From the NCBI GenBank assembly GCA_965250055.1, contig OZ252285.1, positions 2,599,767-2,663,766 of the forward strand: 64,000 bases of DNA, read 5' to 3'. The stretch comes from Phycisphaerales bacterium. GTDB lineage: Bacteria > Planctomycetota > Phycisphaerae > Phycisphaerales > UBA1924. This document shows positions 1 to 64,000 of this stretch, in pieces (within the stretch, counting starts at the first letter, position 1; the number at the start of each line of letters is the position of its first letter). The notes beneath the pieces were generated by a model that had not been told where the DNA came from, did not search any database, and saw nothing but the letters and a program-made list of their open reading frames with translations. The position numbers and the translations under genes are program-made.

Positions 1-1
1 C

Positions 2-286
2 ACGCGCGTCGGTGGGGGAAAGGAATTGCAAGTCATCGGGGTGATCGGGGCGGAGGAGATCGCTGGATTCGATGGGGGCGTGCTGGTCGCGGACAAGCAC
101 CTGCCGGCTGGGATGCGGGACGCGGCGACTGAATCAGGGATGGTGATCGAAGAGCTCCGATTAGGGGCTCAGGGATGTTTCAGTGCTTCTGAGGGGCGAA
201 ATGCGGTTGATCCCAGCGAGCTCTCGGTGATGTATGCTCGCGAGCCCGACGCGGTGACGCAGTGGAGAGCGCTGCACGGCTCTTGA
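2..286 (+). CDS. 3' end of an unidentified CDS entering from upstream of the window (partial)
   Basis: The frame is open from base 2 to the TGA at 284-286. The track ORF starts at a TTG (26) with no clear SD, so this is more likely the tail of a longer gene. No family recognised. Confidence 0.3.
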   Translation, partial: TRVGGGKELQVIGVIGAEEIAGFDGGVLVADKHLPAGMRDAATESGMVIEELRLGAQGCFSASEGRNAVDPSELSVMYAREPDAVTQWRALHGS

Positions 287-326
287 GTGAAGCTTGTTTT
301 TGAGAGTCTTGTTCGAGCAAGTTATT

Positions 327-396
327 GGGGACCTTGGGGAAAGTGCTGAAAGTTGGGGGGGTTGTGTTATCGGTGTGAAGTTGGGGGGATTGGGGG
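327..396 (+). repeat. Cluster of five TTGGGG(G)n runs in the leader of the two-component operon
   Basis: G-runs at 327-330, 336-339, 355-361, 383-388 and 392-396, each preceded by TT. The 11-nt direct repeat AAGTTGGGGGG occurs at 350-360 and 378-388. Confidence 0.6.
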
Positions 397-449
397 ACGA
401 TGAGCGGGACTACGGGTGTCTATGAAGGCGTCCGAAACCGAGGTCATCG

Positions 450-1058
450 ATGAGCAAGGACGCCCCAGATTGGTCGAATAAGAAGGTCTTTACCACTGGT
501 GAAGCGGCGCAGGTCTGCAAGGTATCTCAGCAGACGATTATCCGTTGCTTTGACTCTGGTCGTTTGAATGGTTTCCGTGTGCCGGGGTCTCGGTTCAGGA
601 GGATCCCGCGTGAGGAGTTGATGCGCTTTATGCGCAGCAACGACATCCCGCTCGAGGTTTTGGGGAGTTCGCTCAAGCGGATTCTGGTGGTAGATGACGA
701 CGTGCAGATCGCGTCGCTCATCAAGGACGTGTTCGGCGATGACGGCCGGTTTGATGTTCGCGTGGCGCACAATGGGTACGACGCGGGGATGGAGACCGAG
801 CGGTTCCAGCCGCACTTGATTCTGCTGGACTACATGCTGCCTGATATCAATGGCGACGTGGTGTGCAAGCGTGTTCGTGAGCGTGAGTCGCTCGCGGAGA
901 CGCGCGTGCTGTGCATCTCTGGTGTGATTGAGTCTGATGAGATCGAGGGTCTGCTTGATGCGGGCGCTGACGGGTTCTTGAAGAAGCCGTTTGATCTTGG
1001 TGAGCTGATGTCGCGTGTTGAATCGCTGCTTGATATGAGTCAACGGAGTGCGGGGTGA
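450..1058 (+). CDS. Response regulator: excisionase/MerR-type HTH fused to an N-terminal-of-receiver REC domain
   Basis: KKVFTTGEAAQVCKVSQQTIIRCFDSGRLNGFRVPGSRFRRIPREEL matches the excisionase-family HTH pattern. The canonical receiver follows: VVDDD acidic pocket, LILLDYMLPDING phospho-Asp, CISG, FLKKPF Lys. The stop overlaps the next start (GTGA at 1055-1058). Confidence 0.85.
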   Translation: MSKDAPDWSNKKVFTTGEAAQVCKVSQQTIIRCFDSGRLNGFRVPGSRFRRIPREELMRFMRSNDIPLEVLGSSLKRILVVDDDVQIASLIKDVFGDDGRFDVRVAHNGYDAGMETERFQPHLILLDYMLPDINGDVVCKRVRERESLAETRVLCISGVIESDEIEGLLDAGADGFLKKPFDLGELMSRVESLLDMSQRSAG

Positions 1059-3388
1059 GCATGAGCGCGACGGCAGAGGGACAGGTCGAGCAGGTCAGCG
1101 GGCGTCAGGTTGAGGCGATCCTTGCGGGGATCACGCGTTTACCGACGCTTCCCGCGGTCGCGGCTCAGCTGCTGTCGATGGGCGCTGACGAGGATGTTCG
1201 TCTGGATGAAGTCATCGAGTTGATTGAGGCGGATCCGGCGCTGAGCGCTCGGATGTTGTCGTTGTGCCGGAGCGCTGATGCGGGACTTGGGGATCGGATC
1301 ACGACGGTTCGTCGAGCGGTGATTATGCTCGGACTCGAGGCGGTCCGGACAGCGGTGCTGAGCGTGCTGATCTTTGATCAGCTGCGTGTGGATGTGCATG
1401 CTGAGGATGGGGAAGAGCCGACGTTTGATATCGAGGGGTTCTGGACGCGCGCGATCGCGGTCGCGTGCGCGAGTGAATGGATCGCGAAGAACACCAGCAC
1501 GATCAGCGTGAGCGGAGAAGAGGCGTACCTCGCGGGACTGCTCCACGGGCTGGGGAAGCTGGCGCTGTACAACGTGCTTCCCAAATCGTGGGAAAAGGCG
1601 CTGGCGATGGCGGAGAGTCATCACCTGACCTTGAGCGGTGCTGAGCGCGCGACGATCGGGCTTGATCATCACACGGCAGGGAAACGATTGAGCGAGCACT
1701 GGGGGCTTCCTGAGACGATCCGCGACGTGGTCTGGTTGCATGGTCAACCAAGTGCCGCTCTCCCTGAGCATTGCAACGCGGAGCTTGTGCTGGTGACCAC
1801 GCTGTCGTGCTTGTGGTGTGAATCACAGCACCTGGGATGGTCGGGCGATGGGACAAGCGGGATCGATGTCAATGAGATCGCATCGGATATCGGGGTGGAC
1901 CTGGAAACACTCGACTCGGTCTCGGGGGAGATCGTCGAACGCGTCAGCGAGCGTGCGCGGATTCTTGGAGTCGGCGAGTTCAGCGCTCCGGAGTTGTTGT
2001 TCTCCTCGTTGACACGCGCCAACACCAAGCTCGCGTCGATCAACCAAGAGCTGCGAGGCAAGCAGCAGATCGCGGACCGCTCGCACTCGCTGCTCGCGGC
2101 GGTGGATGTGTTCTACGACGCGATCGGCGATGGTGTCGAGATCGAACGCATCGTCGAGGGGCTCGTACGCTCCGGAGGGAAGCTGACGGGGATCGATCAT
2201 GGGATGGTGATTATGCAGGACTCCCCTGGTGCTTCGTGGATAAAGTATCAGGTGGTGGACGGGAAGATCGTTGATCCCAACAACGCCGGGCAGGTTGTTG
2301 TCGGTCCGAGTGTGTCAGACAGCGGCGAGATCCGTCCGGGACACATCGCGGGACTCAGCGGCGATCAGGTTTTGGACCTTGCGAATCTGGACTGGTTCCG
2401 CACGATGATTCAGTCGGTGCGTGAGATCGGGGTTGCTTCGCTGATCGGGGTCGGAGACTGCGGCGAGACAGGCGAATCGAGTGATTCGGTATCGTGCTTG
2501 GTGGTGCTGGTCAAAGCATCGAGCGACGCTGCTCCGGAGCTGAGCGCCAAGGGCTTTCGCGTGGTCCGCAGAGCATGGGCAAGAGCGCTGGAGAACTCGA
2601 TCCAGGCGAACGACGCGAAGATGCTCGCGGAAGAGATCGCGAGCGCGAACAGAGAGCTTGCAGAAATGCAGCGCCAGCGGACGAAGAACGAATCGCTGCT
2701 GCGCCTCGGACAGATGGCGGCGGGGGCGGCGCACGAGATGAACAATCCGCTGTCGGTGATCAACGGACGCTCGCAGCAGTTGTTCGAACGTCTTGGCACG
2801 CAGCGGGATCGGGACGCGGCCCAAGCGATCGCGCAAGCGGCGGACTCACTGTCGAGCATGATCACCTCGATGCATCTGCTCGCAGAACCACCTGAGCCGA
2901 CGATCGCGTCGACGGATCCGGTGCTTGTGGTCCGTCAAGCGATCGAGCAAGCGAAGAGCAAGTGTCATCGCGGCGGGATCCGCGCGAAGGTGAAGCTGCA
3001 TATCGCTGGTGTGCTTGAGCCGATCGATGTGGATCGTGAGTTGATGGCCAGTGCGATCAGTGAGCCGATCATCAATGGTGTTTTATCGAATCCTTCGGGT
3101 GTTGTGAATGTTTCGATTGAACCCGCGGGGGGCGATGGCCGAGTAATGGTACGGATCGTTGATACGGGGCCCGGTTTATCCCAGAGGGCGCTGAATCATG
3201 CGTTCGATCCGTTCTTTTCAGAGCTCAAAGCGGGACGACGTCCTGGATTGGGTCTGTCGAGATCTCGGAGTGTGATCGAGTTGCACGGCGGCGCGATTGA
3301 TATCTCCAACACCGCTGGGAAGGTTCCTGGCGCTCAGGTACAGATCGTGCTTCGTGGGAAGCACAAGGGCCGTAAGTCGGCGGCATGA
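1055..3388 (+). CDS. Cytoplasmic sensor histidine kinase with N-terminal HDOD domain
   Basis: HDOD-like N-terminus (LPTLPAVAAQLL...IEADPALSARMLSLCRSA...VRRAVIMLGLEAVR, HHTAG). H-box AAGAAHEMNNPLSVI, G1 box DTGPGL and G2 box GLGLSRSR are present. No TM helices seen. Alternative ATG start at 1061. Confidence 0.85.
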   Translation: MSMSATAEGQVEQVSGRQVEAILAGITRLPTLPAVAAQLLSMGADEDVRLDEVIELIEADPALSARMLSLCRSADAGLGDRITTVRRAVIMLGLEAVRTAVLSVLIFDQLRVDVHAEDGEEPTFDIEGFWTRAIAVACASEWIAKNTSTISVSGEEAYLAGLLHGLGKLALYNVLPKSWEKALAMAESHHLTLSGAERATIGLDHHTAGKRLSEHWGLPETIRDVVWLHGQPSAALPEHCNAELVLVTTLSCLWCESQHLGWSGDGTSGIDVNEIASDIGVDLETLDSVSGEIVERVSERARILGVGEFSAPELLFSSLTRANTKLASINQELRGKQQIADRSHSLLAAVDVFYDAIGDGVEIERIVEGLVRSGGKLTGIDHGMVIMQDSPGASWIKYQVVDGKIVDPNNAGQVVVGPSVSDSGEIRPGHIAGLSGDQVLDLANLDWFRTMIQSVREIGVASLIGVGDCGETGESSDSVSCLVVLVKASSDAAPELSAKGFRVVRRAWARALENSIQANDAKMLAEEIASANRELAEMQRQRTKNESLLRLGQMAAGAAHEMNNPLSVINGRSQQLFERLGTQRDRDAAQAIAQAADSLSSMITSMHLLAEPPEPTIASTDPVLVVRQAIEQAKSKCHRGGIRAKVKLHIAGVLEPIDVDRELMASAISEPIINGVLSNPSGVVNVSIEPAGGDGRVMVRIVDTGPGLSQRALNHAFDPFFSELKAGRRPGLGLSRSRSVIELHGGAIDISNTAGKVPGAQVQIVLRGKHKGRKSAA

Positions 3389-3430
3389 TTGAACGCATGA
3401 TGATTCAAGGATGAGAGAAGCGAGCACGCA

Positions 3431-4684
3431 ATGAACCACAGGGACACACCATCTGAGCAGCCGACGGGGAACGAATCGCTCGGGCACGCGTCGATCGAGG
3501 GTCCGGATTCAACGATTCTTGAAACCGTCGGGCTCCGTGCTCGCGTGCTTGCGGTGAGTCCGCGCCGATCGATCCGTCGTCGGATCGCGTCGATGCTCCA
3601 CGGGCGGATCGAGTCCATCGAGTTCGTCGAGACCGCGAGCGAGGCGCTCGAGTACATCAATACAAGCAATACCGATCTGGTGATCATCGAACGGGCGCTC
3701 TCCAAAGGCGACGGCATCGAGCTGCTCGAGACCATCACGCATCATCATCCGATGATCGTGGGTGTGGTGCTCGGAGCGATCCAGAGCACGGACGACGCGG
3801 TCCGCGCGATGCGCGCCGGGGCGTGTGATCTGATCCAGATGAGCTCGAAGGAAGCGGACACGGTCCGTCGATTGGTCGGAGCGGCGGAGCGTGCTGAGCG
3901 CGTTCGCCGGCGCGATGCTCGCGTGGATCGTCTCAAGAAGCTCTGCAACAAGCTCAACAGCGCTCGCGAGGAAGTGACAGGACAGATCGGCGGGCTCTGC
4001 ACAGACCTCACCGACGCGTACAAGGACCTGACCCAGCAGTTTGGCGAGGTCAAAATCACGAGCGAGCTCGAGACGCTGCTGCGTCAGGAGCTTGATATCG
4101 AATCATTGCTGCGGACGCTTCTGGAGTTCACGCTCTCGAAGATCGGTCCGACGAACGCGGCGATTTTCATGCCTACGAGCGGCGGGGACTACTCCGTTGG
4201 CGCGTACGTGAACTATGACATCGCGAAAGAGACCGCTGAGGTCATGCTCGATCAGCTCGCGGACTCGGTTCCTGAGAGTGTGGAGCATCTCGAAGGTGTT
4301 CGCGCGATGTCGGGACGTGTGGAGCTGACGGAGATGCTCGGGACCAGCGCGTACTGGGTCGAGGATTCGACGATGCTGACGATCTCGTGCCGAGAGGATG
4401 ACGAGTGCCTTGCGGTGCTCGCGTTGTTCCGCGATCGCTCGCGGAGTTTCAGCGAGGATGATGTCCGGATGCTCGGGATCATCGGCACATTGTTTGGCAA
4501 TCAGCTCTCGCGGGTCATCCAGACGCACCATCGCCACCTCCCGCGTGACCAGTGGGGGCTGAGCGGGGACTACGGCGTAGACGACGAGCCGGGTGATGAC
4601 AGCTATGGTTTCGACGACGGGAACTATGGTGGTGATTTCGGGGGCGATGACTACGGCGACGACTACGGCGGATTCGCGGCGTGA
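3431..4684 (+). CDS. Atypical (pseudo-)receiver - coiled coil - GAF-like protein with acidic Gly/Asp/Tyr tail
   Basis: REC-like fold (VLAVS...DLVIIERALSKGDGIELL...GACDLIQMSSK), but the phospho-acceptor position is Glu87 (codon 3689-3691 GAA) and the N-terminal DD pair is absent. A GAF-like block follows (LLEFTLSKIGPTNAAIFMP...LAVLALFRDR...). The last ~40 aa read GDYGVDDEPGDDSYGFDDGNYGGDFGGDDYGDDYGGFAA. Confidence 0.75.
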   Translation: MNHRDTPSEQPTGNESLGHASIEGPDSTILETVGLRARVLAVSPRRSIRRRIASMLHGRIESIEFVETASEALEYINTSNTDLVIIERALSKGDGIELLETITHHHPMIVGVVLGAIQSTDDAVRAMRAGACDLIQMSSKEADTVRRLVGAAERAERVRRRDARVDRLKKLCNKLNSAREEVTGQIGGLCTDLTDAYKDLTQQFGEVKITSELETLLRQELDIESLLRTLLEFTLSKIGPTNAAIFMPTSGGDYSVGAYVNYDIAKETAEVMLDQLADSVPESVEHLEGVRAMSGRVELTEMLGTSAYWVEDSTMLTISCREDDECLAVLALFRDRSRSFSEDDVRMLGIIGTLFGNQLSRVIQTHHRHLPRDQWGLSGDYGVDDEPGDDSYGFDDGNYGGDFGGDDYGDDYGGFAA

Positions 4685-4870
4685 GCTGCTGGATTGTGTA
4701 GTCGGAAGTGAAACTGAGTTTGCTGAGTTCCTAAGAAGATTCTGATTGGGCCAATCTGCTCCGTCAGGGTTTCAACAAACACACGCGATCGAGCGTGTCG
4801 TCGCACATGTAGTGTCATCAGCGCGTTAAACTATCCTGCCGGGCAATCACCTGTCCCGCGGGAGTTTTTT

Positions 4871-5443
4871 ATGATGGACATCCTCTTCGGCGACCTCGCA
4901 CCTTGGTTCACGGCCCCGGCGCTTCTGGGGACTGGGGTTCTGTTTATCCAGCTACTGATGGGTGAGCTCGGCGGGGATGGGGCGCTCGATATTGATCTCG
5001 ATATCGACACGCACGCGGATCATCCGGGTGTGGAGTTCGGGATCCTGAGTCTGCAGTCGATCTCCGCGTTCTTCCTTGGGTACGGATGGGTCGGGCTCGC
5101 GGCGTACCGGTTCTTGAATGTTGGGTTTACTGGAGCGGCGTTTATTGCGGTGCTCGCGGGGATAGGAGTCGCGTGGCTGATGGTGTGGCTGCTGCGGACA
5201 TTCCTGAAGCTGCAGAACAACACGAATGTTTCGATCCACCAGACGGTGGGTCTCGAGGGCGAGGTCTACGCGACCGTCCCTCCTGAGGGGACTGGCCGCG
5301 GGGAAATTATCCTCGTGATCAATCAGAGTCAGCACAACTACTTCGCGACCCAGGAGGGGAGCGAGGCGATCCAGACGCGGAGCCGAGTACGCGTGCTGCG
5401 TGCTGACGCGGCGAGCAACACGATTGTTGTTGAGCCGGTGTAA
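4871..5443 (+). CDS. NfeD/YqiJ-like membrane protein
   Basis: N-terminal TM helices plus a C-terminal OB-like soluble tail (GEVYATVPPEGTGRGEIILV...RVRVLRADA). Sits directly upstream of a flotillin gene, the classic NfeD-SPFH pairing. Confidence 0.7.
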   Translation: MMDILFGDLAPWFTAPALLGTGVLFIQLLMGELGGDGALDIDLDIDTHADHPGVEFGILSLQSISAFFLGYGWVGLAAYRFLNVGFTGAAFIAVLAGIGVAWLMVWLLRTFLKLQNNTNVSIHQTVGLEGEVYATVPPEGTGRGEIILVINQSQHNYFATQEGSEAIQTRSRVRVLRADAASNTIVVEPV

Positions 5444-5496
5444 TACATATCCATGAACGATGATGAGCGTTCAGGACAATATATGAAGGGACATCT

Positions 5497-7152
5497 ATGA
5501 CCATTGAATCGTTATTCCGATCACCTATTGCAACTACGAATGCGACAACGACGTTGTCGCAGGCGGACACGTCCAACAGCGGGATGTTCATCATCATCGT
5601 TGTCGCGGTGGTCTTGTTCGTCGGCGTCTTTGTGACGCTGTTCCTTGCGACGCGGTATCGGCGCTGTCCGTCGAACCGGATCCTAGTGATCTGGGGTACA
5701 GGGTCGAAGTCCTCGGCGCAGTGCCACCACGGCGGCGGTAAGTTTGTGTGGCCTGTGATCCAGGACTACGCGTACATGTCGCTTGAGCCGCTCGTGATTG
5801 AGATCCCGCTGCAGGGGGCGCTGTCGCTCAACAACATCCGTGTGAATGTGCCCTCGACGTTTACGGTTGGTATCTCCAAGAGTCCCGTGCTGATGAACAA
5901 CGCGGCTGAGCGTTTGCTGGGACTCAATCAAGCGGCGATCCAGGATCAGGCGCAGGACATTATTCTGGGTCAGCTTCGTTTGGTGATCGCGACGCTCTCG
6001 ATCGAGGAGATCAATAAGGATCGCGAGAAGTTCATGAGTCTGGTCAATGAGAACGTGGCTGAGGAGATCAACAAGATCGGTCTCTCGCTGATCAACGTGA
6101 ACATCCGTGATATCACGGATGAGTCGGGTTACATCGAAGCGATCGGTAAGCGTGCGGCGGCGGAAGCGATTAACCGCGCGAAGGTCGAGGTGGCGCAGCA
6201 AGACCGCGAGGGCGCGGTCGGTGAAGCGGCGGCGGTTCGTGAACGCAATGTCCGCGTCGCTGAGGAGCGATCGCTCGCTGAGCAGGGTCAGAAGAACGCG
6301 GAGCAGCAGCAGCGCATCGCGGTCGCGGAGCTCGAGGCCCAGGCAGTGGTCGGGGAAGTCGAGTTTAAGCGTGACCAGGAGATCGCGGCCGCGGAGCGTC
6401 TCGCGGAAACCATCGCGGCTCAGAAGCGCGCCGAGCAGGAACAGCGCGTCCAGGTCGCGAGCGCCGAAGCGACCGCGGTCGAGGGCGAGAACAGCTCGTC
6501 GGCGAAGGTTGCTGAGTCCAACGCACAGCTCGCGGAGATCCGAGCAGAAGCAAGCAGACGCTCGGACGTCGCGACGGCTGAAGCGAAGCAGAAGATCTTC
6601 ACCGCTCAGCGGGAAGAAGAGCTCGCACGTCTGGCGAAGGAACAACTGGCGCCGCAGGAGATCGAACTCAAGCGCGTCGAGATCGAAGCGGAAGCGGTCG
6701 CTGAACGCGAACGCCGCGAGGCGCGTGGTCACGCGGATGCGGTGCTCGCGAAGTACGAAGCGGAAGCAAAGGGTACCCAGCAGGTGCTCGAAGCGAAAGC
6801 GGAGGGGTACCGTCAGCTGATGGAGTCGTGTGCTCAGAACCCACGCATCGCGCCGACGCTGCTGATGATCGAGCAGCTCCCAGAGCTCGTCGCGATGCAG
6901 GTCAAAGCGATCCAGAACCTCCAGATCGACAAGATCACGGTCTGGGATTCGGGGAGCGGCTCACGCGACGGCAACGGCAACGCAACCGCAAACTTCCTGA
7001 GCGGGATGATCGGTTCGCTGCCACAGGTCCACGAGCTTGCCAAGCAAGCGGGGATTGAACTCCCCAGCGCGCTTGGACACGTTGTTGACACCGATGAAGC
7101 TAGGTCAGATTCGATTCCTGAATCCAAGCCTGCGTCGGGACACGACTCATAA
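5497..7152 (+). CDS. Flotillin / SPFH (band 7) family protein, YqiK-like
   Basis: TM anchor, then an SPFH core (RYRRCPSNRILVIWG...VWPVIQDYAYMSLEP...). A long Ala/Glu-rich coiled coil follows (AAAEAINRAKVEVAQQDREGA...). The start could instead be the internal Met at aa 30. Confidence 0.85.
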   Translation: MTIESLFRSPIATTNATTTLSQADTSNSGMFIIIVVAVVLFVGVFVTLFLATRYRRCPSNRILVIWGTGSKSSAQCHHGGGKFVWPVIQDYAYMSLEPLVIEIPLQGALSLNNIRVNVPSTFTVGISKSPVLMNNAAERLLGLNQAAIQDQAQDIILGQLRLVIATLSIEEINKDREKFMSLVNENVAEEINKIGLSLINVNIRDITDESGYIEAIGKRAAAEAINRAKVEVAQQDREGAVGEAAAVRERNVRVAEERSLAEQGQKNAEQQQRIAVAELEAQAVVGEVEFKRDQEIAAAERLAETIAAQKRAEQEQRVQVASAEATAVEGENSSSAKVAESNAQLAEIRAEASRRSDVATAEAKQKIFTAQREEELARLAKEQLAPQEIELKRVEIEAEAVAERERREARGHADAVLAKYEAEAKGTQQVLEAKAEGYRQLMESCAQNPRIAPTLLMIEQLPELVAMQVKAIQNLQIDKITVWDSGSGSRDGNGNATANFLSGMIGSLPQVHELAKQAGIELPSALGHVVDTDEARSDSIPESKPASGHDS

Positions 7153-7172
7153 GCACGAGCTTGAATGAAACA

Positions 7173-7206
7173 AAGAAGCACCCCAGAGCGATCTGGGGTG
7201 CTTCTT
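7173..7206. terminator. Bidirectional hairpin between convergent flotillin and der genes
   Basis: Perfect 15-bp stem AAGAAGCACCCCAGA / TCTGGGGTGCTTCTT with a GCGA loop. It is flanked by A-rich (5') and T-rich (3') sequence. Confidence 0.75.
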
Positions 7207-7227
7207 ATTGATGGGTGATCATGCAGA

Positions 7228-8826
7228 TCAATCGTCGAAGTAGGCGCTCGCATCATCTGGGAGGTCAGCGAGGAACGCATCGCGATCGATTGTTTCGACG
7301 GTCATGTCCTCGTCGAAGCGTCCGGTGTCCTGATCGGGGATGTGGAGCTGTTTGCCTGAGTTAGACTTGGATCGTTTCTCGACTCGGCTGCGGGCGCGGA
7401 GGATGAGCTTGATCGGGACCTCTCCGAATGGGAGCAACTCGCGGATGCGGTTCATGAGGTATCGCTCGTAGTTGAGCGTGAATCGATCGGGATCGTTCAC
7501 CACAAGCACGAGAGTCGGTGGATTGGTCTTGACCTGGGATGCGAAGTAGACGCGTGCTTCAGCGCCGAGCTTGTTGGATGGTCCACGCGCTTCGATGATG
7601 GACGAGATCGTGCGGTTGAGCTGTCCTGTTCCGATGCGTGTGGATGCTTGCTCGAACATCTCGCTCGCGATCTCGAGCGTCTCGGTGACGTTGAGTCCTT
7701 CCTTGGCGCTGATGATCGCGATGGGCGCCCACGAGAGTCCCTTGAGTTCCTTGCGGATGTAGTCTTCGTAGCGTTTGGGAGTCGCTTGGCGTCCGGATTG
7801 GTCGGAGCCGTCTTTCGCGATGTCCCATTTGTTGAGGACGATGACGACGGGTTTGTGCGAATCGACGATGAGCTTCCCGAGCTGTTCGTCGACCTGCGAG
7901 ATTTCTGTCGTCGCGTCGAGCAGGTACAGCACCACATCGGCGCGGGTGATGGCGCGCTTGGCGCGATCGAGCGCGTAGTACTCGATCTTGTCCTGGAATG
8001 ATTTTTTGCGTCGGAGTCCCGCGGTGTCGATCGCGAGGATGGACTTGCCGTCGATTTCGATCTTGACGTCCACAGCGTCGCGCGTGGTCCCTGCGATTTC
8101 CGAGACGATGACGCGTGGTTCACCCGCGAGGGTGTTGACGAGCGTGGACTTCCCGGCGTTGCGTTTCCCGACGATCGCGACCTTCATGTCGACTTCGGGT
8201 TCTGGATCGCCGTGGTACTCCGGGACGATGTCGAAGAGCTTGTCGAGCATGTCGCGGCGGAGGTACTTGGACTTGGACGAGCAGATCAGCGGCTGACCAA
8301 ATCCGAACGCGGCGAGCTCGTACGCGTGGGGTTCCCATCCGGAGTCGTCGCACTTGGTCGCGATGACGTGGACTGGGGTGAGCTCGGAGTTTTTGACGCC
8401 GTCCTTGTCTCGGCGTCCGAGTTTCTGCTCGCGGAGCATCTGCGCGATTGCTTGGTCTTGTCCGGTGATCCCGGCTTGGCAATCGACGGCGAAGAGGATG
8501 ACGTCCGCCGTGGACACGGCTTGGGCGATCTGGTGCTCGATGTCATTGGTAAGCGTCGCGAGGTCGGCGCCGATCTCGTTGTAGCGGGCGCCGTCAGCGA
8601 CGTAAACCCCGAATCCGCCGGTGTCGGTGAGTTCGACCTGCTTCGCGGTATCGCGTTCGTTGGTGGGGTCCTTGGGGTCGGGGAGCTCGACAATGGTGGA
8701 GATCCGATCGCGCGTGACGCCCGGCGTTGGGTCAACGATCGCGATGCGCTCCTGTGCGATGAGGTTCAGGAGGGAGGACTTGCCGACATTGGGTCGGCCG
8801 ACGATGGCAACACGAGGGATGGGCAT
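7228..8826 (-). CDS. der: Ribosome-associated GTPase Der (EngA), double G-domain
   Basis: Two P-loops (GRPNVGKSSLLN and GKRNAGKSTLVN), DTGG/DTAG and NKWD motifs, and a KH-like C-terminus. An acidic C-terminal extension is present. Confidence 0.95.
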   Translation of the reverse strand: MPIPRVAIVGRPNVGKSSLLNLIAQERIAIVDPTPGVTRDRISTIVELPDPKDPTNERDTAKQVELTDTGGFGVYVADGARYNEIGADLATLTNDIEHQIAQAVSTADVILFAVDCQAGITGQDQAIAQMLREQKLGRRDKDGVKNSELTPVHVIATKCDDSGWEPHAYELAAFGFGQPLICSSKSKYLRRDMLDKLFDIVPEYHGDPEPEVDMKVAIVGKRNAGKSTLVNTLAGEPRVIVSEIAGTTRDAVDVKIEIDGKSILAIDTAGLRRKKSFQDKIEYYALDRAKRAITRADVVLYLLDATTEISQVDEQLGKLIVDSHKPVVIVLNKWDIAKDGSDQSGRQATPKRYEDYIRKELKGLSWAPIAIISAKEGLNVTETLEIASEMFEQASTRIGTGQLNRTISSIIEARGPSNKLGAEARVYFASQVKTNPPTLVLVVNDPDRFTLNYERYLMNRIRELLPFGEVPIKLILRARSRVEKRSKSNSGKQLHIPDQDTGRFDEDMTVETIDRDAFLADLPDDASAYFDD

Positions 8827-8913
8827 AGTCGAGGATCATAGACCCGATCCTCGAAAAGCAAAATTGAAAGTGCCGCAAACCTCGATTAGATAGGTATTTG
8901 TGGGTACATTTCT

Positions 8914-9372
8914 TCACCAAGGCCACTGGTCTTGAGACTCGATCTTGTCTGCGAGCCATGCGTTAGTCGTGGCATAGCTCAGTCCGTCCCCAGTTCCGAT
9001 GATGCAATGGACAACATTCGTTTCGAGTAACTCAATCATTTCTGATGGGATCCTTGAGCGCTCATTGAAAGTAGAGTAATCATTCGTCAGCTGTTGACAC
9101 TTTGAGTCCGTAGCTAGCTTTACAAGGTCTGGATTACAAACCCAGATTTCATCGAACCCGCCAAAGAAGCCGATTTCGTCGAGTTTCATCAGATCCTGCA
9201 TGGTTGATAGTGCTCTGCCTAGTTTGCGCTCAATCGCTTCGTTGATCCAAGCAGGTTCTCTTCCGCTATCGAGTGTGCGGACTATCGGAAAATAAGTGCT
9301 AAGCTCGGCTTCAAGCACCTTGATTGTGTACGACACTTCACAGTTCAAATGTCCGTAGTAGATTGAATTCAT
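8914..9372 (-). CDS. Hypothetical protein in a low-G+C islet, translationally coupled to the upstream HAD gene
   Basis: 152-aa ORF with no recognisable motif. Its ATG (9372-9370) overlaps the HAD stop (9371-9369) as ATGA. G+C is visibly lower (mid-40s % by eye) than the flanks. Confidence 0.6.
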   Translation of the reverse strand: MNSIYYGHLNCEVSYTIKVLEAELSTYFPIVRTLDSGREPAWINEAIERKLGRALSTMQDLMKLDEIGFFGGFDEIWVCNPDLVKLATDSKCQQLTNDYSTFNERSRIPSEMIELLETNVVHCIIGTGDGLSYATTNAWLADKIESQDQWPW

Positions 9373-10052
9373 GTGATGGATTGCGCGAGTTGGTCGATCA
9401 GCTCTTGGTGGGACTCGACGATCTGTGTCGCGCCGGCTTCGCGGAGCGTGTCAGCGGGGGTCAGCGACGCGAGTCCGATGACACGCATATTCGCGTTGCG
9501 AGCGGCTTGGACTCCTGAGACGGAATCCTCGACGACGATGGTGTCCTCTGGATCGTGTCCCATCACGCTCGCGGCGTGGAGGAAGAGCGCGGGATCGGGT
9601 TTCCACTTGTTGATCTGGTACGCGCTGAACATCGCGCACTGGGTTGGATCCTTTGGATGCGGGAAGCGGTCGATGAGCTTGGATCCAGTGAGCGTGATCG
9701 TTGCTTTCTTGATCGGTGCGTTGGTCGCGACGCAGCGGTCTGAATGATGATCGTCCAAGAGGTCGAGCAACTCGTGGATGCCTTCGATCGCTGGGACTGG
9801 ATCGGACTGGAGCGCTTCGTACATGCGCGTGCGGTAGGTGTCGAGCAGATCGGGGACTTTGAATCCGAGGTGGTCCTCGACGTCCTTATGGATGTCTTTG
9901 AGGTTGCGTCCCTTGAAGTGGGTGACGGAGTACTGCGTGTCGATTGCCCATCCCGCTTCGGAGACGGTCTGGGCGAGCACTCGGTTGGTGAGTGGTTCGG
10001 TATCGACGAGGACGCCGTCGCAGTCGAAGATGACGAGGTTCGCGTTGTGCAT
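9369..10052 (-). CDS. HAD-superfamily hydrolase (beta-phosphoglucomutase/phosphatase-like, subfamily IA)
   Basis: Motif I is VIFDCDGVLVDTE and the late motif is VVEDSVSGVQAARNANM. The start was chosen at MHNANLV; its ATG (10052-10050) overlaps the metG TGA (10054-10052) as TGATG. The upstream 88 aa of the track ORF lie inside metG. Confidence 0.85.
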   Translation of the reverse strand: MHNANLVIFDCDGVLVDTEPLTNRVLAQTVSEAGWAIDTQYSVTHFKGRNLKDIHKDVEDHLGFKVPDLLDTYRTRMYEALQSDPVPAIEGIHELLDLLDDHHSDRCVATNAPIKKATITLTGSKLIDRFPHPKDPTQCAMFSAYQINKWKPDPALFLHAASVMGHDPEDTIVVEDSVSGVQAARNANMRVIGLASLTPADTLREAGATQIVESHQELIDQLAQSIT

Positions 10053-11791
10053 CAGGACGCGGCCGTCGCTTCGGGTGCGGGTTCGTTGGTGTCGGCGCGC
10101 ATGAAGAGGGCGTCGCCTTTGGTGATCGACTGTCCCGCTTTGATGGAGTAGGGACCCATCCACTGGGCAAGCTCGGACAGCGGCGCGACGAGCGAGGAGT
10201 TTGGATCGCTCGGATCGGTGAGGTGCTCGCAGTTCCACGCGTCCCAGAGCTGCGCCATCTTCTGTGGCATCGCGGGGGACAGCAGCAGCGACGCGATGCG
10301 GAGCGCCTCGGCGCACGAGTAGAGGATCGAACGCAGCGCGTGGGGCGCGTCGTCGAGGGTGTCGAGTTGTTTGGCGAGCGTGAAGGGAGCGCTGTAGGAG
10401 ATGAACTCGTCGACCTCGCGGACGATCGAGCGTGCGGTGTCGAGCGCGGTTTCCAGATCGACACGATCGAGCGCTTCGAGATACTTGGCTGTTGCTTCTG
10501 CAGTGAACGTCGCGAAGTCGAAGGTGCGGTCCGGATCATCGACTGGTTTCCCGGCGTTCTCGAGTGCTTTGCGTGCGGTCTGCAGCGATGAGCCGTCGGG
10601 GAAACCGAACTGTCCGTTGCAGGTCGCGGGGACGGTGCCTTCGAAGTATTTGGCGACCATGTTCCCGACGCGGGACATGGAGTTCCCGATGGAGTTGGCG
10701 AGGTCGGCGTTGTAGACCTCGACGAATCGCGCGTGCGCGAAGTCCGCGTCGTTGGCACCCAGCGGGCCTTGGGTGGTGAGGAACCATCGCACAGCGTCGA
10801 GCGAGTATTTCTCGGCGTACGCCTGGAGGAGGTCGATCTCGATGAAGTTCCCGAGCGACTTGGACATCTTTGTGCCCTCGGCGATCCAGTACGCGTGCGC
10901 GTAGACGGTTTTGGGTGGTTCTTTCCCGAGCGCGTGGAGCATCGCGGGCCAGATGATCGCGTGGAACCAGAGGATGTCCTTGGCCATCAGGTGCGTGACT
11001 TCGCCTTCCCAGTACTTGCGGCGATCGTCGGTGTCAACGGTGGTGAGGTAGTTGCACAGCGCTTCGATCCACACATAGATGCGGTGCGAATCGTCGGTGG
11101 GCATTTTGATCCCCCAGTCCGCGTCGTCTTCTTTGATCTTGCGCGAGACGGGGACCTTCATGAGTCCCTGCTTGAGTCTTCCGAGCACCTCGTTCTTGCG
11201 CGCTCCTGGGAGGATCTGGATTGTGTCGTTTGCAAACTGCTCTTCGAGCCAGGACTGGTAGTTGTCGAGTCGGAAGAAGTAGTTCTGCTCTACGCGCTTT
11301 TCGAGGGGCTTACCGGTGACGGGAGAGTTGTAGTTGTTTTCCTTGGCGACGATCTCGGTGAGGTATTCTTCTTGAGATGGGTCGTACCAACCCTCGTAGT
11401 CTCCGAGTTCGATGTCTCCCTGATCGAGGAGCTGCTTGATGTACGCGGCGGCCTTGTCCTTGTGGCGGTCTTCGGTGGTGCGGACGAAGTCGTCGTTGGA
11501 GAAGTTCATGAACTCGAACGCGGCTTTGAAGCGGTCGGCGTTGATGGTCGCCCACTCGTAGGGGGTTTTGTTGTTCTCCGCGGCGGTCTTGGAGACCTTC
11601 TCCGCGTGCTCGTCGGTGCCTGTGAGGAAGAAGACATCGCGACCCACCAGACGCTGGGCGCGAGCGGCGACATCCGCGATCAGCGTCGTGTAGCAATGCC
11701 CGATATGCGGGCGATCGTTGACGTAGTAGATCGGTGTCGTGACGTAGTACGGCGTTTGGTTGGGTGCATCGGATGGCGGGTTTGAGGTCAT
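10052..11791 (-). CDS. metG: Methionine--tRNA ligase
   Basis: HIGH-type motif (RPHIGHCYTT), KMSKSLGN, and overall MetRS layout (YYVTTPIYYVND...). Confidence 0.95.
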   Translation of the reverse strand: MTSNPPSDAPNQTPYYVTTPIYYVNDRPHIGHCYTTLIADVAARAQRLVGRDVFFLTGTDEHAEKVSKTAAENNKTPYEWATINADRFKAAFEFMNFSNDDFVRTTEDRHKDKAAAYIKQLLDQGDIELGDYEGWYDPSQEEYLTEIVAKENNYNSPVTGKPLEKRVEQNYFFRLDNYQSWLEEQFANDTIQILPGARKNEVLGRLKQGLMKVPVSRKIKEDDADWGIKMPTDDSHRIYVWIEALCNYLTTVDTDDRRKYWEGEVTHLMAKDILWFHAIIWPAMLHALGKEPPKTVYAHAYWIAEGTKMSKSLGNFIEIDLLQAYAEKYSLDAVRWFLTTQGPLGANDADFAHARFVEVYNADLANSIGNSMSRVGNMVAKYFEGTVPATCNGQFGFPDGSSLQTARKALENAGKPVDDPDRTFDFATFTAEATAKYLEALDRVDLETALDTARSIVREVDEFISYSAPFTLAKQLDTLDDAPHALRSILYSCAEALRIASLLLSPAMPQKMAQLWDAWNCEHLTDPSDPNSSLVAPLSELAQWMGPYSIKAGQSITKGDALFMRADTNEPAPEATAAS

Positions 11792-11956
11792 GGTCAGGGA
11801 TTGTAGATCCAGTGCTCAAAGAAGCGACCAGAAATGAGGCGATGTTTTCTGAACGACCGGTTTGTAATGTTTGCGAAAATGTTCTATCGTTGTGTGCTTT
11901 GTGGGGAATACTGTTGGGTGCTTGGTCATTGGTCTATCTGTTGAGAGGCGGGCAAG

Positions 11957-12622
11957 TTGGAACGAACGAAGTTTGAACAACTTGCTCTGTCGCACCTCGA
12001 CGCGGTATATCGCATGGCGTTCCACCTGAGCCGGGACGCTGATGTTGCAGACGAGCTGGTTCAGGAGGTCTATGTCCGGGCGTTCCGTCCCGGCACGATC
12101 GAGCGCTTCGAGGACAAGAGCGCTGATGACGACCCGACTTCGGGGACCGGAGGCATGCGATCGTGGTTGTTCGCGATCACGCACAATGTCTTCTACTCGA
12201 AGATCAAGAAGGACAAGCGGCGACCGATGGCGGTCGAGGAGTTCTTTAACGAGTCGTCGGACGAGTTGATGCCCGATCAGGCGCCGCCGGTGTATGACCG
12301 AGCGTCGCTGGACTTCGAGCATGTCGATGAGAAGCTCAAGGAGGTTCTCTTCGGATTGAAAGAGGAGTACCGCGAGGTGCTGCTGATGTGGGCGGTCGAT
12401 GGTCTGAAGTACCGTGAGATCGCTGAGATTCTGGAGGTTCCGATCGGGACAGTGATGAGCCGACTCCATCGCTCGCGTAAGGTGCTCAGTGACGCGCTGA
12501 TGGGTGATGAGAAGGCTGTGGAAGAACTTGGTTTGAGGGTGATGTCAGGCGGATCGGTTGGCGATACTGAGAAGAGCGCGAGCGGACGCATGACAGATGG
12601 GCAGAACAACAATGACGAATGA
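11957..12622 (+). CDS. ECF-type RNA polymerase sigma factor (sigma-70 family)
   Basis: Region 2 (LDAVYRMAFHLSRDADVADELVQEVYVRAF) and region 4 HTH (YREIAEILEVPIGTVMSRLHRSRKVL). TTG start with GAGAGG about 9 nt upstream. An unusual ~45-aa C-terminal extension is present. Confidence 0.85.
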   Translation: MERTKFEQLALSHLDAVYRMAFHLSRDADVADELVQEVYVRAFRPGTIERFEDKSADDDPTSGTGGMRSWLFAITHNVFYSKIKKDKRRPMAVEEFFNESSDELMPDQAPPVYDRASLDFEHVDEKLKEVLFGLKEEYREVLLMWAVDGLKYREIAEILEVPIGTVMSRLHRSRKVLSDALMGDEKAVEELGLRVMSGGSVGDTEKSASGRMTDGQNNNDE

Positions 12623-13559
12623 TCACTCACACAATCCCGACATGATCCACGGCTCGGACCTTTCCGCCGAGGAGCTCTGTATCGCATCGATGCTCCGTGC
12701 GTGTGCTGATGGCGAGCTGTGCCCCGAGGGGTGCGAGCGTCTGAAGAAATACCTTGCCGATCATCCGGACGCAGCGGCGCGGGTCGAGTTCGAAAAGAAA
12801 CTGCGTGGATGCTGCGATCGCGTGATGCGTGAGCCTCAGTGTCCTGATGCGCTCCGCGCCAAGATCCAAGCGCTTGCCGGCGCGTCGATGACGGCGTCCA
12901 ATATCGAAGCATCCAATCAAGTGACACGCGAGAAAAGCTTCTGGCAGCGGAGCCCAGTCATGAGCGCGATGGCGGCGGTCCTCGTGATCGCGGCTGGAGC
13001 GATGATCTGGCAGAGCTCGTCGCTCATCACCAAGGGCAGCGGCATCGGTGCTGTGGAAACAACCCCCGCGAGTTACGCGGAGCGTCTGGGGAACTTTGTC
13101 GCTCGAGAGCATGCTCGCTGCTGCGAAGAACGCGCCGCTCAGAGCAAGCTAGTCCACAACGAGATCAGCGAATCGATCGCGTACTTCTCTGATCGCTTCG
13201 AGCATTCGATCACGATGCCCGGCTCGCTCAATGAGCACGAGCAGATCAAGTTCTACGGCGGTGGGGACTGTCACCTCCCAGCAACAGTCGCATCGGGACA
13301 CATGCGCTTTGACGCCGTGGGTCCGGACGGACAAACGGTTTCGCTGAGTCTGTTCGTCGCTCCAGATCCTGGACTCTTGGAGATGGAAGAGGGCACAACC
13401 TACGTGCTCAAATCGTCTCAGTGTCAGGAGCAGGGAGCGAGCTTGTTCGCGTGGTCACGCGACGGGGTGATGTACCTGCTCGTGTCTGAAGCGGGCGAGG
13501 ACATGTGCGCCTCGGTCCGCGGGATGATGCAGGCGCCGGCAGCGATCAAGCAGCTCTGA
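12597..13559 (+). CDS. Putative membrane-spanning anti-sigma factor
   Basis: Overlaps the sigma gene 3' end (alternative ATG at 12612). Cys-rich N-terminal cytoplasmic part, a single TM (SPVMSAMAAVLVIAAGAMIW) and an extracytoplasmic C-domain. The call rests mainly on position and topology. Confidence 0.55.
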   Translation: MGRTTMTNDHSHNPDMIHGSDLSAEELCIASMLRACADGELCPEGCERLKKYLADHPDAAARVEFEKKLRGCCDRVMREPQCPDALRAKIQALAGASMTASNIEASNQVTREKSFWQRSPVMSAMAAVLVIAAGAMIWQSSSLITKGSGIGAVETTPASYAERLGNFVAREHARCCEERAAQSKLVHNEISESIAYFSDRFEHSITMPGSLNEHEQIKFYGGGDCHLPATVASGHMRFDAVGPDGQTVSLSLFVAPDPGLLEMEEGTTYVLKSSQCQEQGASLFAWSRDGVMYLLVSEAGEDMCASVRGMMQAPAAIKQL

Positions 13560-13785
13560 GCCCGAATCAAAAACCGATTACGAATCCAATCCAGATAACA
13601 TGCGCGGACCATGAGTTGGGTGTCGAGCCGAGCAGGCTCAAATGCCGATTGAGTGGTGTGCGATGTATCCGTTTTTGTGCGGAAATCTTGTGCATATGCC
13701 GGAATTGCGAGCAATTGTGGGCGGTTGGGACGAACCGGCTCGGGGTGCTGGCGAGTATGATCTGTAGACGAGGAAGGATCCATCG

Positions 13786-15516
13786 ATGAGCAATGATCAA
13801 CGCGGAATAGTTGGGGGTTTCTGGGGCGGGGGAGCCGCAGCCATGATCGGTCTGCTGACGATGTGCAGCGGAGAGGCGATCGCACAGAACGCGCTGGGCG
13901 ACGGCAAGGGGCTCCAAGCGAATCCGAGACAGGGTTCGGGCGGCGTGAACTACCAGCGTCCGAGTCTTGAACGCGAGGTCCAGTTCCGCAACTCCATCGC
14001 GACAGGCAACGCTCCAGGCGGATTGAGCTTCCGAGGCGATCTTGGGTATCGCTCGGCTGGGGAGTTTTCTGGGGATCTTGGGTCTGATACGTTGTATACC
14101 TTCCGGCGTGACACGCTGTACTCAGGACTCGCCGGGATGGGAATCCGCGGGACCGATGCGCTCCAGTATCAGTTCTCGTTGACGACCGGCTCGCGGATCA
14201 CACGCAACATGATGGGCAACCTCGCGGTCTCACGCAACTACGGCTCAAGCTCCGCGGAGTTCAGCGGCGGGATCGGGGCAAGCGACCCCATCGCGATTGA
14301 TCCGCAGGGACGCTTTAACGAATCACGCGCCGATGTGAGCGGATCGCTCCGATCGACCGCTACCTACTCAGCGACCTCGAGCTTGGTTCCCGAGTTGATC
14401 TCTGTGTACGAATCAGGGATCGAGCAGGACCGCTACGGCGTGGTCTCGACGCCTTTGATGGGACTGGTTTCGACTCCGATGGATTCAGGGGTGCGTATCC
14501 GTCGTCCGGGTGAGGTCGCCGCCGAACGTGTCAAGACGTCGTACTCCGAACTGATCGAGGACTACCAGAATCGCGCTCGCGAGCTGCTGGAAACGGATGT
14601 TGATCCGGTCGATGCTCCTGGAAACACGACGGACCCAACGGAGATCGATCCGAGCGGGGCTGACGATGAGGCGATCCAGCAAGAGACCAATAAATGGATC
14701 AACAACCAGCTGAGCAAGCTTCAGCGTCAGCTGCTGGGAATCCCAGAGCCCACAACTCCTCAAGAGCAGACAGCCGAGGGAGAAGAGGGTTCCGATGATC
14801 CCGACAACGGCGTGCTGATCCGTGATCCGCTGGATCGTGAATCCATCGAGAGCGGTGTCCCAGAGATCGGGTTTGATCGCGGCGAAGATCTCGGCGGACA
14901 GACGACCTTTGAGATCGATCCCAAGACCCTCGAACTGCTCCGCAAGAGCGGCGATCGCGTGACGTACCTGGTTGATCCGACGGCTGAGAGCACAGACGTG
15001 TACTTCGTCCACATGAGAGCGGGGGAGCGATTGCTCAAGAACGGGCGCTACTTCGACGCGGAGGAACGCTTTACCAACGCGATGGCCGTGCGCCAGGGGA
15101 ATGTCCCGGCGCAGATGGGGCGTCTGCACGCACAGATCGGCGCAGGGGTGGTCATCAGCGCGTCGGTGAATCTGCAGCAGCTGCTCAGCGAGCACATCGA
15201 GGTGATTTCGGTGCGGTATTCAGGTGATCTGCTCCCGTCTGAGGAGCGTGTGAAGGAGTTGATCCTGACGCTCCGCGAGCGTGCGGGATTGGTCGATCGT
15301 GGGCCGTTGATCCCTGAGGAGCCGACGAAGGTGCGCGTAGCGTGCGGCTTGTTGATGGCGTACCTGGGATTCCAGATCGGCGATCAGCAGCAGATGCAAG
15401 ACGGGTTCGGCGTGATCCGTGAGATCGGGTCCGCGTCTGACCAGCGATTGGTGACGCTGCTCGACACGGTCTGGAGCGCGGCACTGGAAGACGCAGAGGG
15501 CGGAACACAGCCATGA
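13786..15516 (+). CDS. Hypothetical secreted protein (signal peptide, acidic linker, helical-repeat C-terminus)
   Basis: SD GAGGAAGGA before the ATG. The N-terminal hydrophobic segment ends in AIAQ. No family recognised. The stop overlaps the next start (ATGA at 15513-15516). Confidence 0.65.
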   Translation: MSNDQRGIVGGFWGGGAAAMIGLLTMCSGEAIAQNALGDGKGLQANPRQGSGGVNYQRPSLEREVQFRNSIATGNAPGGLSFRGDLGYRSAGEFSGDLGSDTLYTFRRDTLYSGLAGMGIRGTDALQYQFSLTTGSRITRNMMGNLAVSRNYGSSSAEFSGGIGASDPIAIDPQGRFNESRADVSGSLRSTATYSATSSLVPELISVYESGIEQDRYGVVSTPLMGLVSTPMDSGVRIRRPGEVAAERVKTSYSELIEDYQNRARELLETDVDPVDAPGNTTDPTEIDPSGADDEAIQQETNKWINNQLSKLQRQLLGIPEPTTPQEQTAEGEEGSDDPDNGVLIRDPLDRESIESGVPEIGFDRGEDLGGQTTFEIDPKTLELLRKSGDRVTYLVDPTAESTDVYFVHMRAGERLLKNGRYFDAEERFTNAMAVRQGNVPAQMGRLHAQIGAGVVISASVNLQQLLSEHIEVISVRYSGDLLPSEERVKELILTLRERAGLVDRGPLIPEEPTKVRVACGLLMAYLGFQIGDQQQMQDGFGVIREIGSASDQRLVTLLDTVWSAALEDAEGGTQP

Positions 15517-17177
15517 ATCAGGACTCCGGCGCTGGGCGCGGCGGATCTTTGCGTGACTACTGGACCGATGGATCGGTGTCTCGTTTATGCGCTGCTCTCA
15601 GTGAGCTGTCGGGTGTTTCTGTGCAGCTCCGCGATGAGCGCGGGATCGTGCTTGGTCCCGACGACGACGCGGAGTTCTTCGGTGGGAAGGTCGAGCCGAT
15701 CGATCCGGGATCGCACGTGTTCCCGATCCGGATCGGGGGAGACACCGTCATCGGATCGGTCGTGGTCAGCGCGATGGATCAAGATGGTTCCGGGGATTCA
15801 CTCGTCGCGAGCGAAGCGATCGTCGTGCAGATGGGGCAGATGATCGCGTCGATGGCGACGGAGATGTGCACTGATGTCTCCGAGCTTCGCATCCGCTACA
15901 AAGCGATCGAGGTGCTCTATCGACTCAACGCGGAGCTCGTCGCGGGAGGGCGCGTCAGCGACACACTCAAGCTCACGCTCGAAACAGCGCTCGAAGCGTT
16001 CGGACTCGAAGCGGGCGCGATCATGCTGCTCCCTGAGGACTCGGAGGGGCTGGCGCGGACGGATCTTGAGGACGAGCTTGAGCGGAGCGCTTCTGTTGGG
16101 CTCAGCGAGGATTGGTTGTCGTCGCCGTTGCCGTTGTCTGCGGGACGCGAGATCGATCGTGCGTCGCTTGACGGCGAGGTCACGGTGATCGAGGACCTGC
16201 ACAAGGACGATCGCATCCTGGCGCGAGATCAGGTGATCCGCGAGGGGCTCCGTTCGTTTGTGGGGACAGGGATGGTGTTCGATGGTCATCCGATCGGGGT
16301 GATCCGTTTGTACTCGCGGACACAGCGTTCGTTTACTGGCGCCGAGCGGAGATTGATCCGTTCGATCGGTCAGTCCGCCGCGATGGCGGTCGAGCAGGCG
16401 CGGCTGATCAAGATGAAAGCACGCGAACGGCGCACGCAGCGCGCGCTCAAGATCGCGGGGACGGTGCAGCAGCGGATGCTCCCGAATCGATTGCCAAAGG
16501 TCGAGCACCTCGACATCGCGGCTCGTTTTCGTCCGAGCTTCCAGATCGCGGGTGATTTCTACGACGTGTTCGAGGTCCGCGACAAGATCGGGATCATGGT
16601 GGGGGATGTCGTGGGGAAGGGGATCGTCGCGGGATTGCTGATGAGCGCGGTGCGCGCCACGCTCCGTGCATACGCGGAGCTCAGCGATGACCTCTCGCGC
16701 GTGATGGCGCGGACAAATGAAGCGATTCATCGCGACACGACGGTGTCGGAGTTCGCGACGATCTGGTATGGGGTGTTCGATCCGGAGACCAACGAGCTGT
16801 GCTATGTGACCGCGGGGCACGAGCCGCCGTTGCTGCTGACGAGGGGTGATGATGGGGTCTGGAAGCACGAGATGCTGCGAGGCGAGGGGCTCGTCGCGGG
16901 GGTGCAGGACAACGAGGATTACGCGATGGAACGCGTCGTGCTCAGCAAGGACCAGGTGGTGGTGGTGTACACCGACGGGATGATGGACGCGCTGGACTTT
17001 ACTGGTCAGCGGTTTGGTCGGGCGCGTTTGATCAACGCGGTCGTGAGCACGCTCAACGAGGAGCCTGATGCGAATGCGGATCGCGTGGTCGAGCGCGTGT
17101 TCTGGCACATGCGCCAGTTCACCGGACTCCAAGCGCAAGCGGACGACGAGACCGTCGTCGTGATGCGGGCGCGGTAA
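15513..17177 (+). CDS. GAF-domain PP2C (SpoIIE/RsbU-type) serine phosphatase
   Basis: GAF-like centre (LETALEAFGLEAGAIMLLP...GVIRLYSR), then the SpoIIE signature QQRMLP...AGDFYDVF...MVGDVVGKG...YTDGMMDA...DDETVVVMRA. Confidence 0.85.
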   Translation: MNQDSGAGRGGSLRDYWTDGSVSRLCAALSELSGVSVQLRDERGIVLGPDDDAEFFGGKVEPIDPGSHVFPIRIGGDTVIGSVVVSAMDQDGSGDSLVASEAIVVQMGQMIASMATEMCTDVSELRIRYKAIEVLYRLNAELVAGGRVSDTLKLTLETALEAFGLEAGAIMLLPEDSEGLARTDLEDELERSASVGLSEDWLSSPLPLSAGREIDRASLDGEVTVIEDLHKDDRILARDQVIREGLRSFVGTGMVFDGHPIGVIRLYSRTQRSFTGAERRLIRSIGQSAAMAVEQARLIKMKARERRTQRALKIAGTVQQRMLPNRLPKVEHLDIAARFRPSFQIAGDFYDVFEVRDKIGIMVGDVVGKGIVAGLLMSAVRATLRAYAELSDDLSRVMARTNEAIHRDTTVSEFATIWYGVFDPETNELCYVTAGHEPPLLLTRGDDGVWKHEMLRGEGLVAGVQDNEDYAMERVVLSKDQVVVVYTDGMMDALDFTGQRFGRARLINAVVSTLNEEPDANADRVVERVFWHMRQFTGLQAQADDETVVVMRAR

Positions 17178-17201
17178 AAGAGTACAAATCGGAAAACAAG
17201 A

Positions 17202-17231
17202 AACGCCCGCTGCGTGATGGCAACGGGCGTT
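17202..17231. terminator. Hairpin between convergent genes
   Basis: AACGCCCG (17202-17209) pairs with CGGGCGTT (17224-17231). It is followed by GTGTGTTTG. Confidence 0.55.
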
Positions 17232-17254
17232 GTGTGTTTGAGGTTAACGATTGA

Positions 17255-17404
17255 TCAGGCGGCGTACGGCCCGTCGTCGTCATCGTTGTTGGTCCACTGC
17301 GCGAAGCTGAAGGACTGGGCTTCTTCTTCCATGAGCTCGTTGAGCTGTTCCATCTTGGATTCAGCGTCGGCGAGTGCTTGCTGAGCGAGTTCGATCGAGT
17401 CCAT
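17255..17404 (-). CDS. Small acidic hypothetical protein (49 aa)
   Basis: ATG at 17404 is preceded by AGAGGA at good spacing. The sequence is MDSIELAQQALADAESKMEQLNELMEEEAQSFSFAQWTNNDDDDGPYAA. The longer 89-aa track ORF has no SD. Confidence 0.45.
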   Translation of the reverse strand: MDSIELAQQALADAESKMEQLNELMEEEAQSFSFAQWTNNDDDDGPYAA

Positions 17405-17706
17405 AGCGTCCTCTTTCTGGTCAGTGCCGGCGGCGCGCCATGAGGGCATGCTCGTGAACGGCAAAGGTGCGGGGGGATCTTCAATCGTGTCGGTCTCTCG
17501 GCAGAGTCTCAGATTTGGCATCACGGCCCTCCTTGGACTGGAATGAGTCCAGATGAGTCTGCATAACAGATCGTCATTCGGTTTCGCTCAATGAAGCACA
17601 AACCCGACAATCGAGATGCTTTGGCCCGAAGAATCGTGACAGATGATCCCATGAGTCGTGTTATCGGCACTTGGGAGCAGAGTTGATGAGCTTTGGTGGT
17701 GCTGAT

Positions 17707-18486
17707 TTAAGCCGAGGGCTCGCTCGAATCACTGGACGCTTGGTCTGTTTCGTCGGCGCTCTGGATCGGTTTGGACTCGCCGAGCTTGGGTTCGGTCCCT
17801 GCGAGGGCTCGCATGAGGTTCGCTTTGTGCTTGTAGATCACCACAAGCGCCAGCGCCAGCGCGACAATGAAGAACGGGAGCCCAAAGTTGGGGACCATCT
17901 GGTCGATGTCACCCGCAGGGGTCTCAGAAAACTGGGATTGCGATCCGACGCGGCGTTCCTGGAGCGTTTCGTACTGCTCGAACGCGTACCACGTCCAGAG
18001 CGGGAGCGTCGCGGCGGCGAGCGACGACGCGGGACCCACCATGCGCCAGAGCAACAGGACAACGATGTAGACCACGAACGCGCCAGCAGCGGGGATCGTC
18101 ATCGCGGGCATCACCCCGATCATGGATCCCATCGCGGTCGCGACGCCCTTGCCCCCTTTGAATCCGAGCCAGGGGCAGAAGATGTGTCCGAGCGGAGACG
18201 CGAACATCACGGCGAGCCAAACCCACGCGTCCGTAGCTTGGATGTCCATGCGTCCGAGTGTCCCCAGAGCAGCGCCGGCGAGGAGCGAGGGCGTGAGTCC
18301 TTTGGTGAGATCGAGCGCGAAGCAGAGGAAGAAGTAGGGACGTCCGAGGACGCGTCCGAGGTTGGTGGCGCCGATGTTCCCAGAGCCGTGCTGGCGGAGG
18401 TCGATGCCTTTGGCGCGAGCGATGAGGAATCCGAAGGGGATGGAACCCATCAGGAACGCGGCGGGGATGAGGAGATACGCGATCAT
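17707..18486 (-). CDS. plsY: Glycerol-3-phosphate acyltransferase PlsY (acyl-phosphate dependent)
   Basis: GSIPFGFLIARAKGIDLRQHGSGNIGATNLGRVLG and GKGVAT motifs. At 259 aa it is longer than typical PlsY, with an internal loop and a Ser/Asp-rich C-terminal tail. Confidence 0.9.
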   Translation of the reverse strand: MIAYLLIPAAFLMGSIPFGFLIARAKGIDLRQHGSGNIGATNLGRVLGRPYFFLCFALDLTKGLTPSLLAGAALGTLGRMDIQATDAWVWLAVMFASPLGHIFCPWLGFKGGKGVATAMGSMIGVMPAMTIPAAGAFVVYIVVLLLWRMVGPASSLAAATLPLWTWYAFEQYETLQERRVGSQSQFSETPAGDIDQMVPNFGLPFFIVALALALVVIYKHKANLMRALAGTEPKLGESKPIQSADETDQASSDSSEPSA

Positions 18487-18549
18487 TGCTCAAGCGTAGG
18501 GATCGCTTCCCGGCTTGGCACCAACTGGGCACACCCGATCAGGGACGGA

Positions 18550-18720
18550 TCAGGGACATCCCGCAGAGTACTGGCTCAGATATGCGGAAACATCGAGGAA
18601 GTTGAGCGTGCCGTCGTTTGTGAAATCGGCTACGGCGCTCATGCTGCTGTACGCAGAGATGAACATGCTCACATCAAGGAAGTTCAGCGATCCGCTCTGG
18701 TCAAGATCTGCATGGCTGCA
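18550..18720 (-). other. Dockerin-like double EF-hand module ending Cys-Pro-COOH (copy 1)
   Basis: 56 aa from the bracketing Cys to the terminal CP. Two D-x-x-x-x-G-x-L-N-F-L-D-V-S repeats. Confidence 0.8.
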
Positions 18721-19743
18721 GAACGCGGTGTTGAGGCGCGTCGCGGTGTCTTGCATGATCTCGGTGAGCTTGGGGTTGAGCAGGTCGTTGTTCCAGACTT
18801 CCATGTAGCGGACGCCAGAATCGATCGCGAGGTCGATCTCGCCTTGATATCCATCATCGCTGAAGCGTTCGGGGGTGTTGGTGTAGCTGTTGGCGACTTG
18901 GACCTCGGAATGGCTCTGTTTCGATGCGTCCTGGAGGATCTCGAACATGCCGGGATAGACATCAGTCGCGTTGTGGACCATCCACCACGCCGCGAGCACA
19001 CCGACTCGTCTGCCGTGCATTGCACGCGCATGGTTGTAGACCTCGATCGCAACCGCGTCGCTCCCGAGCACGGGGTGGACCTCGTGGGCGAGCGCGTGGT
19101 TCGGGAACGCTTGAACGAACGCGTCGATCGCGTTCTTCCACGAGTCGGCGTAGAGGGAATCGGTGTATCCGATGTTCATCCAGTTGATCGTGTCTGTCGG
19201 GGAGCGCGGGAGCTGCATCTCAAAGCCGTTAGAGCTGGAGTTGGTGATGTAGACGAGGGAGATGGTGTCCTCGTTTGCGTAGCGAGCGCCGAGCTGCTGG
19301 ACGAACTGAGACCATCGGCTCTGAAAGATGGTGTCCCAAGGAACGGGCATCTGTTCTGCTGAGTCATGGAACTGGTAGCTGAACATCTGGACTCCGAGCG
19401 ATTGGAGCCAGCTGGGTGCGACGAGTCCGTTGACCACAGCGAGTGAGACTTTGATGTCGTAGCTCTGCGCCGCTTGGATTTGTCCGTCGATGAGAGACCA
19501 GTCGTATACGCCTGGGCTGGTCTCGATATCTTCCCACGCGACGCGGACGAGCACGCCGTCTACGTGCTCAAGCTCTGCGATTGTGGGGACGACCGAGACC
19601 GATCCAGTGCTGGTGGTCGGAGGACAGCTGCAGTACAGCCCCATCGGTGTTTCATACCCGCCAGCGAGGGCTGGGAGCGTGGACAGAGCGATAACGATTG
19701 ATGATGAGAGACCCTTCATGGTTGTGCAACGACGATGGAGCAT
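18550..19743 (-). CDS. Secreted glycoside-hydrolase-like (TIM-barrel) protein with C-terminal Cys-bracketed double dockerin-like module
   Basis: Signal peptide. VLVRVAWEDIETSPGVYDWSLIDGQI and NGFEMQLP resemble GH42/GH5-type barrels, a weak by-eye call. The tail is CSHADLDQSGSLNFLDVSMFISAYSSMSAVADFTNDGTLNFLDVSAYLSQYSAGCP*. Confidence 0.8.
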   Translation of the reverse strand: MLHRRCTTMKGLSSSIVIALSTLPALAGGYETPMGLYCSCPPTTSTGSVSVVPTIAELEHVDGVLVRVAWEDIETSPGVYDWSLIDGQIQAAQSYDIKVSLAVVNGLVAPSWLQSLGVQMFSYQFHDSAEQMPVPWDTIFQSRWSQFVQQLGARYANEDTISLVYITNSSSNGFEMQLPRSPTDTINWMNIGYTDSLYADSWKNAIDAFVQAFPNHALAHEVHPVLGSDAVAIEVYNHARAMHGRRVGVLAAWWMVHNATDVYPGMFEILQDASKQSHSEVQVANSYTNTPERFSDDGYQGEIDLAIDSGVRYMEVWNNDLLNPKLTEIMQDTATRLNTAFCSHADLDQSGSLNFLDVSMFISAYSSMSAVADFTNDGTLNFLDVSAYLSQYSAGCP

Positions 19744-19756
19744 GGGTATTGCCGCT

Positions 19757-19843
19757 TTACGGGCACCCTGATGAATATTGACTCAGGTACTCGGAGATGT
19801 CGAGGAAGTTGAGTCGGCCGTCGTTGTTGATGTCCGCGATGCA
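19757..19843 (-). other. Half-size (single-repeat) dockerin-like module ending Cys-Pro-COOH (copy 2)
   Basis: 28 aa from Cys to CP with only one EF-hand-like loop. Confidence 0.8.
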
Positions 19844-21037
19844 GTCCGGCGCTTGTGAACCTCGCACGGCGAGGGTGACGGCGTCGCTGAGTTGTTGATC
19901 GCCTTTGGTCGTCATGACGCTGCACGCGTAGGAGTCCGTGTCGCTGAGCATCGCGTTGTCGATGATGAGTTTATTGGTTGTTGTGCCGCTGATGCGTCCG
20001 TCGTCTATGAGTGGGTTCCCATTGCGGAACCACTGGAAAGTGGAAAGGGGATCGGAGGGTGCGAGTTCGAGCACTCCTGCTGTTCCCGCGTCAACGAGCG
20101 TTCCGGTGGGTTGCTGGATGATGGGGTCTACATCGAAGTTGATCGAGATGCCCATCGTGACCGCGTTCTCAAGCACGAGTGTGATCTGGTTGGTGGTCGT
20201 GTTAAGGAATGTGAGGGTGGGGTCCATGAATAATCCAGTTGATGAAGAGGCGGCGACCTGATCACCAACAACCGCGACATCTTGGAACAGCGGCACCAAG
20301 CCGAGGAAGAAGTCTTCTGTACCGAGCAAGAGTTCTCCGCCTGCGAGAGGGGTGGTGTGCGAGACTCGGTAGACTGCGGAAGCGGATCCCGTCAATCCGC
20401 CGGCTTCATTGATCTCGGTCCAGTAGACATCACCCGAAACGGGATCGATCCCGACGCCATACTGACTACCACCTGACATCTCGTGTGGGATGCTGGTTGG
20501 CGCGGGTGACGATGCGCCGCTGAGGTTCCCCATCAGGAGATCACCTGATGAAGTGACGACGTAGAACCCACGATCAGTATCGATGTCCAAATCGAAGGGC
20601 TCCGGCACGTTGTCGGCTTCGAGGATCGGGGTCCCGGTGCCGTCGGAGTTGACGCTCAGGATCTCGTCGTTCTCCCACCAGTAGATGCGTCCTGTATCGG
20701 GATCAACATGGACCTTCTTCGCGTTCTCGTCGAGTCCGCTGACTAGGACTGTCATTGATCCTGGATCTAGTGAGGGGTTGATCGAGATCAAACGTGCGGA
20801 TCCGGTCTCCTTTGCGATAAGCACCACACGCTCGCGTGGTCGATCAAAGTCTGAGCCGAAGAATCCTTGGAAGTCTGGCGCGTCGATGGTGTAGAGGGTG
20901 ATGCTGCCGTCGATGCTCTGTGAGAAGAAGAAGTCTGGGAAGACATCTTGACCGAAGATATGCGTGATCTCATATGGCTGGGCGTTCGCGATCGAGGTGG
21001 TAAAGAGCACAAACAGGGCAAATACACGGCGAATCAT
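19757..21037 (-). CDS. Secreted YWTD-type beta-propeller + Ig (I-set-like) protein with a single dockerin-like repeat
   Basis: Start chosen at MIRRVFALFVLFTTSIANA (SD GGAAGAGA). YWTD-like blades (GRIYWWEN, GDVYWTEI). Ig-like block (FQWFRNG...SDTDSYACSV...). The tail is CIADINNDGRLNFLDISEYLSQYSSGCP*. A 13-bp gap separates it from the next gene. Confidence 0.8.
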   Translation of the reverse strand: MIRRVFALFVLFTTSIANAQPYEITHIFGQDVFPDFFFSQSIDGSITLYTIDAPDFQGFFGSDFDRPRERVVLIAKETGSARLISINPSLDPGSMTVLVSGLDENAKKVHVDPDTGRIYWWENDEILSVNSDGTGTPILEADNVPEPFDLDIDTDRGFYVVTSSGDLLMGNLSGASSPAPTSIPHEMSGGSQYGVGIDPVSGDVYWTEINEAGGLTGSASAVYRVSHTTPLAGGELLLGTEDFFLGLVPLFQDVAVVGDQVAASSSTGLFMDPTLTFLNTTTNQITLVLENAVTMGISINFDVDPIIQQPTGTLVDAGTAGVLELAPSDPLSTFQWFRNGNPLIDDGRISGTTTNKLIIDNAMLSDTDSYACSVMTTKGDQQLSDAVTLAVRGSQAPDCIADINNDGRLNFLDISEYLSQYSSGCP

Positions 21038-21154
21038 CTCGTCTCTTCCATTCTGATACGGACCAATCTCAGTATACAGAAAGCCCCACGAATCACGAGG
21101 GATAACCTGATAGATCACAGGCAATTCGACGCGGACAGATGAGTTGGGTATGGA

Positions 21155-21826
21155 TTAGCGGACGAAGCGCTGTGTGAGCACATCGAGGATGTTCCCGAAC
21201 ACGCTATCGGGTTTCCCAGCGGCGTCAACGCGGAGGTAGCGCTGCTGATCTGGATCAGACGCGATCAGGTCCTGGTATCCCTGGCGGACCTTCGCGTGGA
21301 ACGCGGCGCCCTTCGCTTCCATGCGATCGAGGAGCGGATTGAGGCGCGACGCAGCGGTGTCTTGATCGACATCGAAGATCAGGGTCGCGTCGGGGTGCGT
21401 GTCTTGCATCGCGATTTTGGCGGCAGCGTCGATCTCAGCGGTGGGGATGCCGCCGGCGGTGCCTTGATACGCGTAGGTGGAGGAAACGAAGCGGTCGGCG
21501 ATGACGAGCTTGCCTTGCGTGAGCGCCGGCGCGATGACCTGCTCGCAGAGCTGGGCGCGGGACGCCATGTAGAGGAGCATCTCGCAGCGGAGGGACATGG
21601 TCTCGCGGTCGAGGTGGTCGAGGAGCGCGTCGCGGATCTTCTCGCCGACTTCTGTTCCGCCTGGTTCACGGACTTCGGTGACCTCGATCCCGGCGCCTCG
21701 GACGGCTTTGAGGAACATCGCGAGTTGGGTGGACTTTCCAGAGCCGTCGGGACCATCGAAGACGAGGAACTTGCCTCGGAGGGCGCTGACAAGGGCTTCC
21801 GGGAGTTCGTGTGGTGGGGTGGTCAT
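21155..21826 (-). CDS. tmk: dTMP (thymidylate) kinase
   Basis: FLVFDGPDGSGKSTQ P-loop, DRF motif (ADRFVSSTYAYQG) and lid region. Start taken at MTTPPHEL; the upstream part of the track ORF overlaps the preceding gene. Confidence 0.9.
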   Translation of the reverse strand: MTTPPHELPEALVSALRGKFLVFDGPDGSGKSTQLAMFLKAVRGAGIEVTEVREPGGTEVGEKIRDALLDHLDRETMSLRCEMLLYMASRAQLCEQVIAPALTQGKLVIADRFVSSTYAYQGTAGGIPTAEIDAAAKIAMQDTHPDATLIFDVDQDTAASRLNPLLDRMEAKGAAFHAKVRQGYQDLIASDPDQQRYLRVDAAGKPDSVFGNILDVLTQRFVR

Positions 21827-21858
21827 GACTTCAACGGCTTGGAAGGTGGTTTGTACGC

Positions 21859-24525
21859 TCACGGCTGTGAGTGTAGCGTGTTTTGTGCTTGGATGAGGCG
21901 CGATCGGAAGGGTTCTGGGCCGAGTTTTGGATTCATGAGTTTGAGACGCGTGAGGTGTGCTCGCGCGTTGTCTTGGTCGCTCTCGTTTCCTGATGTGATG
22001 GTGGTTTCGATGATGAGAGTCCACGCGTGCCAGAAGTGTTTGGAGTCGTTGTTGTTGAGAGCGCTTGCGAGTTGTGTGAGTCGCTGGAGCGCCACGTCAG
22101 GTTGACCAGCACCAATGAGGGCGCGTGCGTAGAGCAGCTCGAGCTCGGGATCGGACGCATCGACCGAGTTGTGCACAAGACGAGCGAGACGCGTCATCGC
22201 CGAGGAGGGGTTAGTGTCAATCTCCAGCGCCGCGGCGGTGCGGTGCCAGTGAGTCGAGAGGGGCGAGCGGAGCGCATCGAGAACGCTCGCGGTGTCGATC
22301 GCGTGCTGGAGGGGGTTCGCTTGACGCTTGGTCAGTGCGTTGTTGTGGAGGATCTGAGCGCCGAGGTCCGATTCACGCGTCGCAGGGGTGAGCGAGCGGA
22401 TGAGGGACTCTTGTTCCTGTCCAGCCGTGAGTTTGATGAGCTGGAGCTTCCAGAGGTCGATCTCGATACGATCGGGGTAGGTGTTGATCGCTTGGCGCAG
22501 CAGCGGGGTGATGAGCGGGGATTTGGATGCGGACGCCGTGTCGATCGCTCCGGCGAGCGCGTCGGCGGCTCCGGGATGCGACGGGAAACGATCAGCGAGC
22601 TTGGACGCGGCTTCGATCAGGACCTTCCCGGCGTCGCGCGTGTTGAGCGCTCGAGCGCCGAGGCACGCGAGCCACAGGGAATCCTCGGCGAGGTCTTGGT
22701 CATCGGCGCGGGAGATTGTCAGGAGTGTGTTGATCGCTTCTTGTCGAGCATTGGGATCAGAGCTTGTGAGCCGAGCGCGAGCGTCGATGAAGCGGACGAT
22801 CGCTGGGAGGAGGTTGGTCTTGCTCTGTGAGGTTGGATCGGCGCGGAGCTCATCAACGAGGGCCGCGATCGAGCGGTCAACCAGCGGCTCAAGCTCGGGG
22901 ATCAACGCGCGGAGTCTCAGGAGCGGATCAAACGCGATGAGCGGATCGGTATGCAAGAGTGACCACGACCGCGTCTGTGCCGCGAGGAGTGTCCACGCGG
23001 GATCGGTTGTGAATGGCGGGGTATCAAGCAGCTGCGAATCGGGTTCTTGATGCATCGCGATCGCGAGCACGGCACTCGCCGCCGTGAGATCGGTAACTCC
23101 AAGCTGGGCGCGTTCACTGAGCAGCGCTCGAAGCGAATCGATGTTTGCAGCACTCGACGAGTCCTCAGCGAGCAGCGCCAGCAGCACACGGCGGCGCGCG
23201 TCAAGCTCCGGAGAGACGAAAACCGATTCGCTCAGGGTGCTGTGGATATTCTGAATAAGTCTTGGGTCGCTGAACTGATCGCTGCTGAGCAGCGATGCCT
23301 CGGCGATGAGCAGCGCTGCGCGAGGGTCTTGGGTGTCCGCGTCTTCGAGGAGTTGGTTGATGCGCCGGAGCGCTTCGTTTGCTTTGGACTGGTCATCGTC
23401 AATCGGGAACGCGTAGAGGGTTCGGTAGTACACGCCGGATGCTTTGAGCGCAACGATCTGGTCTTCAGCAGCACTGAGACGTGCGTCGGCGCTTGTTGGT
23501 GGTGGGGGGAGTGGTTCTGGATCAGGGTTGGCGAGCTGGTTGTAGGTGATGACCTGGTGGTCGTTGTGTCCGTCGCCGTGGAAGACACCGATGGTGCGCA
23601 TGATCCCGGTGGGGTCCTCATCGAGGAGTTGGATGGTCTTGATGACGACGGGGCGTGTTCCCGCGACAGGATCGAGCGGGTTGAGCTCGTCGAGGCGTTG
23701 GCGGACGTGCTTGAGTCCGCCGGCCCATGGCGCTTCGGTGCGCTGGATCCCGCGCGAGATGAGCAGGATCATGTCGGGGTTGAGCTCGATCGCGGCCGCG
23801 AGTCCGTCGATGGGGTTGGACTGTCCACGCGCGGGCATCGTCGCGAGCCAATCCGCGACGGCTTTCTTGTTCTCGCGCGTGGCGCGTGGGAGCTTGTTAC
23901 GCGACGTCTGCAGCTCTGGGGTTGCAAACGTCGAGTCGTCGAGCTTGCGGAACGCGATGACCTGGAACCGCTGGGTGGGGCTGAGCCGATCGATCGACTG
24001 GAGCAAGCGCTCGCGGATGTAGCTCAGCGAAGTCAGCGTCGCGCCGGAGGTGTCGATGACGTACACAATCGAGCGCGCCGCTCCGGTCGATACTCCAGCA
24101 AAGCTGATGGGAGACGGCGCGGAACTGGGTTCAGCGGAGAGCGCGGAGGATTGCTTGCTCAGCTGCTCGAGCGTCGCGGCGCTCATTGCTTGGGAGGTGA
24201 CTGGGGTCGGCGTTGAGAGTGCTTTGGCGCTGCGATCGAGCACGCTGGGCGCGGATTGCGTGACCTGCTCAGGTTCGGGAGTCTGGTTCTGAGCGGTGCT
24301 GTTCTGTGCGGGATCGTCTTGTGATTGGTCTGAGGGAGGTGATGCTGCGATCGGAGCGGAGTACTCGAGCTCAGCGAGCGGGAGCTTGGTCTTTTTCTCG
24401 TTTGTTTGCGTAAGCGTGGCGGCGCGCGAGCCGACGATGACGAGCAGAGCGATGAGGGAGGTGTGGACAGCGATCGACACGCCCGGAGGGAGGGCCCATC
24501 TCAGGATTGAAGCGTTTCGAGGCAC
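21859..24525 (-). CDS. Large membrane-anchored VWA-domain protein with helical-repeat (TPR-like) C-terminal half
   Basis: N-terminal TM (VSIAVHTSLIALLVIVG) and a Pro/Ser/Gln-rich linker. VWA-like block IVYVIDTSGATL...RFQVIAFR with an imperfect MIDAS (D-T-S-G-A). The rest is long and alpha-helical. Confidence 0.7.
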   Translation of the reverse strand: MPRNASILRWALPPGVSIAVHTSLIALLVIVGSRAATLTQTNEKKTKLPLAELEYSAPIAASPPSDQSQDDPAQNSTAQNQTPEPEQVTQSAPSVLDRSAKALSTPTPVTSQAMSAATLEQLSKQSSALSAEPSSAPSPISFAGVSTGAARSIVYVIDTSGATLTSLSYIRERLLQSIDRLSPTQRFQVIAFRKLDDSTFATPELQTSRNKLPRATRENKKAVADWLATMPARGQSNPIDGLAAAIELNPDMILLISRGIQRTEAPWAGGLKHVRQRLDELNPLDPVAGTRPVVIKTIQLLDEDPTGIMRTIGVFHGDGHNDHQVITYNQLANPDPEPLPPPPTSADARLSAAEDQIVALKASGVYYRTLYAFPIDDDQSKANEALRRINQLLEDADTQDPRAALLIAEASLLSSDQFSDPRLIQNIHSTLSESVFVSPELDARRRVLLALLAEDSSSAANIDSLRALLSERAQLGVTDLTAASAVLAIAMHQEPDSQLLDTPPFTTDPAWTLLAAQTRSWSLLHTDPLIAFDPLLRLRALIPELEPLVDRSIAALVDELRADPTSQSKTNLLPAIVRFIDARARLTSSDPNARQEAINTLLTISRADDQDLAEDSLWLACLGARALNTRDAGKVLIEAASKLADRFPSHPGAADALAGAIDTASASKSPLITPLLRQAINTYPDRIEIDLWKLQLIKLTAGQEQESLIRSLTPATRESDLGAQILHNNALTKRQANPLQHAIDTASVLDALRSPLSTHWHRTAAALEIDTNPSSAMTRLARLVHNSVDASDPELELLYARALIGAGQPDVALQRLTQLASALNNNDSKHFWHAWTLIIETTITSGNESDQDNARAHLTRLKLMNPKLGPEPFRSRLIQAQNTLHSQP

Positions 24526-24565
24526 GATCTATTCTAGTGGTTGGTCTGGTCTTGAGGCAGAGTCT

Positions 24566-25600
24566 TTATGGCGTCGGATTGCTCGGAGGTGGGGGCGTGC
24601 GATCGAATGAGGATCGGTCTGGCTGTGGCGCTTGCGTATCCTGCTTGATCTTCGCTTGCTGGCGCTCCGGAGTCCCTGAGACATACGGATCGCGCCGTCC
24701 TGGACGGAAGATCAATCGATCCATCGACAACGGTCCAGCGCCGAGCAGGAACACGCTCAGCGACATGATGATGATGGAGAACTGCCAGAGCAGTGTGGAA
24801 TACGCGGCGGGGTCCCAAGGGTCCACGGCGTGGGGGATGAATCCCAGGAACGCATCGGAAGACTGCAACGCCGCGGGACCGATGTTGGTGGTCCAGATCG
24901 CGACGAGCATCACGATGGTCAGCGACATCGCGCTCAGACGAGTCAGTAATCCTACAAGCAGGAACACTCCCGCGGCGATCTCGGTGATCGCGGTCGCCCA
25001 CGCGGCGTAGACGGGCATCTTCCCAGATCCCATCCACGAGGGCATCGTCGGGGTGATGGGCTGAGAATCCTCAGTCAGTCCAGGAGAGGTCGCGTTGTCG
25101 AGCAGCAGCGTGATCTTGTAGACGTTCTTGATGCGGACAGGATCGGGGTAGTCGGATCCCACAGCAGGCGCGGTGGACTGGACGACGTGGGTGAATGTGT
25201 ATTGCGGATTCAGGAGCGCGCGGTTCTCGGATTCACTGCCTTGGGTTTCGGGTTGGGCTGGTTGTTGTGCGGGTGGTTGGGTTTCGGGAGTCTCGGTCTC
25301 TGGAGTGGTGGTCGGCAGATCTTCTGATGAGTCCGCTGGGTCGATGTCGCTGTCGAGCAGCTCAGAATCGGGGAGTGGATTGACGGGCTCAGCAGGGAGT
25401 TCTGATTCTGGTTCAGCTGGGAGCGCTGGAGTGTCTGGGAGGAAGGTGACGCCGAGGTTGGCGAGGCGAGCGGCGTTGTCGCCTTGGGTGGTGGTGGTGC
25501 CGACGATCTTCCCGATCCCGGCCCAGAGGAAAATGATCGCGAGCGCCAAGCGGAGCAAAAAGGCGGGGAGTGTGAGGGCGATGTGGTCGCGGCAGCGCAT
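24566..25600 (-). CDS. DoxX-family membrane protein with internal Pro/Glu/Thr-rich insert
   Basis: LLRLALAIIFLWAGIGKI DoxX-type first helix, with further TMs at the C-terminal half. An ~80-aa acidic Pro-rich spacer (PAEPESELPAEPVNPLPDSE...TPETETPETQPPAQQPAQPE) splits them. Confidence 0.7.
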   Translation of the reverse strand: MRCRDHIALTLPAFLLRLALAIIFLWAGIGKIVGTTTTQGDNAARLANLGVTFLPDTPALPAEPESELPAEPVNPLPDSELLDSDIDPADSSEDLPTTTPETETPETQPPAQQPAQPETQGSESENRALLNPQYTFTHVVQSTAPAVGSDYPDPVRIKNVYKITLLLDNATSPGLTEDSQPITPTMPSWMGSGKMPVYAAWATAITEIAAGVFLLVGLLTRLSAMSLTIVMLVAIWTTNIGPAALQSSDAFLGFIPHAVDPWDPAAYSTLLWQFSIIIMSLSVFLLGAGPLSMDRLIFRPGRRDPYVSGTPERQQAKIKQDTQAPQPDRSSFDRTPPPPSNPTP

Positions 25601-25786
25601 TGGACAGGGCTCCCAAATGGGTAAGGATCAAGTCGGTCGATGAGCGCACACGGCGACAACCGTGTGTACCATCACTTTACATTGGTTCATCGGCAAGTTG
25701 TTGGGAACTTGACCTAGATTCGTGCGGTAAAGTGTACGGGATAGTGGGTTTGGGTACCTGAAACGGCTTTCATAGCCAATGAACAC

Positions 25787-25869
25787 GCGGGTGTGGCGGA
25801 ACTGGTAGACGCGCCAGATTTAGGTTCTGGTGAGCATAGCTCGTGCAGGTTCGATTCCTGTCACCCGCA
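25787..25869 (+). tRNA. tRNA-Leu (anticodon UAG), type II with long variable arm; no encoded CCA
   Basis: Manual fold: acceptor GCGGGTG/CACCCGC; anticodon stem CCAGA/TCTGG; loop TTTAGGT (U33, UAG, G37). Variable stem is GAGC-ATA-GCTC, T-arm is GCAGG-TTCGATT-CCTGT, discriminator is A. Confidence 0.93.
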
Positions 25870-25878
25870 TTGAACATA

Positions 25879-25906
25879 AAAGCCCCCGGCATGTGCTGGG
25901 GGCTTT
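25879..25906. terminator. Bidirectional hairpin shared by tRNA-Leu and the convergent giant gene
   Basis: AAAGCCCCC ... GGGGGCTTT stem. T-rich sequence follows on both strands. Confidence 0.7.
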
Positions 25907-25934
25907 GTTCTTGATTCACACTATCGCGAGCAGT

Positions 25935-26102
25935 TTACGGACAGCTTTGTCCGTAGCTCGCGAGGAACGCGGAGATGTCGAGGAAGTTGAAGTTCCCGTC
26001 GTTGTTGACGTCCGCGATGGGGTCCATGTCGCCGTAGAGACCAAGGAAGAGGGAGACGTCGAGGAAGTTGAGACCTCCGGAGAAGTCGAAGTCGGTGTCG
26101 CA
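25935..26102 (-). other. Dockerin-like double EF-hand module ending Cys-Pro-COOH (copy 3)
   Basis: 55 aa from Cys to the terminal CP. Confidence 0.85.
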
Positions 26103-29084
26103 GACCGCGCCGATTCGGATCTCGTCTTCGAAGTATCCGACCTTGTAGCTCAGGCGTGGGTCGCCGGTCGCTGGAGCGATGAAGGTGTCGAACGTTCCGG
26201 TGACTCCTGCATCAGCAGTGACGATGGTCACGACCCACGAGGTCTCGGGATCGAACCCCTCGATGAGCGAGAGGTCGAGCGTGCCGTCGGCGTGAAAGGT
26301 CGAGGAGGAGTCGATGAGGTCACTCGTTCCAAAGTCCGAGACTTCGACCTCGTAGACGCTGGAGTCTGAGAGGGTGATGGGTTGGCTCGCTTCGAGTTCT
26401 CCGACGGAGAGTCCCGGCGCGATGGTGCCGTCCATGTTGAGCGGCGCGTTGATCTGACCACGTCCAGAGAGTGTTTGGTCCGCTCCGATGGTGAGTCCGG
26501 CGCCAGTGATCTGTGATCTGTTTGTGGTCCCGGTAAGTCGGATCTCACCCATGCCGTCGATAGTTGCTGGGGCGGCTGAGGTGACTGCGGTTGCGAATCC
26601 ACTGTTCGTTGGGTTGATGTTGATCGTGTTGTGATTGGTGACGGTGCCCACGATAGCGAGGTTTACACCCGGGTTAATAGTGACTGGTGAAAGATTGGTC
26701 ATATCCTGGAACGTCGAGATTCCGGAGTTGAGTAATGTGGACCCACCGGCGAGCGCGTCCATCGTGCCGCCGTTGATCGTGGCGCTGGTGAGTGTGACCA
26801 AGCCGTCGTTGTTGAGGATCTGACCTCCTCCGGTTTGATCGATCTCGATGCTTGAGACCTGCAGTCCTTCGGCTGGGTTCACCTGGATCAGTGTGTTATT
26901 GATCTTGTTGTTTGATTGGAGCGTGAGTGTTCCGGTGGTCGATTCGATGAGTCCGTTGTTGATCAGCGAGGCGTTGATCTGACCGAATCCCTGAACGGTG
27001 TGCGATGCGCCGATTGTGACGGTTTCGCCCGCTGCGGTGTTGAGCTGTGAGCGATTTGTCGTCCCCATGAGCCGTGTTGTTCCGGTTCCTCCGAGTGTGG
27101 TTGAATCGTTGAACTGGAGAATTGTGATGAAGCCGGCGTTGGACGGGTTGATGGAGATGATGTCGTTACTCATCAAGCCGTTGGTGATCCCGATCGTGGT
27201 TCCGGGGTTGAGGTTCAGTGGCGCGTTGAGTGTGAGTTGATCAAAGTTGGTTGCGCCTGATGATTGCGTGACCACACCGCTCGCGGCATTGATTGTTCCG
27301 TTGTTTATGTTCACTGATGAAAGCGTCAGTGTGCCGTCGCCAACATTGATCTGCGCTGCAGGGTCTTGATCGAGCGTGATTGTTGAGATGGTGATGTTTG
27401 CTCCGGGTTGTATGGAGATTGTGCTGTTGTTCACCTTGTCGTTGCTCAGCAAGCTCAGTGTCTGACCGCTGGTGTCAGCGTCGATCGTTCCGTTGTTGAT
27501 CAGCGATGCATGGATCTGTCCGAATCCTCGGATGACATGACCAGACGCGAGTCCAAGGGTTTCTCCGGCTCCGGTTGTGATCTGTGATCTGTTTCCGGTT
27601 CCACGCAACAATGTTTGTCCTGATCCTGACAGGACTGTGGATGCTGGGAAACTGAGGGTGGTCACGAATCCCGCGTTGGTAGGGTTGATGGTGAGATCGT
27701 CGTTGTTGATAAGCGTGTTGGTTGCTACGAGCGCCACGCCGGGATTGATGTTGAGCGGCGAGTTGAGCACGACGCTGTCAAAGTTGTTTGTCCCTGCGGT
27801 GAGGTTTGTGGCGCCAGTTGTCGCATTGATCACCCCATCGTTGATTGTGGAAGAGCTGATGTTGAGGGTGCCGTTGTCGATATTGAACTGCCCGCCCCCG
27901 GTTTGATCAACAGTGATGCTCGAGATATTCATGATCGCGTTGTTGGTGATCTCGAAGATGTTGTTGTTGACTTTGTTGTTCGTGCTCAACAGCAAGATCT
28001 GTCCCGCTACGTCGGCACTCACCACGCCGTTGTTGATCAGTGGGGCTTGGATGGTGCCTATCCCGCGGATCGTGTGTGTAGATGCTTGTGTGAGTGTGTG
28101 AGAGGGATCAGAGGTCCGGAGATTTGATCTGGAACCAACTCCGTCGAGCGCGAGCGTCCCCGTGCCGTTGAGTGTTGATATGTTCTGGAACTCCGCGACG
28201 GTCACAAAGCCTGCATTGGTGGGGTTGATGCTCAGGTTCGCGTCGTTTGTCATCGTGTTGATGATCTGGAGCGTCACGCCGGGATTGACGATGCCGTTGC
28301 CCATTGCGTGGACATTGTTGAACGAGTTGGTGCCCCCTGTAAATGCCCAGTTTGATCCGGGCATGGACTGGATCGTCCCGTCCGCGATGCTGATCGTTGA
28401 CATGTTCAGTTGACCATCGTCAACGCTGATTTCCCCGCTCACGCCTTGTCCGATTGCGACGTTGTTCATGAACATAGTCGCGTTGTTCACGACTTCGATG
28501 CGATTGTTGTTTGTCCAGGTGCCGCTCAGGATATCGAGTGTGAGTCCGTTGAGATTAGCGCTGACAGTTCCGTCGTTGAGGAAGTCCCCGACGATGCGTC
28601 CGAAGCCGTTCACGGTGTGATCGGTTCCGTGTGATACGGTGGCTCCTGCTCCTGAGACCAATGAAGCACGAGTACCGAATCCATTGAGCGTGAGCGCCCC
28701 GGTTCCTGTGAGTGTCGCGGAGTTATTGAAAGTGACGCTGGTGGTGAACCCACCGCTGGAGTTGTTCACAAGGACAGTGCCGTTGTTGACCATGCCGCCT
28801 TGGAGTCCGATTGCTCTCCCTGCGTCCATGCTGAGTGTGCATCCAGTGTCTTGGATATCTACTGAACCAAGTCCCGGCACGGAGATGTTGAGGGTTGCGG
28901 TGTAGGTCCCTCCGATGTTGAACTCCGCGGTCTCGGTGCCCATGCTCGGGACGCTCATCGGAGACCAGTTGGTTGGAACGTTCCATAAACCACCAGCGGG
29001 ATTGACCCAGTCGATGTTCTGTCCGAGTGCGGTGCCTGCGAGTAAAAAGACGGCGAGTGTTGATTTGGTCATTGGGGTGTTCAT
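25935..29084 (-). CDS. Giant secreted Asn/Thr/Gly-rich beta-helix-type repeat protein (1049 aa) with C-terminal dockerin-like module
   Basis: SD GGAGAG and a signal peptide ending ALGQ. N-terminal W..P.GG.W....NW.P motif. Five ~180-aa units anchored on NPTNAGF (aa 112, 292, 472, 652, 830). A GTIAPGLSVGEL...TFHADGTLDL...GF block precedes the tail. The tail is CDTDFDFSGGLNFLDVSLFLGLYGDMDPIADVNNDGNFNFLDISAFLASYGQSCP*. Confidence 0.9.
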   Translation of the reverse strand: MNTPMTKSTLAVFLLAGTALGQNIDWVNPAGGLWNVPTNWSPMSVPSMGTETAEFNIGGTYTATLNISVPGLGSVDIQDTGCTLSMDAGRAIGLQGGMVNNGTVLVNNSSGGFTTSVTFNNSATLTGTGALTLNGFGTRASLVSGAGATVSHGTDHTVNGFGRIVGDFLNDGTVSANLNGLTLDILSGTWTNNNRIEVVNNATMFMNNVAIGQGVSGEISVDDGQLNMSTISIADGTIQSMPGSNWAFTGGTNSFNNVHAMGNGIVNPGVTLQIINTMTNDANLSINPTNAGFVTVAEFQNISTLNGTGTLALDGVGSRSNLRTSDPSHTLTQASTHTIRGIGTIQAPLINNGVVSADVAGQILLLSTNNKVNNNIFEITNNAIMNISSITVDQTGGGQFNIDNGTLNISSSTINDGVINATTGATNLTAGTNNFDSVVLNSPLNINPGVALVATNTLINNDDLTINPTNAGFVTTLSFPASTVLSGSGQTLLRGTGNRSQITTGAGETLGLASGHVIRGFGQIHASLINNGTIDADTSGQTLSLLSNDKVNNSTISIQPGANITISTITLDQDPAAQINVGDGTLTLSSVNINNGTINAASGVVTQSSGATNFDQLTLNAPLNLNPGTTIGITNGLMSNDIISINPSNAGFITILQFNDSTTLGGTGTTRLMGTTNRSQLNTAAGETVTIGASHTVQGFGQINASLINNGLIESTTGTLTLQSNNKINNTLIQVNPAEGLQVSSIEIDQTGGGQILNNDGLVTLTSATINGGTMDALAGGSTLLNSGISTFQDMTNLSPVTINPGVNLAIVGTVTNHNTININPTNSGFATAVTSAAPATIDGMGEIRLTGTTNRSQITGAGLTIGADQTLSGRGQINAPLNMDGTIAPGLSVGELEASQPITLSDSSVYEVEVSDFGTSDLIDSSSTFHADGTLDLSLIEGFDPETSWVVTIVTADAGVTGTFDTFIAPATGDPRLSYKVGYFEDEIRIGAVCDTDFDFSGGLNFLDVSLFLGLYGDMDPIADVNNDGNFNFLDISAFLASYGQSCP
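26415..28787 (-). repeat. In-frame array of ~540-nt (about 180-aa) repeat units, about 4.5 copies
   Basis: Recurring I-N-P-T-N-A/S-G-F ... L-x-G-T-G ... R-S-Q/N-L/I ... H-T-I/V-x-G-F/I-G-x-I ... L-I-N-N-G anchors at a constant spacing of 178-180 aa. Confidence 0.8.
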
Positions 29085-29189
29085 GATGATCTCTCCGTGA
29101 GCGTTGAACGCTTTTCATCAGAGGGTGTGCGAAGGGTCAATGTCCGAGTTTGACCAGACCCATTGTATAGGGAATTCTGCTCAGTCCAA

Positions 29190-29214
29190 GAAAAAACCCG
29201 CGATGTCGCGGGTT
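29190..29214 (-). terminator. Rho-independent terminator of the 876-aa gene
   Basis: Minus strand reads ACCCGCGA-CA-TCGCGGGT followed by TTTTTCTTG. Confidence 0.75.
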
Positions 29215-29251
29215 TGGGGGGGGTGGGGGGTTGGGTAAGATCAAATCGCGT

Positions 29252-29419
29252 TTACGGGCAGCTCTGGCCGTAGCTTGCGAGGAACGCGGAGATGTCGAGG
29301 AAGTTGAAGTTCCCGTCGTTGTTGATATCCGCGATCGGATTCATCTCGCCGTAGAGAGCTAGGAAGAGGGAGACATCGAGGAAGTTGAGTCCTCCTGAGA
29401 AGTCGAAGTCTGTATCGCA
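29252..29419 (-). other. Dockerin-like double EF-hand module ending Cys-Pro-COOH (copy 4)
   Basis: CDTDFDFSGGLNFLDVSLFLALYGEMNPIADINNDGNFNFLDISAFLASYGQSCP*. Confidence 0.85.
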
Positions 29420-31882
29420 GACCGCGCCGACGCGGATCTCGTCCTCGAAGTATCCGATCTTGTAACTCAGTCTTGGATCCGCAGCAGCGGGTGCGATGAG
29501 TGTGTCGAATGTTCCTGTGACTCCGCCGTCAGCCGTGACGATGGTGACGACCCATGATTCTGTTGGAGTGAATCCATCGATGAGCGTGAGGTCGAGCGTG
29601 CCGTCGGCGTGGAAGGTCGATCCAGAGTCGATGACATCATGGCTCGACAGTCCTCCAACCTCGATCTCAAGAACGCTTGAATCTCCCAGCGTGATCGGGC
29701 TGGTTGCATTGAGGATCCCTGCGGAGAGTCCCGGCGCGATGGTGCCGTGATTGACCATCGGGGTCGCGATGCGTCCGATCCCAGTGATGGTGTGGTCCGC
29801 GCTGTTGGTGAAGACCTCCGTGCCTGTGACGCTGGTGATCTGGGCGCGTGTGGTCAATCCGCTGAGATTGAGCTCGCCTGGTCCTTCGATGGTTAGGTCG
29901 TTCTGGATCTCCAGCGATGTGACAGCGGCTCCGTTGGTTGGGTTCAGATCAAGCACCGAGTTGTTGGTGTGTGTGCCGCTGAGTTCGAGTGTCCGTCCCG
30001 GCTCGACAACAACCGATGCATTGTTGATAACGCTGGTCAATCGGCTTGTGCCTCCCTGGACATTGAATACGCCCGTGCCGCTGGATTCGATCGAACCTCC
30101 GGTGATGATGGTATTCTGGAGTTCAACCTCGCCGTCATCTGCGGTGATCTTTGCGCCTAGAGCTTGGGTTACACTCGAATCGGTACTGAGTTCGAGGGTC
30201 GCACCGTTGGTGGACTGGATTGTATTGTTGTTCTGAATTTCGTAGTCATCGACGAGGAGCTCTTGTCCCGAGAAATCAGCGATGATCTGTCCCTCGTTGA
30301 TCATGGGCGCGTTGATGCGTCCGAAGCCGTGGATGGTGTGATTGGCGCCGTTGGTAATCACGAAGGTAGTCGGGAGCACCGAGAGGATTTGAGCTCTGGT
30401 TGAAAAACCATTGAGTGTTACTGATCCAGTACCATTCAGTGATCCTGAATCCATGAAGCGCAGGTTCGTTTGGGCAGCACCGTTGGTTGGGTTGATGAGG
30501 ATGTTGCCGTTGTTGGTGATGGAGTTGCGGATCTGCAGCGCGTCGCCGACTGAGACATTGAACTGGGCTTCATTGGTGACCCCGCGGAGCTCAGTGACGA
30601 AGACAACCTCGTGGATACCTGAGCCGCTGGTGAGGGTGCCGCCTTCGATCTCTGGTCCGTTGTAGACGATGTTGCTGGTGTTGGCCGCGAGCACGCCCCC
30701 TCCGGTCTGGTCGAGGGTGAAGTTGTTGATTTCAAGTGTGCCGCCGTCTGCGGACATGATGCCGTTGTTTGTTTTGTTTTCACCGGAGTTGAGCAGCGTG
30801 TTTCCGGGGTTGTTGGCGGTGATCGTGCCGTTGTTGACCAGGGAACCAAAGATGCGTCCGAACCCCTCGAGGGTGTGGTTGGTGTCGTTGGTGAGGGTGC
30901 CCCCTCCGGCGGTGGTGATCTGGGCGCGTGTGGTGAAGCCGTTGAGTGTGACCTTGCCCGGCCCGGTCAGCAGGACGTTGTTGTCGGCGTCGAGAGTCGT
31001 AACCGCGGCTCCGTTTGCCGGATTGACCAAGATCGTACCGTTGTTGGTGATGGTGTCCGAGAGGTTAAGGGTCCGCGACACCGCGACCTGGACATCGCCG
31101 TTGATGGTGAGGTCGTCAAGTGTCGGAGAGCCGTCGGAGACGACCACGCCGCCGTTGATTCCTTCGATGCTGCCGCCGGAGATTGATGTTTGATGCATCG
31201 ACACAGTGCCGCCGTCGGCGCGGACGACGCCGGCTGGGCTTTGGGTGATGATGAGATCGACGAAGTTGAGATCGAGGATCCCGTTGTTGGTGGCGCCGAT
31301 GACGCTGTTGTTGGTGATGTTCCCGAATCGGAAGTCGAGGGTGTTGAACGGATTGTCCGCTTGGATGGTACCGTTGTTGATGAAGTCACCGAAGATCTGT
31401 CCGTAGCCGTGGATCGTGTGACCGGCGCCGTGCGTGACTGTCGATCCTGATTCAGCGATCAAGCGTGATCGAGTCGAGAGTCCGTTGAGGAGGATGTCTC
31501 CCGTGCCGCTGATGGTTGCGGAGTCTCTCCAGAAGAGCGAGGTTTGTGCGGCTCCTGAAGTGGTGTTGACAACGTAGGTCCCGCTGTTGTCGAAGTTGCC
31601 GAAGAGTTCGTGCTGACGGCTGAGATTCAACGCGATCGTTGCGCTGGGGTTGTTGTTGGTGATGTCATCGGTGTCGAAGTTGCCGCTGATTGTGATGGTG
31701 TATGTCCCGTTGTTGGGGATGACCGCGTCGCTGGTCATCGTGGTCGGTGCGCTCACGGGCGTCCAGTTGGTGGGTACAGACCAGAACCCATCGGTCGTCA
31801 GGTTCCAGGTTGATGTTTGTGCGAGTCCGGCGCTGGTGATCAGCGTGAGCGCGGATACGGCGGCGAGTGTTTTGGTGTGCAT
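29252..31882 (-). CDS. Paralogous giant secreted beta-helix-type repeat protein (876 aa) with C-terminal dockerin-like module
   Basis: SD GGGAGAGAG and a signal peptide ending GLAQ. Same N-terminal W....G.W..PTNW.P motif. Four ~180-aa units anchored on N-P-x-N-G-A-A (aa 110, 291, 468, 651). The last ~165 aa are nearly the same as in the 1049-aa paralog. Confidence 0.9.
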   Translation of the reverse strand: MHTKTLAAVSALTLITSAGLAQTSTWNLTTDGFWSVPTNWTPVSAPTTMTSDAVIPNNGTYTITISGNFDTDDITNNNPSATIALNLSRQHELFGNFDNSGTYVVNTTSGAAQTSLFWRDSATISGTGDILLNGLSTRSRLIAESGSTVTHGAGHTIHGYGQIFGDFINNGTIQADNPFNTLDFRFGNITNNSVIGATNNGILDLNFVDLIITQSPAGVVRADGGTVSMHQTSISGGSIEGINGGVVVSDGSPTLDDLTINGDVQVAVSRTLNLSDTITNNGTILVNPANGAAVTTLDADNNVLLTGPGKVTLNGFTTRAQITTAGGGTLTNDTNHTLEGFGRIFGSLVNNGTITANNPGNTLLNSGENKTNNGIMSADGGTLEINNFTLDQTGGGVLAANTSNIVYNGPEIEGGTLTSGSGIHEVVFVTELRGVTNEAQFNVSVGDALQIRNSITNNGNILINPTNGAAQTNLRFMDSGSLNGTGSVTLNGFSTRAQILSVLPTTFVITNGANHTIHGFGRINAPMINEGQIIADFSGQELLVDDYEIQNNNTIQSTNGATLELSTDSSVTQALGAKITADDGEVELQNTIITGGSIESSGTGVFNVQGGTSRLTSVINNASVVVEPGRTLELSGTHTNNSVLDLNPTNGAAVTSLEIQNDLTIEGPGELNLSGLTTRAQITSVTGTEVFTNSADHTITGIGRIATPMVNHGTIAPGLSAGILNATSPITLGDSSVLEIEVGGLSSHDVIDSGSTFHADGTLDLTLIDGFTPTESWVVTIVTADGGVTGTFDTLIAPAAADPRLSYKIGYFEDEIRVGAVCDTDFDFSGGLNFLDVSLFLALYGEMNPIADINNDGNFNFLDISAFLASYGQSCP
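29738..31585 (-). repeat. In-frame array of ~540-nt (about 180-aa) repeat units, about 3.5 copies
   Basis: Anchors NTTSGAA / NPANGAA / NPTNGAA / NPTNGAA spaced 177-183 aa apart, each followed by L-x-G-x-G ... TRAQI ... H-T-x-x-G-x-G-R-I. Confidence 0.8.
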
Positions 31883-31987
31883 TGCTCTCTCCCTCGAATG
31901 CAGTGGTATGAACTGGGGATTTCCCCGATATGACCTATAATTCTAGGGAATATGCCTTACTACTTCAAGAAAATTATACTCAGGGTA

Positions 31988-32014
31988 CAAAAAACCAGCA
32001 CCGTGAGGTGCTGG
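31988..32014 (-). terminator. Rho-independent terminator of the choice-of-anchor-B gene
   Basis: Minus strand reads CCAGCACC-TCAC-GGTGCTGG followed by TTTTTTG. Confidence 0.8.
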
Positions 32015-32044
32015 CTGGGGTTTCTGATTGCTGTGTTATCGGTC

Positions 32045-32212
32045 TTACGGGCAGCCGTTCCCGAATGCGGAGAGGAACGCCGAGACGTCGAGGAAGTTGA
32101 AGCTCCCCTCCCCCGTGAAGTCCGCGGCGGGGTCTTGGTTCCCGAACGCCGCGAGGAACGCGGAGACATCGAGGAAGTTCAGGTTGCCGTCAGCAGTGAA
32201 GTCCGCTGGACA
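32045..32212 (-). other. Dockerin-like double EF-hand module ending Cys-Pro-COOH (copy 5)
   Basis: 55 aa from Cys to the terminal CP. Confidence 0.85.
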
Positions 32213-34327
32213 CGGATTGCTCACATCCTCGCAGGAGACCAGTTCGACCTGCACCGCATCGACCGCGGCTTCGACAACCGAACCCTCGCCGGTATCACCG
32301 GCACGGAAGCGGATGCGGACCTGGTCCGATGGGGACGTGAAGATCTGGGAGAGGTCGAAGGAGTACTCGTTCCATCCGCCTCCTGCTGCTGGATCACCCG
32401 GACCGATGGTGTCGAGGGATTGCCAGTTGCCTCCATTGTTGTTGGAGATGTCGATGAAGATGGTGTCGTCAACCTCTCCAACATTATTTGAGTACCACAG
32501 TGCGTAGGAGAGCATCGGGATGCCTTCGCCTGTCGCGTCCATTGCTGGTGAGGTGAGGGTGGTGGTGCCGCCGTCAACGTCTGAGTTTCCTGCGACGTTG
32601 TCTGTGAGGTAGCAACGACCCGATCCGTCGTAGTCGGTCACGGGATCGCCGCGTCCGCCGCCGCCGGCTGGGATGCCGCGTTCCCACGCGCCGTCTGACA
32701 CGGAACCAGAGACGGACCATCCCATGTTGGATTCGAAGTTGTCCGCGAAGAGTTCTTCGAAGTCTGACGCGACACTCGCGGTGAACACGTTTGATGGTGC
32801 GTCAGCTGGGAGTGTCTTGACTACGCCATCGCTGTCGGTGACTCTGAAGAAGTACTGCAATGTTTGGCCACACTCAATAGCCGGCGACATTGCGGTCCAT
32901 GATCCATCTGGGTTCGGAGACAGGAAGTCTGCGACAAATCCTTGTCCATCAACATCAAAGAACGCGTGGACTGTTTCGAATGACGTGCCGTCGCGTGTGA
33001 TGATGTTGACGCTGATCGGATCACCACCTGCAGGGCTGACCGTGCTCGGCATGTCATCGCGTTGTTGGAGCGCGAAGCCGTCGAGGTCTGCATCCAGACG
33101 GAGCAGGAAGAGTCCGCGCTCGATATCCGAGACCGCGATGGTTCCCGATGGGAAGAAGGGGTAGCTCGACCACGCGCCGTTAAAGCTCGCGGCGTCTGAA
33201 CCTGGGTAGCTATCGAAGTACGCGATCTCGACGGGGTTGGTCGGATCAAGTCCATCAAACACACGCAGACCAGAGCGGTAGTTCGCTTGGTAGATCACGT
33301 AATCGCGTGTGTACAGGTTGTGGTCGATCGCGGCTTTGCCCGTGGTGTATGTTCCAACGAATGTAGGATTCGCAGGATCCTCAACATTGATCACACGCGT
33401 CGTCGTGACGGAAACGGTTGATCCCTCGTCGAGCTCGTCGTTGAGGTAGAGGAACTTGCGATCGGTTGAGAGCCAAGCTTGGTGTGAGTATCCAGCGTTG
33501 GGGTAGAACAGCGTCGAGATGGTGACGGGGTTGTTTGGATCGGTGACGTCCGCGATGCGGAGTCCTGTTTCAGAGAATCCTCCTGAGAACCCTGAACACA
33601 GGAACGCGAGCTCGCGTCCGGCGTACTCGCCGTCTTGCCAGGTGACGACCTGCGCATCGTGGACATACATCTCGGTCCATCCGCCGTCAAAGGATGGGAG
33701 CTCTGGGTTGGAGAGGTCGATGTGGACGAGCCCGCCGTTGCCGACGTTGGCGCCGACGATCCAGAGGGATCCGGTTTCTTCGTTCGCGACGATGTTGTGT
33801 GTCGTGGAGTATCCACCCGCGGTCCAGTTGCGGACGAGGGTGACATTGCCCGAGTCGATATTGGACATATCCATGACCTGGATGCCCGAGCCGCCTTCGG
33901 AGACGCCGTACGCGTACTCGCCCACGACCTTGACGTCGTGCCAGTCCGATCCTGGTCCGGTGACGGTATCGATGATGACGGGGCTCGTTGGGTTGGTGAC
34001 TTCTACGAATGCGAACCCACCGTAGACACCCATGATGACGTACTCGCGTCCCGATGGTGAGACGTATCCCCAGCAGTCGTTGCCGAAGGTGGAGTTGACG
34101 CCGACGAAGTTGTTGAGCGGGATCTGCGCCAGGAGGGTCATGTTCTGTGAGTCAAAGAGTCCACGCTGGACGTTGTCGGAATCCGCGGTCCAGATCGGTC
34201 CCATGACTGCGGACTGCTTGTCGAGCAGTTTGCGGTAGTCGTCATCGTGCGCGATCGCGGTTGATGAGACGCCGCAGGCGAGCGCGAGCGTGAGGGACAA
34301 TGATCGCCGGGAGGGCAGGTGACGCAT
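32045..34327 (-). CDS. Secreted choice-of-anchor-B / LVIVD-repeat propeller protein + jelly-roll (MAM/LamG-like) domain + dockerin-like module
   Basis: Start at MRHLPSRRSLSLTLALACG (signal peptide). NDCWGYVSPSGREYVIMG...VEVTNPTSP...WHDVKVVGEYAYGVSEGGSGIQVMDMSN matches the choice-of-anchor-B/LVIVD pattern. The tail is CPADFTADGNLNFLDVSAFLAAFGNQDPAADFTGEGSFNFLDVSAFLSAFGNGCP*. Confidence 0.85.
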   Translation of the reverse strand: MRHLPSRRSLSLTLALACGVSSTAIAHDDDYRKLLDKQSAVMGPIWTADSDNVQRGLFDSQNMTLLAQIPLNNFVGVNSTFGNDCWGYVSPSGREYVIMGVYGGFAFVEVTNPTSPVIIDTVTGPGSDWHDVKVVGEYAYGVSEGGSGIQVMDMSNIDSGNVTLVRNWTAGGYSTTHNIVANEETGSLWIVGANVGNGGLVHIDLSNPELPSFDGGWTEMYVHDAQVVTWQDGEYAGRELAFLCSGFSGGFSETGLRIADVTDPNNPVTISTLFYPNAGYSHQAWLSTDRKFLYLNDELDEGSTVSVTTTRVINVEDPANPTFVGTYTTGKAAIDHNLYTRDYVIYQANYRSGLRVFDGLDPTNPVEIAYFDSYPGSDAASFNGAWSSYPFFPSGTIAVSDIERGLFLLRLDADLDGFALQQRDDMPSTVSPAGGDPISVNIITRDGTSFETVHAFFDVDGQGFVADFLSPNPDGSWTAMSPAIECGQTLQYFFRVTDSDGVVKTLPADAPSNVFTASVASDFEELFADNFESNMGWSVSGSVSDGAWERGIPAGGGGRGDPVTDYDGSGRCYLTDNVAGNSDVDGGTTTLTSPAMDATGEGIPMLSYALWYSNNVGEVDDTIFIDISNNNGGNWQSLDTIGPGDPAAGGGWNEYSFDLSQIFTSPSDQVRIRFRAGDTGEGSVVEAAVDAVQVELVSCEDVSNPCPADFTADGNLNFLDVSAFLAAFGNQDPAADFTGEGSFNFLDVSAFLSAFGNGCP

Positions 34328-34513
34328 CGGAATTCCTTTCTGAAGTGCACAGCCAAGACCTGACCGGCGCACAAAGATACTGCAAAGTCCTCGAATGAGG
34401 CGGTATCCTATTCGAACAATCGACTTTCCCGGTTGCTTTTTTTGCTCAATTCGGGGATTCATTGCGATCTTTGTCTGTTTTTATCGTACCGAAACGGGAA
34501 CGGAGTAGCGCTG

Positions 34514-35428
34514 ATGATGCGATCTCGAAACATCTTGGGTCTTTGCTCAGCGCTGCTGCTCTGCGCCTCTGCGCACGGCGCGTCCGCACAGCCGCTAGAC
34601 CAAGAGTCCGAGTTGGATTCGGATTCCGGTACTGCAGAAACGACGCAATCAACACACCGCGGACTCCTGCTTGTTGATGACCAGATCAAACCCCAGATCG
34701 AGATCCGTTGGCAGACAACTTCTGGTGATCGTACGCTCTCGGGAACGCTCGGTTACACAGCACCCACGGGCGGGATCGTGCTCGAGGGAGCGGAGGATGA
34801 CGAGAATGTCCTCGCGTATCTCTCGCTCGGAGGCACGCGCGTCGAGACAGGCGCGGGACATCCCAAGGGGTTGGTGATCCGCGTTGGATTGACGAAGCGC
34901 GAGAACGCGCTGCCGTTCTTCGAGGACATCAAGCCGGGCGGAGAGATCGAGATCCATGTCGAGGGGGTCGTGGTTTCTGAGCCCGTCCAATATCACGTCG
35001 GCACAGGGATGATGCACCTCAAGTATGCGCTCGGAGATCTGATCGCATGCTCGCTTCCAGGATCAGCAAGGAATCAGTACCTGCTCTCAGACCCCAAAGA
35101 CACGCTCGGCGGCCGCGTCGTCGCGGGACTCAACGCGACTCCCGGCGCGCTCTCAGGTGAGGATGAATCGCTGGGGTCATTCGTGTTTCACTTCGATGAA
35201 GCAAACCCAACCACGCTCGGATTCACGGTCCGCATCCCGTATGGTCTGCTCCGTCACCTGCAGGACCCTTGGCAATCGACGCTTCCCAACACGTTCTTTG
35301 AACCGATCCACCTGCACGCGGAAGCGGAGGTGATCCCGGTTTGGGCCGAGCCGTTTGATCGGGAGTGGGAGCTTGAAAGCAACGAGCTGCGCGAACCCGA
35401 ATCTGAAGATGTCGAGAGCGACTCATGA
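34514..35428 (+). CDS. Hypothetical secreted beta-rich protein (no dockerin-like tail)
   Basis: Start at MMRSRNILGLCSALLLCASAHGASAQ (signal peptide). Acidic N- and C-terminal segments. No family recognised. It is the only plus-strand gene inside the dockerin-tail cluster apart from the deaminase. Confidence 0.65.
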   Translation: MMRSRNILGLCSALLLCASAHGASAQPLDQESELDSDSGTAETTQSTHRGLLLVDDQIKPQIEIRWQTTSGDRTLSGTLGYTAPTGGIVLEGAEDDENVLAYLSLGGTRVETGAGHPKGLVIRVGLTKRENALPFFEDIKPGGEIEIHVEGVVVSEPVQYHVGTGMMHLKYALGDLIACSLPGSARNQYLLSDPKDTLGGRVVAGLNATPGALSGEDESLGSFVFHFDEANPTTLGFTVRIPYGLLRHLQDPWQSTLPNTFFEPIHLHAEAEVIPVWAEPFDREWELESNELREPESEDVESDS

Positions 35429-35464
35429 ATCGCGTTGTGATCAGTGTTGTGATAGAGTGTGTGC

Positions 35465-35932
35465 ATGACATCACTGAGTGAACAGGATCAGCGAGCGCTC
35501 GACGCCGCGTATGAGCAAGCGATCAAGTCCCGCGACGAGGGGGGCATCCCGATCGGTTCGGCGCTGATGGCGCGTGACGGGACGATTGTTGCTGTGGGTC
35601 ACAACGAGCGCGTGCAGAGCGGTGATCCCACGGCTCACGCGGAGACTGTCTGCATCCGAAACGCCGGGAGACGACGAGATTGGCACGAGCTGACGCTCGC
35701 TTCGACACTGTCGCCGTGCGCGATGTGCACCGGGACCGCGGTCCTGCACCGAATCCCGCGTGTGATCATCGGAGAGCACGAGACTTTCATGGGACGCGAA
35801 GACTGGCTCAAAGGCGAGAGCGTCGAAATCGTCCATGCTCATGACCAGCGCTGCATCGAGCTGATGCGCACGTTCATCGCGGCTCGTCCTGATCTGTGGG
35901 ACGAGGACATTGGTGTGCCGCCTGCTGAGTAG
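35465..35932 (+). CDS. Cytosine deaminase, yeast Fcy1-type (CMP/dCMP-deaminase zinc-binding fold)
   Basis: HAE zinc/catalytic motif (PTAHAETVCI) and PCxxC (LSPCAMCTG). C-terminal FIAARPDLWDEDIG closely parallels yeast Fcy1 FIDERPQDWFEDIG as recalled from memory. Size is 155 aa. Confidence 0.75.
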   Translation: MTSLSEQDQRALDAAYEQAIKSRDEGGIPIGSALMARDGTIVAVGHNERVQSGDPTAHAETVCIRNAGRRRDWHELTLASTLSPCAMCTGTAVLHRIPRVIIGEHETFMGREDWLKGESVEIVHAHDQRCIELMRTFIAARPDLWDEDIGVPPAE

Positions 35933-35943
35933 CTGGTTATGGT

Positions 35944-36597
35944 TTATTCGACGGTGCCGTACATGCGATCACCCGCGTCTCCGAGACCCGGTACGATGTA
36001 GCCCTTCTCATTGAGGTGGTCATCGAGAGCCGCGGCATAGATCGTGACGTCGGGATGATCTTGCTGCAAACGCTCGACACCCTCCGGAGCCGCGACGAGA
36101 CAGATCATGCGGAGATCGGTCGCGCCCGCGTCCTTAAGCATGCTGATCGCGGCTGAGGCGCTGCCTCCAGTCGCGAGCATCGGGTCCACAAGAATCACAG
36201 GACCACTAGAGAGATCCTTTGGGAGCTTGTTGAGGTACGCGACGGGCTCGAGTGTCGATTCGTCACGCGCCATCCCGAGGTGTCCGACGCGTGCTTCAGG
36301 CATGACCTCGAGGATGCCGTCGATCATCCCGAGTCCGGCGCGGAGGACAGGAACAATGGTGACCGTCCCGGCGAGCTGATGTGCCGTTGTCTTGGTGACC
36401 GGCGTCTGGATCTCAACAGGGGTGGTTTTGAATGAACGCGTGACCTCGTAGACCATCAATCCCGCGATCTGTGAGAGCACGGCTCGGAAAGGACGGTGGG
36501 TCGTGGTCTGGTCGCGGATGGTGGTCATCTTGTGCGCGATGAGGGGGTGATCGAAGACGATGACTTTGGGGTTGGAGCTCGTGTGCGTGGTCGTCAT
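35944..36597 (-). CDS. upp: Uracil phosphoribosyltransferase
   Basis: FDHPLIAHKMTTIRD, the PRPP loop ILVDPMLATGGSA, and C-terminal YIVPGLGDAGDRMYGT. ATG at 36597 is preferred over the TTG at 36630. Confidence 0.92.
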   Translation of the reverse strand: MTTTHTSSNPKVIVFDHPLIAHKMTTIRDQTTTHRPFRAVLSQIAGLMVYEVTRSFKTTPVEIQTPVTKTTAHQLAGTVTIVPVLRAGLGMIDGILEVMPEARVGHLGMARDESTLEPVAYLNKLPKDLSSGPVILVDPMLATGGSASAAISMLKDAGATDLRMICLVAAPEGVERLQQDHPDVTIYAAALDDHLNEKGYIVPGLGDAGDRMYGTVE

Positions 36598-36631
36598 ATC
36601 CAAGTGTACGAAGCAGATCGGGAGCGGCAAT

Positions 36632-36664
36632 GAAAAAACCCCGAGACCTGTGAAGGTCCCGGGG
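36632..36664 (-). terminator. Rho-independent terminator of the 437-aa gene
   Basis: Minus strand reads CCCCGGGACC-TTCACA-GGTCTCGGGG (one mismatch) followed by TTTTTTC. Confidence 0.75.
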
Positions 36665-36710
36665 TCGAGATGTTCAAGTGTTCAATCGGGAGTGTCCCGA
36701 TGAAGCTCGA

Positions 36711-36878
36711 TTATGGGCAGCCTTCGCCGAATGCAGCGAGGAATGCGGACACATCGAGGAAGTTGAAGTCGCCTTCGCCGGTGAAGTCAGCCGATGGGTG
36801 GCTCTTACCGAATGCGTTGAGGAACGCGGAGACGTCGAGGAAGTTGAGATCGCCTTCGCCGGTGAAGTCCGCAGGGCA
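36711..36878 (-). other. Dockerin-like double EF-hand module ending Cys-Pro-COOH (copy 6)
   Basis: 55 aa from Cys to the terminal CP. Confidence 0.85.
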
Positions 36879-38024
36879 TCCTGCAGCAGCGGTTGGGACG
36901 ATGCCACCGATGACGAGGGTCTGGTCACCCTTGAACGAGCTGATTGTGGTGTCACCCATGGTTGGTGGGGAATCAGTCTCGAACCAGAAGTTGTACATGG
37001 TGCCCCAGCGTACAGCGTTTGCCCACTGTGTGTCATCGAAGGTCTGGGTGCTCCAGGAGACGCTTGAGCCGCCTTCAGTCGCGGTCCAGTCGTCTGGGAG
37101 GATGTTGCCGTCAACGACGTCGTAGTAATCAACGTCGTTGAAGCCGTGGTTGGAGGTCGCGGTGTTGACCGGGACTGAGAAACCAGAAGCTGCGATGTCG
37201 GAGTTCTGGTTGTACAGGCCGTAGTCGTAGCGCCATGTGCCGTTGCCAAGATCAGTTGCTTTGGAAGCAACGATCATGCGGCCTTCGCCTGGCCACTCAG
37301 CTTCGTTGATCACGACGTCGGCATCGTGTGATTGCCAAGCGTAGATCGCTGGAGTTTCGCGGAAGGTCTGACCAGTGGTGCTTGCGTTGAAGTTCGACTG
37401 GTTGATGGTCATGCGCTTGTAGGACGCGTTGTTGAAGTTGGTTCCGGCTGCGTAGTCATCCTTGTTGGTGTACACACCTTCGCAGTAGAAGGTCGCGGTG
37501 GAGTCGGTGATGTCCGACTGCTGAACCTTGATGCGCTTGAAGATGTTGTTCCCGCTCTGGTTGATACCGGTGTATGGGTACACGTACTGAGCGGTGAATG
37601 GGTTGACTTCCGAGCGAGGACCGAGGTCGCCCTGGGTACCGTTGAGTCCTGCACCGTATGGATCGGAGCAGCCTGGGCCGAGAGCTTGGAAGTTGCCGCC
37701 GCCCTGACATGGCTGACATGCCGAACCCTGGAGGGAAGCGAATGAGTGCTTCAGGTGGGACAGGCCGAGTTGAGTCAAGCGTTCGGTTTCGTTGTCGTAT
37801 TTCCAGATGGTGACACCGATCACTGGGTGATTCGGGGAGTTGTCGATCCAGTCAGCGTTGGAAGTACCGATGTTACATGCGGTGGTACCAACTGAGTAAG
37901 CACGGATTCCGTTGGAAACGCCGTAGTTGTTCACGCCGTCGAGGGTGCCACAGATGACGTCCGGTGTAGCGACAGCGGTACCGGTGCAGGCAGCCAACAC
38001 GGCCGCGAGAGCGATGCGATTCAT
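36711..38024 (-). CDS. Secreted protein of unrecognised family (Cys-containing, Asn/Thr/Gly-rich) with dockerin-like module
   Basis: SD GGAGGA and signal peptide MNRIALAAVLAACTGTAVA. Payload contains ACQPCQGGG and GPGCSDPYGAG. No motif I can assign. The tail is CPADFTGEGDLNFLDVSAFLNAFGKSHPSADFTGEGDFNFLDVSAFLAAFGEGCP*. Confidence 0.85.
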   Translation of the reverse strand: MNRIALAAVLAACTGTAVATPDVICGTLDGVNNYGVSNGIRAYSVGTTACNIGTSNADWIDNSPNHPVIGVTIWKYDNETERLTQLGLSHLKHSFASLQGSACQPCQGGGNFQALGPGCSDPYGAGLNGTQGDLGPRSEVNPFTAQYVYPYTGINQSGNNIFKRIKVQQSDITDSTATFYCEGVYTNKDDYAAGTNFNNASYKRMTINQSNFNASTTGQTFRETPAIYAWQSHDADVVINEAEWPGEGRMIVASKATDLGNGTWRYDYGLYNQNSDIAASGFSVPVNTATSNHGFNDVDYYDVVDGNILPDDWTATEGGSSVSWSTQTFDDTQWANAVRWGTMYNFWFETDSPPTMGDTTISSFKGDQTLVIGGIVPTAAAGCPADFTGEGDLNFLDVSAFLNAFGKSHPSADFTGEGDFNFLDVSAFLAAFGEGCP

Positions 38025-38152
38025 TTCTTTTCCTCCAGTGGGGATTTATGTGGTTGTGTTCAACCCAAGATTACAGGAATTATGGTGGAATTGGTAGGGT
38101 AATTCATCGGGAAATCCGAGAAAATTACCCTAACATATACAGACATTCTGAA

Positions 38153-38320
38153 TTATGGACATCCTTGTGCATAAGCCGAAAGGTACGCGCTGATGTCGAG
38201 GAAGTTGAACGAGCCGTTATCGTCCCAGTCCGCGGCGGGGTCCTCGTTACCAAACGAGGCAAGGAACGTGCTGATATCAAGGAAGTTCAGCGAGCCGTCC
38301 TCGAGCAGATCCGCTTCGCA
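38153..38320 (-). other. Dockerin-like double EF-hand module ending Cys-Pro-COOH (copy 7)
   Basis: 55 aa from Cys to the terminal CP. Confidence 0.85.
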
Positions 38321-39592
38321 CTCTTCCACAGTCAGATCACAGTTCGCGTCGTTCTCAAGGTAGGAAAGGATCCGCGTCTGGACGCGTTCGTGGAAGCGGA
38401 GGTCAATGTTGGACAGTCCGCCGGGGCAGAGGTGGCAGTAGGACATGATGGTCGAGTTGAGGCGCTGCGAGCAGTCGCCGTTCCCGCAGCCGTCGATGAC
38501 CGGGTTGTAGTCATCGTGGGTGTGTCCTGTCCCGAAGTTGTGTCCCATTTCGTGAGCCGCGACGATGACGTCCCAGTTGTTGTGGGAGTTGTCCTGAAGT
38601 GGATTGGGGAAGAACCCGTCGAGGTTGGCGCTGACGCCGATCCCCCAAAAGTCGTTGCACGCGGTCGCGAGCCATGCGACTCCGCCGCCGAGACTGCGAG
38701 CGCTGAGTCCCTGGACGACGGCGCGATCGATGTTCGCTTCATCTCCGGAGTTGAACTCGTCGCGGACGTCTTCGAGGAAGTCACCGATGTCGCTGCCGCC
38801 GTAGGGATCGTTGTTGGACGCGTAGGTGCGGAGGAACGGGACAGAGAGGGTCATGTTCACGTCACGGTTATAAATAGTCGAGATCGCGGCTAGCAGGGAG
38901 GACGCGTAGGACGCTGAAGCGGTGGTGTTGCCTCCAAAGAGCGAGTTGGTGAACTCGTAGTCTGTTTCCACAGCAACCTTCGCATCACGCTGGGGGACTG
39001 CTCCAAGCGGGATGTAGACGTCGCTGGTGCCCGTGAAATCTTGTGCTGGTTGGCGTCCCGATGGGAGGAAAGCCGGGTTGTTCATATCTACAGCACAGCT
39101 TTGACCAAACGCTTCGAGACCGAGTTGGTCCGATGGGGTGATCGCGAGATCCGCGAGGGTTTTCGCTTGCCCGTCGTACTTGCCAGTCGAGATGACGAAG
39201 CTGTTGTGCGCGATTTCAAGGTATCCCGAGGTGCCGAACTGGGTGATCGAGATGTACGCGATCTGGGAATCGTCCTCAGCGAGGTGTCCACGCAGGTGAA
39301 CGTCGGAGGAAAGGTCGATCGGATGCTCGATGCCTTTGGCATCAACAGAGACGATGCGAGCGCCTGGAGTGAACGGCGAGAAGCGTTCGAGCTCGAGCTC
39401 AACGCTCTGTCCGTCTTGGAGGGTGACCGCGAGCTCGACGATATCGCCGATGCGGACCTGCTGGAACGACTGGACGCTGGTCAGCGCGGCTTGGCTGGTC
39501 TCAGCGGTAAACGCATGGGCGTGGGGGGCAGCGAGCGCTGAAAGGTTCAGTGCAGACGCAGCAGCAATGGCAAGAAGGGACGTCGAACGCAT
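38153..39592 (-). CDS. Secreted metzincin (reprolysin/M12B-like) zinc metalloprotease with dockerin-like module
   Basis: SD GGAGAA and a signal peptide. HEMGHNFGTGHTHD equals the HExxHxxGxxH(D) zinc site. The tail is CEADLLEDGSLNFLDISTFLASFGNEDPAADWDDNGSFNFLDISAYLSAYAQGCP*. Confidence 0.88.
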   Translation of the reverse strand: MRSTSLLAIAAASALNLSALAAPHAHAFTAETSQAALTSVQSFQQVRIGDIVELAVTLQDGQSVELELERFSPFTPGARIVSVDAKGIEHPIDLSSDVHLRGHLAEDDSQIAYISITQFGTSGYLEIAHNSFVISTGKYDGQAKTLADLAITPSDQLGLEAFGQSCAVDMNNPAFLPSGRQPAQDFTGTSDVYIPLGAVPQRDAKVAVETDYEFTNSLFGGNTTASASYASSLLAAISTIYNRDVNMTLSVPFLRTYASNNDPYGGSDIGDFLEDVRDEFNSGDEANIDRAVVQGLSARSLGGGVAWLATACNDFWGIGVSANLDGFFPNPLQDNSHNNWDVIVAAHEMGHNFGTGHTHDDYNPVIDGCGNGDCSQRLNSTIMSYCHLCPGGLSNIDLRFHERVQTRILSYLENDANCDLTVEECEADLLEDGSLNFLDISTFLASFGNEDPAADWDDNGSFNFLDISAYLSAYAQGCP

Positions 39593-39811
39593 GGATAGAT
39601 TCTCCGTGATCGGGTTGAGTTCAGCATCAGCACAAGCAATCGGTCAAACGCGACATCGCACGCAGAGCGACTTTGGCTGTCTGAATCGGTCTTTGGATGT
39701 AGAAAACACACAACGCGGGGAGAGTTCCCCTGATTTGATGGTTTCCGATTCGCCTCAGAATCGCATCGGGTTCCATTGTCTAGGTCTTTTTCACTTGTGA
39801 TTGATCGGCCA

Positions 39812-39845
39812 ATAAAAAAAGACCCGCGGTCTAGGCCGCGGGTCT
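39812..39845 (-). terminator. Rho-independent terminator of nhaA
   Basis: Minus strand reads GACCCGCGG-CCTAGA-CCGCGGGTC followed by TTTTTTTTATTG. Confidence 0.85.
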
Positions 39846-39865
39846 TGGTTCAGGTGTGGGTCGCT

Positions 39866-41659
39866 TTAGTCGTCGTCATCATCAACGAGTGGACCAGTCG
39901 TCTCAGGCTCTGGTTCAGGCTTGGGCTTGCACATCAGCAGCACGATCGCACCACCAATCGCTGAGAGCGCCGAAGCGACGAGGATCGCGAGTTTTGCGTG
40001 CTCAAGATGGGTCTGGCTCGATGCGTACGCGAGGTTCGCGATGAAGATCGCCATGGTGAAGCCGATGCCGCCGAGCATGCCGGCGCCGAGGATGTGACGC
40101 CAGGAGACGCCGCGTGGGAGGGTTGCGATTCCCATCAATACTGCGATCCAGCAGAGCACGATGATCCCGAGTGGTTTCCCGACAAAGAGGCCGAGGATGA
40201 TACCGATCGCTGCGGGATCCGAGAGGTTCTCGGTGACTCCGCCGTGGATCGGGATCCCGGCATTGGCGAGCGCGAAGATCGGGATGATCACGAACGCGGC
40301 CCAAGGGTGCAGGACATGCTCGATGCGATGCAAAGGAGGCATGACCAATCGTGAGTTGTGCATGATCGCGTTGACCGCGGCGCGTCGTTCGGATGACTCG
40401 GTCACCGCGAACTCCGGATCGTCGTGTGCGTTTGCGAAGACGTCGAGCGCCTTGCGTGTCGAGAAGACGTAGTTGACCGCGTTGACGCGAGCGTGTGCTG
40501 GGATGGTCATCGCGAGCAGCACGCCTGCGATGGTCGCGTGGACTCCGGACATGTAGACGAAGTACCACAGCGGGAGACCCATCACGAGGTAGAGCGTGAT
40601 CCAGCGGACACGCAGCACATTCATGAACATCAGGACCGCGATGATGGTGCCGGCGTATCCGAGGTACGCCATGTTCAGGTTGTCGGTATAGAACACCGCG
40701 ATGACGATCAGTGCGCCGAGGTCGTCCACGATCGCGAGCGAGGTGAGGAAGACCTTGAGTGAGTTGGGGATGCGCGATCCGAGCATCGCGAGGATACCCA
40801 CAGCGAACGCGATGTCCGTCGCCATCGGGATACCCCATCCACCCATGGTTTCTTCGTTGCCCCAGTTGATCCCGACGAAGATGAGCGCGGGACCGATCAT
40901 CCCGCCCAGGGCGCCGAAGATCGGGAGAGCGGCACGCTTGGGTGATGCGAGCTCACCAACAAGGATCTCGCGTTTGATTTCCAGTCCGACGACGAGGAAG
41001 AAGATCGCCATGAGCAGGTCGTTGATCCAGTGGACCATCGAGAGTCCCTGGTACCAGTGGGGTGCTTTGGGGAGTGGGTGCCAGCCCTTGCCGTGGGAAT
41101 CGCCCTCGGCGTGTGCGTCGTCGGCGTGATCGTCTGCGGCCGAGGCGTGATCCTTCGCCTCTTCGGCGGCCTGTATTTTTCTTTCAACCTCATCGACTTG
41201 TAGTTGAAGTTCTTCTGTTGATTCAGGGGTATCTACAGCTTTGATATAAAACTTTTCTTCACCTGGGATGAGTCTTTCATTTGGATCAAGAGTTGCTTGG
41301 AATCTATCAAATGCCGTTGAAGCCGGATCTTGAGTAGCGGATTCTTCGCTATGCGTGTCATGCCCGTCGTCATGCCCATCGCTGTGTCCATCGCCGTGGG
41401 AGTCGTCGCCGTGTCCTCCGCCGTGTGTGTCGTGGGGGTTGTCAGCGACCGTGATGCGGATCTCGGTGTCGTTGAAGATTTCCTTGTAGCTGTCGTAGTC
41501 CTTGTTTGCCCAGACCATCGCGATCGCGGTCATGAGCAGCAGGACGATCCCGCCGGAGCTTGAGAGCTTGGCGAATCGTGTGAATGGTCGCGCGAGGCGT
41601 TCCCCCGGCTCGGGGTTGAGGCCGTGTGCTGCGGTTGGGACATTGTGATCGTCTGACAT
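39866..41659 (-). CDS. nhaA: Na+/H+ antiporter NhaA with a large His/Asp-rich insertion between TM1 and TM2
   Basis: NhaA signatures WINDLLMAIFFLVVGLEIKREILVGEL and IVDDLGALIVIAVFYT, with about 12 TMs. Start taken at MSDDHNVP (41659); the track ORF extends to 41794. Confidence 0.9.
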   Translation of the reverse strand: MSDDHNVPTAAHGLNPEPGERLARPFTRFAKLSSSGGIVLLLMTAIAMVWANKDYDSYKEIFNDTEIRITVADNPHDTHGGGHGDDSHGDGHSDGHDDGHDTHSEESATQDPASTAFDRFQATLDPNERLIPGEEKFYIKAVDTPESTEELQLQVDEVERKIQAAEEAKDHASAADDHADDAHAEGDSHGKGWHPLPKAPHWYQGLSMVHWINDLLMAIFFLVVGLEIKREILVGELASPKRAALPIFGALGGMIGPALIFVGINWGNEETMGGWGIPMATDIAFAVGILAMLGSRIPNSLKVFLTSLAIVDDLGALIVIAVFYTDNLNMAYLGYAGTIIAVLMFMNVLRVRWITLYLVMGLPLWYFVYMSGVHATIAGVLLAMTIPAHARVNAVNYVFSTRKALDVFANAHDDPEFAVTESSERRAAVNAIMHNSRLVMPPLHRIEHVLHPWAAFVIIPIFALANAGIPIHGGVTENLSDPAAIGIILGLFVGKPLGIIVLCWIAVLMGIATLPRGVSWRHILGAGMLGGIGFTMAIFIANLAYASSQTHLEHAKLAILVASALSAIGGAIVLLMCKPKPEPEPETTGPLVDDDDD

Positions 41660-41849
41660 GTCGGGACTCCGATGAGTTCGTAAGGTCGTCACCCACCTGT
41701 TTCGGGGGCGATAGAAGCCAGTGTGACACTGTTCTATCGGGCGTAGGCGAGGGGTCTGTTTATTGCCAGACGCGAAGTTCGCGCCGAAAAGCAACTCGCT
41801 GTCATTCCGAGCGAGTCAAGACGATTGGGAGTTGGCGAAATCTGCGCGG

Positions 41850-43190
41850 TTAGTGTTGGAAGGGGTACAACCCCTGAAGATCAAGGATCTGGGTGAGTTC
41901 ATCGAGGATCCCGATGCAGTTCTCCGCGAGCTTGGGGTCCAGGAGGTCATTCTGGGTGATCTCGTCGGGGTACGAACGGCTGACAAACTCGACGAGCCTC
42001 GCGTGCAGGTCATCGGTCATGATCACGCCGGGATGGACGGCAGCGAGTTCGTCTTGCGACAGCGGGACACGCAGTCGCAGACACGCTGGTCCTCCGCCGT
42101 TGCGCATCGATTCGCGGACGTCGAGGAAGTGGACCGTGTTGATGGGGTTGCTTGAGTCCTCGACCATCTTGGAGATGAACTGAGCGACGCGCGGATTCTC
42201 GCTGGACTCGAGCGGCGCGATCAGCGCCATCGATCCATCGGGGAGCGTGACGATCTGCGAGTTAAAGAGGTAGCTCTTGACGGCGTCTTCGAGCGAGAAG
42301 TCCGTGTCGTGCGCTTCGATAGTCGTGAGGGGTTGTCCGAGCGGCGACGCGAGATCGGTGAGCATAGAGCGCGAGGTCGCGAACGCTTGCTCGTGGTAGA
42401 GGAATACGGACTCATTCCCGGTCGCGATGACGTCGTTGTGGAAGACCCCCGCGTCGATCGCGTCGGGGTGCTGGCGCGCGAAGATCACGCGGGAATCATC
42501 GAGCTGGTGCGTGCGAGCGATCGCTTCGCACGCGGCTCGCGTCTGGCGCGATGGGTAGTTTCGAGCGCTGTTGGATGGGTCGTGGATATCCACGCCGTAG
42601 ACGAAGAGCTCGACTCCTGGTTGTCCGTGCGAAGAAGCGAAACGGATGTGGTTCGCGGCTCCCTCGTCCGCAAAGCGCGCCTGGTCTGGGAGTGGATCGT
42701 GAACAACAAAGTGGGAGGGGTCTTTGAAGATCATCCGCAGAGCGCGCGTCGTCGTGGGGTGCTCGATGGAGCGGTGGAGATTGGAGACGAGGTTCGCAGG
42801 CGTGAAGTGGACCTTCTTGTCTTTGGTGTCAGGACTCGGCGAGACCGTCGCGGCGTTGGCGGCCCACATCGAGCTGGCGCTCCAGACCGCCGCGATCAGC
42901 GTGGGGTCCGCGTCTCGTGCTTGAGCGAGCAGGTGCGCGTCGGATCCCTCGAATCCGATCCGGCGGAGGAAGCTCAGATCTGGACGCTGCTGAGGGGGGA
43001 GGACGGCTTGTGTGAGACCCAGATCCATGAGGGTCTTCATCTTGGAGAGTCCCTGGAGCGCGGCGGCTTTGGGTTTGGAGATCCCGCCGGCGTTGGAGAG
43101 CGAGGCGATGTTCCCGGCCGAGAGACCCGCATAATTATGCGTCGGGCCGATGAGCCCATCAAAGTTGACCTCGATGTATTGTGCTGGCAT
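41850..43190 (-). CDS. astB: N-succinylarginine dihydrolase
   Basis: N-terminus EVNFDGLIGPTHNYAGLSAGNIAS and C-terminal GGGPACLRLRV with the catalytic Cys, typical AstB. Size is 446 aa. Confidence 0.88.
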   Translation of the reverse strand: MPAQYIEVNFDGLIGPTHNYAGLSAGNIASLSNAGGISKPKAAALQGLSKMKTLMDLGLTQAVLPPQQRPDLSFLRRIGFEGSDAHLLAQARDADPTLIAAVWSASSMWAANAATVSPSPDTKDKKVHFTPANLVSNLHRSIEHPTTTRALRMIFKDPSHFVVHDPLPDQARFADEGAANHIRFASSHGQPGVELFVYGVDIHDPSNSARNYPSRQTRAACEAIARTHQLDDSRVIFARQHPDAIDAGVFHNDVIATGNESVFLYHEQAFATSRSMLTDLASPLGQPLTTIEAHDTDFSLEDAVKSYLFNSQIVTLPDGSMALIAPLESSENPRVAQFISKMVEDSSNPINTVHFLDVRESMRNGGGPACLRLRVPLSQDELAAVHPGVIMTDDLHARLVEFVSRSYPDEITQNDLLDPKLAENCIGILDELTQILDLQGLYPFQH

Positions 43191-43539
43191 AGGGTGAGGG
43201 TAGGTCTGGGTGGGTGCGGAATTTCTGAAAATACGGATTTTTGGCTCGTGAATGGGGTATTTCGGCCCGTGTAGATCGCTCGTGGGGGTATGCCGGTCAT
43301 AGCGGCTCAGGCTCGCGGATGACTGGAAGTGAGCAGGGGAGCGGATGGGTGGTATTGGACAATCGTGTGTCCAATGAGGGTGGAGTGACTTGACAAATGC
43401 TCCGATGGCGCGTTCCGTGTCGGCTCAGACTATCTATATATGGCACACGATCCGGCGGATCCTGTGGGAATACGTTCGTTGGAATAAGAGTGTCTGATCG
43501 GTGCATTAAGTGAGCAGATGGTCCAAACGAGAGGCGTTC

Positions 43540-46389
43540 ATGGCCAAGAAGACGGCATCCAAGAAGACGACCAAAAAGAAAGCCGCGAAAAAAACGGCGA
43601 AGAAGACGACCAAGAAGACCACCAAAAAGGTCTCTAAGGCGGCTTCGAAGAAGACCACCAAGAAAGCGGGCGGTCGGAAGTTTGGGAGTAACTACAAAGC
43701 GGGTTCCGCGAAGGGCAAGTCCCTCGTGATCGTGGAATCCCCGGCCAAAGCCAAGACCATCAACAAATACCTCGGAGACGAGTTCGTCGTCCTCGCATCG
43801 GTGGGGCACGTGCGGGACCTCCCCTCAAAGAACCCCAAGGGTGTCAAGGACCCTGTTCCCGGCGTCAAGCTCGATAAGCGGTTCCAGCCGAGCTATGAGA
43901 TCCTGAGCGGCAAGGAGCAGGTGGTCAAGGACCTCAAGCGAGCCGCGAAGGATGCACAATCGACTGGCGGACAGGTCTGGTTCGCGACCGACCTTGATCG
44001 CGAAGGGGAAGCGATCGCGTGGCACGTCGCGCAGGAGCTGGGGATCAGTTCCAAAGAAGCACAGCGCGTAATGTTCTCGTCGATCACCAAAGCGGAGATC
44101 GAGCGAGCGTTCCATAACCCCCACGCGATCGACGAGGAGCGCGTCAATGCGCAGCAGGCGCGACGCATTCTTGACCGCATCGTGGGGTACCAGGTGTCGC
44201 CGTTGCTTTGGAAGAAGGTCGCGCGTGGTCTGAGCGCGGGGCGCGTGCAGTCGGTCGCGGTGCGATTGGTCGTGGAGCGCGAGCGTCAGATCCAAGCGTT
44301 TGTTCCCGACGAATACTGGACAGTGACAGGGAACTTCGCGCTCGATGCGGACCAAGCTACCAAGCTTGGTCCTCAGTGGGACACGTTCATCAACACGCTT
44401 GATGAGAAGGGCAAGGGTCCGAGCATCAAGACACAGAACGGCTGGCTGGCGCAGAACAACACCGTCCGCGCGCAGCTCGTCGAGTTTGATGGCAAGAAGT
44501 TCGATCCGCGGATCATCTCGTCCAAGATTGTCCCGGAACTCGAGGTGCTCAACCACGACACGATCGAGCAGCGCCGCGAGGAGGTCAACCAAGCGTTTGC
44601 TGATCCGAGTACGCACGATCTGACGGGAGAGATCGAGAAGGTCGTCGCGTCGTGCGGACTGCGGGACGTGACGAGCACGATCAAGGACGACAGCGAGGGT
44701 GTCGGGCCGGCGCGTTGGGTGCGGGAAGTCTCCGGCACGTGCGACGCGAACTGCAAATACACAATCGAATCCATCGAGACCAAGCGGACCAAATCGCGTG
44801 CACCAGCGCCGTTCATCACCTCGACGATGCAGCAGTCCGCTTCCTCGCGACTGGGTTTCGGCGCTCAGCGGACGATGCGCGCCGCCCAGGGGTTGTACGA
44901 GGGTGTGAATATCCCAGGAGAAGGACCGACAGGTTTGATCACCTACATGCGTACCGACTCGACGCACATCGATGGATCGGCGCTCAACGCGGTGCGCGGA
45001 CACATCCAGAAAACCTACGGCGACAAGTACCTCCCAGAGAAACCAAACTTCTTCAAGACCTCCAACAAGGGCGCGCAAGAAGCACACGAAGCGATCCGTC
45101 CGACGGATGTGTCGCGGACGCCGGACTCGCTGCCCAAGTCGCTCAAGCCGGACCAAGTGAAGCTGTACAAGCTGATCTGGGAGCGGTTCGTCGCGTGTCA
45201 GATGGTCGCGGCTCAGTGGGATGCGACGAGTGTGATGATCCGAGGGGGCGAAGGCAACAAGGCGCTGTTCAAAGCCAACGGCCGCACGCTTGCGTTTGAC
45301 GGTCACTACCGCGTTTCGGGAGTCCCAACGAGCGGCGATGAGCTGAACCTGCCGGTGCTTGCTGAGCAGCAACCGATGTATCCGTTCGCGATCGAGCCGG
45401 GACAGAAGTTTACTTCGGCGCCGGGACGCTTCTCTGAAGCGAGTCTGATCAAGACGCTCGAATCGGAAGGGATCGGACGTCCATCAACGTACGCGAGCAT
45501 CATCCAGACGATCCAGGACCGCAAGTATGTCGAGCAGATCCAGCGCGCGTTCTGGGCGACCGATTTGGGAATGGTCGTGACCGACAAGCTCGTCGAGGGG
45601 TTCCCGATCCTGATGGACCTGGGATACACACGCGATATGGAGGGCAAGCTCGACGCGATCGAGGAGGAACACCTCGACTGGATCGAGATGCTCGAAGGGT
45701 TCTACGGGCGATTCTCGAAGAGTCTGGAAAAAGCGCACGAAGAGATGACGCACGCGAAAGCGGAGACGCGTCCCGCTCCGGAGGAATACCGCTGCGAGCA
45801 GTGCGGCTCATCGCTGGTCTACCGATTCGGGAAGAACGGGCGATTCTTGAGCTGCTCGACCTATCCCGATTGCAGCTGGGCGTGTCCGTGTGATCGTCAG
45901 GGACGTCCTCAGATGGCGGAGTTTGTGGATGTGAAGTGTCCCAAGACCGGACGTCCGATGATCCGAAAGACCGGACGCTTTGGGCCGTTCCTGACGACCC
46001 CGCTTGAAGAGGGCGAGAGCAACGACGACGGGATGATCCTCAACATAGACAAGAAGGGCTACGTCAACGCGCCCAGCGTTCCGCCGCTGGAGACGACGCT
46101 GGAATGTCCGACGTGTCAGAGTCCGCTCAATCTCCGCAATGGAGCACGAGGACCTTGGCTCGGATGCTCGCGCTTCCCCAAGTGCCGAGGGCGAGGCAAG
46201 TGGACGGCGCTGGAAGACCACGAACGCGCCGATCTTGAGGCGAAGCTCTCAAAGCACGAAGCGGCGCATCCAGTCCCGATCATCGTTCGGATGGATGGCA
46301 CTCCGCTGACGGACAGCAAGGGCAAGCCCGTGGAGAACGCGCCGACGGTTGAGGAGTTGGTCCTCGAAGACGATCCGCGCGGCGCATAA
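43540..46389 (+). CDS. topA: DNA topoisomerase I (type IA) with N-terminal Lys-rich tail and C-terminal zinc ribbons
   Basis: SD GAGAGG. Toprim LVIVESPAKAKTI, active-site region GLITYMRTDS, and CxxC...CxxC ribbons (CEQCGS...CSTYPDC; CPTCQS...CSRFPKC). The first ~58 aa are AKKT/TKKT repeats. Confidence 0.93.
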   Translation: MAKKTASKKTTKKKAAKKTAKKTTKKTTKKVSKAASKKTTKKAGGRKFGSNYKAGSAKGKSLVIVESPAKAKTINKYLGDEFVVLASVGHVRDLPSKNPKGVKDPVPGVKLDKRFQPSYEILSGKEQVVKDLKRAAKDAQSTGGQVWFATDLDREGEAIAWHVAQELGISSKEAQRVMFSSITKAEIERAFHNPHAIDEERVNAQQARRILDRIVGYQVSPLLWKKVARGLSAGRVQSVAVRLVVERERQIQAFVPDEYWTVTGNFALDADQATKLGPQWDTFINTLDEKGKGPSIKTQNGWLAQNNTVRAQLVEFDGKKFDPRIISSKIVPELEVLNHDTIEQRREEVNQAFADPSTHDLTGEIEKVVASCGLRDVTSTIKDDSEGVGPARWVREVSGTCDANCKYTIESIETKRTKSRAPAPFITSTMQQSASSRLGFGAQRTMRAAQGLYEGVNIPGEGPTGLITYMRTDSTHIDGSALNAVRGHIQKTYGDKYLPEKPNFFKTSNKGAQEAHEAIRPTDVSRTPDSLPKSLKPDQVKLYKLIWERFVACQMVAAQWDATSVMIRGGEGNKALFKANGRTLAFDGHYRVSGVPTSGDELNLPVLAEQQPMYPFAIEPGQKFTSAPGRFSEASLIKTLESEGIGRPSTYASIIQTIQDRKYVEQIQRAFWATDLGMVVTDKLVEGFPILMDLGYTRDMEGKLDAIEEEHLDWIEMLEGFYGRFSKSLEKAHEEMTHAKAETRPAPEEYRCEQCGSSLVYRFGKNGRFLSCSTYPDCSWACPCDRQGRPQMAEFVDVKCPKTGRPMIRKTGRFGPFLTTPLEEGESNDDGMILNIDKKGYVNAPSVPPLETTLECPTCQSPLNLRNGARGPWLGCSRFPKCRGRGKWTALEDHERADLEAKLSKHEAAHPVPIIVRMDGTPLTDSKGKPVENAPTVEELVLEDDPRGA

Positions 46390-46455
46390 GTCGCTGACCT
46401 ATTTCACGCCCACAGTTGATGGAGCTGGGTGAGTTGAACACATCGCGGGCGTACC

Positions 46456-48321
46456 ATGTCAGCGATGAGTAGCTTGCTGATGAGCACCAACTCGAAGCAG
46501 TTTGTCCGCAAGATCGGGCGCTGGGTGCACGATCATCCCGACGGGTGGCTCAACATCATCGGAGCGGTGATCGGGATCCTGACAGCGCTGGCAGCGATCG
46601 GGTTCGCGTGGACGCTTGAGCTCGTCGAGCACTGGACGGAGCATCTTCAAGGAGAGTTGCAAGGTGCGGATGGTTCGCGCCTGTGGTTGATGCCGTTGAT
46701 CCCGATGGTGGGGGCACTGGTGACCGGAGTTTTGGTGTATTTCTTTGCGCGAGAGGCGGCGGGGCACGGCGTTCCCCAGGTGCTCGATGCGATCGTGCGT
46801 CGAGGTGGGATCGTCCGAAAGCGTGTGGGATTTATCAAAGTTGTCACTTCGATTTGCACCGTCGGTACCGGCGGATCGGCGGGTGCGGAAGGACCAATTG
46901 TTCAGGCGGGTGCCGTCATCGGTTCGAGCATGGCCCAGCGTCTTGGTATCGAGCGCAAGCACATCAACACGCTGGTGGGGTGCGGCGCGGCAGCGGGGAT
47001 CGCGAGTATCTTTAACGCGCCGATCGCGGGTGTATTCTTTGCACTCGAGATCCTGCTTCGTGATTTTTCGCTCCGGACGTTTACTCCGATTGTGATGGCT
47101 TCGGTGTTCGCGACCGCATTCACACAGGTGGTGCTCCCGAGCGAGGACGCGATCTTTGCGTTTGAGTTGTCGGGCTACTTGTTCACGCTGCTCGAGCTCC
47201 CAAGCTACATGATTCTTGGATTGGTGTGCGCTGGCGCGTCGTGGATGTTTGTGGAGATGCTGCACATCGCAGAGGACGCGTTTGGGCGCGTGAATCTGCA
47301 TCGGATCCTCAAGCCCGTCCTCGGGGCGTTGCTGCTCGGGATGCTCGGCATGGTCGGACAGCGTGCGTGCCACGCTCTTGATACAAGCTCGCTAGTTCCG
47401 GTGGATTCAGCGGTTCCGGTCTTCTTTGGCAACGGTTACGCGATGATCCGCTCGCTGCTCGATCCGCTGCACTTCACGGCCGCGGACGTGACCTGGAGTG
47501 CGGTGATCACGCTCGGATTGTTATTGTTTGCCAAGATCGTCGCGACGAGCTGCACGCTCGGATCGGGAGGTTCGGGTGGTGTGTTCGCGCCGTCACTGTT
47601 CATCGGTGCGACCGTCGGCGGGACCTACGGCTTGATCCTCGATATGCTCGGATTGATCCCCTCAGGGGGGTCCCCCGCGAGCTACGCGCTTGTTGGGATG
47701 GCGGCGGTCGTCGCCGGTGCGACCTTCGCGCCGATGACCGCGATCCTGATGCTCTTTGAGCTGACACGTGAGCCCAGGGTGCTTGCGCCGATTATGCTCG
47801 CGGCGATCATCTCCACGATGTTCTCGCGGATGTTCATGGCAAACTCGATCTACACCGCCAAGCTCCGAAGAGCGGGCGTGCGGATCGGGACTGGTCGTGA
47901 TCTCGGGATCCTGCGCCACGTGCCGCTCGCGAGCGTGAAGTATGATTCGCTCCCGAGCGAGCCGGTCTATGCGTCTGATCCGCTCAGCAAACTCATCACG
48001 CTCCACGCGCACCACAACATCCCCGACTTCCCAGTGATCGATCACGAGGGGTGCTACATCGGGATGGTGACGGGACGCGACATGCGCTCGGCGCTGATCG
48101 ATCGTGAAGCGATCCCGCTGCTGCTCGTCGCAGAGCTGATGCGGACCGATATCCCGACTGTGTCTGCTGGAGAGCATCTGGACACAGTGCTCGACAAGTT
48201 CAGCAAGTCCGATGTATCGAGCTTGTGCGTGGTGGACCAGTTCGGACAGATGAATCCAGTGGGTCTGGTCACGCGCGAGCAGGTGATGAAGCGTCACAAC
48301 GATGTGCTTGATGAGGGATGA
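46456..48321 (+). CDS. ClC-family chloride channel/antiporter with C-terminal CBS pair
   Basis: GSGGSAGAEGPIVQ, GSGGSGGVFAPSLF and GMAAVVAGATFAPMT selectivity-filter motifs. Two CBS-like repeats at the C-terminus. Confidence 0.9.
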   Translation: MSAMSSLLMSTNSKQFVRKIGRWVHDHPDGWLNIIGAVIGILTALAAIGFAWTLELVEHWTEHLQGELQGADGSRLWLMPLIPMVGALVTGVLVYFFAREAAGHGVPQVLDAIVRRGGIVRKRVGFIKVVTSICTVGTGGSAGAEGPIVQAGAVIGSSMAQRLGIERKHINTLVGCGAAAGIASIFNAPIAGVFFALEILLRDFSLRTFTPIVMASVFATAFTQVVLPSEDAIFAFELSGYLFTLLELPSYMILGLVCAGASWMFVEMLHIAEDAFGRVNLHRILKPVLGALLLGMLGMVGQRACHALDTSSLVPVDSAVPVFFGNGYAMIRSLLDPLHFTAADVTWSAVITLGLLLFAKIVATSCTLGSGGSGGVFAPSLFIGATVGGTYGLILDMLGLIPSGGSPASYALVGMAAVVAGATFAPMTAILMLFELTREPRVLAPIMLAAIISTMFSRMFMANSIYTAKLRRAGVRIGTGRDLGILRHVPLASVKYDSLPSEPVYASDPLSKLITLHAHHNIPDFPVIDHEGCYIGMVTGRDMRSALIDREAIPLLLVAELMRTDIPTVSAGEHLDTVLDKFSKSDVSSLCVVDQFGQMNPVGLVTREQVMKRHNDVLDEG

Positions 48322-48788
48322 AGAACATGAGCAAAAGGCAAGTTCTCACCGTATCGCTTGTTGTTATTGCTCTGCTTTTGATCATGTATTTCATGTGGTC
48401 AGTGGTCTCATCGTTAGCACATAATGCGAGACTTCGAGGCAATTTAGCAATGATGCGTTCCCATGTTCATGCCTTAAATTTGTACGCAGAGAATAATGAA
48501 GATCGGTTTCCCGGAACAGACGAGTGGCCAGAAGTATTGATTGAACACGGTTACATTGATTCCAGTCTGATTGAGTTTGCGGATGTGGACTCTGATCAGG
48601 TGGTATATCAGTACTTTCCATTTCTTGGTGGGATTGAATCAGACTGGATTCTGCTCTTCGAAGAACCGGACCACTGGGATGAGGGGGTAGTTGTTGGGTT
48701 TGCAAACAATCATGTAGAAATTATCGAACACGGCAAATTCGAGCAGATGCTTGCAGATCAGATCGCTGAGGAAGCATCCCGTCCTTGA
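48318..48788 (+). CDS. Hypothetical N-terminally anchored protein in a low-G+C islet
   Basis: ATG 48318 overlaps the ClC TGA (ATGA); alternative ATG at 48327. One TM (VLTVSLVVIALLLIMYFMWSVV). The segment NLAMMRSHVHALNLYAENNEDRFPG faintly recalls pseudopilin-like DUF1559 N-regions. G+C is visibly about 40-45% by eye. Confidence 0.55.
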   Translation: MKNMSKRQVLTVSLVVIALLLIMYFMWSVVSSLAHNARLRGNLAMMRSHVHALNLYAENNEDRFPGTDEWPEVLIEHGYIDSSLIEFADVDSDQVVYQYFPFLGGIESDWILLFEEPDHWDEGVVVGFANNHVEIIEHGKFEQMLADQIAEEASRP

Positions 48789-48826
48789 TTGTGAAACCAG
48801 ATTCACGCTTTCCCATACACTGTGGT

Positions 48827-50191
48827 ATGAACACAGGAACTGCTATCGCTCTATTCACGCTCGCTTCGGTTTCGTGGATCGCTCATGCTGATGATCCAAT
48901 CCAGGATGCGGTGCACAAACATATCGAGCCGTTGGTTGAGACCAAGCTGGTCCCAGGCGCGGTGGTGGGGGTGTATCAGGAAGGCAAGGAGTCGTACTAC
49001 ACGCTCGGGACGCTCGCGTTTGGTGGTGAGGAGTCGCCCTCATTTGATACGCTCTATGAGATCGGTTCGATCTCGAAGGTCATGACCGGCGTGCTCTTCG
49101 CGGACGCGATCCGCAGGGGTGAGGTAACCAAACACACGCTTGTCGATGAGCTGCTCCCGGAGGGGGTTGACGCGAAGGACTACGAGGGAACGGAGGTCGA
49201 GCTCTGGCATCTGACGACGCACTCATCGGGTTGGCCGACCGCGCCGGCGAATCTGCGTCCGACTGATCCGGATAAGCCGTTCGAGGGATACACGCAGGAG
49301 ATGCTGTTTGAGTACATCTCGAAGGTCAAACCAAAGCGAGCGCCGGGGACGGAGTTCGAGTACTCGAACCTTGCTGTTGGACTGCTCGGAGATCTGGTCG
49401 CGGCCAACGCTGGGATGGGGTACGAAGAGGCGGTGATCGAGCGCGTGTTTGATCCGATGGGGGTCGAGGGGTTCCAGATTGTTCTCAATGAGGAGCAGTC
49501 GAAGATGCTCGCGCCCGCGACATCGAGCGGCCGATCGTCGAAGCCTTGGGGGGATATCGGTCCGATGAATCCAGCGGGGATGTGGGTCGCGTCCGCGCCG
49601 TCGCTGCTGGGGTTCGCAATCGCGAACCTGAGCGACGAGGAGGGCGGGATCTATGAGTCGCTCGAGCTCTCGCGCGAGCCGATGTTTGAGAGTGGGTTTG
49701 GCGAGGTGTGCTTCGGATGGATGCTCGCGAAGGACGGCTCGACCTATTGGCACAACGGCATGACAGGCGGGTACTCGTCGTACTTTGCGGTCAATCGTGA
49801 ACTGGACCTCGCGGTCGTCGTCCTCACCAACGGCACCACCTTCTTCACCACCAGCGCCGGCGAGAAGCTGGTTCAAGAGCTTGGTGGTTTGAGTCCAGAT
49901 CCCGTTGAGATCGAGGTGAGCGAGGGGGTCGATGCGGAGTACGCGAAGCGCGTGGTCGGCGAGTACAAGGGGCAGTACTTCACGATGTACATCACGAGCG
50001 AAGCGGGGAAGCTGTTCGCGCGGATCACGGGTCAGCAGGCGCTGGTCGTCGCGCCGACGGATGCGGACGATCGCTTCCGATACGAGCTGGTCGATGCGGA
50101 GATCGAGTTCGCTTTTGAAGATGAGCAGGCAACAACAGTGACGCTGCATCAGAACGGACAAGAGTTCGTGTGCACTCGGGTGAAAGATTAA
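48827..50191 (+). CDS. Secreted serine hydrolase, beta-lactamase (class C / PBP4*-like) family
   Basis: Signal peptide MNTGTAIALFTLASVSWIAHA, SxxK motif (GSISKVMTG) and YSN motif (FEYSNLAVGLLG). Alternative coupled TTG start at 48785. Confidence 0.82.
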   Translation: MNTGTAIALFTLASVSWIAHADDPIQDAVHKHIEPLVETKLVPGAVVGVYQEGKESYYTLGTLAFGGEESPSFDTLYEIGSISKVMTGVLFADAIRRGEVTKHTLVDELLPEGVDAKDYEGTEVELWHLTTHSSGWPTAPANLRPTDPDKPFEGYTQEMLFEYISKVKPKRAPGTEFEYSNLAVGLLGDLVAANAGMGYEEAVIERVFDPMGVEGFQIVLNEEQSKMLAPATSSGRSSKPWGDIGPMNPAGMWVASAPSLLGFAIANLSDEEGGIYESLELSREPMFESGFGEVCFGWMLAKDGSTYWHNGMTGGYSSYFAVNRELDLAVVVLTNGTTFFTTSAGEKLVQELGGLSPDPVEIEVSEGVDAEYAKRVVGEYKGQYFTMYITSEAGKLFARITGQQALVVAPTDADDRFRYELVDAEIEFAFEDEQATTVTLHQNGQEFVCTRVKD

Positions 50192-51640
50192 TCACTCGCC
50201 GAGCGTTTTCTTTCTTCGAAGCACATGGTGGTAGTGCTGCGCGAATCGGTGGGATTCGTCGCGGACCTGCTGGAGCAGGCGCAGTCCTGGATTGTTGCGT
50301 CCGAGCTTGATCGGCTCGTCCTGGCCTTGCTTATAGATCAGCTCTTCTTTCTTGGCGATCGAGATCACCATCGGTGGTTTGACTTCCAGCTGCTCGAAGG
50401 CATCGAGTGCGGCGTGGAGTTGTCCGATCCCGCCGTCGATCAGGATGACATCGGGATAGAGCTCTTGTCCGGCGCCCGCGTCTCGGAACCTGCGTGAGAT
50501 GACCTCGCGCATGGATTGGAAGTCATCGTTGGCGCGTCCTCCTGGGAGGTTGGTGAAGGACTTGATGCGGAAGCGACGGTATTCCTGTTTGAAAGGTCGT
50601 CCGTCGATGAAGCAGACCTTGGACCCCACGGTTTCGCCGCCTTGCAGGTGCGCGATGTCGAACCCCTCGACGCAGCGGATCGTGGTGTTCATGTCCAGAG
50701 CGCGCGCGAGGGATTGGCACCCCTTGATCGGATCGATGTACCCGATCTCGGTTTCGGGTTGCCACTTATCGCTCGTCGAGGCGCGGTTGTCGATCTTGAT
50801 CATCGCGTTGACCTGATCCCGCAGCGTCGCGGCTCTTTCAAAGTCCATCCGCTCGGACGCTTCCGCCATCTCTGCTTGCAGTTCCTTGATCATCGTCGAG
50901 CGTTTGGTCTTGAGGAAGCGCACGAATCGGGTGATGTCCTCGCGGTAGTGCTCTTTGGTGATCGACTCGTTGCACGGCGCGGTGCACTTGCCGATCGACG
51001 CGAGCAGGCAGGGACGGAAGTGCTTGTTCTTGGGATCACCCTCGATGATGTCGAGCGAGCAGGTGCGGAACTTGAACACAGACTGGAGCGCATCGACGGC
51101 GGTGCGCAGCGCGCCGGGAGAGGTAAAGGGGCCGAGGATACTCGCGTTGGTGTAGTGGGGGTCCTTGGTGCCGTCGGGTTTGATCCCTGTGGGGTTCCGC
51201 GAGACAAACACGCGTGGATAGTCCTCGTTGTTGGTCACGACGAGGTAGGGGTAGGTGCGGTCGTCCTTCTGGGCCGCGTTGAAGCGGGGTTTGATGTCCT
51301 TGATGAGTCGGTTCTCAGCGAGCAGTGCTTCCCACGCGGTGTCGGTTTTGAAGACCTCGAAGGTGTGGACCTCATCGAGCATCTTGTTCTTGCGAGGGCC
51401 AAGGTCAGTCGAGGGGAGGAAGTAGGACGAGACGCGATCGCGGAGCTTGGTTGCTTTGCCGACATAGAGCACGATGCCCTTGTGATCTTTCATCAGGTAG
51501 ACGCCGGGCGCGAGGGGCAGGTCCCGCGCCATCGCGTGCAGACGCTTGATGCGCGTGTTGTAGTCCTCGCTCCCCCACTCCGGGATATCCTGCGCAAAGT
51601 CGTCAGGCTTGAACGGGATGGGGTCATCGGTGGGTTCCAC
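50192..51640 (-). CDS. uvrC: Excinuclease ABC subunit C (UvrC) lacking the C-terminal (HhH)2 domain
   Basis: GIY-YIG (PGVYLMKDHKGIVLYVGKATKLRDRVSSYF), UVR motif (MDFERAATLRDQVNAM) and endonuclease domain (FDIAHLQGG...LIDGGIGQL...RDESHRFA). The protein ends about 20 aa later, at 482 aa. Confidence 0.85.
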   Translation of the reverse strand: MEPTDDPIPFKPDDFAQDIPEWGSEDYNTRIKRLHAMARDLPLAPGVYLMKDHKGIVLYVGKATKLRDRVSSYFLPSTDLGPRKNKMLDEVHTFEVFKTDTAWEALLAENRLIKDIKPRFNAAQKDDRTYPYLVVTNNEDYPRVFVSRNPTGIKPDGTKDPHYTNASILGPFTSPGALRTAVDALQSVFKFRTCSLDIIEGDPKNKHFRPCLLASIGKCTAPCNESITKEHYREDITRFVRFLKTKRSTMIKELQAEMAEASERMDFERAATLRDQVNAMIKIDNRASTSDKWQPETEIGYIDPIKGCQSLARALDMNTTIRCVEGFDIAHLQGGETVGSKVCFIDGRPFKQEYRRFRIKSFTNLPGGRANDDFQSMREVISRRFRDAGAGQELYPDVILIDGGIGQLHAALDAFEQLEVKPPMVISIAKKEELIYKQGQDEPIKLGRNNPGLRLLQQVRDESHRFAQHYHHVLRRKKTLGE

Positions 51641-51674
51641 GAGGGATGGTATTGCTCATAGTGCATGATGGCAC

Positions 51675-51704
51675 AAAAAAACAAGAGAGGCGTTTAGGCC
51701 TCTC
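51675..51704 (-). terminator. Rho-independent terminator of the porin-like gene
   Basis: Minus strand reads GAGAGGC-CTAAAC-GCCTCTC followed by TTGTTTTTTT. Confidence 0.85.
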
Positions 51705-51733
51705 CTGTGCGTGATTATGGATTTGAATCGGAT

Positions 51734-53074
51734 TTAGAAGAGCAGCGACATCTGGCCGCGGATCATCAGGTTGGATTCGGTGCCTGCCGATGCGCCGCCG
51801 CCGGCGAATCCTGTGGTGGAGACATCGGTAAAGAGCATGGTGTCCAGACCTGTTGTGTCGTCGAGTCCGAATCCGACGTCGAGTGAGAATCGGGCGGCGT
51901 GCGACTCGGGGACGAGGTAGTAGTTGATCCCAAAGGTGATCGTCGAGTACTGATCGTCGTCGGTCGGCGCGAGCGGGAACGGCGCTCCAGGATCATCGTC
52001 AAGCATGATCATGTCGTAGCGTGCGAAGCCCTCGAGCTGTTGGGTGAAGAAGTAGTTGCCTTGGAGGACGAGCCCGTTCATGGTCATATCGAATCCGCCG
52101 GAGGTGACGCCCTCGATATCTACGTTCATGCTTGTGTAGGACGCGAAGAGTCCCCAGCCGTCGTTCTCGTACTGTGCGTCGATGGTCCAGACTGTTGAGG
52201 TGATCGAGTCGATCGCGCCGATCGGAGCGCCGAGCACGCCTGGGGTTGGGTTGGTGTCACCCATCTGAGCCCAGCTCACGCCCGCACCGACGCGGAGGGC
52301 ATCGCTTGAGCCTTGCCATGACGCGAAGTCGTCGAACTGGTCCCATGTTCCCGAGACGAGCCAGTCGATACGTCCAGTCAGCGAGATGTCAGCTTCTGCC
52401 GGTGAGGTGTAGTACGAGTTCGCGGGATTGAATCCGACGACATTGACCGATGGACCGTCGGAGAGGAACACGGTGAACTTCCATTCGTCATCGGAGTAGT
52501 TGAACGCGAGACCTTGGGTGTACCCCACGTCGAAGAATGAGTTGGTGAGAGAACGCTCAACACCTTGAGAGTGTTCCGGAGCAACGTTCGCTTCGAACGA
52601 GTATGGGTTTTTAATCTGTCCGAAGATGAAGGTCCAGTTGTCGTCCAGTGCCCAAGCGCCGTATGCGGTGCGGAGGGTCGCGCCGCCGTCGCCGGTCAAT
52701 CCGCCGGGGGTTTGTGACGAGGCGCTGTGGTCGAACGCGCCACCGAAGTCGAACGAAATATGTCCGGTGATGTCGGTGCCTTCTACAGCGCCGTCGAGAC
52801 GGATTTGTGTGCGTGGTGCTGAGAAACCGACGGTGGTGTCGGCGTCACCGAGCACGGTGCCGTTCATAATCTCATCGCGCGAGTCGTAGGTGTAGCGAAA
52901 CTGAGTGAAGACCTCGACATCGAGTGCTGAGGCGCTCGATGTGAGCAAACTTGATCTCGTGTTCGCATCGGCGCGAAGCTCGGCGGCGTACGCGCGATCG
53001 ATATCGAGTCCGGACTGAGCGAGCGCTGAGCCGCTCATCGTGACGAGTGCGATGGTCGTCATCGTCTTGTTCAT
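51734..53074 (-). CDS. Putative outer-membrane beta-barrel porin
   Basis: Signal peptide (TIALVTMSGSALAQS). Alternating amphipathic strands rich in Gly/Tyr/Asp and a terminal aromatic (…MSLLF), typical of OMP barrels. The specific family is not assigned. Confidence 0.6.
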   Translation of the reverse strand: MNKTMTTIALVTMSGSALAQSGLDIDRAYAAELRADANTRSSLLTSSASALDVEVFTQFRYTYDSRDEIMNGTVLGDADTTVGFSAPRTQIRLDGAVEGTDITGHISFDFGGAFDHSASSQTPGGLTGDGGATLRTAYGAWALDDNWTFIFGQIKNPYSFEANVAPEHSQGVERSLTNSFFDVGYTQGLAFNYSDDEWKFTVFLSDGPSVNVVGFNPANSYYTSPAEADISLTGRIDWLVSGTWDQFDDFASWQGSSDALRVGAGVSWAQMGDTNPTPGVLGAPIGAIDSITSTVWTIDAQYENDGWGLFASYTSMNVDIEGVTSGGFDMTMNGLVLQGNYFFTQQLEGFARYDMIMLDDDPGAPFPLAPTDDDQYSTITFGINYYLVPESHAARFSLDVGFGLDDTTGLDTMLFTDVSTTGFAGGGASAGTESNLMIRGQMSLLF

Positions 53075-53222
53075 AACTGTGCTCCTTCAAGCGTTGGGAT
53101 TGCTCCCATCCTGTGTGTTGAAATAGAGGCGTAGTGAAAACGACTGCCCTGCCTCATGATAACAGGAAGTCTGTTGAGATGAGACTTGTGGTCTAGTTTA
53201 GAGTTGTTCAAAACCGGCTTGG

Positions 53223-53714
53223 TCAGGGAGCTGATGACCCGATTTCAGGGTCGATCATGTGAAGGTACGGATTGTCCGGCATCGCTGGTGAGCCGGGCGC
53301 GGTCCAGAGAACGGTCCAGCACAGCTCAAACGGCGGCATCGCGACATCGGTGAACAGCGCCGGCCAAGCGCCGTCGGTCTTTGCGGAGATGTCGTCCTCG
53401 ATGTCCTTGAACCCCTCAGCGTCCTCGTCGATACAGCGGAGGTGGTCCTGATCGTCTCCGATGCGGAATCCGAAGCAGATCTGGTCGATGCTCATGAGAT
53501 CGCGTTTGTACGCGACGATGCCGGTGACTTCATCCCATTTGAGCGACCAGTTGGGCTCGCCGAGCGTCATCACGCTGAACCCTCGCGTCTCGCGGATGAT
53601 CTGTCTTGAGGCGTATTTGGATCGGTCGCGCCGATCCTCTTTCCATCGCTTGATCCATGAAAAAACCAATCCGCGCAGGGATTGGCTTGTGTTGTCGTCG
53701 GGATTTGAGGACAT
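53223..53714 (-). CDS. Hypothetical protein
   Basis: 163-aa ORF lying 3 nt downstream of the lipoprotein gene. No motif recognised. Confidence 0.5.
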   Translation of the reverse strand: MSSNPDDNTSQSLRGLVFSWIKRWKEDRRDRSKYASRQIIRETRGFSVMTLGEPNWSLKWDEVTGIVAYKRDLMSIDQICFGFRIGDDQDHLRCIDEDAEGFKDIEDDISAKTDGAWPALFTDVAMPPFELCWTVLWTAPGSPAMPDNPYLHMIDPEIGSSAP

Positions 53715-53717
53715 GAC

Positions 53718-54143
53718 TTATTCGTAGATGTAGTCCGGGCCGCGCCACTGCTGCCACTTCTTGAGGCGGAAGCGCCAGAAGCTTTCTTCGAAGTTCGCTT
53801 GCGCTTCTGGGGACCACATGTGGAACGCTTCGAGCTGACGCGCTTCGCTCGCGATGCGGCGGAGCTCGTCTTCCGCTTCTTGCACGGTCAGTGGATCCGC
53901 TTCACCTGAACGCACCGCGGCGTTGACCAGATCGATGTAGAGCTGGTTGAGGTGGGCGTAGTCCTCGAGAGTGTCCTCGGAGAGCGACTGGTCGTTGAGA
54001 CGTCCCGCTTCGGCGCGGAGGATGGTGTCGATCGCACGCGCCTGGTGACGCTGACCGGTGGTCCGCTCTACGCGGCAGCCCGAAGAGAATGCGAGCACGA
54101 GAGCACTGGCAACGATCACGATTGGGGTCAAACGAATGTTCAT
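53718..54143 (-). CDS. Hypothetical lipoprotein
   Basis: Signal peptide with lipobox (LVLAFSSGC). The mature part is helical. Confidence 0.6.
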   Translation of the reverse strand: MNIRLTPIVIVASALVLAFSSGCRVERTTGQRHQARAIDTILRAEAGRLNDQSLSEDTLEDYAHLNQLYIDLVNAAVRSGEADPLTVQEAEDELRRIASEARQLEAFHMWSPEAQANFEESFWRFRLKKWQQWRGPDYIYE

Positions 54144-54212
54144 GGATTCTCCATCGGTTCTCGGACTGGATCGCTTGAGCGAATCCCTCAGGAAATGGAC
54201 TTTAGGGCCGGA

Positions 54213-55430
54213 TTATGACAGGGCAAGCCGGCACATCATCTCTACGCCCAATGGGATGGATTGATCGTTGAAATCAAAACTAGGTGTATGGAGTCCTGGG
54301 AACGGCGTTTGCTCGTCGTGAGCGAGTCCCAGGAAGAAGAAGCAGGAGGGGACCTTCTGAGCGTAGAACGAGAAGTCCTCGCCGCCGAGTGTGGGTTCTT
54401 CGACAAGCTTGGTCTGCTCGCATCCGCCCGCGGATTGGGCGATTTCAAAGACATGCTCCGTTTGCTGAGCGTCATTCTGGGTGACTGGGTAGCCCGGGAA
54501 CCACTCGATGCTCGCTGAGCATCCCAGAGCGGCGGCTGTGGACTCGATGAGCTTGGTGAATCGGGTCTTAATGTCGGATCGGGTGGTGTCGGACAAGGTC
54601 CGCAGAGTCCCCTGCATGATCGCGGCCGTCGGGATCACATTGAAGGCGGTCCCGGAGTGGATCGTCGTGATCGAGAGGACGACGGAATCCGTTGGTTTGG
54701 TGGATCTGGAGACGATGGACTGGGCGCTGCTGACGATCTGAGCCGCAGCGACGATGGGGTCATTCCCGAGGTGTGGGTACGCGGCGTGTGCTTGGGTGCC
54801 TTTGACGGTGATCGTGAACGTATCGGTCGCCGCGAGGAGCGGTCCGGGACGTGTGGAGATGGTCCCGAGTGTTTCGTCGGGCCAGCCGTGGAGTCCGAAC
54901 ATTTTGGTGATCGGAGGACCAATGAGTCCGTCGAGGGCGCCGTCGCGGATGAGTTTCTCGGCGCCAGCGCCGCCTTCTTCTGCGGGCTGGAAGAAGAAGG
55001 TGATCGGATTGGGTCGATGCTCCATCGAGGACAGGACTTTGGCGGCTCCGAGCAGGATCGCGGTGTGCCCGTCATGTCCACACGCGTGCATCGTGCCCTC
55101 GTGGGTGGACTTGTGGGGGAGGTCGGAGATTTCTGTGATCGGGAGCGCGTCGATGTCCGCTCGCAGTCCGATGCAGGGGCCGGGATCGTTCACAGTCGCC
55201 GGGAGATGCGCGACGACGCCGGTCCCTGTGTTGGGGTCCTTGCCTCCGATGTTTGCTACAAACTCGATCCCGAGGTCGCTCAGGTGCTGCTGGATGACCT
55301 TTGAGGTGCGGGATTCCTTGAACTTGATCTCGGGATGCGCGTGCAGGTCGCGTCGGATCGCGATGGTGTCATCGAGCGTGCTTGAGATGAGATCGTTGAG
55401 ATTCGTGAGGTCGGTGGTGGTCGTGGTCAT
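54213..55430 (-). CDS. M20D-family amidohydrolase (N-acyl-amino-acid amidohydrolase / hippuricase-like)
   Basis: IRRDLHAHPEIKFKE, MHACGHDGHTAILLGAA and QPAEEGGAGA motifs. ATG at 55430 is preferred over the TTG at 55436. Confidence 0.85.
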   Translation of the reverse strand: MTTTTTDLTNLNDLISSTLDDTIAIRRDLHAHPEIKFKESRTSKVIQQHLSDLGIEFVANIGGKDPNTGTGVVAHLPATVNDPGPCIGLRADIDALPITEISDLPHKSTHEGTMHACGHDGHTAILLGAAKVLSSMEHRPNPITFFFQPAEEGGAGAEKLIRDGALDGLIGPPITKMFGLHGWPDETLGTISTRPGPLLAATDTFTITVKGTQAHAAYPHLGNDPIVAAAQIVSSAQSIVSRSTKPTDSVVLSITTIHSGTAFNVIPTAAIMQGTLRTLSDTTRSDIKTRFTKLIESTAAALGCSASIEWFPGYPVTQNDAQQTEHVFEIAQSAGGCEQTKLVEEPTLGGEDFSFYAQKVPSCFFFLGLAHDEQTPFPGLHTPSFDFNDQSIPLGVEMMCRLALS

Positions 55431-55451
55431 GCACAAGTGTAGTGGGCGTGA

Positions 55452-56522
55452 TCACGCGGCGCGTTTGAGCGTGTCGAGACTGTTGTTCTCGTCCATGAAC
55501 ATCCTCGCGGCTTGCTCGATATCGATCCGATCAAGCTTGTGGGTGCACTGGGACTCACTCCGGATATGGTTGAAGACCGCTTGGGTCTGATCGAACGCAT
55601 CGACGACATCGGGATCGAAGTGGGTGCCTTTGCCCTCGTGGATGATGCTCATCGCTTTTTCGTGACTCATCGCGTCCTTGTACACGCGAGCGGTGGTCAG
55701 CGCGTCGTAGACGTCTGCGATCGCGACGATCCGTGCGGCGAGCGAGATGTCCTCGCCTTGGATTTGGAAGGGGTATCCCGAGCCGTTGAATTTTTCGTGG
55801 TGCTGGAGCGCGATCTCGATCCCCATGTCGAGGAACTCGTCGGCGCCGAAGTTGTTACGGATGGAAAGCAGTGTCTCGCCTCCGATGAGGGTGTGCTTCT
55901 CCATGATCGCGCGTTCTTCGTCGGTGAGACGACCCGGCTTGAGCAGCACGTTGTCGGGGATCCCGACCTTCCCGATGTCGTGGAGCGAGGACGCGAGGAC
56001 CAAGCGATCGATCCATTCATCGGTGATGATCGGATGCGTCGGCTGAAGCTGCGTCGCGATGACGCGTGCGTAGTGTCCGATGCGGTCGAGGTGATCGCCC
56101 GTGTCCGTGTCGCGGTAATCCGCGAGCTTTGCGAGCCCGTGGATCAGCGCGTTGCGACGAGCGAGCCCGTTGCTGACCTGACGATGGACCTCGTCTTCGA
56201 GCTGCTGATTGGTTTGCTCGAGCGCGTCCTTGTAACGGCGCGACGCGAGGAAGAACACCATCGCGGTGAGCGTGAGGACGGAAAGCGCGGTCGAGAGCTC
56301 GAGGATGAACAAGCGATCGATGAACGCTTGTGGGAGTTTGAAGTTCTGCTGGACCCAGCTGTCGGTCACCAGGACCGAGCCGAGGAGCAATCCGGACTGC
56401 GCGATCAGCACCGCGGTCATAAACGCACGGCGGGTCCGTGGTCGGAAGGCAATCTCTATGGCTGGTTTCGTAGACACCTGTTCTTCATCGGGCGCACTGC
56501 ATTCTCGATGCAGCGCTTGCAA
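55452..56522 (-). CDS. Membrane-anchored HD-GYP domain phosphodiesterase
   Basis: Two N-terminal TMs. HD motif (SSLHDIGKVGIPDNVLLKPGRLTDEE) and HHEKFNGSGYP. TTG start at 56522; alternative ATG at 56420. Confidence 0.82.
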   Translation of the reverse strand: MQALHRECSAPDEEQVSTKPAIEIAFRPRTRRAFMTAVLIAQSGLLLGSVLVTDSWVQQNFKLPQAFIDRLFILELSTALSVLTLTAMVFFLASRRYKDALEQTNQQLEDEVHRQVSNGLARRNALIHGLAKLADYRDTDTGDHLDRIGHYARVIATQLQPTHPIITDEWIDRLVLASSLHDIGKVGIPDNVLLKPGRLTDEERAIMEKHTLIGGETLLSIRNNFGADEFLDMGIEIALQHHEKFNGSGYPFQIQGEDISLAARIVAIADVYDALTTARVYKDAMSHEKAMSIIHEGKGTHFDPDVVDAFDQTQAVFNHIRSESQCTHKLDRIDIEQAARMFMDENNSLDTLKRAA

Positions 56523-56608
56523 ATGAATCCTGCCAAATCAGAACCAAGTCGCAACAGTTGCGCGGATCGATCCCATCATTTGGTCCGATTTGTCGGGCGC
56601 TTTGATCG

Positions 56609-57694
56609 CTATCGGGTCAAGATCCGATCGCACGCGTCAAGAGCGGCGGGGATCAACTCCAGCGCGTCCGAGAAGTCGGGATAGATCGCTTGGTCGCGGA
56701 CCATGTTGGGGTTGCCATCCAGGAGCGATGGTGGGGCGACCGATTTGGCGAGCTCGCTCAGCGCGGGATTCACAGGGATGTTCCGCGATGTGGACTCAGC
56801 GAGGAGTCGTTCTACTCGAGGGGAGATCAGGAACTCCGCGAGTCGGATGCCGTTGATGTTCCCGCCGTCGATGTGCGTGAGCGCGACGGTGTTGGGGAGC
56901 AGTGTTGGTCCGAACGAGCGCATCGTGCTGGTGATCATCGGAGGATCGAAAGACTCGTACACACAGTCCACGGCCCACCCGTTGCGCTGTCCGCTCCAGA
57001 CATCGTCCGTATCGGTGAGTCCGACATCGATCTCACCCATCGCGACGGCGCGGACCACGGTGGCGTTGCCGTCGTAGAGACGGATGTTGTTTGCTTTGAG
57101 CATCGTGAGCCAGCGCTCGAACTCTGGGAGCCCCCAGCGGGACGCGAGGATGCCCATGTGTCCGCGTGTGGTCCCGAACTCGGGACGCGCCATCCCGATG
57201 CGCCCCTTCCAGTGGGGTTGTGCAAAGTCGCGCATCGAGGTGGGTGGGGATTCGACACGATCGCTCGCGTAGACGATCACGCGCGCCCGCGTTGCGAATC
57301 CGGCCCAGGTTCCGTCGTCAGCGACCAAGCCGCTGGGCCAATCCTCCGGAACCCACGCGTCGGTGGTGTCCTTCGCGAGGATGTTGTTGTTCGCGAGGTC
57401 GATGGTCCCGAAGGGTTCGGAGGACCACCAGACATCCGCTTGGGGGTCGTCCGCTTCCGCTTTGAGTCGCGCGACGAGTCCTGTGGTTTTGGTCGCTTCG
57501 GTGTCACCGACGAGTCGGACCTCGATGCCGGTCTCGTTGGTAAAGTCTTCAACGACCAGCTTCGCGAACTCGTCATCGGCGGAGGTATAGAGCACGACGG
57601 CTTCGACAGGCGATGGCGAAGACTCCGAGCTCGGTCGGCAGGCGCTGAGCCCAATCAAAACAGTACATAGAATCAGGGATCGGATGATGTTCAT
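56609..57694 (-). CDS. ABC-transporter periplasmic substrate-binding lipoprotein (Fe3+/FbpA-like family), orphan
   Basis: Lipobox LIGLSAC. VVLYTSADDEF...GIEVRLVGD...ADVWWSSEP is typical of the iron(III)/thiamine SBP cluster. No permease or ATPase gene is adjacent. Confidence 0.7.
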   Translation of the reverse strand: MNIIRSLILCTVLIGLSACRPSSESSPSPVEAVVLYTSADDEFAKLVVEDFTNETGIEVRLVGDTEATKTTGLVARLKAEADDPQADVWWSSEPFGTIDLANNNILAKDTTDAWVPEDWPSGLVADDGTWAGFATRARVIVYASDRVESPPTSMRDFAQPHWKGRIGMARPEFGTTRGHMGILASRWGLPEFERWLTMLKANNIRLYDGNATVVRAVAMGEIDVGLTDTDDVWSGQRNGWAVDCVYESFDPPMITSTMRSFGPTLLPNTVALTHIDGGNINGIRLAEFLISPRVERLLAESTSRNIPVNPALSELAKSVAPPSLLDGNPNMVRDQAIYPDFSDALELIPAALDACDRILTR

Positions 57695-57712
57695 GCCAAC
57701 AGTCTACGGCGA

Positions 57713-59515
57713 TCAATCGTCTTTCGATTCCGCGGGCTCCGCGGGTTTGTCGGTCTTGTCAGTCTTGTCATCACCCTTCGCTTCCTTCGCGGCTTTGTCG
57801 AGGCGTCCGAAGTAGCTCTGGACAGCCGACTCGTACTCACGCGGGATGCGCTTGGTCTCGATCGCTTCCGATGCTTCGGTGGTCGCGCTCTGGATCGCGT
57901 CGGAGAACGCGGCGGTGGACTCGCCTTTGATCTGCGATCCTTGGACCATGGTCGATGCGATCACCGGCCCCTCGGAAGTCGTACGGACGTCGGCGTGTTC
58001 TTTCTTGATGGTAAAGTCCGCGCCCTGTTCTTCTGGGGAAGTGCCGAGTCCTTTGCCGGGACCTCCTGAGCCGGAACCGAACTGGGACGACTCGCCCTGC
58101 GAGAACTGACCGGTGCTCGGCCATTGTCCCTGCTGTCCGCCGCCCTGTCCAGGGTTACTGCCTGGATTGGAGCACTGAGCGAGCTGGTCGAGCTGTTGCT
58201 GTGCTTGATTCATCGCGGACTCGAGCGATTGCATCTCTTGCTGCATGTTCTCGAGATCCGAGAGCTGCGCGTTCATCGCATCGGATCCCGCGGCGGCTTG
58301 CTGGGGATCGCCGTTCTGCATGCCTTGGGCCATTTGTCCCATCGCTTGGGACATCGCGCCAGCGGCATCGGATGCTTTCTGCTGTGCTTGCGCGGCTTGC
58401 GAGAGTTGCTGAGCTTGTTCTTCTGAGAGTCCCGCGTCTTCGAGTGCTTTCTTGAGTGCTTCGGGATCGGTCGCGAGCTGCTTCGCTTGCTGCTCGCTGA
58501 TTCCCGCGGCTTTGAGCTGTTCCTGGAGCTGCTGGGAGTTTTGCGCCATCTGCTCCATCTGCTGCTTGAGGTTCTCGAGCTGCTGTCCAAGTTGTTTCTG
58601 TTGCTCCTCGGACATGTCTCCCGATTGCATCTGCTGTGCGAGCTGCTCGAGCTGTTGCTTCGCTTCCTCGAAGTCCCCTCGCGCCATCGCACGCGCCATC
58701 TCGGACGCGGCGTTCTCTTCGGTGGAGTTGAGCGACTTCATCGCGTCCTTGATCGCGTCGAAGGTCGCGCCGTCCTCGTTGTTGCGTTTCTCTTCGAGCT
58801 TGTCGGAGATGCTCGTGAGGTTCTTGATCGCGCTGCGGAGCGATTCCTCGGCGCTGATGTACTCGTTCGCTTCGGGACTGAGCAGGTCCTCGAACGCCTC
58901 GTCATCACCCTCATCAAACTCGAGTTTGGTCTGCTCGAGGATTTTCTTCATCGCTTCCTGCGATTCCTGAACAGTCGTCTGGACCTGCTGGATCTGCGCT
59001 TGCTCAGCTTCTTTTTCCTGCTGCTTCGCGTACAACCCTGTGAGGTCTTTCACTGGGAGCCACCACACAATCAGCAAAGCGGCAGCGGCAATGAGCGGCG
59101 TTGGCCAAACACGCGGGGCTTTGACAGGGAGCGCCGACGCGAGGTTGATCTTGCCCGCTTTGTCATTGGCATCAGTGACCACGGCTTTGGACCAGCTATC
59201 GGTCTGGTTCTCGATCAAGAGCGCGGTCGAGAGCGACTCGCGGAGTCCCGCGTGCTCATCGACAATCATCGCGGCTTTGGACTTGGAGGGTCGTGTGATG
59301 AAGGCCCAAAGGAGTCCGATGATGATCGCGCTCAGGGGCGCGACGATGAACACGACCCCCCATGGGACCTCAAAGACCGGCGCGACCTTCTGCGTGAGCC
59401 GAGCGATGACCATGAGCGTGAGCATCGCGGCGAGGCAGATCGAGATCGTGCGGATCGAGTTGATCAGCATGAGCCGACGGGTGGCGCGAGCGATGGTGGT
59501 GTGGATCTGGGTCAT
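57713..59515 (-). CDS. Membrane protein with three TM segments and a long Gln/Glu/Ala-rich coiled coil
   Basis: TMs near the N-terminus. Then roughly 250 aa of QQ/EQ-rich heptad-like sequence (QQLEQLAQQMQSGDMSEEQQKQLGQQLENLKQQMEQMAQNSQQLQEQLK...), a Gly-rich spacer and a basic/acidic tail. Confidence 0.7.
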   Translation of the reverse strand: MTQIHTTIARATRRLMLINSIRTISICLAAMLTLMVIARLTQKVAPVFEVPWGVVFIVAPLSAIIIGLLWAFITRPSKSKAAMIVDEHAGLRESLSTALLIENQTDSWSKAVVTDANDKAGKINLASALPVKAPRVWPTPLIAAAALLIVWWLPVKDLTGLYAKQQEKEAEQAQIQQVQTTVQESQEAMKKILEQTKLEFDEGDDEAFEDLLSPEANEYISAEESLRSAIKNLTSISDKLEEKRNNEDGATFDAIKDAMKSLNSTEENAASEMARAMARGDFEEAKQQLEQLAQQMQSGDMSEEQQKQLGQQLENLKQQMEQMAQNSQQLQEQLKAAGISEQQAKQLATDPEALKKALEDAGLSEEQAQQLSQAAQAQQKASDAAGAMSQAMGQMAQGMQNGDPQQAAAGSDAMNAQLSDLENMQQEMQSLESAMNQAQQQLDQLAQCSNPGSNPGQGGGQQGQWPSTGQFSQGESSQFGSGSGGPGKGLGTSPEEQGADFTIKKEHADVRTTSEGPVIASTMVQGSQIKGESTAAFSDAIQSATTEASEAIETKRIPREYESAVQSYFGRLDKAAKEAKGDDKTDKTDKPAEPAESKDD

Positions 59516-59745
59516 GTGTTGATCTCAGTGATACCTTGCTATTCATCGGCCCTCTGAACCAGCAATGGGACAGAAAGCGGAATCCTTCGTAAGGATTGTA
59601 CGGGAATGAGGGGCTGTGGTTGCTGCGCTGGGGTGCTTGTGACGATACAGTGACGGGGTTGAAACAGCGTTTATGGTCCAGTTTGGTCGGTTTTGTGAAG
59701 GGTACGTACATCACGCGCGATCAGTGCGATGCCGCGTTTGAGCGG

Positions 59746-61005
59746 ATGCATGAGCGGGATCGGATCGGTGATCGGATTCATTTGGTCTTCGCGTGCATCG
59801 CGATGCTGGGACTTGCGGGACCAGTGAGTGCGGTGGATATCGCCGTGCTGCCGTTGGTGGTGTTCTTTTTCGTGCGTGTGCTCAACACCTTTCCGGTCTG
59901 GATTCATGGGTTTGGTCAGCCCGTGGTGCTGGTCGGACTCATGCTCGCGGCGTGGATGGGACTGAGTCTGCTCTGGTCTCCCGATCCAGCGGCGGGAGCG
60001 GAACACATCAGCGAACTCCGCTGGCTCGCGTTCATCGGATTCGCGTTCCCAGTGATCGAGCATCGGAAGGTATTGATCGCGTGCTTGTGTATCGGGTTTT
60101 TGGTGGGCAACGCGGTGCAGGTGGTTGATGCGTTCGATGGTTTTGGGAACGCGTGGATCGCGGCACGCATGGACCACTATCCGAATCGGATGTCGGGATG
60201 GTGGGAGCCGGCGGTTGGGGGATCGGTCTTGGTCGCGGCGCTGGGATTGCATCTCCCCGCCGCGATCATGGGAAGCGGGAAAGGACGCGTGATCGGTTTA
60301 GCAGGTTCGGTGGTGACCATCGGCGCGATCCTCGCGACAGGCACGCGCGGCGCCTGGATCGCTGGGGCGCTGCTGGTTTTGTGTGCTGTGGTCATCGCGT
60401 GGAAGGTCAATCGACTCAGAGCGCGCACGCTGCTGATCGGGGGGGTGGCGGTCTTGAGTGGCGTGATCGTGATGGGCGCGATCAAAGGCGACGCGATTGC
60501 GGAACGAGTGAGCAACGCGCAAGAAGAGATCACGCTCGCGATGGAGGGTCAGTACAACACCTCGACCGGCGCTCGGATCTCGATGGGCACGCAAGCGATC
60601 AAGATCGGCGCTCAGCATCCCATCGGAGGACTCGGAGCGGGAGGGTTCCGCTCCTGGATGCAGGAGCACACAGACAAACGCGTTGACGATCAGGCGCACG
60701 CGCACTGCTCGGCGCTGCGATTGTTCTCTGAGCAGGGAATCCCGGGTGTGCTGCTCGGGTTGCTCCTCGCGGCTGTAATCCTGACCAACGCGTGGAGGTC
60801 TGTCCCGAGCGATCAGCGCGGGACGTACCTGATGGGGCCGTTCTTTGGGGTGCTTGGACTGGTGCTCGTCAGCGCGTTTGATTCGATCCTGCTCAATGTC
60901 AACACCGCCGCGATTCTGGGGGCTCTGGCGATGCTTTCGCCGGCGTATTACCCAGGAATGCATCGTGATGGAGCGGAACAGGGGCAGACGGAAGTTCCGA
61001 CCTAG
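59746..61005 (+). CDS. O-antigen ligase (Wzy_C/RfaL-like) family membrane protein
   Basis: Multi-TM protein. ATGTRGAWIAGALLVL and HAHCSALRLFSEQGIPG motifs. Start uncertain: the track gives TTG at 59596 and I prefer ATG at 59746. Confidence 0.75.
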   Translation: MHERDRIGDRIHLVFACIAMLGLAGPVSAVDIAVLPLVVFFFVRVLNTFPVWIHGFGQPVVLVGLMLAAWMGLSLLWSPDPAAGAEHISELRWLAFIGFAFPVIEHRKVLIACLCIGFLVGNAVQVVDAFDGFGNAWIAARMDHYPNRMSGWWEPAVGGSVLVAALGLHLPAAIMGSGKGRVIGLAGSVVTIGAILATGTRGAWIAGALLVLCAVVIAWKVNRLRARTLLIGGVAVLSGVIVMGAIKGDAIAERVSNAQEEITLAMEGQYNTSTGARISMGTQAIKIGAQHPIGGLGAGGFRSWMQEHTDKRVDDQAHAHCSALRLFSEQGIPGVLLGLLLAAVILTNAWRSVPSDQRGTYLMGPFFGVLGLVLVSAFDSILLNVNTAAILGALAMLSPAYYPGMHRDGAEQGQTEVPT

Positions 61006-61047
61006 AATCTGCACGGGACAATATCTCAGAGGGTTGAAGTACTTTCC

Positions 61048-62439
61048 ATGTCGTTGAATGAGCACCAGCCGATGAGCGGCGTAGGGGAAGCCCTGCTGAG
61101 CAAGATCCGCGACCGATCCGCACGCGTCGGGATCGTCGGACTGGGGTATGTCGGTCTCCCATTGGTCCAAGCGGTCCACGACGCGGGATACGAGGTCATC
61201 GGGTTCGATGTCGATGACACCAAGGTCCAGAAACTCAAGCGCGGCGAGTCCTACCTCAAACACCTCGGCGATGTCCTCACCCAAACCCTTGCGGCATCGG
61301 ACCGCTTCGTAGCAAGCAGCGACGAATCGGTTCTGGCGCATGCGGACGTCGTGATCCTGTGTGTCCCGACCCCGATCACGAAACAGCGCGAGCCGGACCT
61401 GCGCTATGTGCTTGGGAGCGGACAATCGATCGGACGCGTCCTGCGCGCCGGACAGCTGGTGATCCTGGAGTCCACGACCTATCCCGGCACCACGCGCGAT
61501 CTGCTCGTCCCGGTGCTTCAGCAAGGAGCGCTGGAGCGGGGTCTGGGGCTACAGCCGGGGGAAGACTTCTTTGTTGGATACTCTCCTGAGCGCGAGGATC
61601 CCGGCAGAGCGGGGATGGTGACCTCGAAGATCCCCAAGATCGTCGGAGGGGTTGATCCGATCTCCGGAATGCTCTCGATTGAGTTTTATAAATCCTGCAT
61701 CGACCACGTGCATCCCGTCAGCAGCGCCGAGGTGGGTGAGGCGTCCAAGCTGCTCGAGAACGTGTACCGCGCGGTGAACATCGCGCTGGTCAACGAGCTC
61801 AAGGTGGTCTTTGAGCGGATGGGGATCGATATCTGGGAGGTGATCGAAGCCGCGAAGACCAAGCCGTTTGGTTTTCAGGCGTTCTATCCCGGTCCAGGAC
61901 TGGGGGGACACTGCATCCCGATCGATCCGTACTACCTCTCGTGGAAAGCTCGGCAGGTGGGGCATGAGACACGGTTTATTGAGCTTGCGGGAGAGATCAA
62001 TCGCGTGATGCCGCGCTTGGTGGTCAATCACGCGCTCGAGGGGTTGCGTGACGAGGGCAAGGAACTCCGCGGCGCGATGGTCATGGTGATCGGGGTGGCA
62101 TACAAGCCGGATGTCGATGACATCCGTGAGTCTCCCGCGGCGGAGATCATCAAACAACTGCTGATGCGCGGAGCGCGCGTCAAGTACCACGATCCGCACA
62201 TCCCGTCGTTTCCGTCGATGCGTCATTACGACATCAAGCTCGATTCGGTCCCGCTCGATGAGCGCGAGCTCGCGTCGTCGGATTGCGTGATGATCGTGAC
62301 GGACCACACGCGGATCGACTGGGACCTGATCGGTCGCTGCGCGTCGCTAATCGTGGATTCGCGCAACGCGATGGATCGTTACCGGAGCAAGCACAAAGAA
62401 AACGCGGACGCTTGGAGCGCCCGCGTGATCAAAGCGTGA
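61048..62439 (+). CDS. Nucleotide-sugar dehydrogenase (UDP-N-acetyl-hexosamine 6-dehydrogenase-like)
   Basis: Rossmann fold VGIVGLGYVGLP, catalytic GGHCIPIDP and C-terminal AYKPDVDDIRESP. Confidence 0.88.
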   Translation: MSLNEHQPMSGVGEALLSKIRDRSARVGIVGLGYVGLPLVQAVHDAGYEVIGFDVDDTKVQKLKRGESYLKHLGDVLTQTLAASDRFVASSDESVLAHADVVILCVPTPITKQREPDLRYVLGSGQSIGRVLRAGQLVILESTTYPGTTRDLLVPVLQQGALERGLGLQPGEDFFVGYSPEREDPGRAGMVTSKIPKIVGGVDPISGMLSIEFYKSCIDHVHPVSSAEVGEASKLLENVYRAVNIALVNELKVVFERMGIDIWEVIEAAKTKPFGFQAFYPGPGLGGHCIPIDPYYLSWKARQVGHETRFIELAGEINRVMPRLVVNHALEGLRDEGKELRGAMVMVIGVAYKPDVDDIRESPAAEIIKQLLMRGARVKYHDPHIPSFPSMRHYDIKLDSVPLDERELASSDCVMIVTDHTRIDWDLIGRCASLIVDSRNAMDRYRSKHKENADAWSARVIKA

Positions 62440-62452
62440 ATGTGATTCGTGA

Positions 62453-63265
62453 TTAGCCGTCCACGAGTTCTTTGATGTCTTCAGGGAGCGCGAGTTCCTC
62501 GTCGCTGATCTCGCCGTTGACTGTGATCTCTGTGAACTCCATGACCTGCTGGATCGGTCCGGAGTTGGAGATGGTCTTGAACGGCATCATGATGCCGTCC
62601 ACCTCGCGGTAATCCATGGTGTAGGTGGTCGATGGGATCGGAGCGCCACCAGGACCGACGGCCGTGGTTTCAGTCTTGACCACGTATCCGGTCTCGGCGC
62701 TGTACCAACGTGTGGAAGTCTCGCCGTCGTCGATGTCAACGAGTTCCAGTGCATGGGCTTTGACTTCGCTGTCGTCTGGGAGGGTGACGGTTTCTTCACC
62801 CTTGTAGCTGATGCTCGAGTAGTACTGGTCCCAGTGAAGGTCTGCGTAGAGGTCCATCTCGCGGAGCATCTGATCTGCTTCTTCGCCTTCGAGGACGCGC
62901 GGGCCGTTCATCATGTCGTTGGACCACGCGACGTCTCCGGAGACTCCGGATTGGAACTCACCGAGTCCTGGGAGCTCGACGATCGCGAGGAAGCCGCGGT
63001 TTGGAGCGATCAGGATATTCATGTTCGCGGTGATCATCTGCGCTGGGATGCTCATGGTTCCCGCGAGACGAACGGACTGGACCCACTCGTCCTCCGCGTT
63101 CTCGCTCATGGTGACCTCGATCGAGCGGTCCCAGATCTTCTTGGCCTTCGCGTCCATCGTTGGCTTCGCGGTCATCTCCGCTTTGGTTTCGTCCGGACCA
63201 GCGATGGTGGTCATCGTCATGGTCATCGCGAGCATCGCGATCTTCAGGGTCTTGGAATCTTTCAT
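62453..63265 (-). CDS. Hypothetical secreted protein
   Basis: Start at MKDSKTLKIAMLAMTMTMTTIAG (signal-like). Beta-rich. A LolA/outer-membrane-lipoprotein-sorting-like fold is possible but not supported by any motif. Confidence 0.55.
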   Translation of the reverse strand: MKDSKTLKIAMLAMTMTMTTIAGPDETKAEMTAKPTMDAKAKKIWDRSIEVTMSENAEDEWVQSVRLAGTMSIPAQMITANMNILIAPNRGFLAIVELPGLGEFQSGVSGDVAWSNDMMNGPRVLEGEEADQMLREMDLYADLHWDQYYSSISYKGEETVTLPDDSEVKAHALELVDIDDGETSTRWYSAETGYVVKTETTAVGPGGAPIPSTTYTMDYREVDGIMMPFKTISNSGPIQQVMEFTEITVNGEISDEELALPEDIKELVDG

Positions 63266-63329
63266 GGTGTGTACTCCTCGGCGAGTGTGGTATTTCGGGT
63301 TAAAGACCGACGCGATTCGCGCGATCGGT

Positions 63330-64000
63330 TTAGTCATTATTTACGATCCAAGCTTCCGCGGCTTCGAGCACCTCGTCGTGCCCGTTGAGCAGCGCCTGGC
63401 GCGTGTACTGGATCTCGTGATCGGGAATCGCGCCCTGTCCTTCGAGGGTGTAACCCCCTCCGGTGGTGTAGGAAGCGAACGCGTACTGGAAGCCGTCGCC
63501 GTTGGGGAGGCGCTCGACCGTCGATGGGAGGACCAGACCAGCGGTGCGCTGTCCGAAGACCTCGGCGCGACCGATGTCCTTGAGTCCCGCCGCGAGGATC
63601 TCCGCGTTTGAGATGCTCAGCTCATCAGTGAGCACAGCGACCTTCCCTTGGTAGCTGTTCTTGCGCGGATTGAGCATGAGCGGGATATCGAAGGGACCGC
63701 GAGCGGGATCGCGCATTTTCATCGTCCCCATGGTCAGTCCCTTCTCGGAGACGAGCCAGTTGATCATGCCGGGCGCCATGAGGATGATGCCCCCGAAGTT
63801 GCCACGCATGTCGATGATGATCCCTGGAGCGTCCATGTGTTCCTTGACGAACTTCTGATACGCCGGGAGCACCTTTCCTGGATTCATGAACATGTTGAGA
63901 CGGAAGTATCCCACGCCGTTGCTGAGTGTGGTTGCTTCGTACTCGATCGGGCGTTCAGGAAGCGCTCCGATGCCGGCCATTTCGCCTGGTGCTTTGTCGA
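63330..64000 (-). CDS. S41-family (C-terminal processing/tricorn-core-like) serine peptidase, 5' end outside the window
   Basis: GIIIDMRGNFGGI and DELSISNAEILAAGLKD motifs. The frame stays open to the window edge. Confidence 0.8.
   Translation of the reverse strand, partial: DKAPGEMAGIGALPERPIEYEATTLSNGVGYFRLNMFMNPGKVLPAYQKFVKEHMDAPGIIIDMRGNFGGIILMAPGMINWLVSEKGLTMGTMKMRDPARGPFDIPLMLNPRKNSYQGKVAVLTDELSISNAEILAAGLKDIGRAEVFGQRTAGLVLPSTVERLPNGDGFQYAFASYTTGGGYTLEGQGAIPDHEIQYTRQALLNGHDEVLEAAEAWIVNND

Follow-up and report, generated by a model that had tools for sequence, protein, structure and literature searches.

Seven secreted proteins encoded on the minus strand of a 64-kb window (the whole stretch of DNA analysed, from a host described as a marine-type member of the Phycisphaerales, Planctomycetota) end in the same small module, and add new members to a catalogued but uncharacterised family. 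On balance, we consider it somewhat probable that this tail is a compact GC-type dockerin that folds with Ca2+, is clasped by a disulfide, and docks exoproteins onto a common receptor.

Seven carriers of one C-terminal module

The preliminary description had listed seven minus-strand genes for secreted proteins, and all seven open reading frames were recovered where it had placed them, each starting with the n-region, hydrophobic h-region and AxA-type site of a signal peptide. For the carriers at 19757 and 32045 the reading frame extends further upstream, and the chosen ATGs directly precede the signal peptides. All seven proteins terminate in [GS]-C-P-stop, preceded by two loop-helix repeats in six genes and by one repeat in the remaining gene:

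18550..19743, minus strand: carrier 1, 397 aa, secreted, payload weakly GH42/GH35-like
18553-18720, minus strand: GC-type dockerin of carrier 1, 56 aa Cys-to-end, Cys at −56 and −2
19757..21037, minus strand: carrier 2, 426 aa, secreted, Ig domain
19760-19843, minus strand: tail of carrier 2, a single repeat (half module) of 28 aa, Cys at −28 and −2
25935..29084, minus strand: carrier 3, 1049 aa, beta-solenoid from a 179-aa repeat, autotransporter-passenger-like
25938-26102, minus strand: GC-type dockerin of carrier 3, NF041540 20.6 bits (below cut-off)
29252..31882, minus strand: carrier 4, 876 aa, paralog of carrier 3
29255-29419, minus strand: GC-type dockerin of carrier 4, NF041540 20.8 bits (below cut-off)
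32045..34327, minus strand: carrier 5, 760 aa, choice-of-anchor B (LVIVD-type), TIGR04312 334 bits
32048-32212, minus strand: GC-type dockerin of carrier 5, NF041540 40.9 bits
36711..38024, minus strand: carrier 6, 437 aa, secreted, payload without an assigned family, possible lipobox (LAAC)
36714-36878, minus strand: GC-type dockerin of carrier 6, NF041540 41.6 bits, tail used for the AF2 model
38153..39592, minus strand: carrier 7, 479 aa, reprolysin-type (M12B) metalloprotease, Reprolysin_5 E = 5.7e-22
38156-38320, minus strand: GC-type dockerin of carrier 7, NF041540 35.3 bits

In a six-frame scan of the 64 kb, the motif N[FILV][LF]D[VIL] occurred 14 times. Thirteen of these matches were tail repeats; each lies on the minus strand at a distance of exactly 12 or 39 residues ahead of a stop codon, a placement far beyond chance expectation. 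The Cys-to-end lengths reported earlier were reproduced exactly (five proteins have 55 aa, a sixth has 56 aa and the last has 28 aa), and the half module of carrier 2 is kept in its L001 ortholog and in a distant L044 homologue.

The payloads named in the preliminary description were recovered in part. Choice-of-anchor B, Reprolysin_5, the Ig domain, a weak GH42/GH35 likeness (Glyco_hydro_42, E = 3.5e-6) and two giant beta-solenoids were found (the giants by AF2 and Foldseek), whereas the 'YWTD propeller' and the 'jelly-roll' gave no family match. Because the two giants (carriers 3 and 4) are paralogs, the payloads, described earlier as unrelated, fall into six kinds rather than seven. The giants share 33–38% amino acid identity in their payloads and 90% nucleotide identity in their tails; by such identities, the tail is conserved far more strongly than the cargo. 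The AF2 model of carrier 3 was all-beta (pLDDT 88.8), with TibA, Ag43 and tailspikes as the best Foldseek matches. The giants did not match the autotransporter Pfam families, and their passenger-like beta-helix region passes straight into the GC-dockerin with no C-terminal beta-barrel translocator domain.

Relation to dockerins and predicted fold

A family label 'GC-type dockerin', mentioned in the preliminary description, does exist: NF041540, 'GC-type dockerin domain-anchored protein', is already attached to NCBI Phycisphaerales proteins such as MDF1808909.1. It describes a likewise C-terminal, duplicated calcium-loop/helix module ending in Gly-Cys(-Pro). The profile matched six of the seven window tails, four of them above the curated cut-off of 29 bits (35.3–41.6 bits, with carrier 1 at 36.1 bits), and 55 of 57 payload-cluster representatives from related loci at E ≤ 1e-4; the single-repeat tail of carrier 2 gave no match. 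Judged by these profile scores, the window tails are members of NF041540, forming a compact 55-aa subtype in which about 12 positions of the 67-position model are deleted. The name of the model carries no function or partner, and the searchable literature holds neither a paper that uses the term 'GC-type dockerin' nor, as had been supposed, a characterised partner.

Scores for PF00404 (Dockerin_1; best 19.5 bits) and for the EF-hand models PF00036/PF13499 (≤18.8 bits) fell below the Pfam gathering thresholds of 22.9 and 25.4 bits, respectively. Yet Dockerin_1 was the most frequent Pfam match (14 of 73 tails at E ≤ 0.01), dockerins made up eight of the 12 weak PDB sequence matches, and hhalign against PDB-verified type I dockerins gave a probability of 90% (E = 1.6e-6) with both loops in register. 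Since Pfam scores below threshold are thus paired with a strong profile alignment, sequence comparison makes the tail a compact and distant homologue of the type I dockerins that falls outside the family as Pfam delimits it.

The dockerin/EF-hand likeness and the calcium-loop rule proposed at the outset held up at the level of individual ligands, which followed the canonical pattern in about 90% of loops (first loop, 140 of 153; second loop, 135 of 153). In the same 153 tails, positions 8–20 were nearly invariant and the same in both repeats, creating a conserved duplicated face, [LF]-N-F-L-D-V-S-A-F-L-x-A-[FY]. Thus defined, the tail consists of two 27-residue F-hand repeats that are predicted to bind calcium, in each of which a helix comes after a 12-residue EF-hand loop. 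In the AF2 model of the carrier 6 tail (pLDDT 87.7), a helix begins at loop position 10 of each repeat, as in EF-hands; there are two helices in all and none ahead of the loops, where a canonical EF-hand has its entering E helix. The best superposition was with dockerin 2vn5_D (TM 0.50/0.56, rmsd 2.9 Å over 51 columns), a match that was not significant in Foldseek; nor was any other against the PDB, because the domain is too small.

Spread, cysteine pairing and the search for a receptor

The module is not confined to the window: in 1.25 Mb it was found on 206 carriers, whose payloads are of 57 unrelated types. At least 46 carriers were counted within 260 kb of OZ246976.1, the complete chromosome of a closely related member of the Phycisphaerales; this stretch is about 9% of that closest complete genome. 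Worldwide, 10,052 protein clusters carry the tail family, and cluster look-ups returned no cultured organism. The homologue search with the tail profile gave short fragments only, and these served as an alignment, not for payload counts. In the related loci, the module ended exactly at the C-terminus in 192 of 205 cases, with a GCP ending in 186 of 205, and signal peptides were present on at least 157 of 186 carriers. The cargo ranges from proteases and amylases to a peroxidase, a nuclease, beta-propellers and beta-helix adhesins. The tail also occurs where relatives of the payload bear other anchors (choice-of-anchor B; a MXAN_5453/MYXO-CTERM family homologue) and on autotransporter-like beta-helices without a barrel. 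By this census, proteins that have a signal peptide and unrelated payloads are strongly over-represented among the carriers of the module. Such enrichment argues for the shared receptor or sorting step put forward earlier; anchoring itself is inferred.

The cysteines at the two ends of the module tended to occur together. A Cys at −55 to −57 was present in 184 of 194 tails, and this Cys ahead of loop 1 and the penultimate one were both present in 385 cases, both absent in 12 and present singly in eight, a co-occurrence whose p-value is inflated by counting on related sequences. In three tandem-array proteins (P0079, P0085 and P0183), every internal unit has its own Cys pair; arrays hold 4–20 copies of the Cys-bracketed unit. 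One tandem poly-module protein has a peptidoglycan-binding-like C-terminus. In classical dockerins, the N- and C-terminal residues form an 'intramolecular clasp', the clasp zone being positions −3 to −1 and a C-terminal Pro being a known partner (PMC3821032). The N-terminal Cys of the tail falls at −2 relative to the residue before loop 1, within this zone. Because the two Cys co-vary and bracket internal units, a structural disulfide is the better reading, and the pair probably forms an intramodule clasp.

The preliminary description had also raised the possibility that the terminal Cys is covalently processed or lipidated, which the same two observations disfavor. The penultimate Cys could in principle be modified, or serve for covalent attachment, through lipidation, a thioether or thioester bond, or a disulfide that joins the chain to a separate surface protein. 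The invariant Cys-Pro-COOH end would fit such a role, but we regard it as very improbable, since the terminal Cys is coupled to, and lost along with, a Cys 53 residues upstream, the pair is kept in internal, non-terminal tandem units, and the carriers have no modifying enzyme linked to them. The two Cys of the single-repeat tail would be hard to pair within one chain, and to that extent intermolecular disulfides do figure in the model.

Neither a cohesin nor a sortase was found in the 64-kb window, in agreement with the preliminary description. No cohesin or sortase stood among the top families listed for 155 carriers or recurred beside the carriers, and no scaffoldin or anchor protein bearing cohesins was seen in the 64 kb plus 1.19 Mb of related DNA, a search that covered about 5% of the relevant genomes. 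A recurrent secreted neighbor family beside the carriers was likewise not found, nor was a sorting enzyme linked to carriers in the window or the sampled loci. Three kinds of candidate receptor were rejected. The giants are beta-solenoids by AF2 and Foldseek, which rules them out as cohesin scaffoldins; the secreted 331-aa neighbor (34433-35428) has no family or PDB match and is conserved syntenically only; and the secreted non-carriers beside carriers are just one-per-genome orthologs (among them PBP4-like, pseudopilin-like and binding-protein-like genes). The neighbors of P0053 and P0046 were housekeeping, phage-like or LVIVD genes only.

A proposed docking tag weighed against alternatives and known systems

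In the model that we favor, a carrier would leave the cytoplasm by the Sec route via its signal peptide. The module would then take up two Ca2+ and fold to an antiparallel two-helix unit with internal two-fold symmetry, joining Cys −55, two residues ahead of loop 1, to Cys −2 in a disulfide that would be the covalent counterpart of the classical dockerin clasp. The nearly invariant duplicated face could in this way let each genome's dozens of unrelated exoproteins dock onto a single shared receptor, located either on the cell surface or within the matrix, and the module would act as a common tag for retention and display. A more far-reaching version is doubtful: a surface-display system with no cohesin, or a very divergent one, in which disulfide-locked, calcium-dependent mini-dockerins bind one receptor and the half-modules form obligate homodimers, held by disulfides, in which the two-fold docking unit is restored.

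The module could also work without a dedicated protein receptor, as a calcium-dependent stabilizer, a binder of matrix or polysaccharide, or a self-associating unit that retains exoenzymes on particles or within the glycan layer of the cell itself. The lack of a detected cohesin in the window or among carriers would fit this reading, as would the tandem poly-module proteins, including the one with the peptidoglycan-binding-like end. Peer and colleagues are also said to have described, in 2009, many genomes with dockerin-like modules but without cohesins. However, the helix face is nearly invariant over 57 unrelated payloads and several species, which is more than folding usually requires and resembles the within-species conservation of cohesin-recognition residues, and the cohesin search had the limited span given above. 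We consider this reading unlikely.

A receptor-binding role also has to be set against a C-terminal signal, possibly removed later, for an outer-membrane translocation or processing machine, in the manner of the T9SS CTD or of T2SS. The strictly terminal position of the tail (192/205, with its invariant GCP-COOH) fits sorting signals better than it fits clostridial dockerins, and so counts against docking. The tail is also found on nearly the whole range of exoprotein types and stands in for other C-terminal sorting tags on homologous payloads. In contrast, the internal tandem arrays would not be expected of such a signal. Tails end at GCP with no hydrophobic segment, have neither the hydrophobic helix and basic tail of PEP-CTERM and LPXTG signals nor the beta-sandwich of the 80–100 aa T9SS CTD, and thus do not resemble sortase or exosortase signals; they are instead a 55-aa helical fold, predicted to bind calcium. 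No sorting enzyme was linked to carriers in the window or the sampled loci. Overall, a sorting signal seems quite improbable.

In marine and lake water, Phycisphaerales are abundant degraders that live in association with particles, and the GC-type dockerin tail marks a large share of their secretome. Knowing its partner would reveal how these cells hold proteases, amylases, nucleases and adhesins at their surface, and bears on a long-standing question, the role of non-cellulosomal dockerins where a cohesin is not apparent. If the docking model is true, a 55-residue, disulfide-stapled, calcium-switchable docking tag would be a useful part for protein engineering.

The partner would also test the published, unproven idea of a 'planctosome', a cohesin-dockerin system proposed in silico for the Nemodlikiaceae (CL500-3, Phycisphaerae) from dbCAN and InterProScan calls, which gave each MAG 0–1 cohesins and 1–6 dockerins, and from three proteins of a single MAG (Andrei et al., 2019; PMC6461901). 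There, too, dockerins were assigned to Phycisphaerae exoproteins, including M12B reprolysin-like peptidases, and a cell-surface assembly for non-cellulolytic degradation was proposed (PMC6461901). In contrast, we find dozens of carriers per genome with the GC-subtype tail, and saw no cohesin.

Clostridial type I dockerins (PF00404; C. thermocellum Xyn10B, 1OHZ_B; C. cellulolyticum, 2VN5) likewise contain two copies of an F-hand segment, in which a 12-residue EF-hand loop with Asp at its end leads into a helix. They too show internal two-fold symmetry, their termini come together in a clasp to which a C-terminal Pro contributes, and their usual site is the C-terminus of secreted enzymes. The tail differs in being about seven residues shorter between repeats, with no middle helix in the model, in having hydrophobic (F-L) rather than Ser-Thr recognition positions, in a clasp that is probably a disulfide rather than a stacking or ionic contact, and in its strict placement at the last residue, its diderm planctomycete host and the lack of an identified cohesin. 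Finally, Haft's 'choice-of-anchor' tags (PEP-CTERM, MYXO-CTERM, LPXTG and the T9SS CTD) are similarly lineage-specific, form the very end of many secreted proteins that are otherwise unrelated, and occur on payload families that bear the GC-type tail here. Unlike these tags, the tail lacks a transmembrane helix and any sortase-type motif; it is instead a folded domain, predicted to bind calcium, that also occurs internally in tandem arrays.

Carriers, payloads and neighbours in the window

The seven minus-strand ORFs of the preliminary description are present at the places described, each beginning with a Sec-type signal peptide and finishing ...[GS]-C-P-stop. In a six-frame scan of the 64-kb window, N[FILV][LF]D[VIL] matched 14 times; 13 of these matches are the described repeats, all on the minus strand and each exactly 12 or 39 residues ahead of a stop codon. 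The stated distances between upstream Cys and C-terminus were also correct: five proteins have 55 aa, one has 56 aa, and the single-repeat protein has 28 aa.

The payloads had been called unrelated. This holds for six kinds, but the two giant beta-solenoid carriers (25935-29084 and 29252-31882, both minus strand) are alike once their tails are removed (33–38% protein identity), the only such pair; there are therefore six payload kinds rather than seven. The labels choice-of-anchor B (TIGR04312, 334 bits), M12B reprolysin (E 5.7e-22) and Ig domain (by family match) were upheld, the similarity of the glycosidase-like payload to GH42/GH35 is weak, and the 'YWTD' and 'jelly-roll' labels found no confirmation. 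The giants contain a 179-aa repeat with a predicted beta-solenoid fold (pLDDT 88.8); Foldseek matched it to autotransporter passengers (TibA, Ag43, UpaB and Hbp), tailspikes and PL6 lyases and to no cohesin. The tails of the giants lie at:

25938-26102, minus strand, tail of giant 1
29255-29419, minus strand, tail of giant 2

Nucleotide identity between these tails is 90%, against 33–38% protein identity between the payloads, a contrast that points to gene conversion or to very strong selection acting on the tail. A further carrier (36711-38024, minus strand) has L-A-A-C at residues 10–13 within its signal peptide, a possible lipobox, and could therefore be a lipoprotein besides bearing a dockerin tail.

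The carriers' neighbours in the window have housekeeping roles (PlsY, Tmk, DoxX, cytidine deaminase, UPRTase, NhaA, AstB, topoisomerase I, MetRS, Der, ClC and a beta-lactamase-fold protein); no secretion gene is among them and, in agreement with the preliminary description, no cohesin or sortase either. Likewise, the families listed for 155 carriers include no cohesin, and no secreted family other than the carriers themselves was found repeatedly beside them in multiple copies. The Phycisphaerae are not devoid of cohesins: a scaffoldin of Limihaloglobus sulfuriphilus carries two (PMC11557425), and dbCAN cohesins are reported in Nemodlikiaceae (PMC6461901).

Between two carriers lies an unannotated secreted protein of 331 aa (34433-35428, plus strand) with no Pfam or PDB sequence match, whose conservation is limited to the corresponding syntenic site of two related MAGs (loci L066 and L059). 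No Pfam match was found either for an 888-aa protein with a hydrophobic N-terminal segment (21859-24525, minus strand; 94% identity to its counterpart in the related chromosome, L001), for a 576-aa protein (13786-15516, plus strand; conserved in related loci L001, L002 and L003), or for a 600-aa protein (57713-59515, minus strand). The 888-aa gene overlaps the listed tmk ORF (21155-22024, GTG start) by 166 nt; tmk probably starts further downstream, since the Thymidylate_kin match begins at residue 89.

Abundance and cargo range

When one genome for each GTDB species was scanned with the pattern, 335 stretches were confirmed; all 80 of them that were kept come from Phycisphaerales MAGs. Searched with an HMM of the tail, the window and 76 fetched loci (1.25 Mb together) gave 206 carriers with 57 mutually unrelated payload clusters, 55 of whose representatives match the NCBIfam model NF041540. 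These clusters include peptidases (M10, M12B and M64 metalloproteases; S8 subtilase), other enzymes (alpha-amylases, haem peroxidase, Endonuclease I, MauG-like enzymes, an esterase) and CotH, LTD, FG-GAP and Kelch families. The module's last residue is the protein end in 192 of the 205 ORFs that reach a stop, and 186 of the 205 finish GCP; at least 157 of 186 complete carriers have a signal peptide by a crude test, and most others visibly have one. The complete 2.9-Mb Phycisphaerales chromosome OZ246976.1, syntenic with the window (86–93% nucleotide identity), holds at least 46 distinct carriers within the 260 kb sampled. Searched exhaustively with HMMER, a set of 1.84 billion representatives yielded 10,052 clusters at E ≤ 1e-3 (1,655 at E ≤ 1e-10), and beta-propellers were commonest among 98 of the best matches (FG-GAP_2 in 23, LVIVD in 13).

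One 54-aa ORF (L077:10001-10165, JARGPA010000007.1) is named 'GC-type dockerin domain-anchored protein' by NCBI (MDF1808909.1). Since it lacks a payload, a signal peptide and an N-terminal Cys, it is probably what remains of a gene; the phage-like genes SU10_MCP and SPP1_portal lie ~5–8 kb upstream.

The cysteine pair and a possible docking mechanism

Among tails with Cys at −2, 184/194 have a second Cys at −55 to −57. Over 405 modules, 385 have both, 12 neither and 8 only one, mostly through alignment offsets or fragments (Fisher's p 9e-17, inflated by relatedness of the sequences). A sub-clade ending ...SSN-COOH (L054:12665-13831, L058:12641-13717 and protein P0054) has lost both together and gained a Cys at position 7 of its second calcium loop. 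Three tandem-array proteins (P0079, P0085 and P0183) have one Cys pair for each internal double-repeat unit, with the two Cys flanking it. The upstream Cys lies two residues ahead of the position preceding loop 1, within the −3..−1 zone that in classical dockerins forms an 'intramolecular clasp' with a C-terminal Pro (PMC3821032). From this coupling, the tandem units and the clasp-zone position, we read the pair as a disulfide clasp, which would account for the CP ending with no need for C-terminal processing.

Tandem arrays of 4–20 copies occur in these three proteins and in P0147, P0169, P0108 and P0143, all from other metagenomes. The P0143 units examined have neither Cys, and the C-terminal region of P0079 resembles, by eye, a peptidoglycan-binding domain.

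We lean modestly towards a four-step explanation, in which the carrier would be exported via Sec, the module would fold in a calcium-dependent manner, the disulfide clasp would close, and the invariant duplicated helix face would dock many unrelated exoproteins onto one putative receptor. An anchor is favoured because the tail occupies the site of other anchors on related payloads (choice-of-anchor B, an MXAN_5453/MYXO-CTERM family homologue, barrel-less autotransporter-like beta-helices), because it is conserved far better than the cargo, and because conservation peaks on the duplicated helix face. It seems unlikely that the module is instead stabilising or matrix-binding, with no receptor. 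A sorting or secretion signal is a doubtful reading of the tail, weakened by the internal tandem arrays and by the module's folded calcium-binding nature. Covalent processing at the terminal Cys, raised in the preliminary description, is very improbable, as the Cys coupling and the bracketed internal units favour a clasp.

The single-repeat tail of 19757-21037 is conserved in an ortholog and in a distant homologue. A lone repeat could not close the clasp on itself and the module is two-fold symmetric, so we predict a homodimer with two reciprocal disulfides.

Relationship to known dockerins

NCBI already has a named model for the GC-type dockerin family (NF041540). The model matches six of the seven window tails, so the label suggested in the preliminary description was correct. 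Four tails exceed the 29-bit cut-off, the giants' tails score 20.6 and 20.8 bits, and the single-repeat tail has no match; at 55 residues, against 67 model positions, the window tails form a compact version. In 2019 a Phycisphaerae family was proposed to have a cohesin-dockerin 'planctosome' carrying M12B peptidases (PMC6461901), yet the literature searched has no paper with the term 'GC-type dockerin' and records neither a partner nor an experiment. The kind is thus known but uncharacterised, and the window contributes further members; what is new is the inferred disulfide clasp, the compact subtype, the half-module variant and the census.

Sequence, profile and model comparisons point to remote homology with dockerins, as had been suggested. 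Pfam scores of the window tails fall under threshold (Dockerin_1 at most 19.5 bits vs. 22.9; EF-hand_1 at most 18.8 vs. 25.4); Dockerin_1 is the commonest family match of the tails (14/73 at E ≤ 0.01), followed by EF-hand_1 (6/73), and 8 of 12 weak PDB sequence matches are dockerins. Profile-profile comparison with three type I dockerins, whose sequences were checked against the PDB, gave 90% probability (E 1.6e-6). At fixed register, the canonical calcium-ligand pattern (D/N at position 1, oxygen side chains at 3 and 5, Gly at 6, D/E at 12) is found in loop 1 of 140/153 tails and loop 2 of 135/153, and positions 8–20, [LF]-N-F-L-D-V-S-A-F-L-x-A-[FY], are almost invariant and identical in both halves. 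An AlphaFold2 model from a 73-sequence alignment (pLDDT 87.7, pTM 0.74) has two helices (residues 23–34 and 50–62). Foldseek gave no significant match for this very small domain; the best superposition was on the C. cellulolyticum dockerin 2vn5_D (TM 0.50/0.56, rmsd 2.9 Å). As in EF-hands, each modelled helix begins at loop position 10. Both loop-helix repeats are in register with those of type I dockerins, but the GC-type module is ~7 residues shorter between them.

Follow-up and report, generated by a model that had tools for sequence, protein, structure and literature searches.

A conserved cysteine pair brackets GC-type dockerin modules of a Phycisphaerales bacterium and may form a covalent clasp

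Type I dockerins (PF00404) of clostridial cellulosomes consist of two tandem calcium-loop-plus-helix repeats, usually reside at the C-terminus of secreted enzymes and pair with cohesin. In all intact solved dockerins, the residues at positions -3 to -1, counted back from the glycine just ahead of the first loop Asp, touch a residue near the C-terminal end, a contact that Slutzki et al. (2013) named the 'intramolecular clasp' (PMC3821032). The clasp contacts are aromatic, proline, hydrophobic or ionic, their mutation destabilises the calcium-bound fold, and neither cysteine nor disulfide is mentioned anywhere in that paper (PMC3821032). For freshwater Phycisphaerae with small genomes (Nemodlikiaceae), Andrei et al. 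(2019) proposed a 'planctosome', which the passages on that system describe as dockerin-tagged M12B reprolysin-type and other peptidases that would assemble at the cell surface via recognisable cohesin domains carried by an anchoring and an adaptor protein (PMC6461901). Finally, the T9SS C-terminal domain, LPXTG and PEP-CTERM systems share with the proteins described below the trait of placing one extreme C-terminal tag on many unrelated exported proteins; the likeness is a functional analogy only, and the tag described here, which differs in having no transmembrane segment, basic tail, T9SS-type beta-sandwich or dedicated processing enzyme identified, is not a member of these classes.

We analysed a window of 64,000 nucleotides, the whole stretch of DNA considered here, from a Phycisphaerales bacterium, an uncultured planctomycete of marine origin (GCA_965250055.1, OZ252285.1:2599767-2663766). 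A six-frame scan of this window revealed exactly seven long ORFs that carry a dockerin-like tail with a Cys at position -2 from the C-terminus, all of them on the minus strand (beginning at 18550, 19757, 25935, 29252, 32045, 36711 and 38153) and all with signal-peptide-like N-termini. The module on which this report centres (25935-26102, minus) comprises the last 55 codons and the stop of a 1049-aa ORF and is a two-repeat dockerin-like tail that reads CDTDFDFSGGLNFLDVSLFLGLYGDMDPIADVNNDGNFNFLDISAFLASYGQSCP in full, opening with CDTDFDFSGGLNFLD and closing with NNDGNFNFLDISAFLASYGQSCP directly before the stop; its N-terminal Cys is encoded at 26100-26102, its C-terminal Cys at 25941-25943, the final Pro at 25938-25940 and the TAA stop codon at 25935-25937. 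An earlier, sequence-only reading had described an invariant cysteine bracket around the seven modules, and the scan bears out its particulars: one Cys precedes the first loop in every module, at a measured distance of three to four residues from the Asp (C-x-x-D in six modules, C-x-x-x-D in one), in the contexts AFCSHAD, PDCIAD, AVCDTD (twice), NPCPAD, AGCPAD and EECEAD, and all seven modules finish in x-C-P-stop, with the endings AGCP, SGCP, QSCP (twice), NGCP, EGCP and QGCP.

The bodies that carry these modules are diverse. The first carrier (18550-19743, minus, 397 aa) has a glycoside-hydrolase-like body (GH42/GH35; PF02449, E=3.5e-6) and a 56-aa module (18550-18720, minus, FCSHAD...AGCP) whose N-terminal Cys lies four residues ahead of the first loop Asp. 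The second (19757-21124, minus, up to 455 aa with a start that is probably internal) contains an Ig-like domain and ends in CIADINNDGRLNFLDISEYLSQYSSGCP (19757-19843, minus), which is a true single-repeat module with both Cys present, as had been claimed. The third (25935-29084, minus, 1049 aa) consists of a signal peptide, a long repetitive body with no Pfam match and the module of this report, and has three Cys in total; its paralogue, the fourth carrier (29252-31882, minus, 876 aa; module 29252-29419), has only two Cys and both belong to the bracket. The bodies of these two paralogues match neither Pfam nor NCBIfam, are almost free of Cys beyond the bracket, and contain several long internal repeats, in which motifs like INPTN[AS]GF.T and R[AS]Q[IL] recur. 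On the strand opposite to the third carrier, 65 bases past its stop codon, lies a gene for tRNA-Leu (anticodon TAG; 25787-25869, plus). The fifth carrier (32045-34462, minus, 805 aa, the start probably being an internal Met ahead of the signal peptide) is a choice-of-anchor B protein (TIGR04312, E=1.1e-99) with the module NPCPAD...NGCP at 32045-32212 (minus), the sixth (36711-38024, minus, 437 aa) has a body without family or Pfam match and the module AGCPAD...EGCP at 36711-36878 (minus), and the seventh (38153-39592, minus, 479 aa) is a reprolysin-like M12B metallopeptidase (PF13688, E=5.7e-22) with the module EECEAD...QGCP at 38153-38320 (minus). In the fifth and seventh carriers a third Cys is found 3-8 residues upstream of the N-terminal bracket Cys (32045-32230 and 38153-38340, minus; VSCEDVSNPCPAD and NCDLTVEECEAD), and three Cys occur within the last 60 residues in 21 of 102 tails genome-wide; the partner of this additional Cys, if any, would be in the preceding domain.

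The tails match the NCBIfam model NF041540 ('dockerin_GC: GC-type dockerin domain-anchored protein'), which describes a C-terminal module of about 55-67 aa, as here, and is known as an annotation model only. Four of the seven window carriers pass its curated cut-off of 29 bits (the carriers beginning at 18550, 32045, 36711 and 38153, with 36.1, 41.8, 41.6 and 35.3 bits, respectively), and the tails at 25935 and 29252 fail it at 20.6 and 20.8 bits. For the tail at 19757, with its one repeat, hmmscan gave no match to NF041540; this tail scored 18 bits over profile positions 32-67 in a six-frame scan of the genome, a match that covers the second half of the profile only. NCBI lists close relatives under the product name 'GC-type dockerin domain-anchored protein [Phycisphaerales bacterium]', and a search of the full-text literature for the phrase 'GC-type dockerin' retrieved no paper. 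The window tails are thus further members of a dockerin family that is already catalogued but unstudied.

Several comparisons address the likeness to known dockerins. The full-length window proteins gave no Pfam dockerin match at E<=0.01, and isolated tails scored at best 21.4 bits against PF00404, below the gathering threshold of 22.9 bits, with the others at 14-16 bits or without a match; a sister-family tail passes the same model at 28.8 bits. A profile built from 74 paralogous tails of the genome gave weak matches to dockerins in the PDB (2y3n_B, E=0.002; 1ohz_B and 2ccl_B, E about 0.03). An AF2 model of a 62-aa tail, computed from the 74-tail alignment, has a pLDDT of 84.6 and places helices at residues 20-31 and 47-58, one directly after each loop, the two ends being the least confident parts (block means 59 and 60). 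A Foldseek search of this very small domain against the PDB returned no match at E<=0.001, the best-shaped dockerins being 2ozn_B (TM 0.55) and 5k39_B (TM 0.49) at E about 3. In the 74 paralogues both loops have an invariant Asp at positions 1 and 12, position 3 is T, N or D, position 5 is D or E and position 9 is N, so that, as judged from sequence, the tails have the two predicted 12-residue calcium loops of a type I dockerin (acidic or amide ligands at 1, 3, 5, 9 and 12), each followed by a helix. We conclude that the seven tails are GC-type dockerin modules. Sec-exported proteins carry them at their very C-terminus, and each module is made of two 'F-hand' repeats (calcium loop plus helix), or of a single repeat in one case. 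They differ from type I dockerins in a shorter linker between the repeats, in the helix motif N-F-L-D-V-S-x-F-L and in payloads that are mostly not cellulases.

The module is abundant in the host and its relatives. The host genome, a single contig of 2.93 Mb with roughly 2200 genes, contains 126 matches to NF041540 (about 100 above cut-off), and an iterated HMM search identified 123 module-bearing ORFs, 102 of which have a signal peptide by a heuristic rule and 121 of which carry the module within 30 residues of the C-terminus. The only internal copy in the genome resides in an RHS/YD-repeat protein of 2225 aa (genome 708825-715502, plus) that ends in a Hint-like segment, and this copy is devoid of both Cys. 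All 25 genomes of the host's genus encode the module, in 38 to more than 111 copies each; a second genus of the same family has 200-223 first-look candidates per genome, and a sister family has 16-71 copies per genome at E<=0.001 (11-58 at E<=1e-4). The remaining families of the order have essentially no copies, and in a sample of the phylum (201 genomes, 168 genera) nine genomes gave a match. Related loci come from uncultured Phycisphaerales MAGs, and database relatives include Tara Oceans samples and a bacterial contig in a Symbiodinium assembly. Among the payloads in this genome and its close relatives are peptidases (matrixin, reprolysin, subtilase and trypsin-type), nucleases, amylase and other glycosidases, PQQ sugar dehydrogenase, multihaem cytochromes and choice-of-anchor B proteins.

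The bracket itself is strongly conserved. Seventy-four paralogues in the genome share the exact 55-aa geometry, C-x-x-D...(49 residues)...C-x-stop. They are about 50% identical to the first sequence, and no column of their alignment is invariant except those of the two Cys and of the four Asp in the loops; Gly is found at -3 in 68/74 and Pro at -1 in 69/74. The bracket therefore reflects conservation and not chance. Genome-wide, a Cys at -2 is present in 107 of the 123 module-bearing ORFs, and after hand correction of tails missed by the regular expression about 112 have both Cys, three have the C-terminal Cys only and six or seven have neither. The observation made on the seven window modules is thus valid across the genome. 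In the best 120 database relatives, a Cys at -2 occurs in 120/120 and the full 55-aa bracket in 119/120. Two of the tails that have no C-terminal Cys (genome 2724711-2727158 and 642191-643318, both minus) have a TGA stop exactly at the position of the Cys codon (...AAFAAG-TGA and ...EYSSN-TGA), which looks like a one-step nonsense change from TGY to TGA that removed Cys-Pro; selenocysteine at these TGA codons was considered and set aside because the downstream frame does not run on as Pro-stop. Conceivably, the bracket might have no function of its own, its Cys being kept simply because the roughly 120 copies arose from one tail by recent duplication. The massive lineage-specific expansion and the existence of near-identical tails (those at 25935 and 29252 are 92% identical) speak for this explanation, but paralogues are only about 50% identical on average with nothing invariant beyond the two Cys and the loop Asp, the bracket spans genera, families and unrelated metagenomic lineages, and its Cys are lost as a pair, and we therefore consider recent duplication very improbable as the cause.

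This pairwise loss is seen in sister families, in which bracketed and unbracketed tails occur within the same genomes. Out of 73 module tails from 70 loci, 41 have both Cys, 26 have neither, three have only an N-side Cys (4-5 residues upstream) and three have only the C-terminal Cys, a co-occurrence with a Fisher p of 2.6e-13 that is not a true probability since the sequences are related. Moreover, several sister-family tails have a second, inner Cys pair between the repeats (WGxC-xx-CxxD), giving four-Cys variants, and one tail (L129) has the inner pair while the outer pair is absent. Together with the two-fold pseudo-symmetry of the dockerin, the inner pair and L129 fit a pattern of C1-C4 and C2-C3 bonds, in which an outer bond would connect the residue before loop 1 to that after helix 2 and an inner bond would connect the residue after helix 1 to that before loop 2.

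The location of the two Cys points in the same direction. On the clasp numbering of solved dockerins (PMC3821032), the N-terminal Cys is at position -2 and the C-terminal Cys follows the last helix, so that a bond between them would be a covalent clasp, whereas the termini of type I dockerins are held at the same positions by a non-covalent one. The remark in the sequence-only reading that classical dockerins have no such bracket agrees with the non-covalent clasps of the solved structures (PMC3821032). We favour, with a probability of roughly 0.55, the interpretation that the two Cys form an intradomain disulfide clasp in this catalogued but unstudied dockerin variant. On this reading, one intradomain disulfide would join the N-terminal Cys, located three residues ahead of loop 1, to the C-terminal Cys that directly follows the last helix, and would so tie the two ends of the module together, as the covalent counterpart of the non-covalent clasp of classical dockerins. 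An intramolecular disulfide was one of two alternatives put forward from the sequence, and it is the better supported one by virtue of the paired gain and loss, the clasp positions and the tandem brackets described next, support that is comparative in nature.

A profile search of 1.84 billion representatives yielded 22,231 proteins with E<=0.001, of which 3,104 reach E<=1e-10, and the top matches include proteins in which the bracket is not terminal. In P0129 and P0262, both from metagenomic contigs, four modules follow one another inside the protein, each of them bracketed (C-x-x-x-D ... helix 2-x-x-C), and all eight Cys of the protein belong to brackets; four others (P0268, P0144, P0203 and P0254) resemble them. 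Tandem arrays of three to five internal modules, every module having its own two-Cys bracket, are seen in P0129, P0131, P0262, P0268 and P0144, and the amino-acid composition of these five proteins is strongly unlike that of Phycisphaerales proteins, suggesting that they stem from other lineages. The module arrays of P0132 and P0189 are entirely free of Cys, and P0130 has a three-repeat module with Cys at its outer ends only. The bracket is thus a recurrent per-module feature that is independent of an adjacent free carboxyl end.

These internal modules bear on the second alternative put forward from the sequence, in which the penultimate Cys is a handle for covalent attachment or modification. 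More broadly, the two Cys might remain free thiols and offer a handle, for recognition or attachment, to an enzyme of processing or sorting or to a lipid or glycan modification, or they might form a metal site shared with a partner. The strict G-C-P-stop ending within the genus (with the above 107/123 for Cys at -2 and 69/74 for Pro at -1) and the fact that the tag replaces classical C-terminal sorting signals on the choice-of-anchor B protein are in keeping with a handle. However, the C-terminal Cys of sister-family tails is found 0-5 residues from the terminus, always three residues past a conserved helix aromatic, and in other organisms the bracket lies far from any C-terminus, the strongest argument against a handle at -2. 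Moreover, the N-terminal Cys is lost along with the C-terminal one, which a C-terminal handle leaves unexplained, and the motif is followed by neither a hydrophobic helix nor a basic tail, the window proteins stopping one residue past the Cys, unlike sortase and exosortase signals. The handle proposal is weakened accordingly, and we deem free thiols distinctly improbable.

The intradomain clasp is also challenged by modules with one or three repeats. The genome encodes ten single-repeat tails and both Cys are present in 10/10, and a three-repeat module likewise retains both. Spanning one loop-helix with a bond looks sterically difficult, and single- and three-repeat modules would then need to pair in trans. 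EF-hand-type repeats normally pair, which makes trans pairing natural for such modules, and planctomycete envelopes are described as cystine- and proline-rich. The disulfides might thus be intermolecular, linking a module to an envelope partner or to other tags (as closed dimers or head-to-tail chains) and anchoring cargo covalently in a protein-rich envelope. In line with this possibility, some single-repeat carriers are encoded as adjacent gene pairs (genome 1418712-1420325 and 1437233-1439026, with bodies that are 46% identical in one pair), and non-covalent docking to cohesin would have no visible partner, given that no cohesin was found in 41 genomes. Against it stand the internal tandem modules with exactly two Cys each, the usual sign of one bond per domain, the placement of the Cys at positions that are in mutual contact in solved dockerins, and the L129 tail with only the inner pair, which fits intradomain symmetry; the absent oxidase (see below) counts against intermolecular bonds equally. 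On balance, we regard intermolecular disulfides as rather unlikely and retain the intradomain clasp as the preferred reading.

How such a bond would form is less obvious. The disulfide had been taken to be consistent with export to an oxidising compartment, a notion that our searches do not back. No match to DsbA (PF01323), Thioredoxin_4 (PF13462), DsbB (PF02600) or VKOR (PF07884) was found in the host genome. Of 41 genomes examined in the order, those of dockerin-poor families have VKOR-DsbA-type genes in 7/12 cases and those of the two dockerin-rich families in 0/29, a split (Fisher p=3.5e-5) that reflects one or two evolutionary events. Where it occurs, VKOR is often fused to a DsbA-like domain in one ORF of 420-497 aa (order genomes G026-G040). 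What the host genome does encode is a set of at least five WCxxC proteins with a thioredoxin fold, either exported or anchored in the membrane; they are of the Thioredoxin_7/2 and TlpA/Redoxin types, which are usually reductases. Between the carrier genes lies a DoxX-family membrane protein of 344 aa (24566-25600, minus) with a long Pro/Glu/Thr-rich low-complexity insert; it was considered as an alternative thiol oxidase and discarded, having a single Cys (residue 3) and no CxxC.

The Cys content of the exported proteome was assessed with crude gene calls and the heuristic signal-peptide rule. By this measure, untagged exported proteins have 0.54 Cys per 100 aa versus 1.30 for cytoplasmic proteins, and 131/352 have no Cys at all; the Cys count is even in 62% of tag-bearing proteins versus 40% of other exported proteins, a difference that speaks for the clasp, but the Cys in the payloads of tagged proteins are not biased towards even counts (39 even, 38 odd). 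Cys-poor untagged exported proteins without an even bias mark an envelope in which disulfide formation is not routine, and this proteome, like the missing DsbA, DsbB and VKOR, counts against the clasp and is a point in favour of the free-thiol alternative discussed above. Under the intradomain clasp, the absence of these three enzymes from the lineage leads us to infer that the bond would form after export, either spontaneously once calcium-induced folding brings the thiols close together or by way of an unrecognised oxidase.

What the module docks to presumably also differs from the cellulosomal precedent. Whereas type I dockerins pair with cohesin, the Pfam cohesin model PF00963 found no match in the host genome at E<=1, nor in the 41 genomes of the order, host included, at E<=0.01. 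The seventh carrier is a tagged reprolysin as in the planctosome, yet the passages on that system call for recognisable cohesins, which are not detectable here, and do not feature a cysteine bracket (PMC6461901). A secreted protein encoded at 34514-35428 (plus), which had been nominated earlier as a candidate partner, was rejected in a cohesin-like role, having no PDB match (best E=0.13). This tail-less protein of 304 aa is a conserved Phycisphaerales hypothetical with 142 database relatives and many invariant His, Asp and Glu residues, and its AF2 model is beta-rich (pLDDT 81). That the fifth carrier, a choice-of-anchor B protein, ends in the tag is in keeping with a role in anchoring or sorting, choice-of-anchor proteins being a family defined by alternative C-terminal anchors. 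The module is a tag shared by about 120 proteins of this genome, including peptidases, glycosidases and choice-of-anchor proteins, and in close database relatives also by nucleases and cytochromes, and it presumably docks them to a non-cohesin receptor at the cell envelope.

A bolder extension of these ideas, which we rate as quite unlikely, is that the Cys pair might act as a latch that needs no oxidase and shuts only once the tag has left the cell: a reduced and unfolded tag would cross the VKOR-DsbA-less envelope, fold and lock in calcium-rich, oxic seawater and dock to a non-cohesin receptor, with one- and three-repeat tags locking in trans as covalent dimers. If true, a marine planctomycete lineage would display 4-5% of its proteome at the surface by a new system that does without cohesin, and would have lost the periplasmic oxidase as an adaptation to it. 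The intradomain clasp on its own, if true, would be the first disulfide form of a feature that is otherwise non-covalent in cellulosomal dockerins, and would make the tag a very small, calcium-dependent docking module that locks itself and might be useful to protein engineers. That neither a cohesin nor a disulfide oxidase is found in exactly those lineages that have expanded the tag sharpens the questions of what ligands non-cellulosomal dockerins bind and how planctomycetes display their exoenzymes. With the tag on about 120 of roughly 2200 genes, and up to about 200 candidates in relatives, this module may well organise most of the extracellular enzyme arsenal in a marine, alga-associated group of Phycisphaerales.

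Follow-up and report, generated by a model that had tools for sequence, protein, structure and literature searches.

Two adjoining genes for predicted beta-helix rods with a 180-residue super-repeat and a dockerin-like tail in a marine Phycisphaerales planctomycete

The passengers of the type Va autotransporters, such as Ag43 (PDB 4kh3 and 7koh), TibA (4q1q), pertactin (1dab) and Serratia Ssp (8e7f), are rods that are built as a right-handed three-stranded beta-helix with Asn/Gly-rich turns, and they are characterised by this helix together with a conserved terminal ...PG.S.GTL... segment. Among the surface proteins of the PVC superphylum that carry PEP-CTERM, T9SS-CTD or PATR elements, a W..W..NW N-terminal cap and a unit of 180 residues are found, and in some of them, e.g., P0080, an ...APG.S.G.L... 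block lies ahead of the anchor. The proteins that are described by the model NF041540 end in a module of about 55 residues, in which two loop-helix repeats are placed between two cysteines, the last of them at position -2. A duplicated Ca2+-loop/helix module is also found at the C-terminus of secreted proteins with cellulosomal type I dockerins, and a "planctosome" that is based on cohesin-dockerin pairs was proposed for freshwater Phycisphaerae (Andrei et al. 2019, PMC6461901).

We analysed a window of 64,000 nucleotides from an uncultured marine Phycisphaerales planctomycete (contig OZ252285.1, positions 2,599,767 to 2,663,766), in which two adjoining genes on the minus strand encode protein A (1049 aa; 25935-29084) and protein B (876 aa; 29252-31882). 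Both reading frames were confirmed as they had been given in a first-pass annotation of the sequence. A and B share the helix (predicted) and the conserved terminal segment with the type Va passengers, and the last ~130 residues of their rods are homologous in sequence to Ssp residues 472-609. In contrast to the autotransporters, they have no beta-barrel translocator and match no autochaperone or barrel domain of Pfam, their super-repeat would comprise eight coils and ~180 residues instead of a rung repeat of ~19 residues, they end in a dockerin-like module, and their TM-scores to the passengers are at most 0.34. They have the cap, the unit and the block of the PVC surface proteins but neither a PEP-CTERM signal nor a match to the PATR repeat. 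Their tails resemble the module of the NF041540 proteins but score below its cut-off and end in S-C-P, not in G-C-P. The same tail as in A and B is borne by a neighbouring M12B reprolysin-like protease, which parallels the planctosome model; however, the tails of A and B do not match Pfam Dockerin_1 and have an additional Cys bracket, the genome lacks a detectable cohesin, and the cargo of the tail in A and B is a predicted rod rather than an enzyme. Both the fold and the tail are of known kinds, and no new principle is involved.

Repeat architecture and predicted fold

Protein A begins with a signal peptide (aa 1-21; 29022..29084), a hydrophobic N-terminus ending in ALG ahead of Q, which is followed by an N-terminal cap (aa 22-106; 28767..29021) whose final part is similar to the closing ~25 positions of a unit. 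Four full units, all of them aligned to positions 1-180 of the unit profile, were delimited at aa 107-286 (28227..28766; 230 bits), 287-466 (27687..28226), 467-645 (27150..27686) and 646-823 (26616..27149), and a partial fifth unit at aa 824-900 (26385..26615) covers only profile positions 1-80. In protein B, the signal peptide (aa 1-21; 31820..31882; a hydrophobic N-terminus ending in GLA ahead of Q) and the cap (aa 22-105; 31568..31819) precede three full units at aa 106-286 (31025..31567), 287-463 (30494..31024) and 464-646 (29945..30493) and a partial fourth one at aa 647-727 (29702..29944), all of which were recognised by the unit profile. The first-pass annotation had described a W..P..G.W..PTNW.P motif after both signal peptides; the motif is present in A and B, with the exception of its first Pro in B. 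It had also reported that Cys is absent before the terminal module, which is true for B, while A has a single Cys outside the tail, C82, located in the cap.

The anchor motif N-P-T/S-N-A/S-G-F of A starts at aa 287, 467, 646 and 824, with a degenerate N-N-S-S-G-G-F at 107, and the corresponding N-P-x-N-G-A-A of B starts at aa 287, 464 and 647, with a degenerate N-T-T-S-G-A-A at 106. The period of ~180 residues that had been proposed was thus borne out (178-180 aa in A and 177-183 aa in B), although the anchor positions given with it were 4-6 residues too high. Self-BLASTP of the proteins returned only the identity alignment, and autocorrelation (BLOSUM62 scoring, z against shuffled sequences) and the unit profile were used instead. 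In A, autocorrelation peaked at lag 179 (z 10.5), with a second peak at 360 (z 6.7); in B, the peak at lag 360 (z 10.0) exceeded that at 181 (z 5.1). Self-similarity at lag 179-181 thus has a best z of about 10. The proposed numbers of five and four units hold only when the partial unit is counted, because the final unit in both proteins spans only the first ~80 of the 180 positions; the true count is four full units and one partial unit in A, and three and one in B.

Pairwise identity among the units, which align across all 180 positions, is 24-48% at the protein level. At the DNA level, it reaches at most 67-73%, and only in short stretches, which indicates that the array is old. The sub-motifs L-x-G-T/P-G, R-S/A-Q, H-T-I/V-x-G-x-G-x-I and L-I/V-N-N-G, which had been listed earlier, were found in all of the full units, and the invariant residues are mostly Gly and Asn, which correspond to turns and Asn ladders. 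The reported richness in Asn, Thr, Gly, Ile and Ser was also confirmed; in A, the shares are 13.2% Thr, 12.3% Gly, 11.2% Asn, 9.1% Ser, 8.9% Leu and 8.1% Ile. In each unit, moreover, an Arg and a Gln are invariant and a His and a Lys are nearly so; the Arg, Gln and His may point to a site of binding or catalysis that recurs from unit to unit and that a purely passive stalk could do without.

The AlphaFold2 models were confident both for full-length A (pLDDT 92, pTM 0.66), in which the signal peptide was the sole segment with a pLDDT below 50, and for a two-unit piece (pLDDT 96.3, pTM 0.91). The models are all-beta with short strands, and globular domains were not predicted, which agrees with the beta-helix that had been suspected from the sequence. 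The model of full-length A contains 116 short strands, whose start positions recur almost identically in every unit, with about 24 strands per unit, that is, eight coils of ~22.5 aa. In Foldseek searches against the PDB, all 50 of the matches listed for the two-unit piece and nearly all of those listed for full-length A were right-handed parallel beta-helices. The best of them were Ag43 (7koh, 4kh3), Ssp (8e7f), pertactin, EspC, TibA and UpaB, with self-associating autotransporter adhesins at the top of both lists, while PL6 alginate lyases, GH28 polygalacturonases and phage tailspikes were weaker (E 1.3e-3 and above), and ice-binding beta-helices were among the weak matches (E 0.15-0.3). The similarity to solved beta-helices was low (TMq 0.10-0.34, rmsd 11-27 Å), so that the assignment of A and B to the right-handed parallel beta-helix (pectate-lyase-like) fold class, which is supported by the models, is based on the consistency of the top matches and on the strand pattern and not on close superposition.

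The family models that the first-pass annotation had put forward did not recognise these proteins. PF12951/TIGR02601 (PATR) gave no match with the whole proteins at E up to 1 or with fragments at E up to 10, the pectate-lyase models of Pfam and NCBIfam matched neither the whole proteins nor the fragments, none of the beta-helix families of Pfam was recognised, and no catalytic family of either database was matched even at E up to 10. A search of the PDB sequences with the unit profile returned only Csy2 matches at E about 0.01, which is at chance level, and these were rejected as an artefact.

The helix end and the dockerin-like tail

The last part of the helix in A, the terminal segment of the autotransporter-passenger type (aa 865-994; 26103..26492), overlaps the partial unit and holds the block G-T-I-A-P-G-L-S-V-G. 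The segment of B (aa 692-821; 29420..29809), with G-T-I-A-P-G-L-S-A-G, aligns to it without gaps. Such a G-T-I-A-P-G-L-S-x-G block had been noted before the tail of both proteins and likened to blocks ahead of PEP-CTERM and autotransporter anchors, and both likenesses proved to be real. A profile of orthologues that spanned the block together with the ~110 residues that follow matched the end of the Ssp passenger helix (residues 472-609 of 8e7f) at E 1.1e-10, and the segment of A additionally matched the EprS autotransporter model weakly. As to PEP-CTERM, the relative P0080 has the same block ahead of a bona fide signal of this type (28.9 bits). In A and B themselves, the PEP-CTERM signal (TIGR02595; PEP motif, TM helix and basic cluster) is absent, and neither a C-terminal 12-stranded beta-barrel translocator in Pfam or NCBIfam nor an autochaperone domain in Pfam was matched; the model of A ends in two helices.

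These helices (1007-1018 and 1034-1044) belong to the dockerin-like tail, which comprises aa 995-1049 of A (25938..26102), flanked by C995 and C1048, and aa 822-876 of B (29255..29419), flanked by C822 and C875. The two proteins are especially similar at this end; their last 170 residues are 79% identical, as are 82% of their last ~500 nucleotides. Against NF041540, whose curated cut-off is 29 bits, the tails of A and B scored 20.6 and 20.8 bits in hmmscan and 24.4 and 26.9 bits in a six-frame search of the genome, with the alignment covering model positions 4-67. Their layout fits the model, since they are placed at the extreme C-terminus and consist of two loop-helix repeats bracketed by Cys, with the last Cys at -2 (C1048-P1049 and C875-P876). 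Its sequence places the tail among the GC-type dockerins, as a divergent form. A profile search of the PDB matched the tail to a type I dockerin (2y3n_B) at E 3.7e-4, while Pfam Dockerin_1 (PF00404) reached only E 0.55 and 10.9 bits against a cut-off of 22.9. When the tail alone was compared with the PDB, a VDAC match of 46 residues (E 1.4e-3) was also obtained, and it was rejected as a short-segment or composition artefact.

In the genome, 117 reading frames matched the NF041540 tail model. Five neighbouring genes carry related tails, with 43-62% BLASTP identity to those of A and B, and three of the five scored 40-47 bits, i.e., above the cut-off; the neighbouring genes with such tails include those of the reprolysin-like (M12B) protease and a GH42-like protein. 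Cohesin (Pfam PF00963) was found neither in A or B nor, at E<=0.1, in the whole genome. In the literature, our search found no paper that used the term "GC-type dockerin" and nothing that joined PEP-CTERM, beta-helix and Planctomycetes. A and B can be regarded as conserved cargo of a GC-dockerin system that is hugely expanded in one Phycisphaerales family. Between B and A, a terminator-like hairpin with a T-run (29194..29215, minus strand; a consensus match only) suggests that the two genes may be separate transcription units.

Possible roles of the rods

A and B are probably exported through the Sec pathway and shaped as right-handed beta-helix rods without enzymatic activity, of the stalk or adhesin-like surface fibre type, and the role that we infer as the most likely one is that of passive adhesin-like surface stalks. 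Each rod would form one continuous three-stranded solenoid with non-identical coils, in which eight different coils of ~22.5 aa make up the ~180-aa super-repeat, of which A has four complete copies and B three. A Trp-rich cap would stand at the N-terminal end, the rod would finish with the segment that shares homology with the passenger ends of type V autotransporters, and the chain would end in the Cys-bracketed two-loop dockerin-like module in place of a beta-barrel translocator. This module would presumably dock the rod, in a Ca2+-dependent manner, to a putative partner in the cell envelope. With a rise of 4.8 Å per coil, a unit is predicted to add about 38 Å, and the predicted rod lengths are about 200 Å for A and about 170 Å for B. 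A surface location, docking, an adhesive or spacer role and a different reach of A and B are what we infer from the features described. Members of the wider family combine the same unit with a C-terminal tail of the GC-dockerin, PEP-CTERM or T9SS-like type, which is what one would expect if the rod were a generic stalk for surface display.

The presence of PL6 alginate lyases, GH28 polygalacturonases and phage tailspikes among the Foldseek matches, the Arg, Gln, His and Lys conserved from unit to unit and the neighbouring dockerin-tailed enzymes would also fit a polysaccharide lyase or glycoside hydrolase of the beta-helix type whose units act in catalysis or substrate binding, with three to five equivalent sites for algal polysaccharides. 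We consider this unlikely, since no CAZyme or other catalytic family was matched at E up to 10, the adhesin passengers scored better than the enzymes in Foldseek, the conserved positions are mostly turn Gly and Asn, and the acidic residues that Ca2+ binding or acid catalysis would need are scarce (5.4% Asp and 1.9% Glu in A). Moreover, we know of no beta-helix enzyme in which the active site is repeated along one helix. Slightly less probable still are rods that are released and not anchored, either as Ag43-like matrix or aggregation fibres that self-associate head-to-tail or as flat Thr/Asn arrays that bind ice or minerals. The self-associating Ag43 and TibA are the best structural matches, Thr, Asn, Gly and Ser together account for 46% of A, and ice-binding beta-helices appeared among the weak Foldseek matches; however, the latter are at chance level, richness in Thr and Asn is generic among beta-helices, and the conserved dockerin-like tail points to attachment to a partner.

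It would be far more surprising if A and B were the missing scaffold of the GC-dockerin system, with units that are equivalent to cohesins for the ~115 other dockerin-bearing proteins and a tail that serves for attachment to the cell in the manner of adaptor scaffoldins. Repeated modules with a C-terminal dockerin do resemble the layout of a scaffoldin, the genes lie within a cluster of dockerin-tailed enzymes in a genome where Pfam cohesin was not found, and the planctosome was proposed for freshwater relatives (PMC6461901). A test of the co-distribution of the unit and the GC-dockerin gave no support to this idea; the two are uncoupled across genomes. Genome G088, which is from the same family, encodes at least 53 GC-dockerins with no match to the unit at E<=1e-20, while in four genomes of other families (G006, G024, G041 and G093) the unit is present and the GC-dockerin absent. 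In addition, the unit is common elsewhere in PEP-CTERM and T9SS-type proteins, and in the models a single helix runs on through the units, which do not form separate domains. A variant of the stalk, which we regard as improbable but as somewhat better placed than any of these alternatives, is that the eight-coil block is a functional module with a repeated Arg/Gln/His surface patch. This would make the rod a ruler that binds ligands multivalently, with a valency of 2-10 that is set by the number of units and with any anchor that the host uses (GC-dockerin, PEP-CTERM or T9SS), and its ligands might be, for example, an algal polysaccharide or partner proteins within a planctosome-like complex on the cell surface.

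The family of the 180-residue unit

A and B belong to a very large protein family. The unit profile matched at least 3,791 protein clusters at 50% identity, and no Pfam or NCBIfam model matches the unit. Family members have 2-10 full copies of the unit at a constant period of about 175-190 aa, and the W..W..NW motif was present in 100 of the 139 family representatives. The first-pass annotation had called a super-repeat of 180 residues unusually long, which is correct in comparison with the 19-32-aa repeats of the known passengers but not in the sense of rarity, as the same period is found in thousands of unannotated proteins. With a domain model for the unit, large surface proteins could be annotated by the thousand, both in the PVC superphylum and in other environmental bacteria. 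The joining of one type of rod, including its autotransporter-type helix end, to three or four different anchoring signals is a clear case from nature of the modular exchange of surface-display systems.

A scan for related loci with single proteins found them only in close Phycisphaerales relatives. The comparison of unit copy number, which had been recommended earlier, showed that this number is of old origin and has remained stable in the orthologues that were compared. The units group by position across the orthologues, which argues for conservation of, and selection on, both the gene pair and its numbers of units. Among the family members, P0085 scored 38.8 bits against NF041540, and the relatives P0036 and P0039 are named "GC-type dockerin domain-anchored protein" by NCBI. 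Other automatic names in the family contradict one another and include "AIM24 family", "CO dehydrogenase subunit G" and "fibronectin-binding autotransporter adhesin".

Repeat units and predicted fold of the rods

The adjacent ORFs for proteins A (25935-29084, minus strand, 1049 aa) and B (29252-31882, minus strand, 876 aa), each of which has a hydrophobic signal peptide, were confirmed to be tandem paralogs built from repeats of about 180 aa, as the first-pass annotation had proposed. In A the anchor motif starts at aa 107, 287, 467, 646 and 824, and in B at aa 106, 287, 464 and 647; the period of 177-183 aa reported earlier stands, and the positions given with it were 4-6 residues too high. 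For A, autocorrelation (BLOSUM62 versus shuffled sequences) peaked at lags of 179 (z 10.5) and 360 (z 6.7), and for B at 360 (z 10.0) and 181 (z 5.1). The aligned units have a pairwise identity of 24-48% and have in common the sub-motifs that had been noticed at first reading. As DNA they are barely alignable, with an identity of at most 67-73% in short stretches only, which indicates that the repeat array is ancient. A profile that was built on the seven full units of A and B covers positions 1-180 in each of them; the last copy in either protein matched at positions 1-80 only, so that the five versus four units counted initially become four full and one partial in A and three full and one partial in B. 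The claimed absence of cysteines before the terminal module is true of B, which has none outside the tail, and fails for A, which has one (C82).

The AlphaFold2 model of full-length A, for which 34 aligned orthologues and relatives served as input, had a mean pLDDT of 92 and a pTM of 0.66, with 116 short strands across residues 24-994 and two helices in the tail; that of a two-unit piece (aa 267-646) reached a pLDDT of 96.3 and a pTM of 0.91. The strand starts are nearly identical from unit to unit at about 24 positions (9, 17, 24, 34, 44, 51, 62, 67, 76, etc.), which corresponds to eight three-stranded coils of about 22.5 aa each. The predicted units are short strands in recurring coils; globular units, the outcome that the annotation had set against its own reading, were not seen. 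In a Foldseek search of the PDB, right-handed parallel beta-helices made up all 50 matches listed for the two-unit piece and nearly all of those listed for full-length A; Ag43 (7koh, 4kh3), Ssp (8e7f), pertactin, EspC, Hbp, TibA and UpaB were at the top, and PL6 lyases, GH28 enzymes and tailspikes ranked lower. The E-values were modest (5.6e-5 and 2.2e-4) and the TM-scores low (≤0.34); the predicted fold class, a right-handed parallel beta-helix, is firm, yet no solved structure is close as a model. The canonical rise of a beta-helix is 4.8 Å per coil, at which a unit would span about 38 Å, A about 200 Å and B about 170 Å. As predicted beta-helix surface rods, A and B differ from the known kind in their eight-coil super-repeat and in an ending that is dockerin-type instead of barrel-type.

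The G-T-I-A-P-G-L-S-x-G segment and about 110 residues beyond it matched residues 472-609 of the Serratia Ssp passenger (8e7f; E 1.1e-10, ortholog profile) and, weakly, the EprS autotransporter model, and the same block lies upstream of a true PEP-CTERM signal in the relative P0080. The link to autotransporter and PEP-CTERM anchors that had been drawn at first reading is thus sound; the models suggested with it, PATR (PF12951/TIGR02601) and the pectate-lyase families, had no match in A or B. The last 500 nt or so of A (25935-26431) and B (29252-29748) are 82% identical (79% as protein), although the repeat bodies barely align as DNA; at the sequence level, this fits gene conversion or a strong constraint on the helix end and tail.

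The dockerin-like tail and the role of the rods

The final 55 residues of A and B, which are bracketed by two cysteines and end in S-C-P, scored 20.6-26.9 bits against NF041540 (GC-type dockerin domain-anchored protein), under its 29-bit cut-off, and also matched a cellulosomal type I dockerin (E 3.7e-4). Related tails were found on five other genes at 18.5-39.6 kb of the window, three of which scored 40-47 bits with NF041540; their bodies are GH42-like, Ig-domain, an unannotated 805-aa protein, unknown and an M12B reprolysin-like protease. GC-dockerin genes are clustered in islands, with seven within 21 kb here (18550-39592), A and B included, and about ten in 18 kb near 2.32 Mb (C1:2312280-2330071), where a 1011-aa distant relative of A and B is also located. 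The single-contig genome of 2.93 Mb, of which the window is positions 2,599,767-2,663,766, contains 117 tail-model matches. Among 101 sampled genomes of the class, the massive expansion is limited to the window's own family. First-look candidates number 135-223 in five of its seven genomes and 75 in a sixth, and other families have 0-7 matches. No Pfam cohesin was detectable across the genome. A "planctosome" of cohesin-dockerin pairs, including M12B proteases, was hypothesised for freshwater Phycisphaerae (PMC6461901); the literature searched contained no mention of GC-type dockerins.

No catalytic signature was found in A or B. Gly and Asn, located at turns, account for most of the conserved residues of each unit; among the others, one Arg and one Gln are invariant and one His is nearly so. 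Self-associating adhesins are the closest structural relatives of the rods. On the most economical reading, A and B would be passive stalks or adhesins that are docked via the tail. The initial interpretation is supported. That they might instead be scaffoldins is disfavoured by distribution, since one genome of the window's own family carries 53 or more GC-dockerins yet lacks a strong match to the unit, and four genomes of other families carry the unit without GC-dockerins.

The wider family and the history of the pair

With the threshold at E≤1e-3, the unit profile retrieved 3,791 representatives (50% clusters), of which 808 remained at E≤1e-30. Full units were counted in 139 proteins from the 150 best matches: each has 2-10, mostly three or four, with a period that is nearly always 175-190 aa, and a W..W..NW cap is present in 100 of the 139. 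According to a tally by regular expression with an HMM check on examples, the C-termini of these 139 vary: a Cys-terminated dockerin-like tail closes at least 67, PEP-CTERM at least 18 and a T9SS/FlgD-like sorting domain about 10. In the PEP-CTERM members P0071, P0083 and P0065, a canonical-looking dockerin-type double Ca2+ loop (GD.NLDGKVDGSDY...NGDFNYDG.VDGSDY) directly precedes the signal, which ties the rod to dockerin-like modules even beyond the GC-type lineage. NCBIfam models matched the repeat body in none of six tested members, and at source the members are named "hypothetical" or bear names that contradict one another; A and B belong to a large family that is covered by no database model. 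The nearest relatives are MAGs with the label Phycisphaerales or Phycisphaeraceae, and Tara Oceans samples are the source of some; one relative is labelled Fimbriimonadia, i.e., outside Planctomycetota.

Orthologues keep the length of both proteins (1044-1054 aa for A, 875-876 aa for B). A-type orthologues share 55-78% identity with A, and that of B in the related locus L001 is 71% identical to B. In the unit tree, A-units and B-units form separate clades and each unit clusters with the same-position unit of orthologues, which indicates that the unit number is older than these species and unchanged among the genomes compared. The locus is less stable: the order is B-A in the window (25935-31882) and L003 (5187-11135), A-B between the same flanking genes in L001 (10001-15892), and A is alone in L004 (8001-11147). 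The full order is 760/805-aa gene, B, A and DoxX in the former two and 764-aa gene, A, B and DoxX in L001.

A terminator-like hairpin lies 3' of each gene, that of B at 29194-29215 (minus strand) between B and A, and judging by these the two look like separate transcription units. The C-rich run cccaaccccccaccccccccaaaccc (29216-29240, minus, transcript strand) is located between the B stop codon and this hairpin, which it immediately precedes. Downstream of the DoxX gene, an 888-aa ORF (21859-24525, minus strand) had no match in a Pfam search; its counterpart (872-888 aa) is kept in position in L001, L003 and L004, where thymidylate kinase comes after it.
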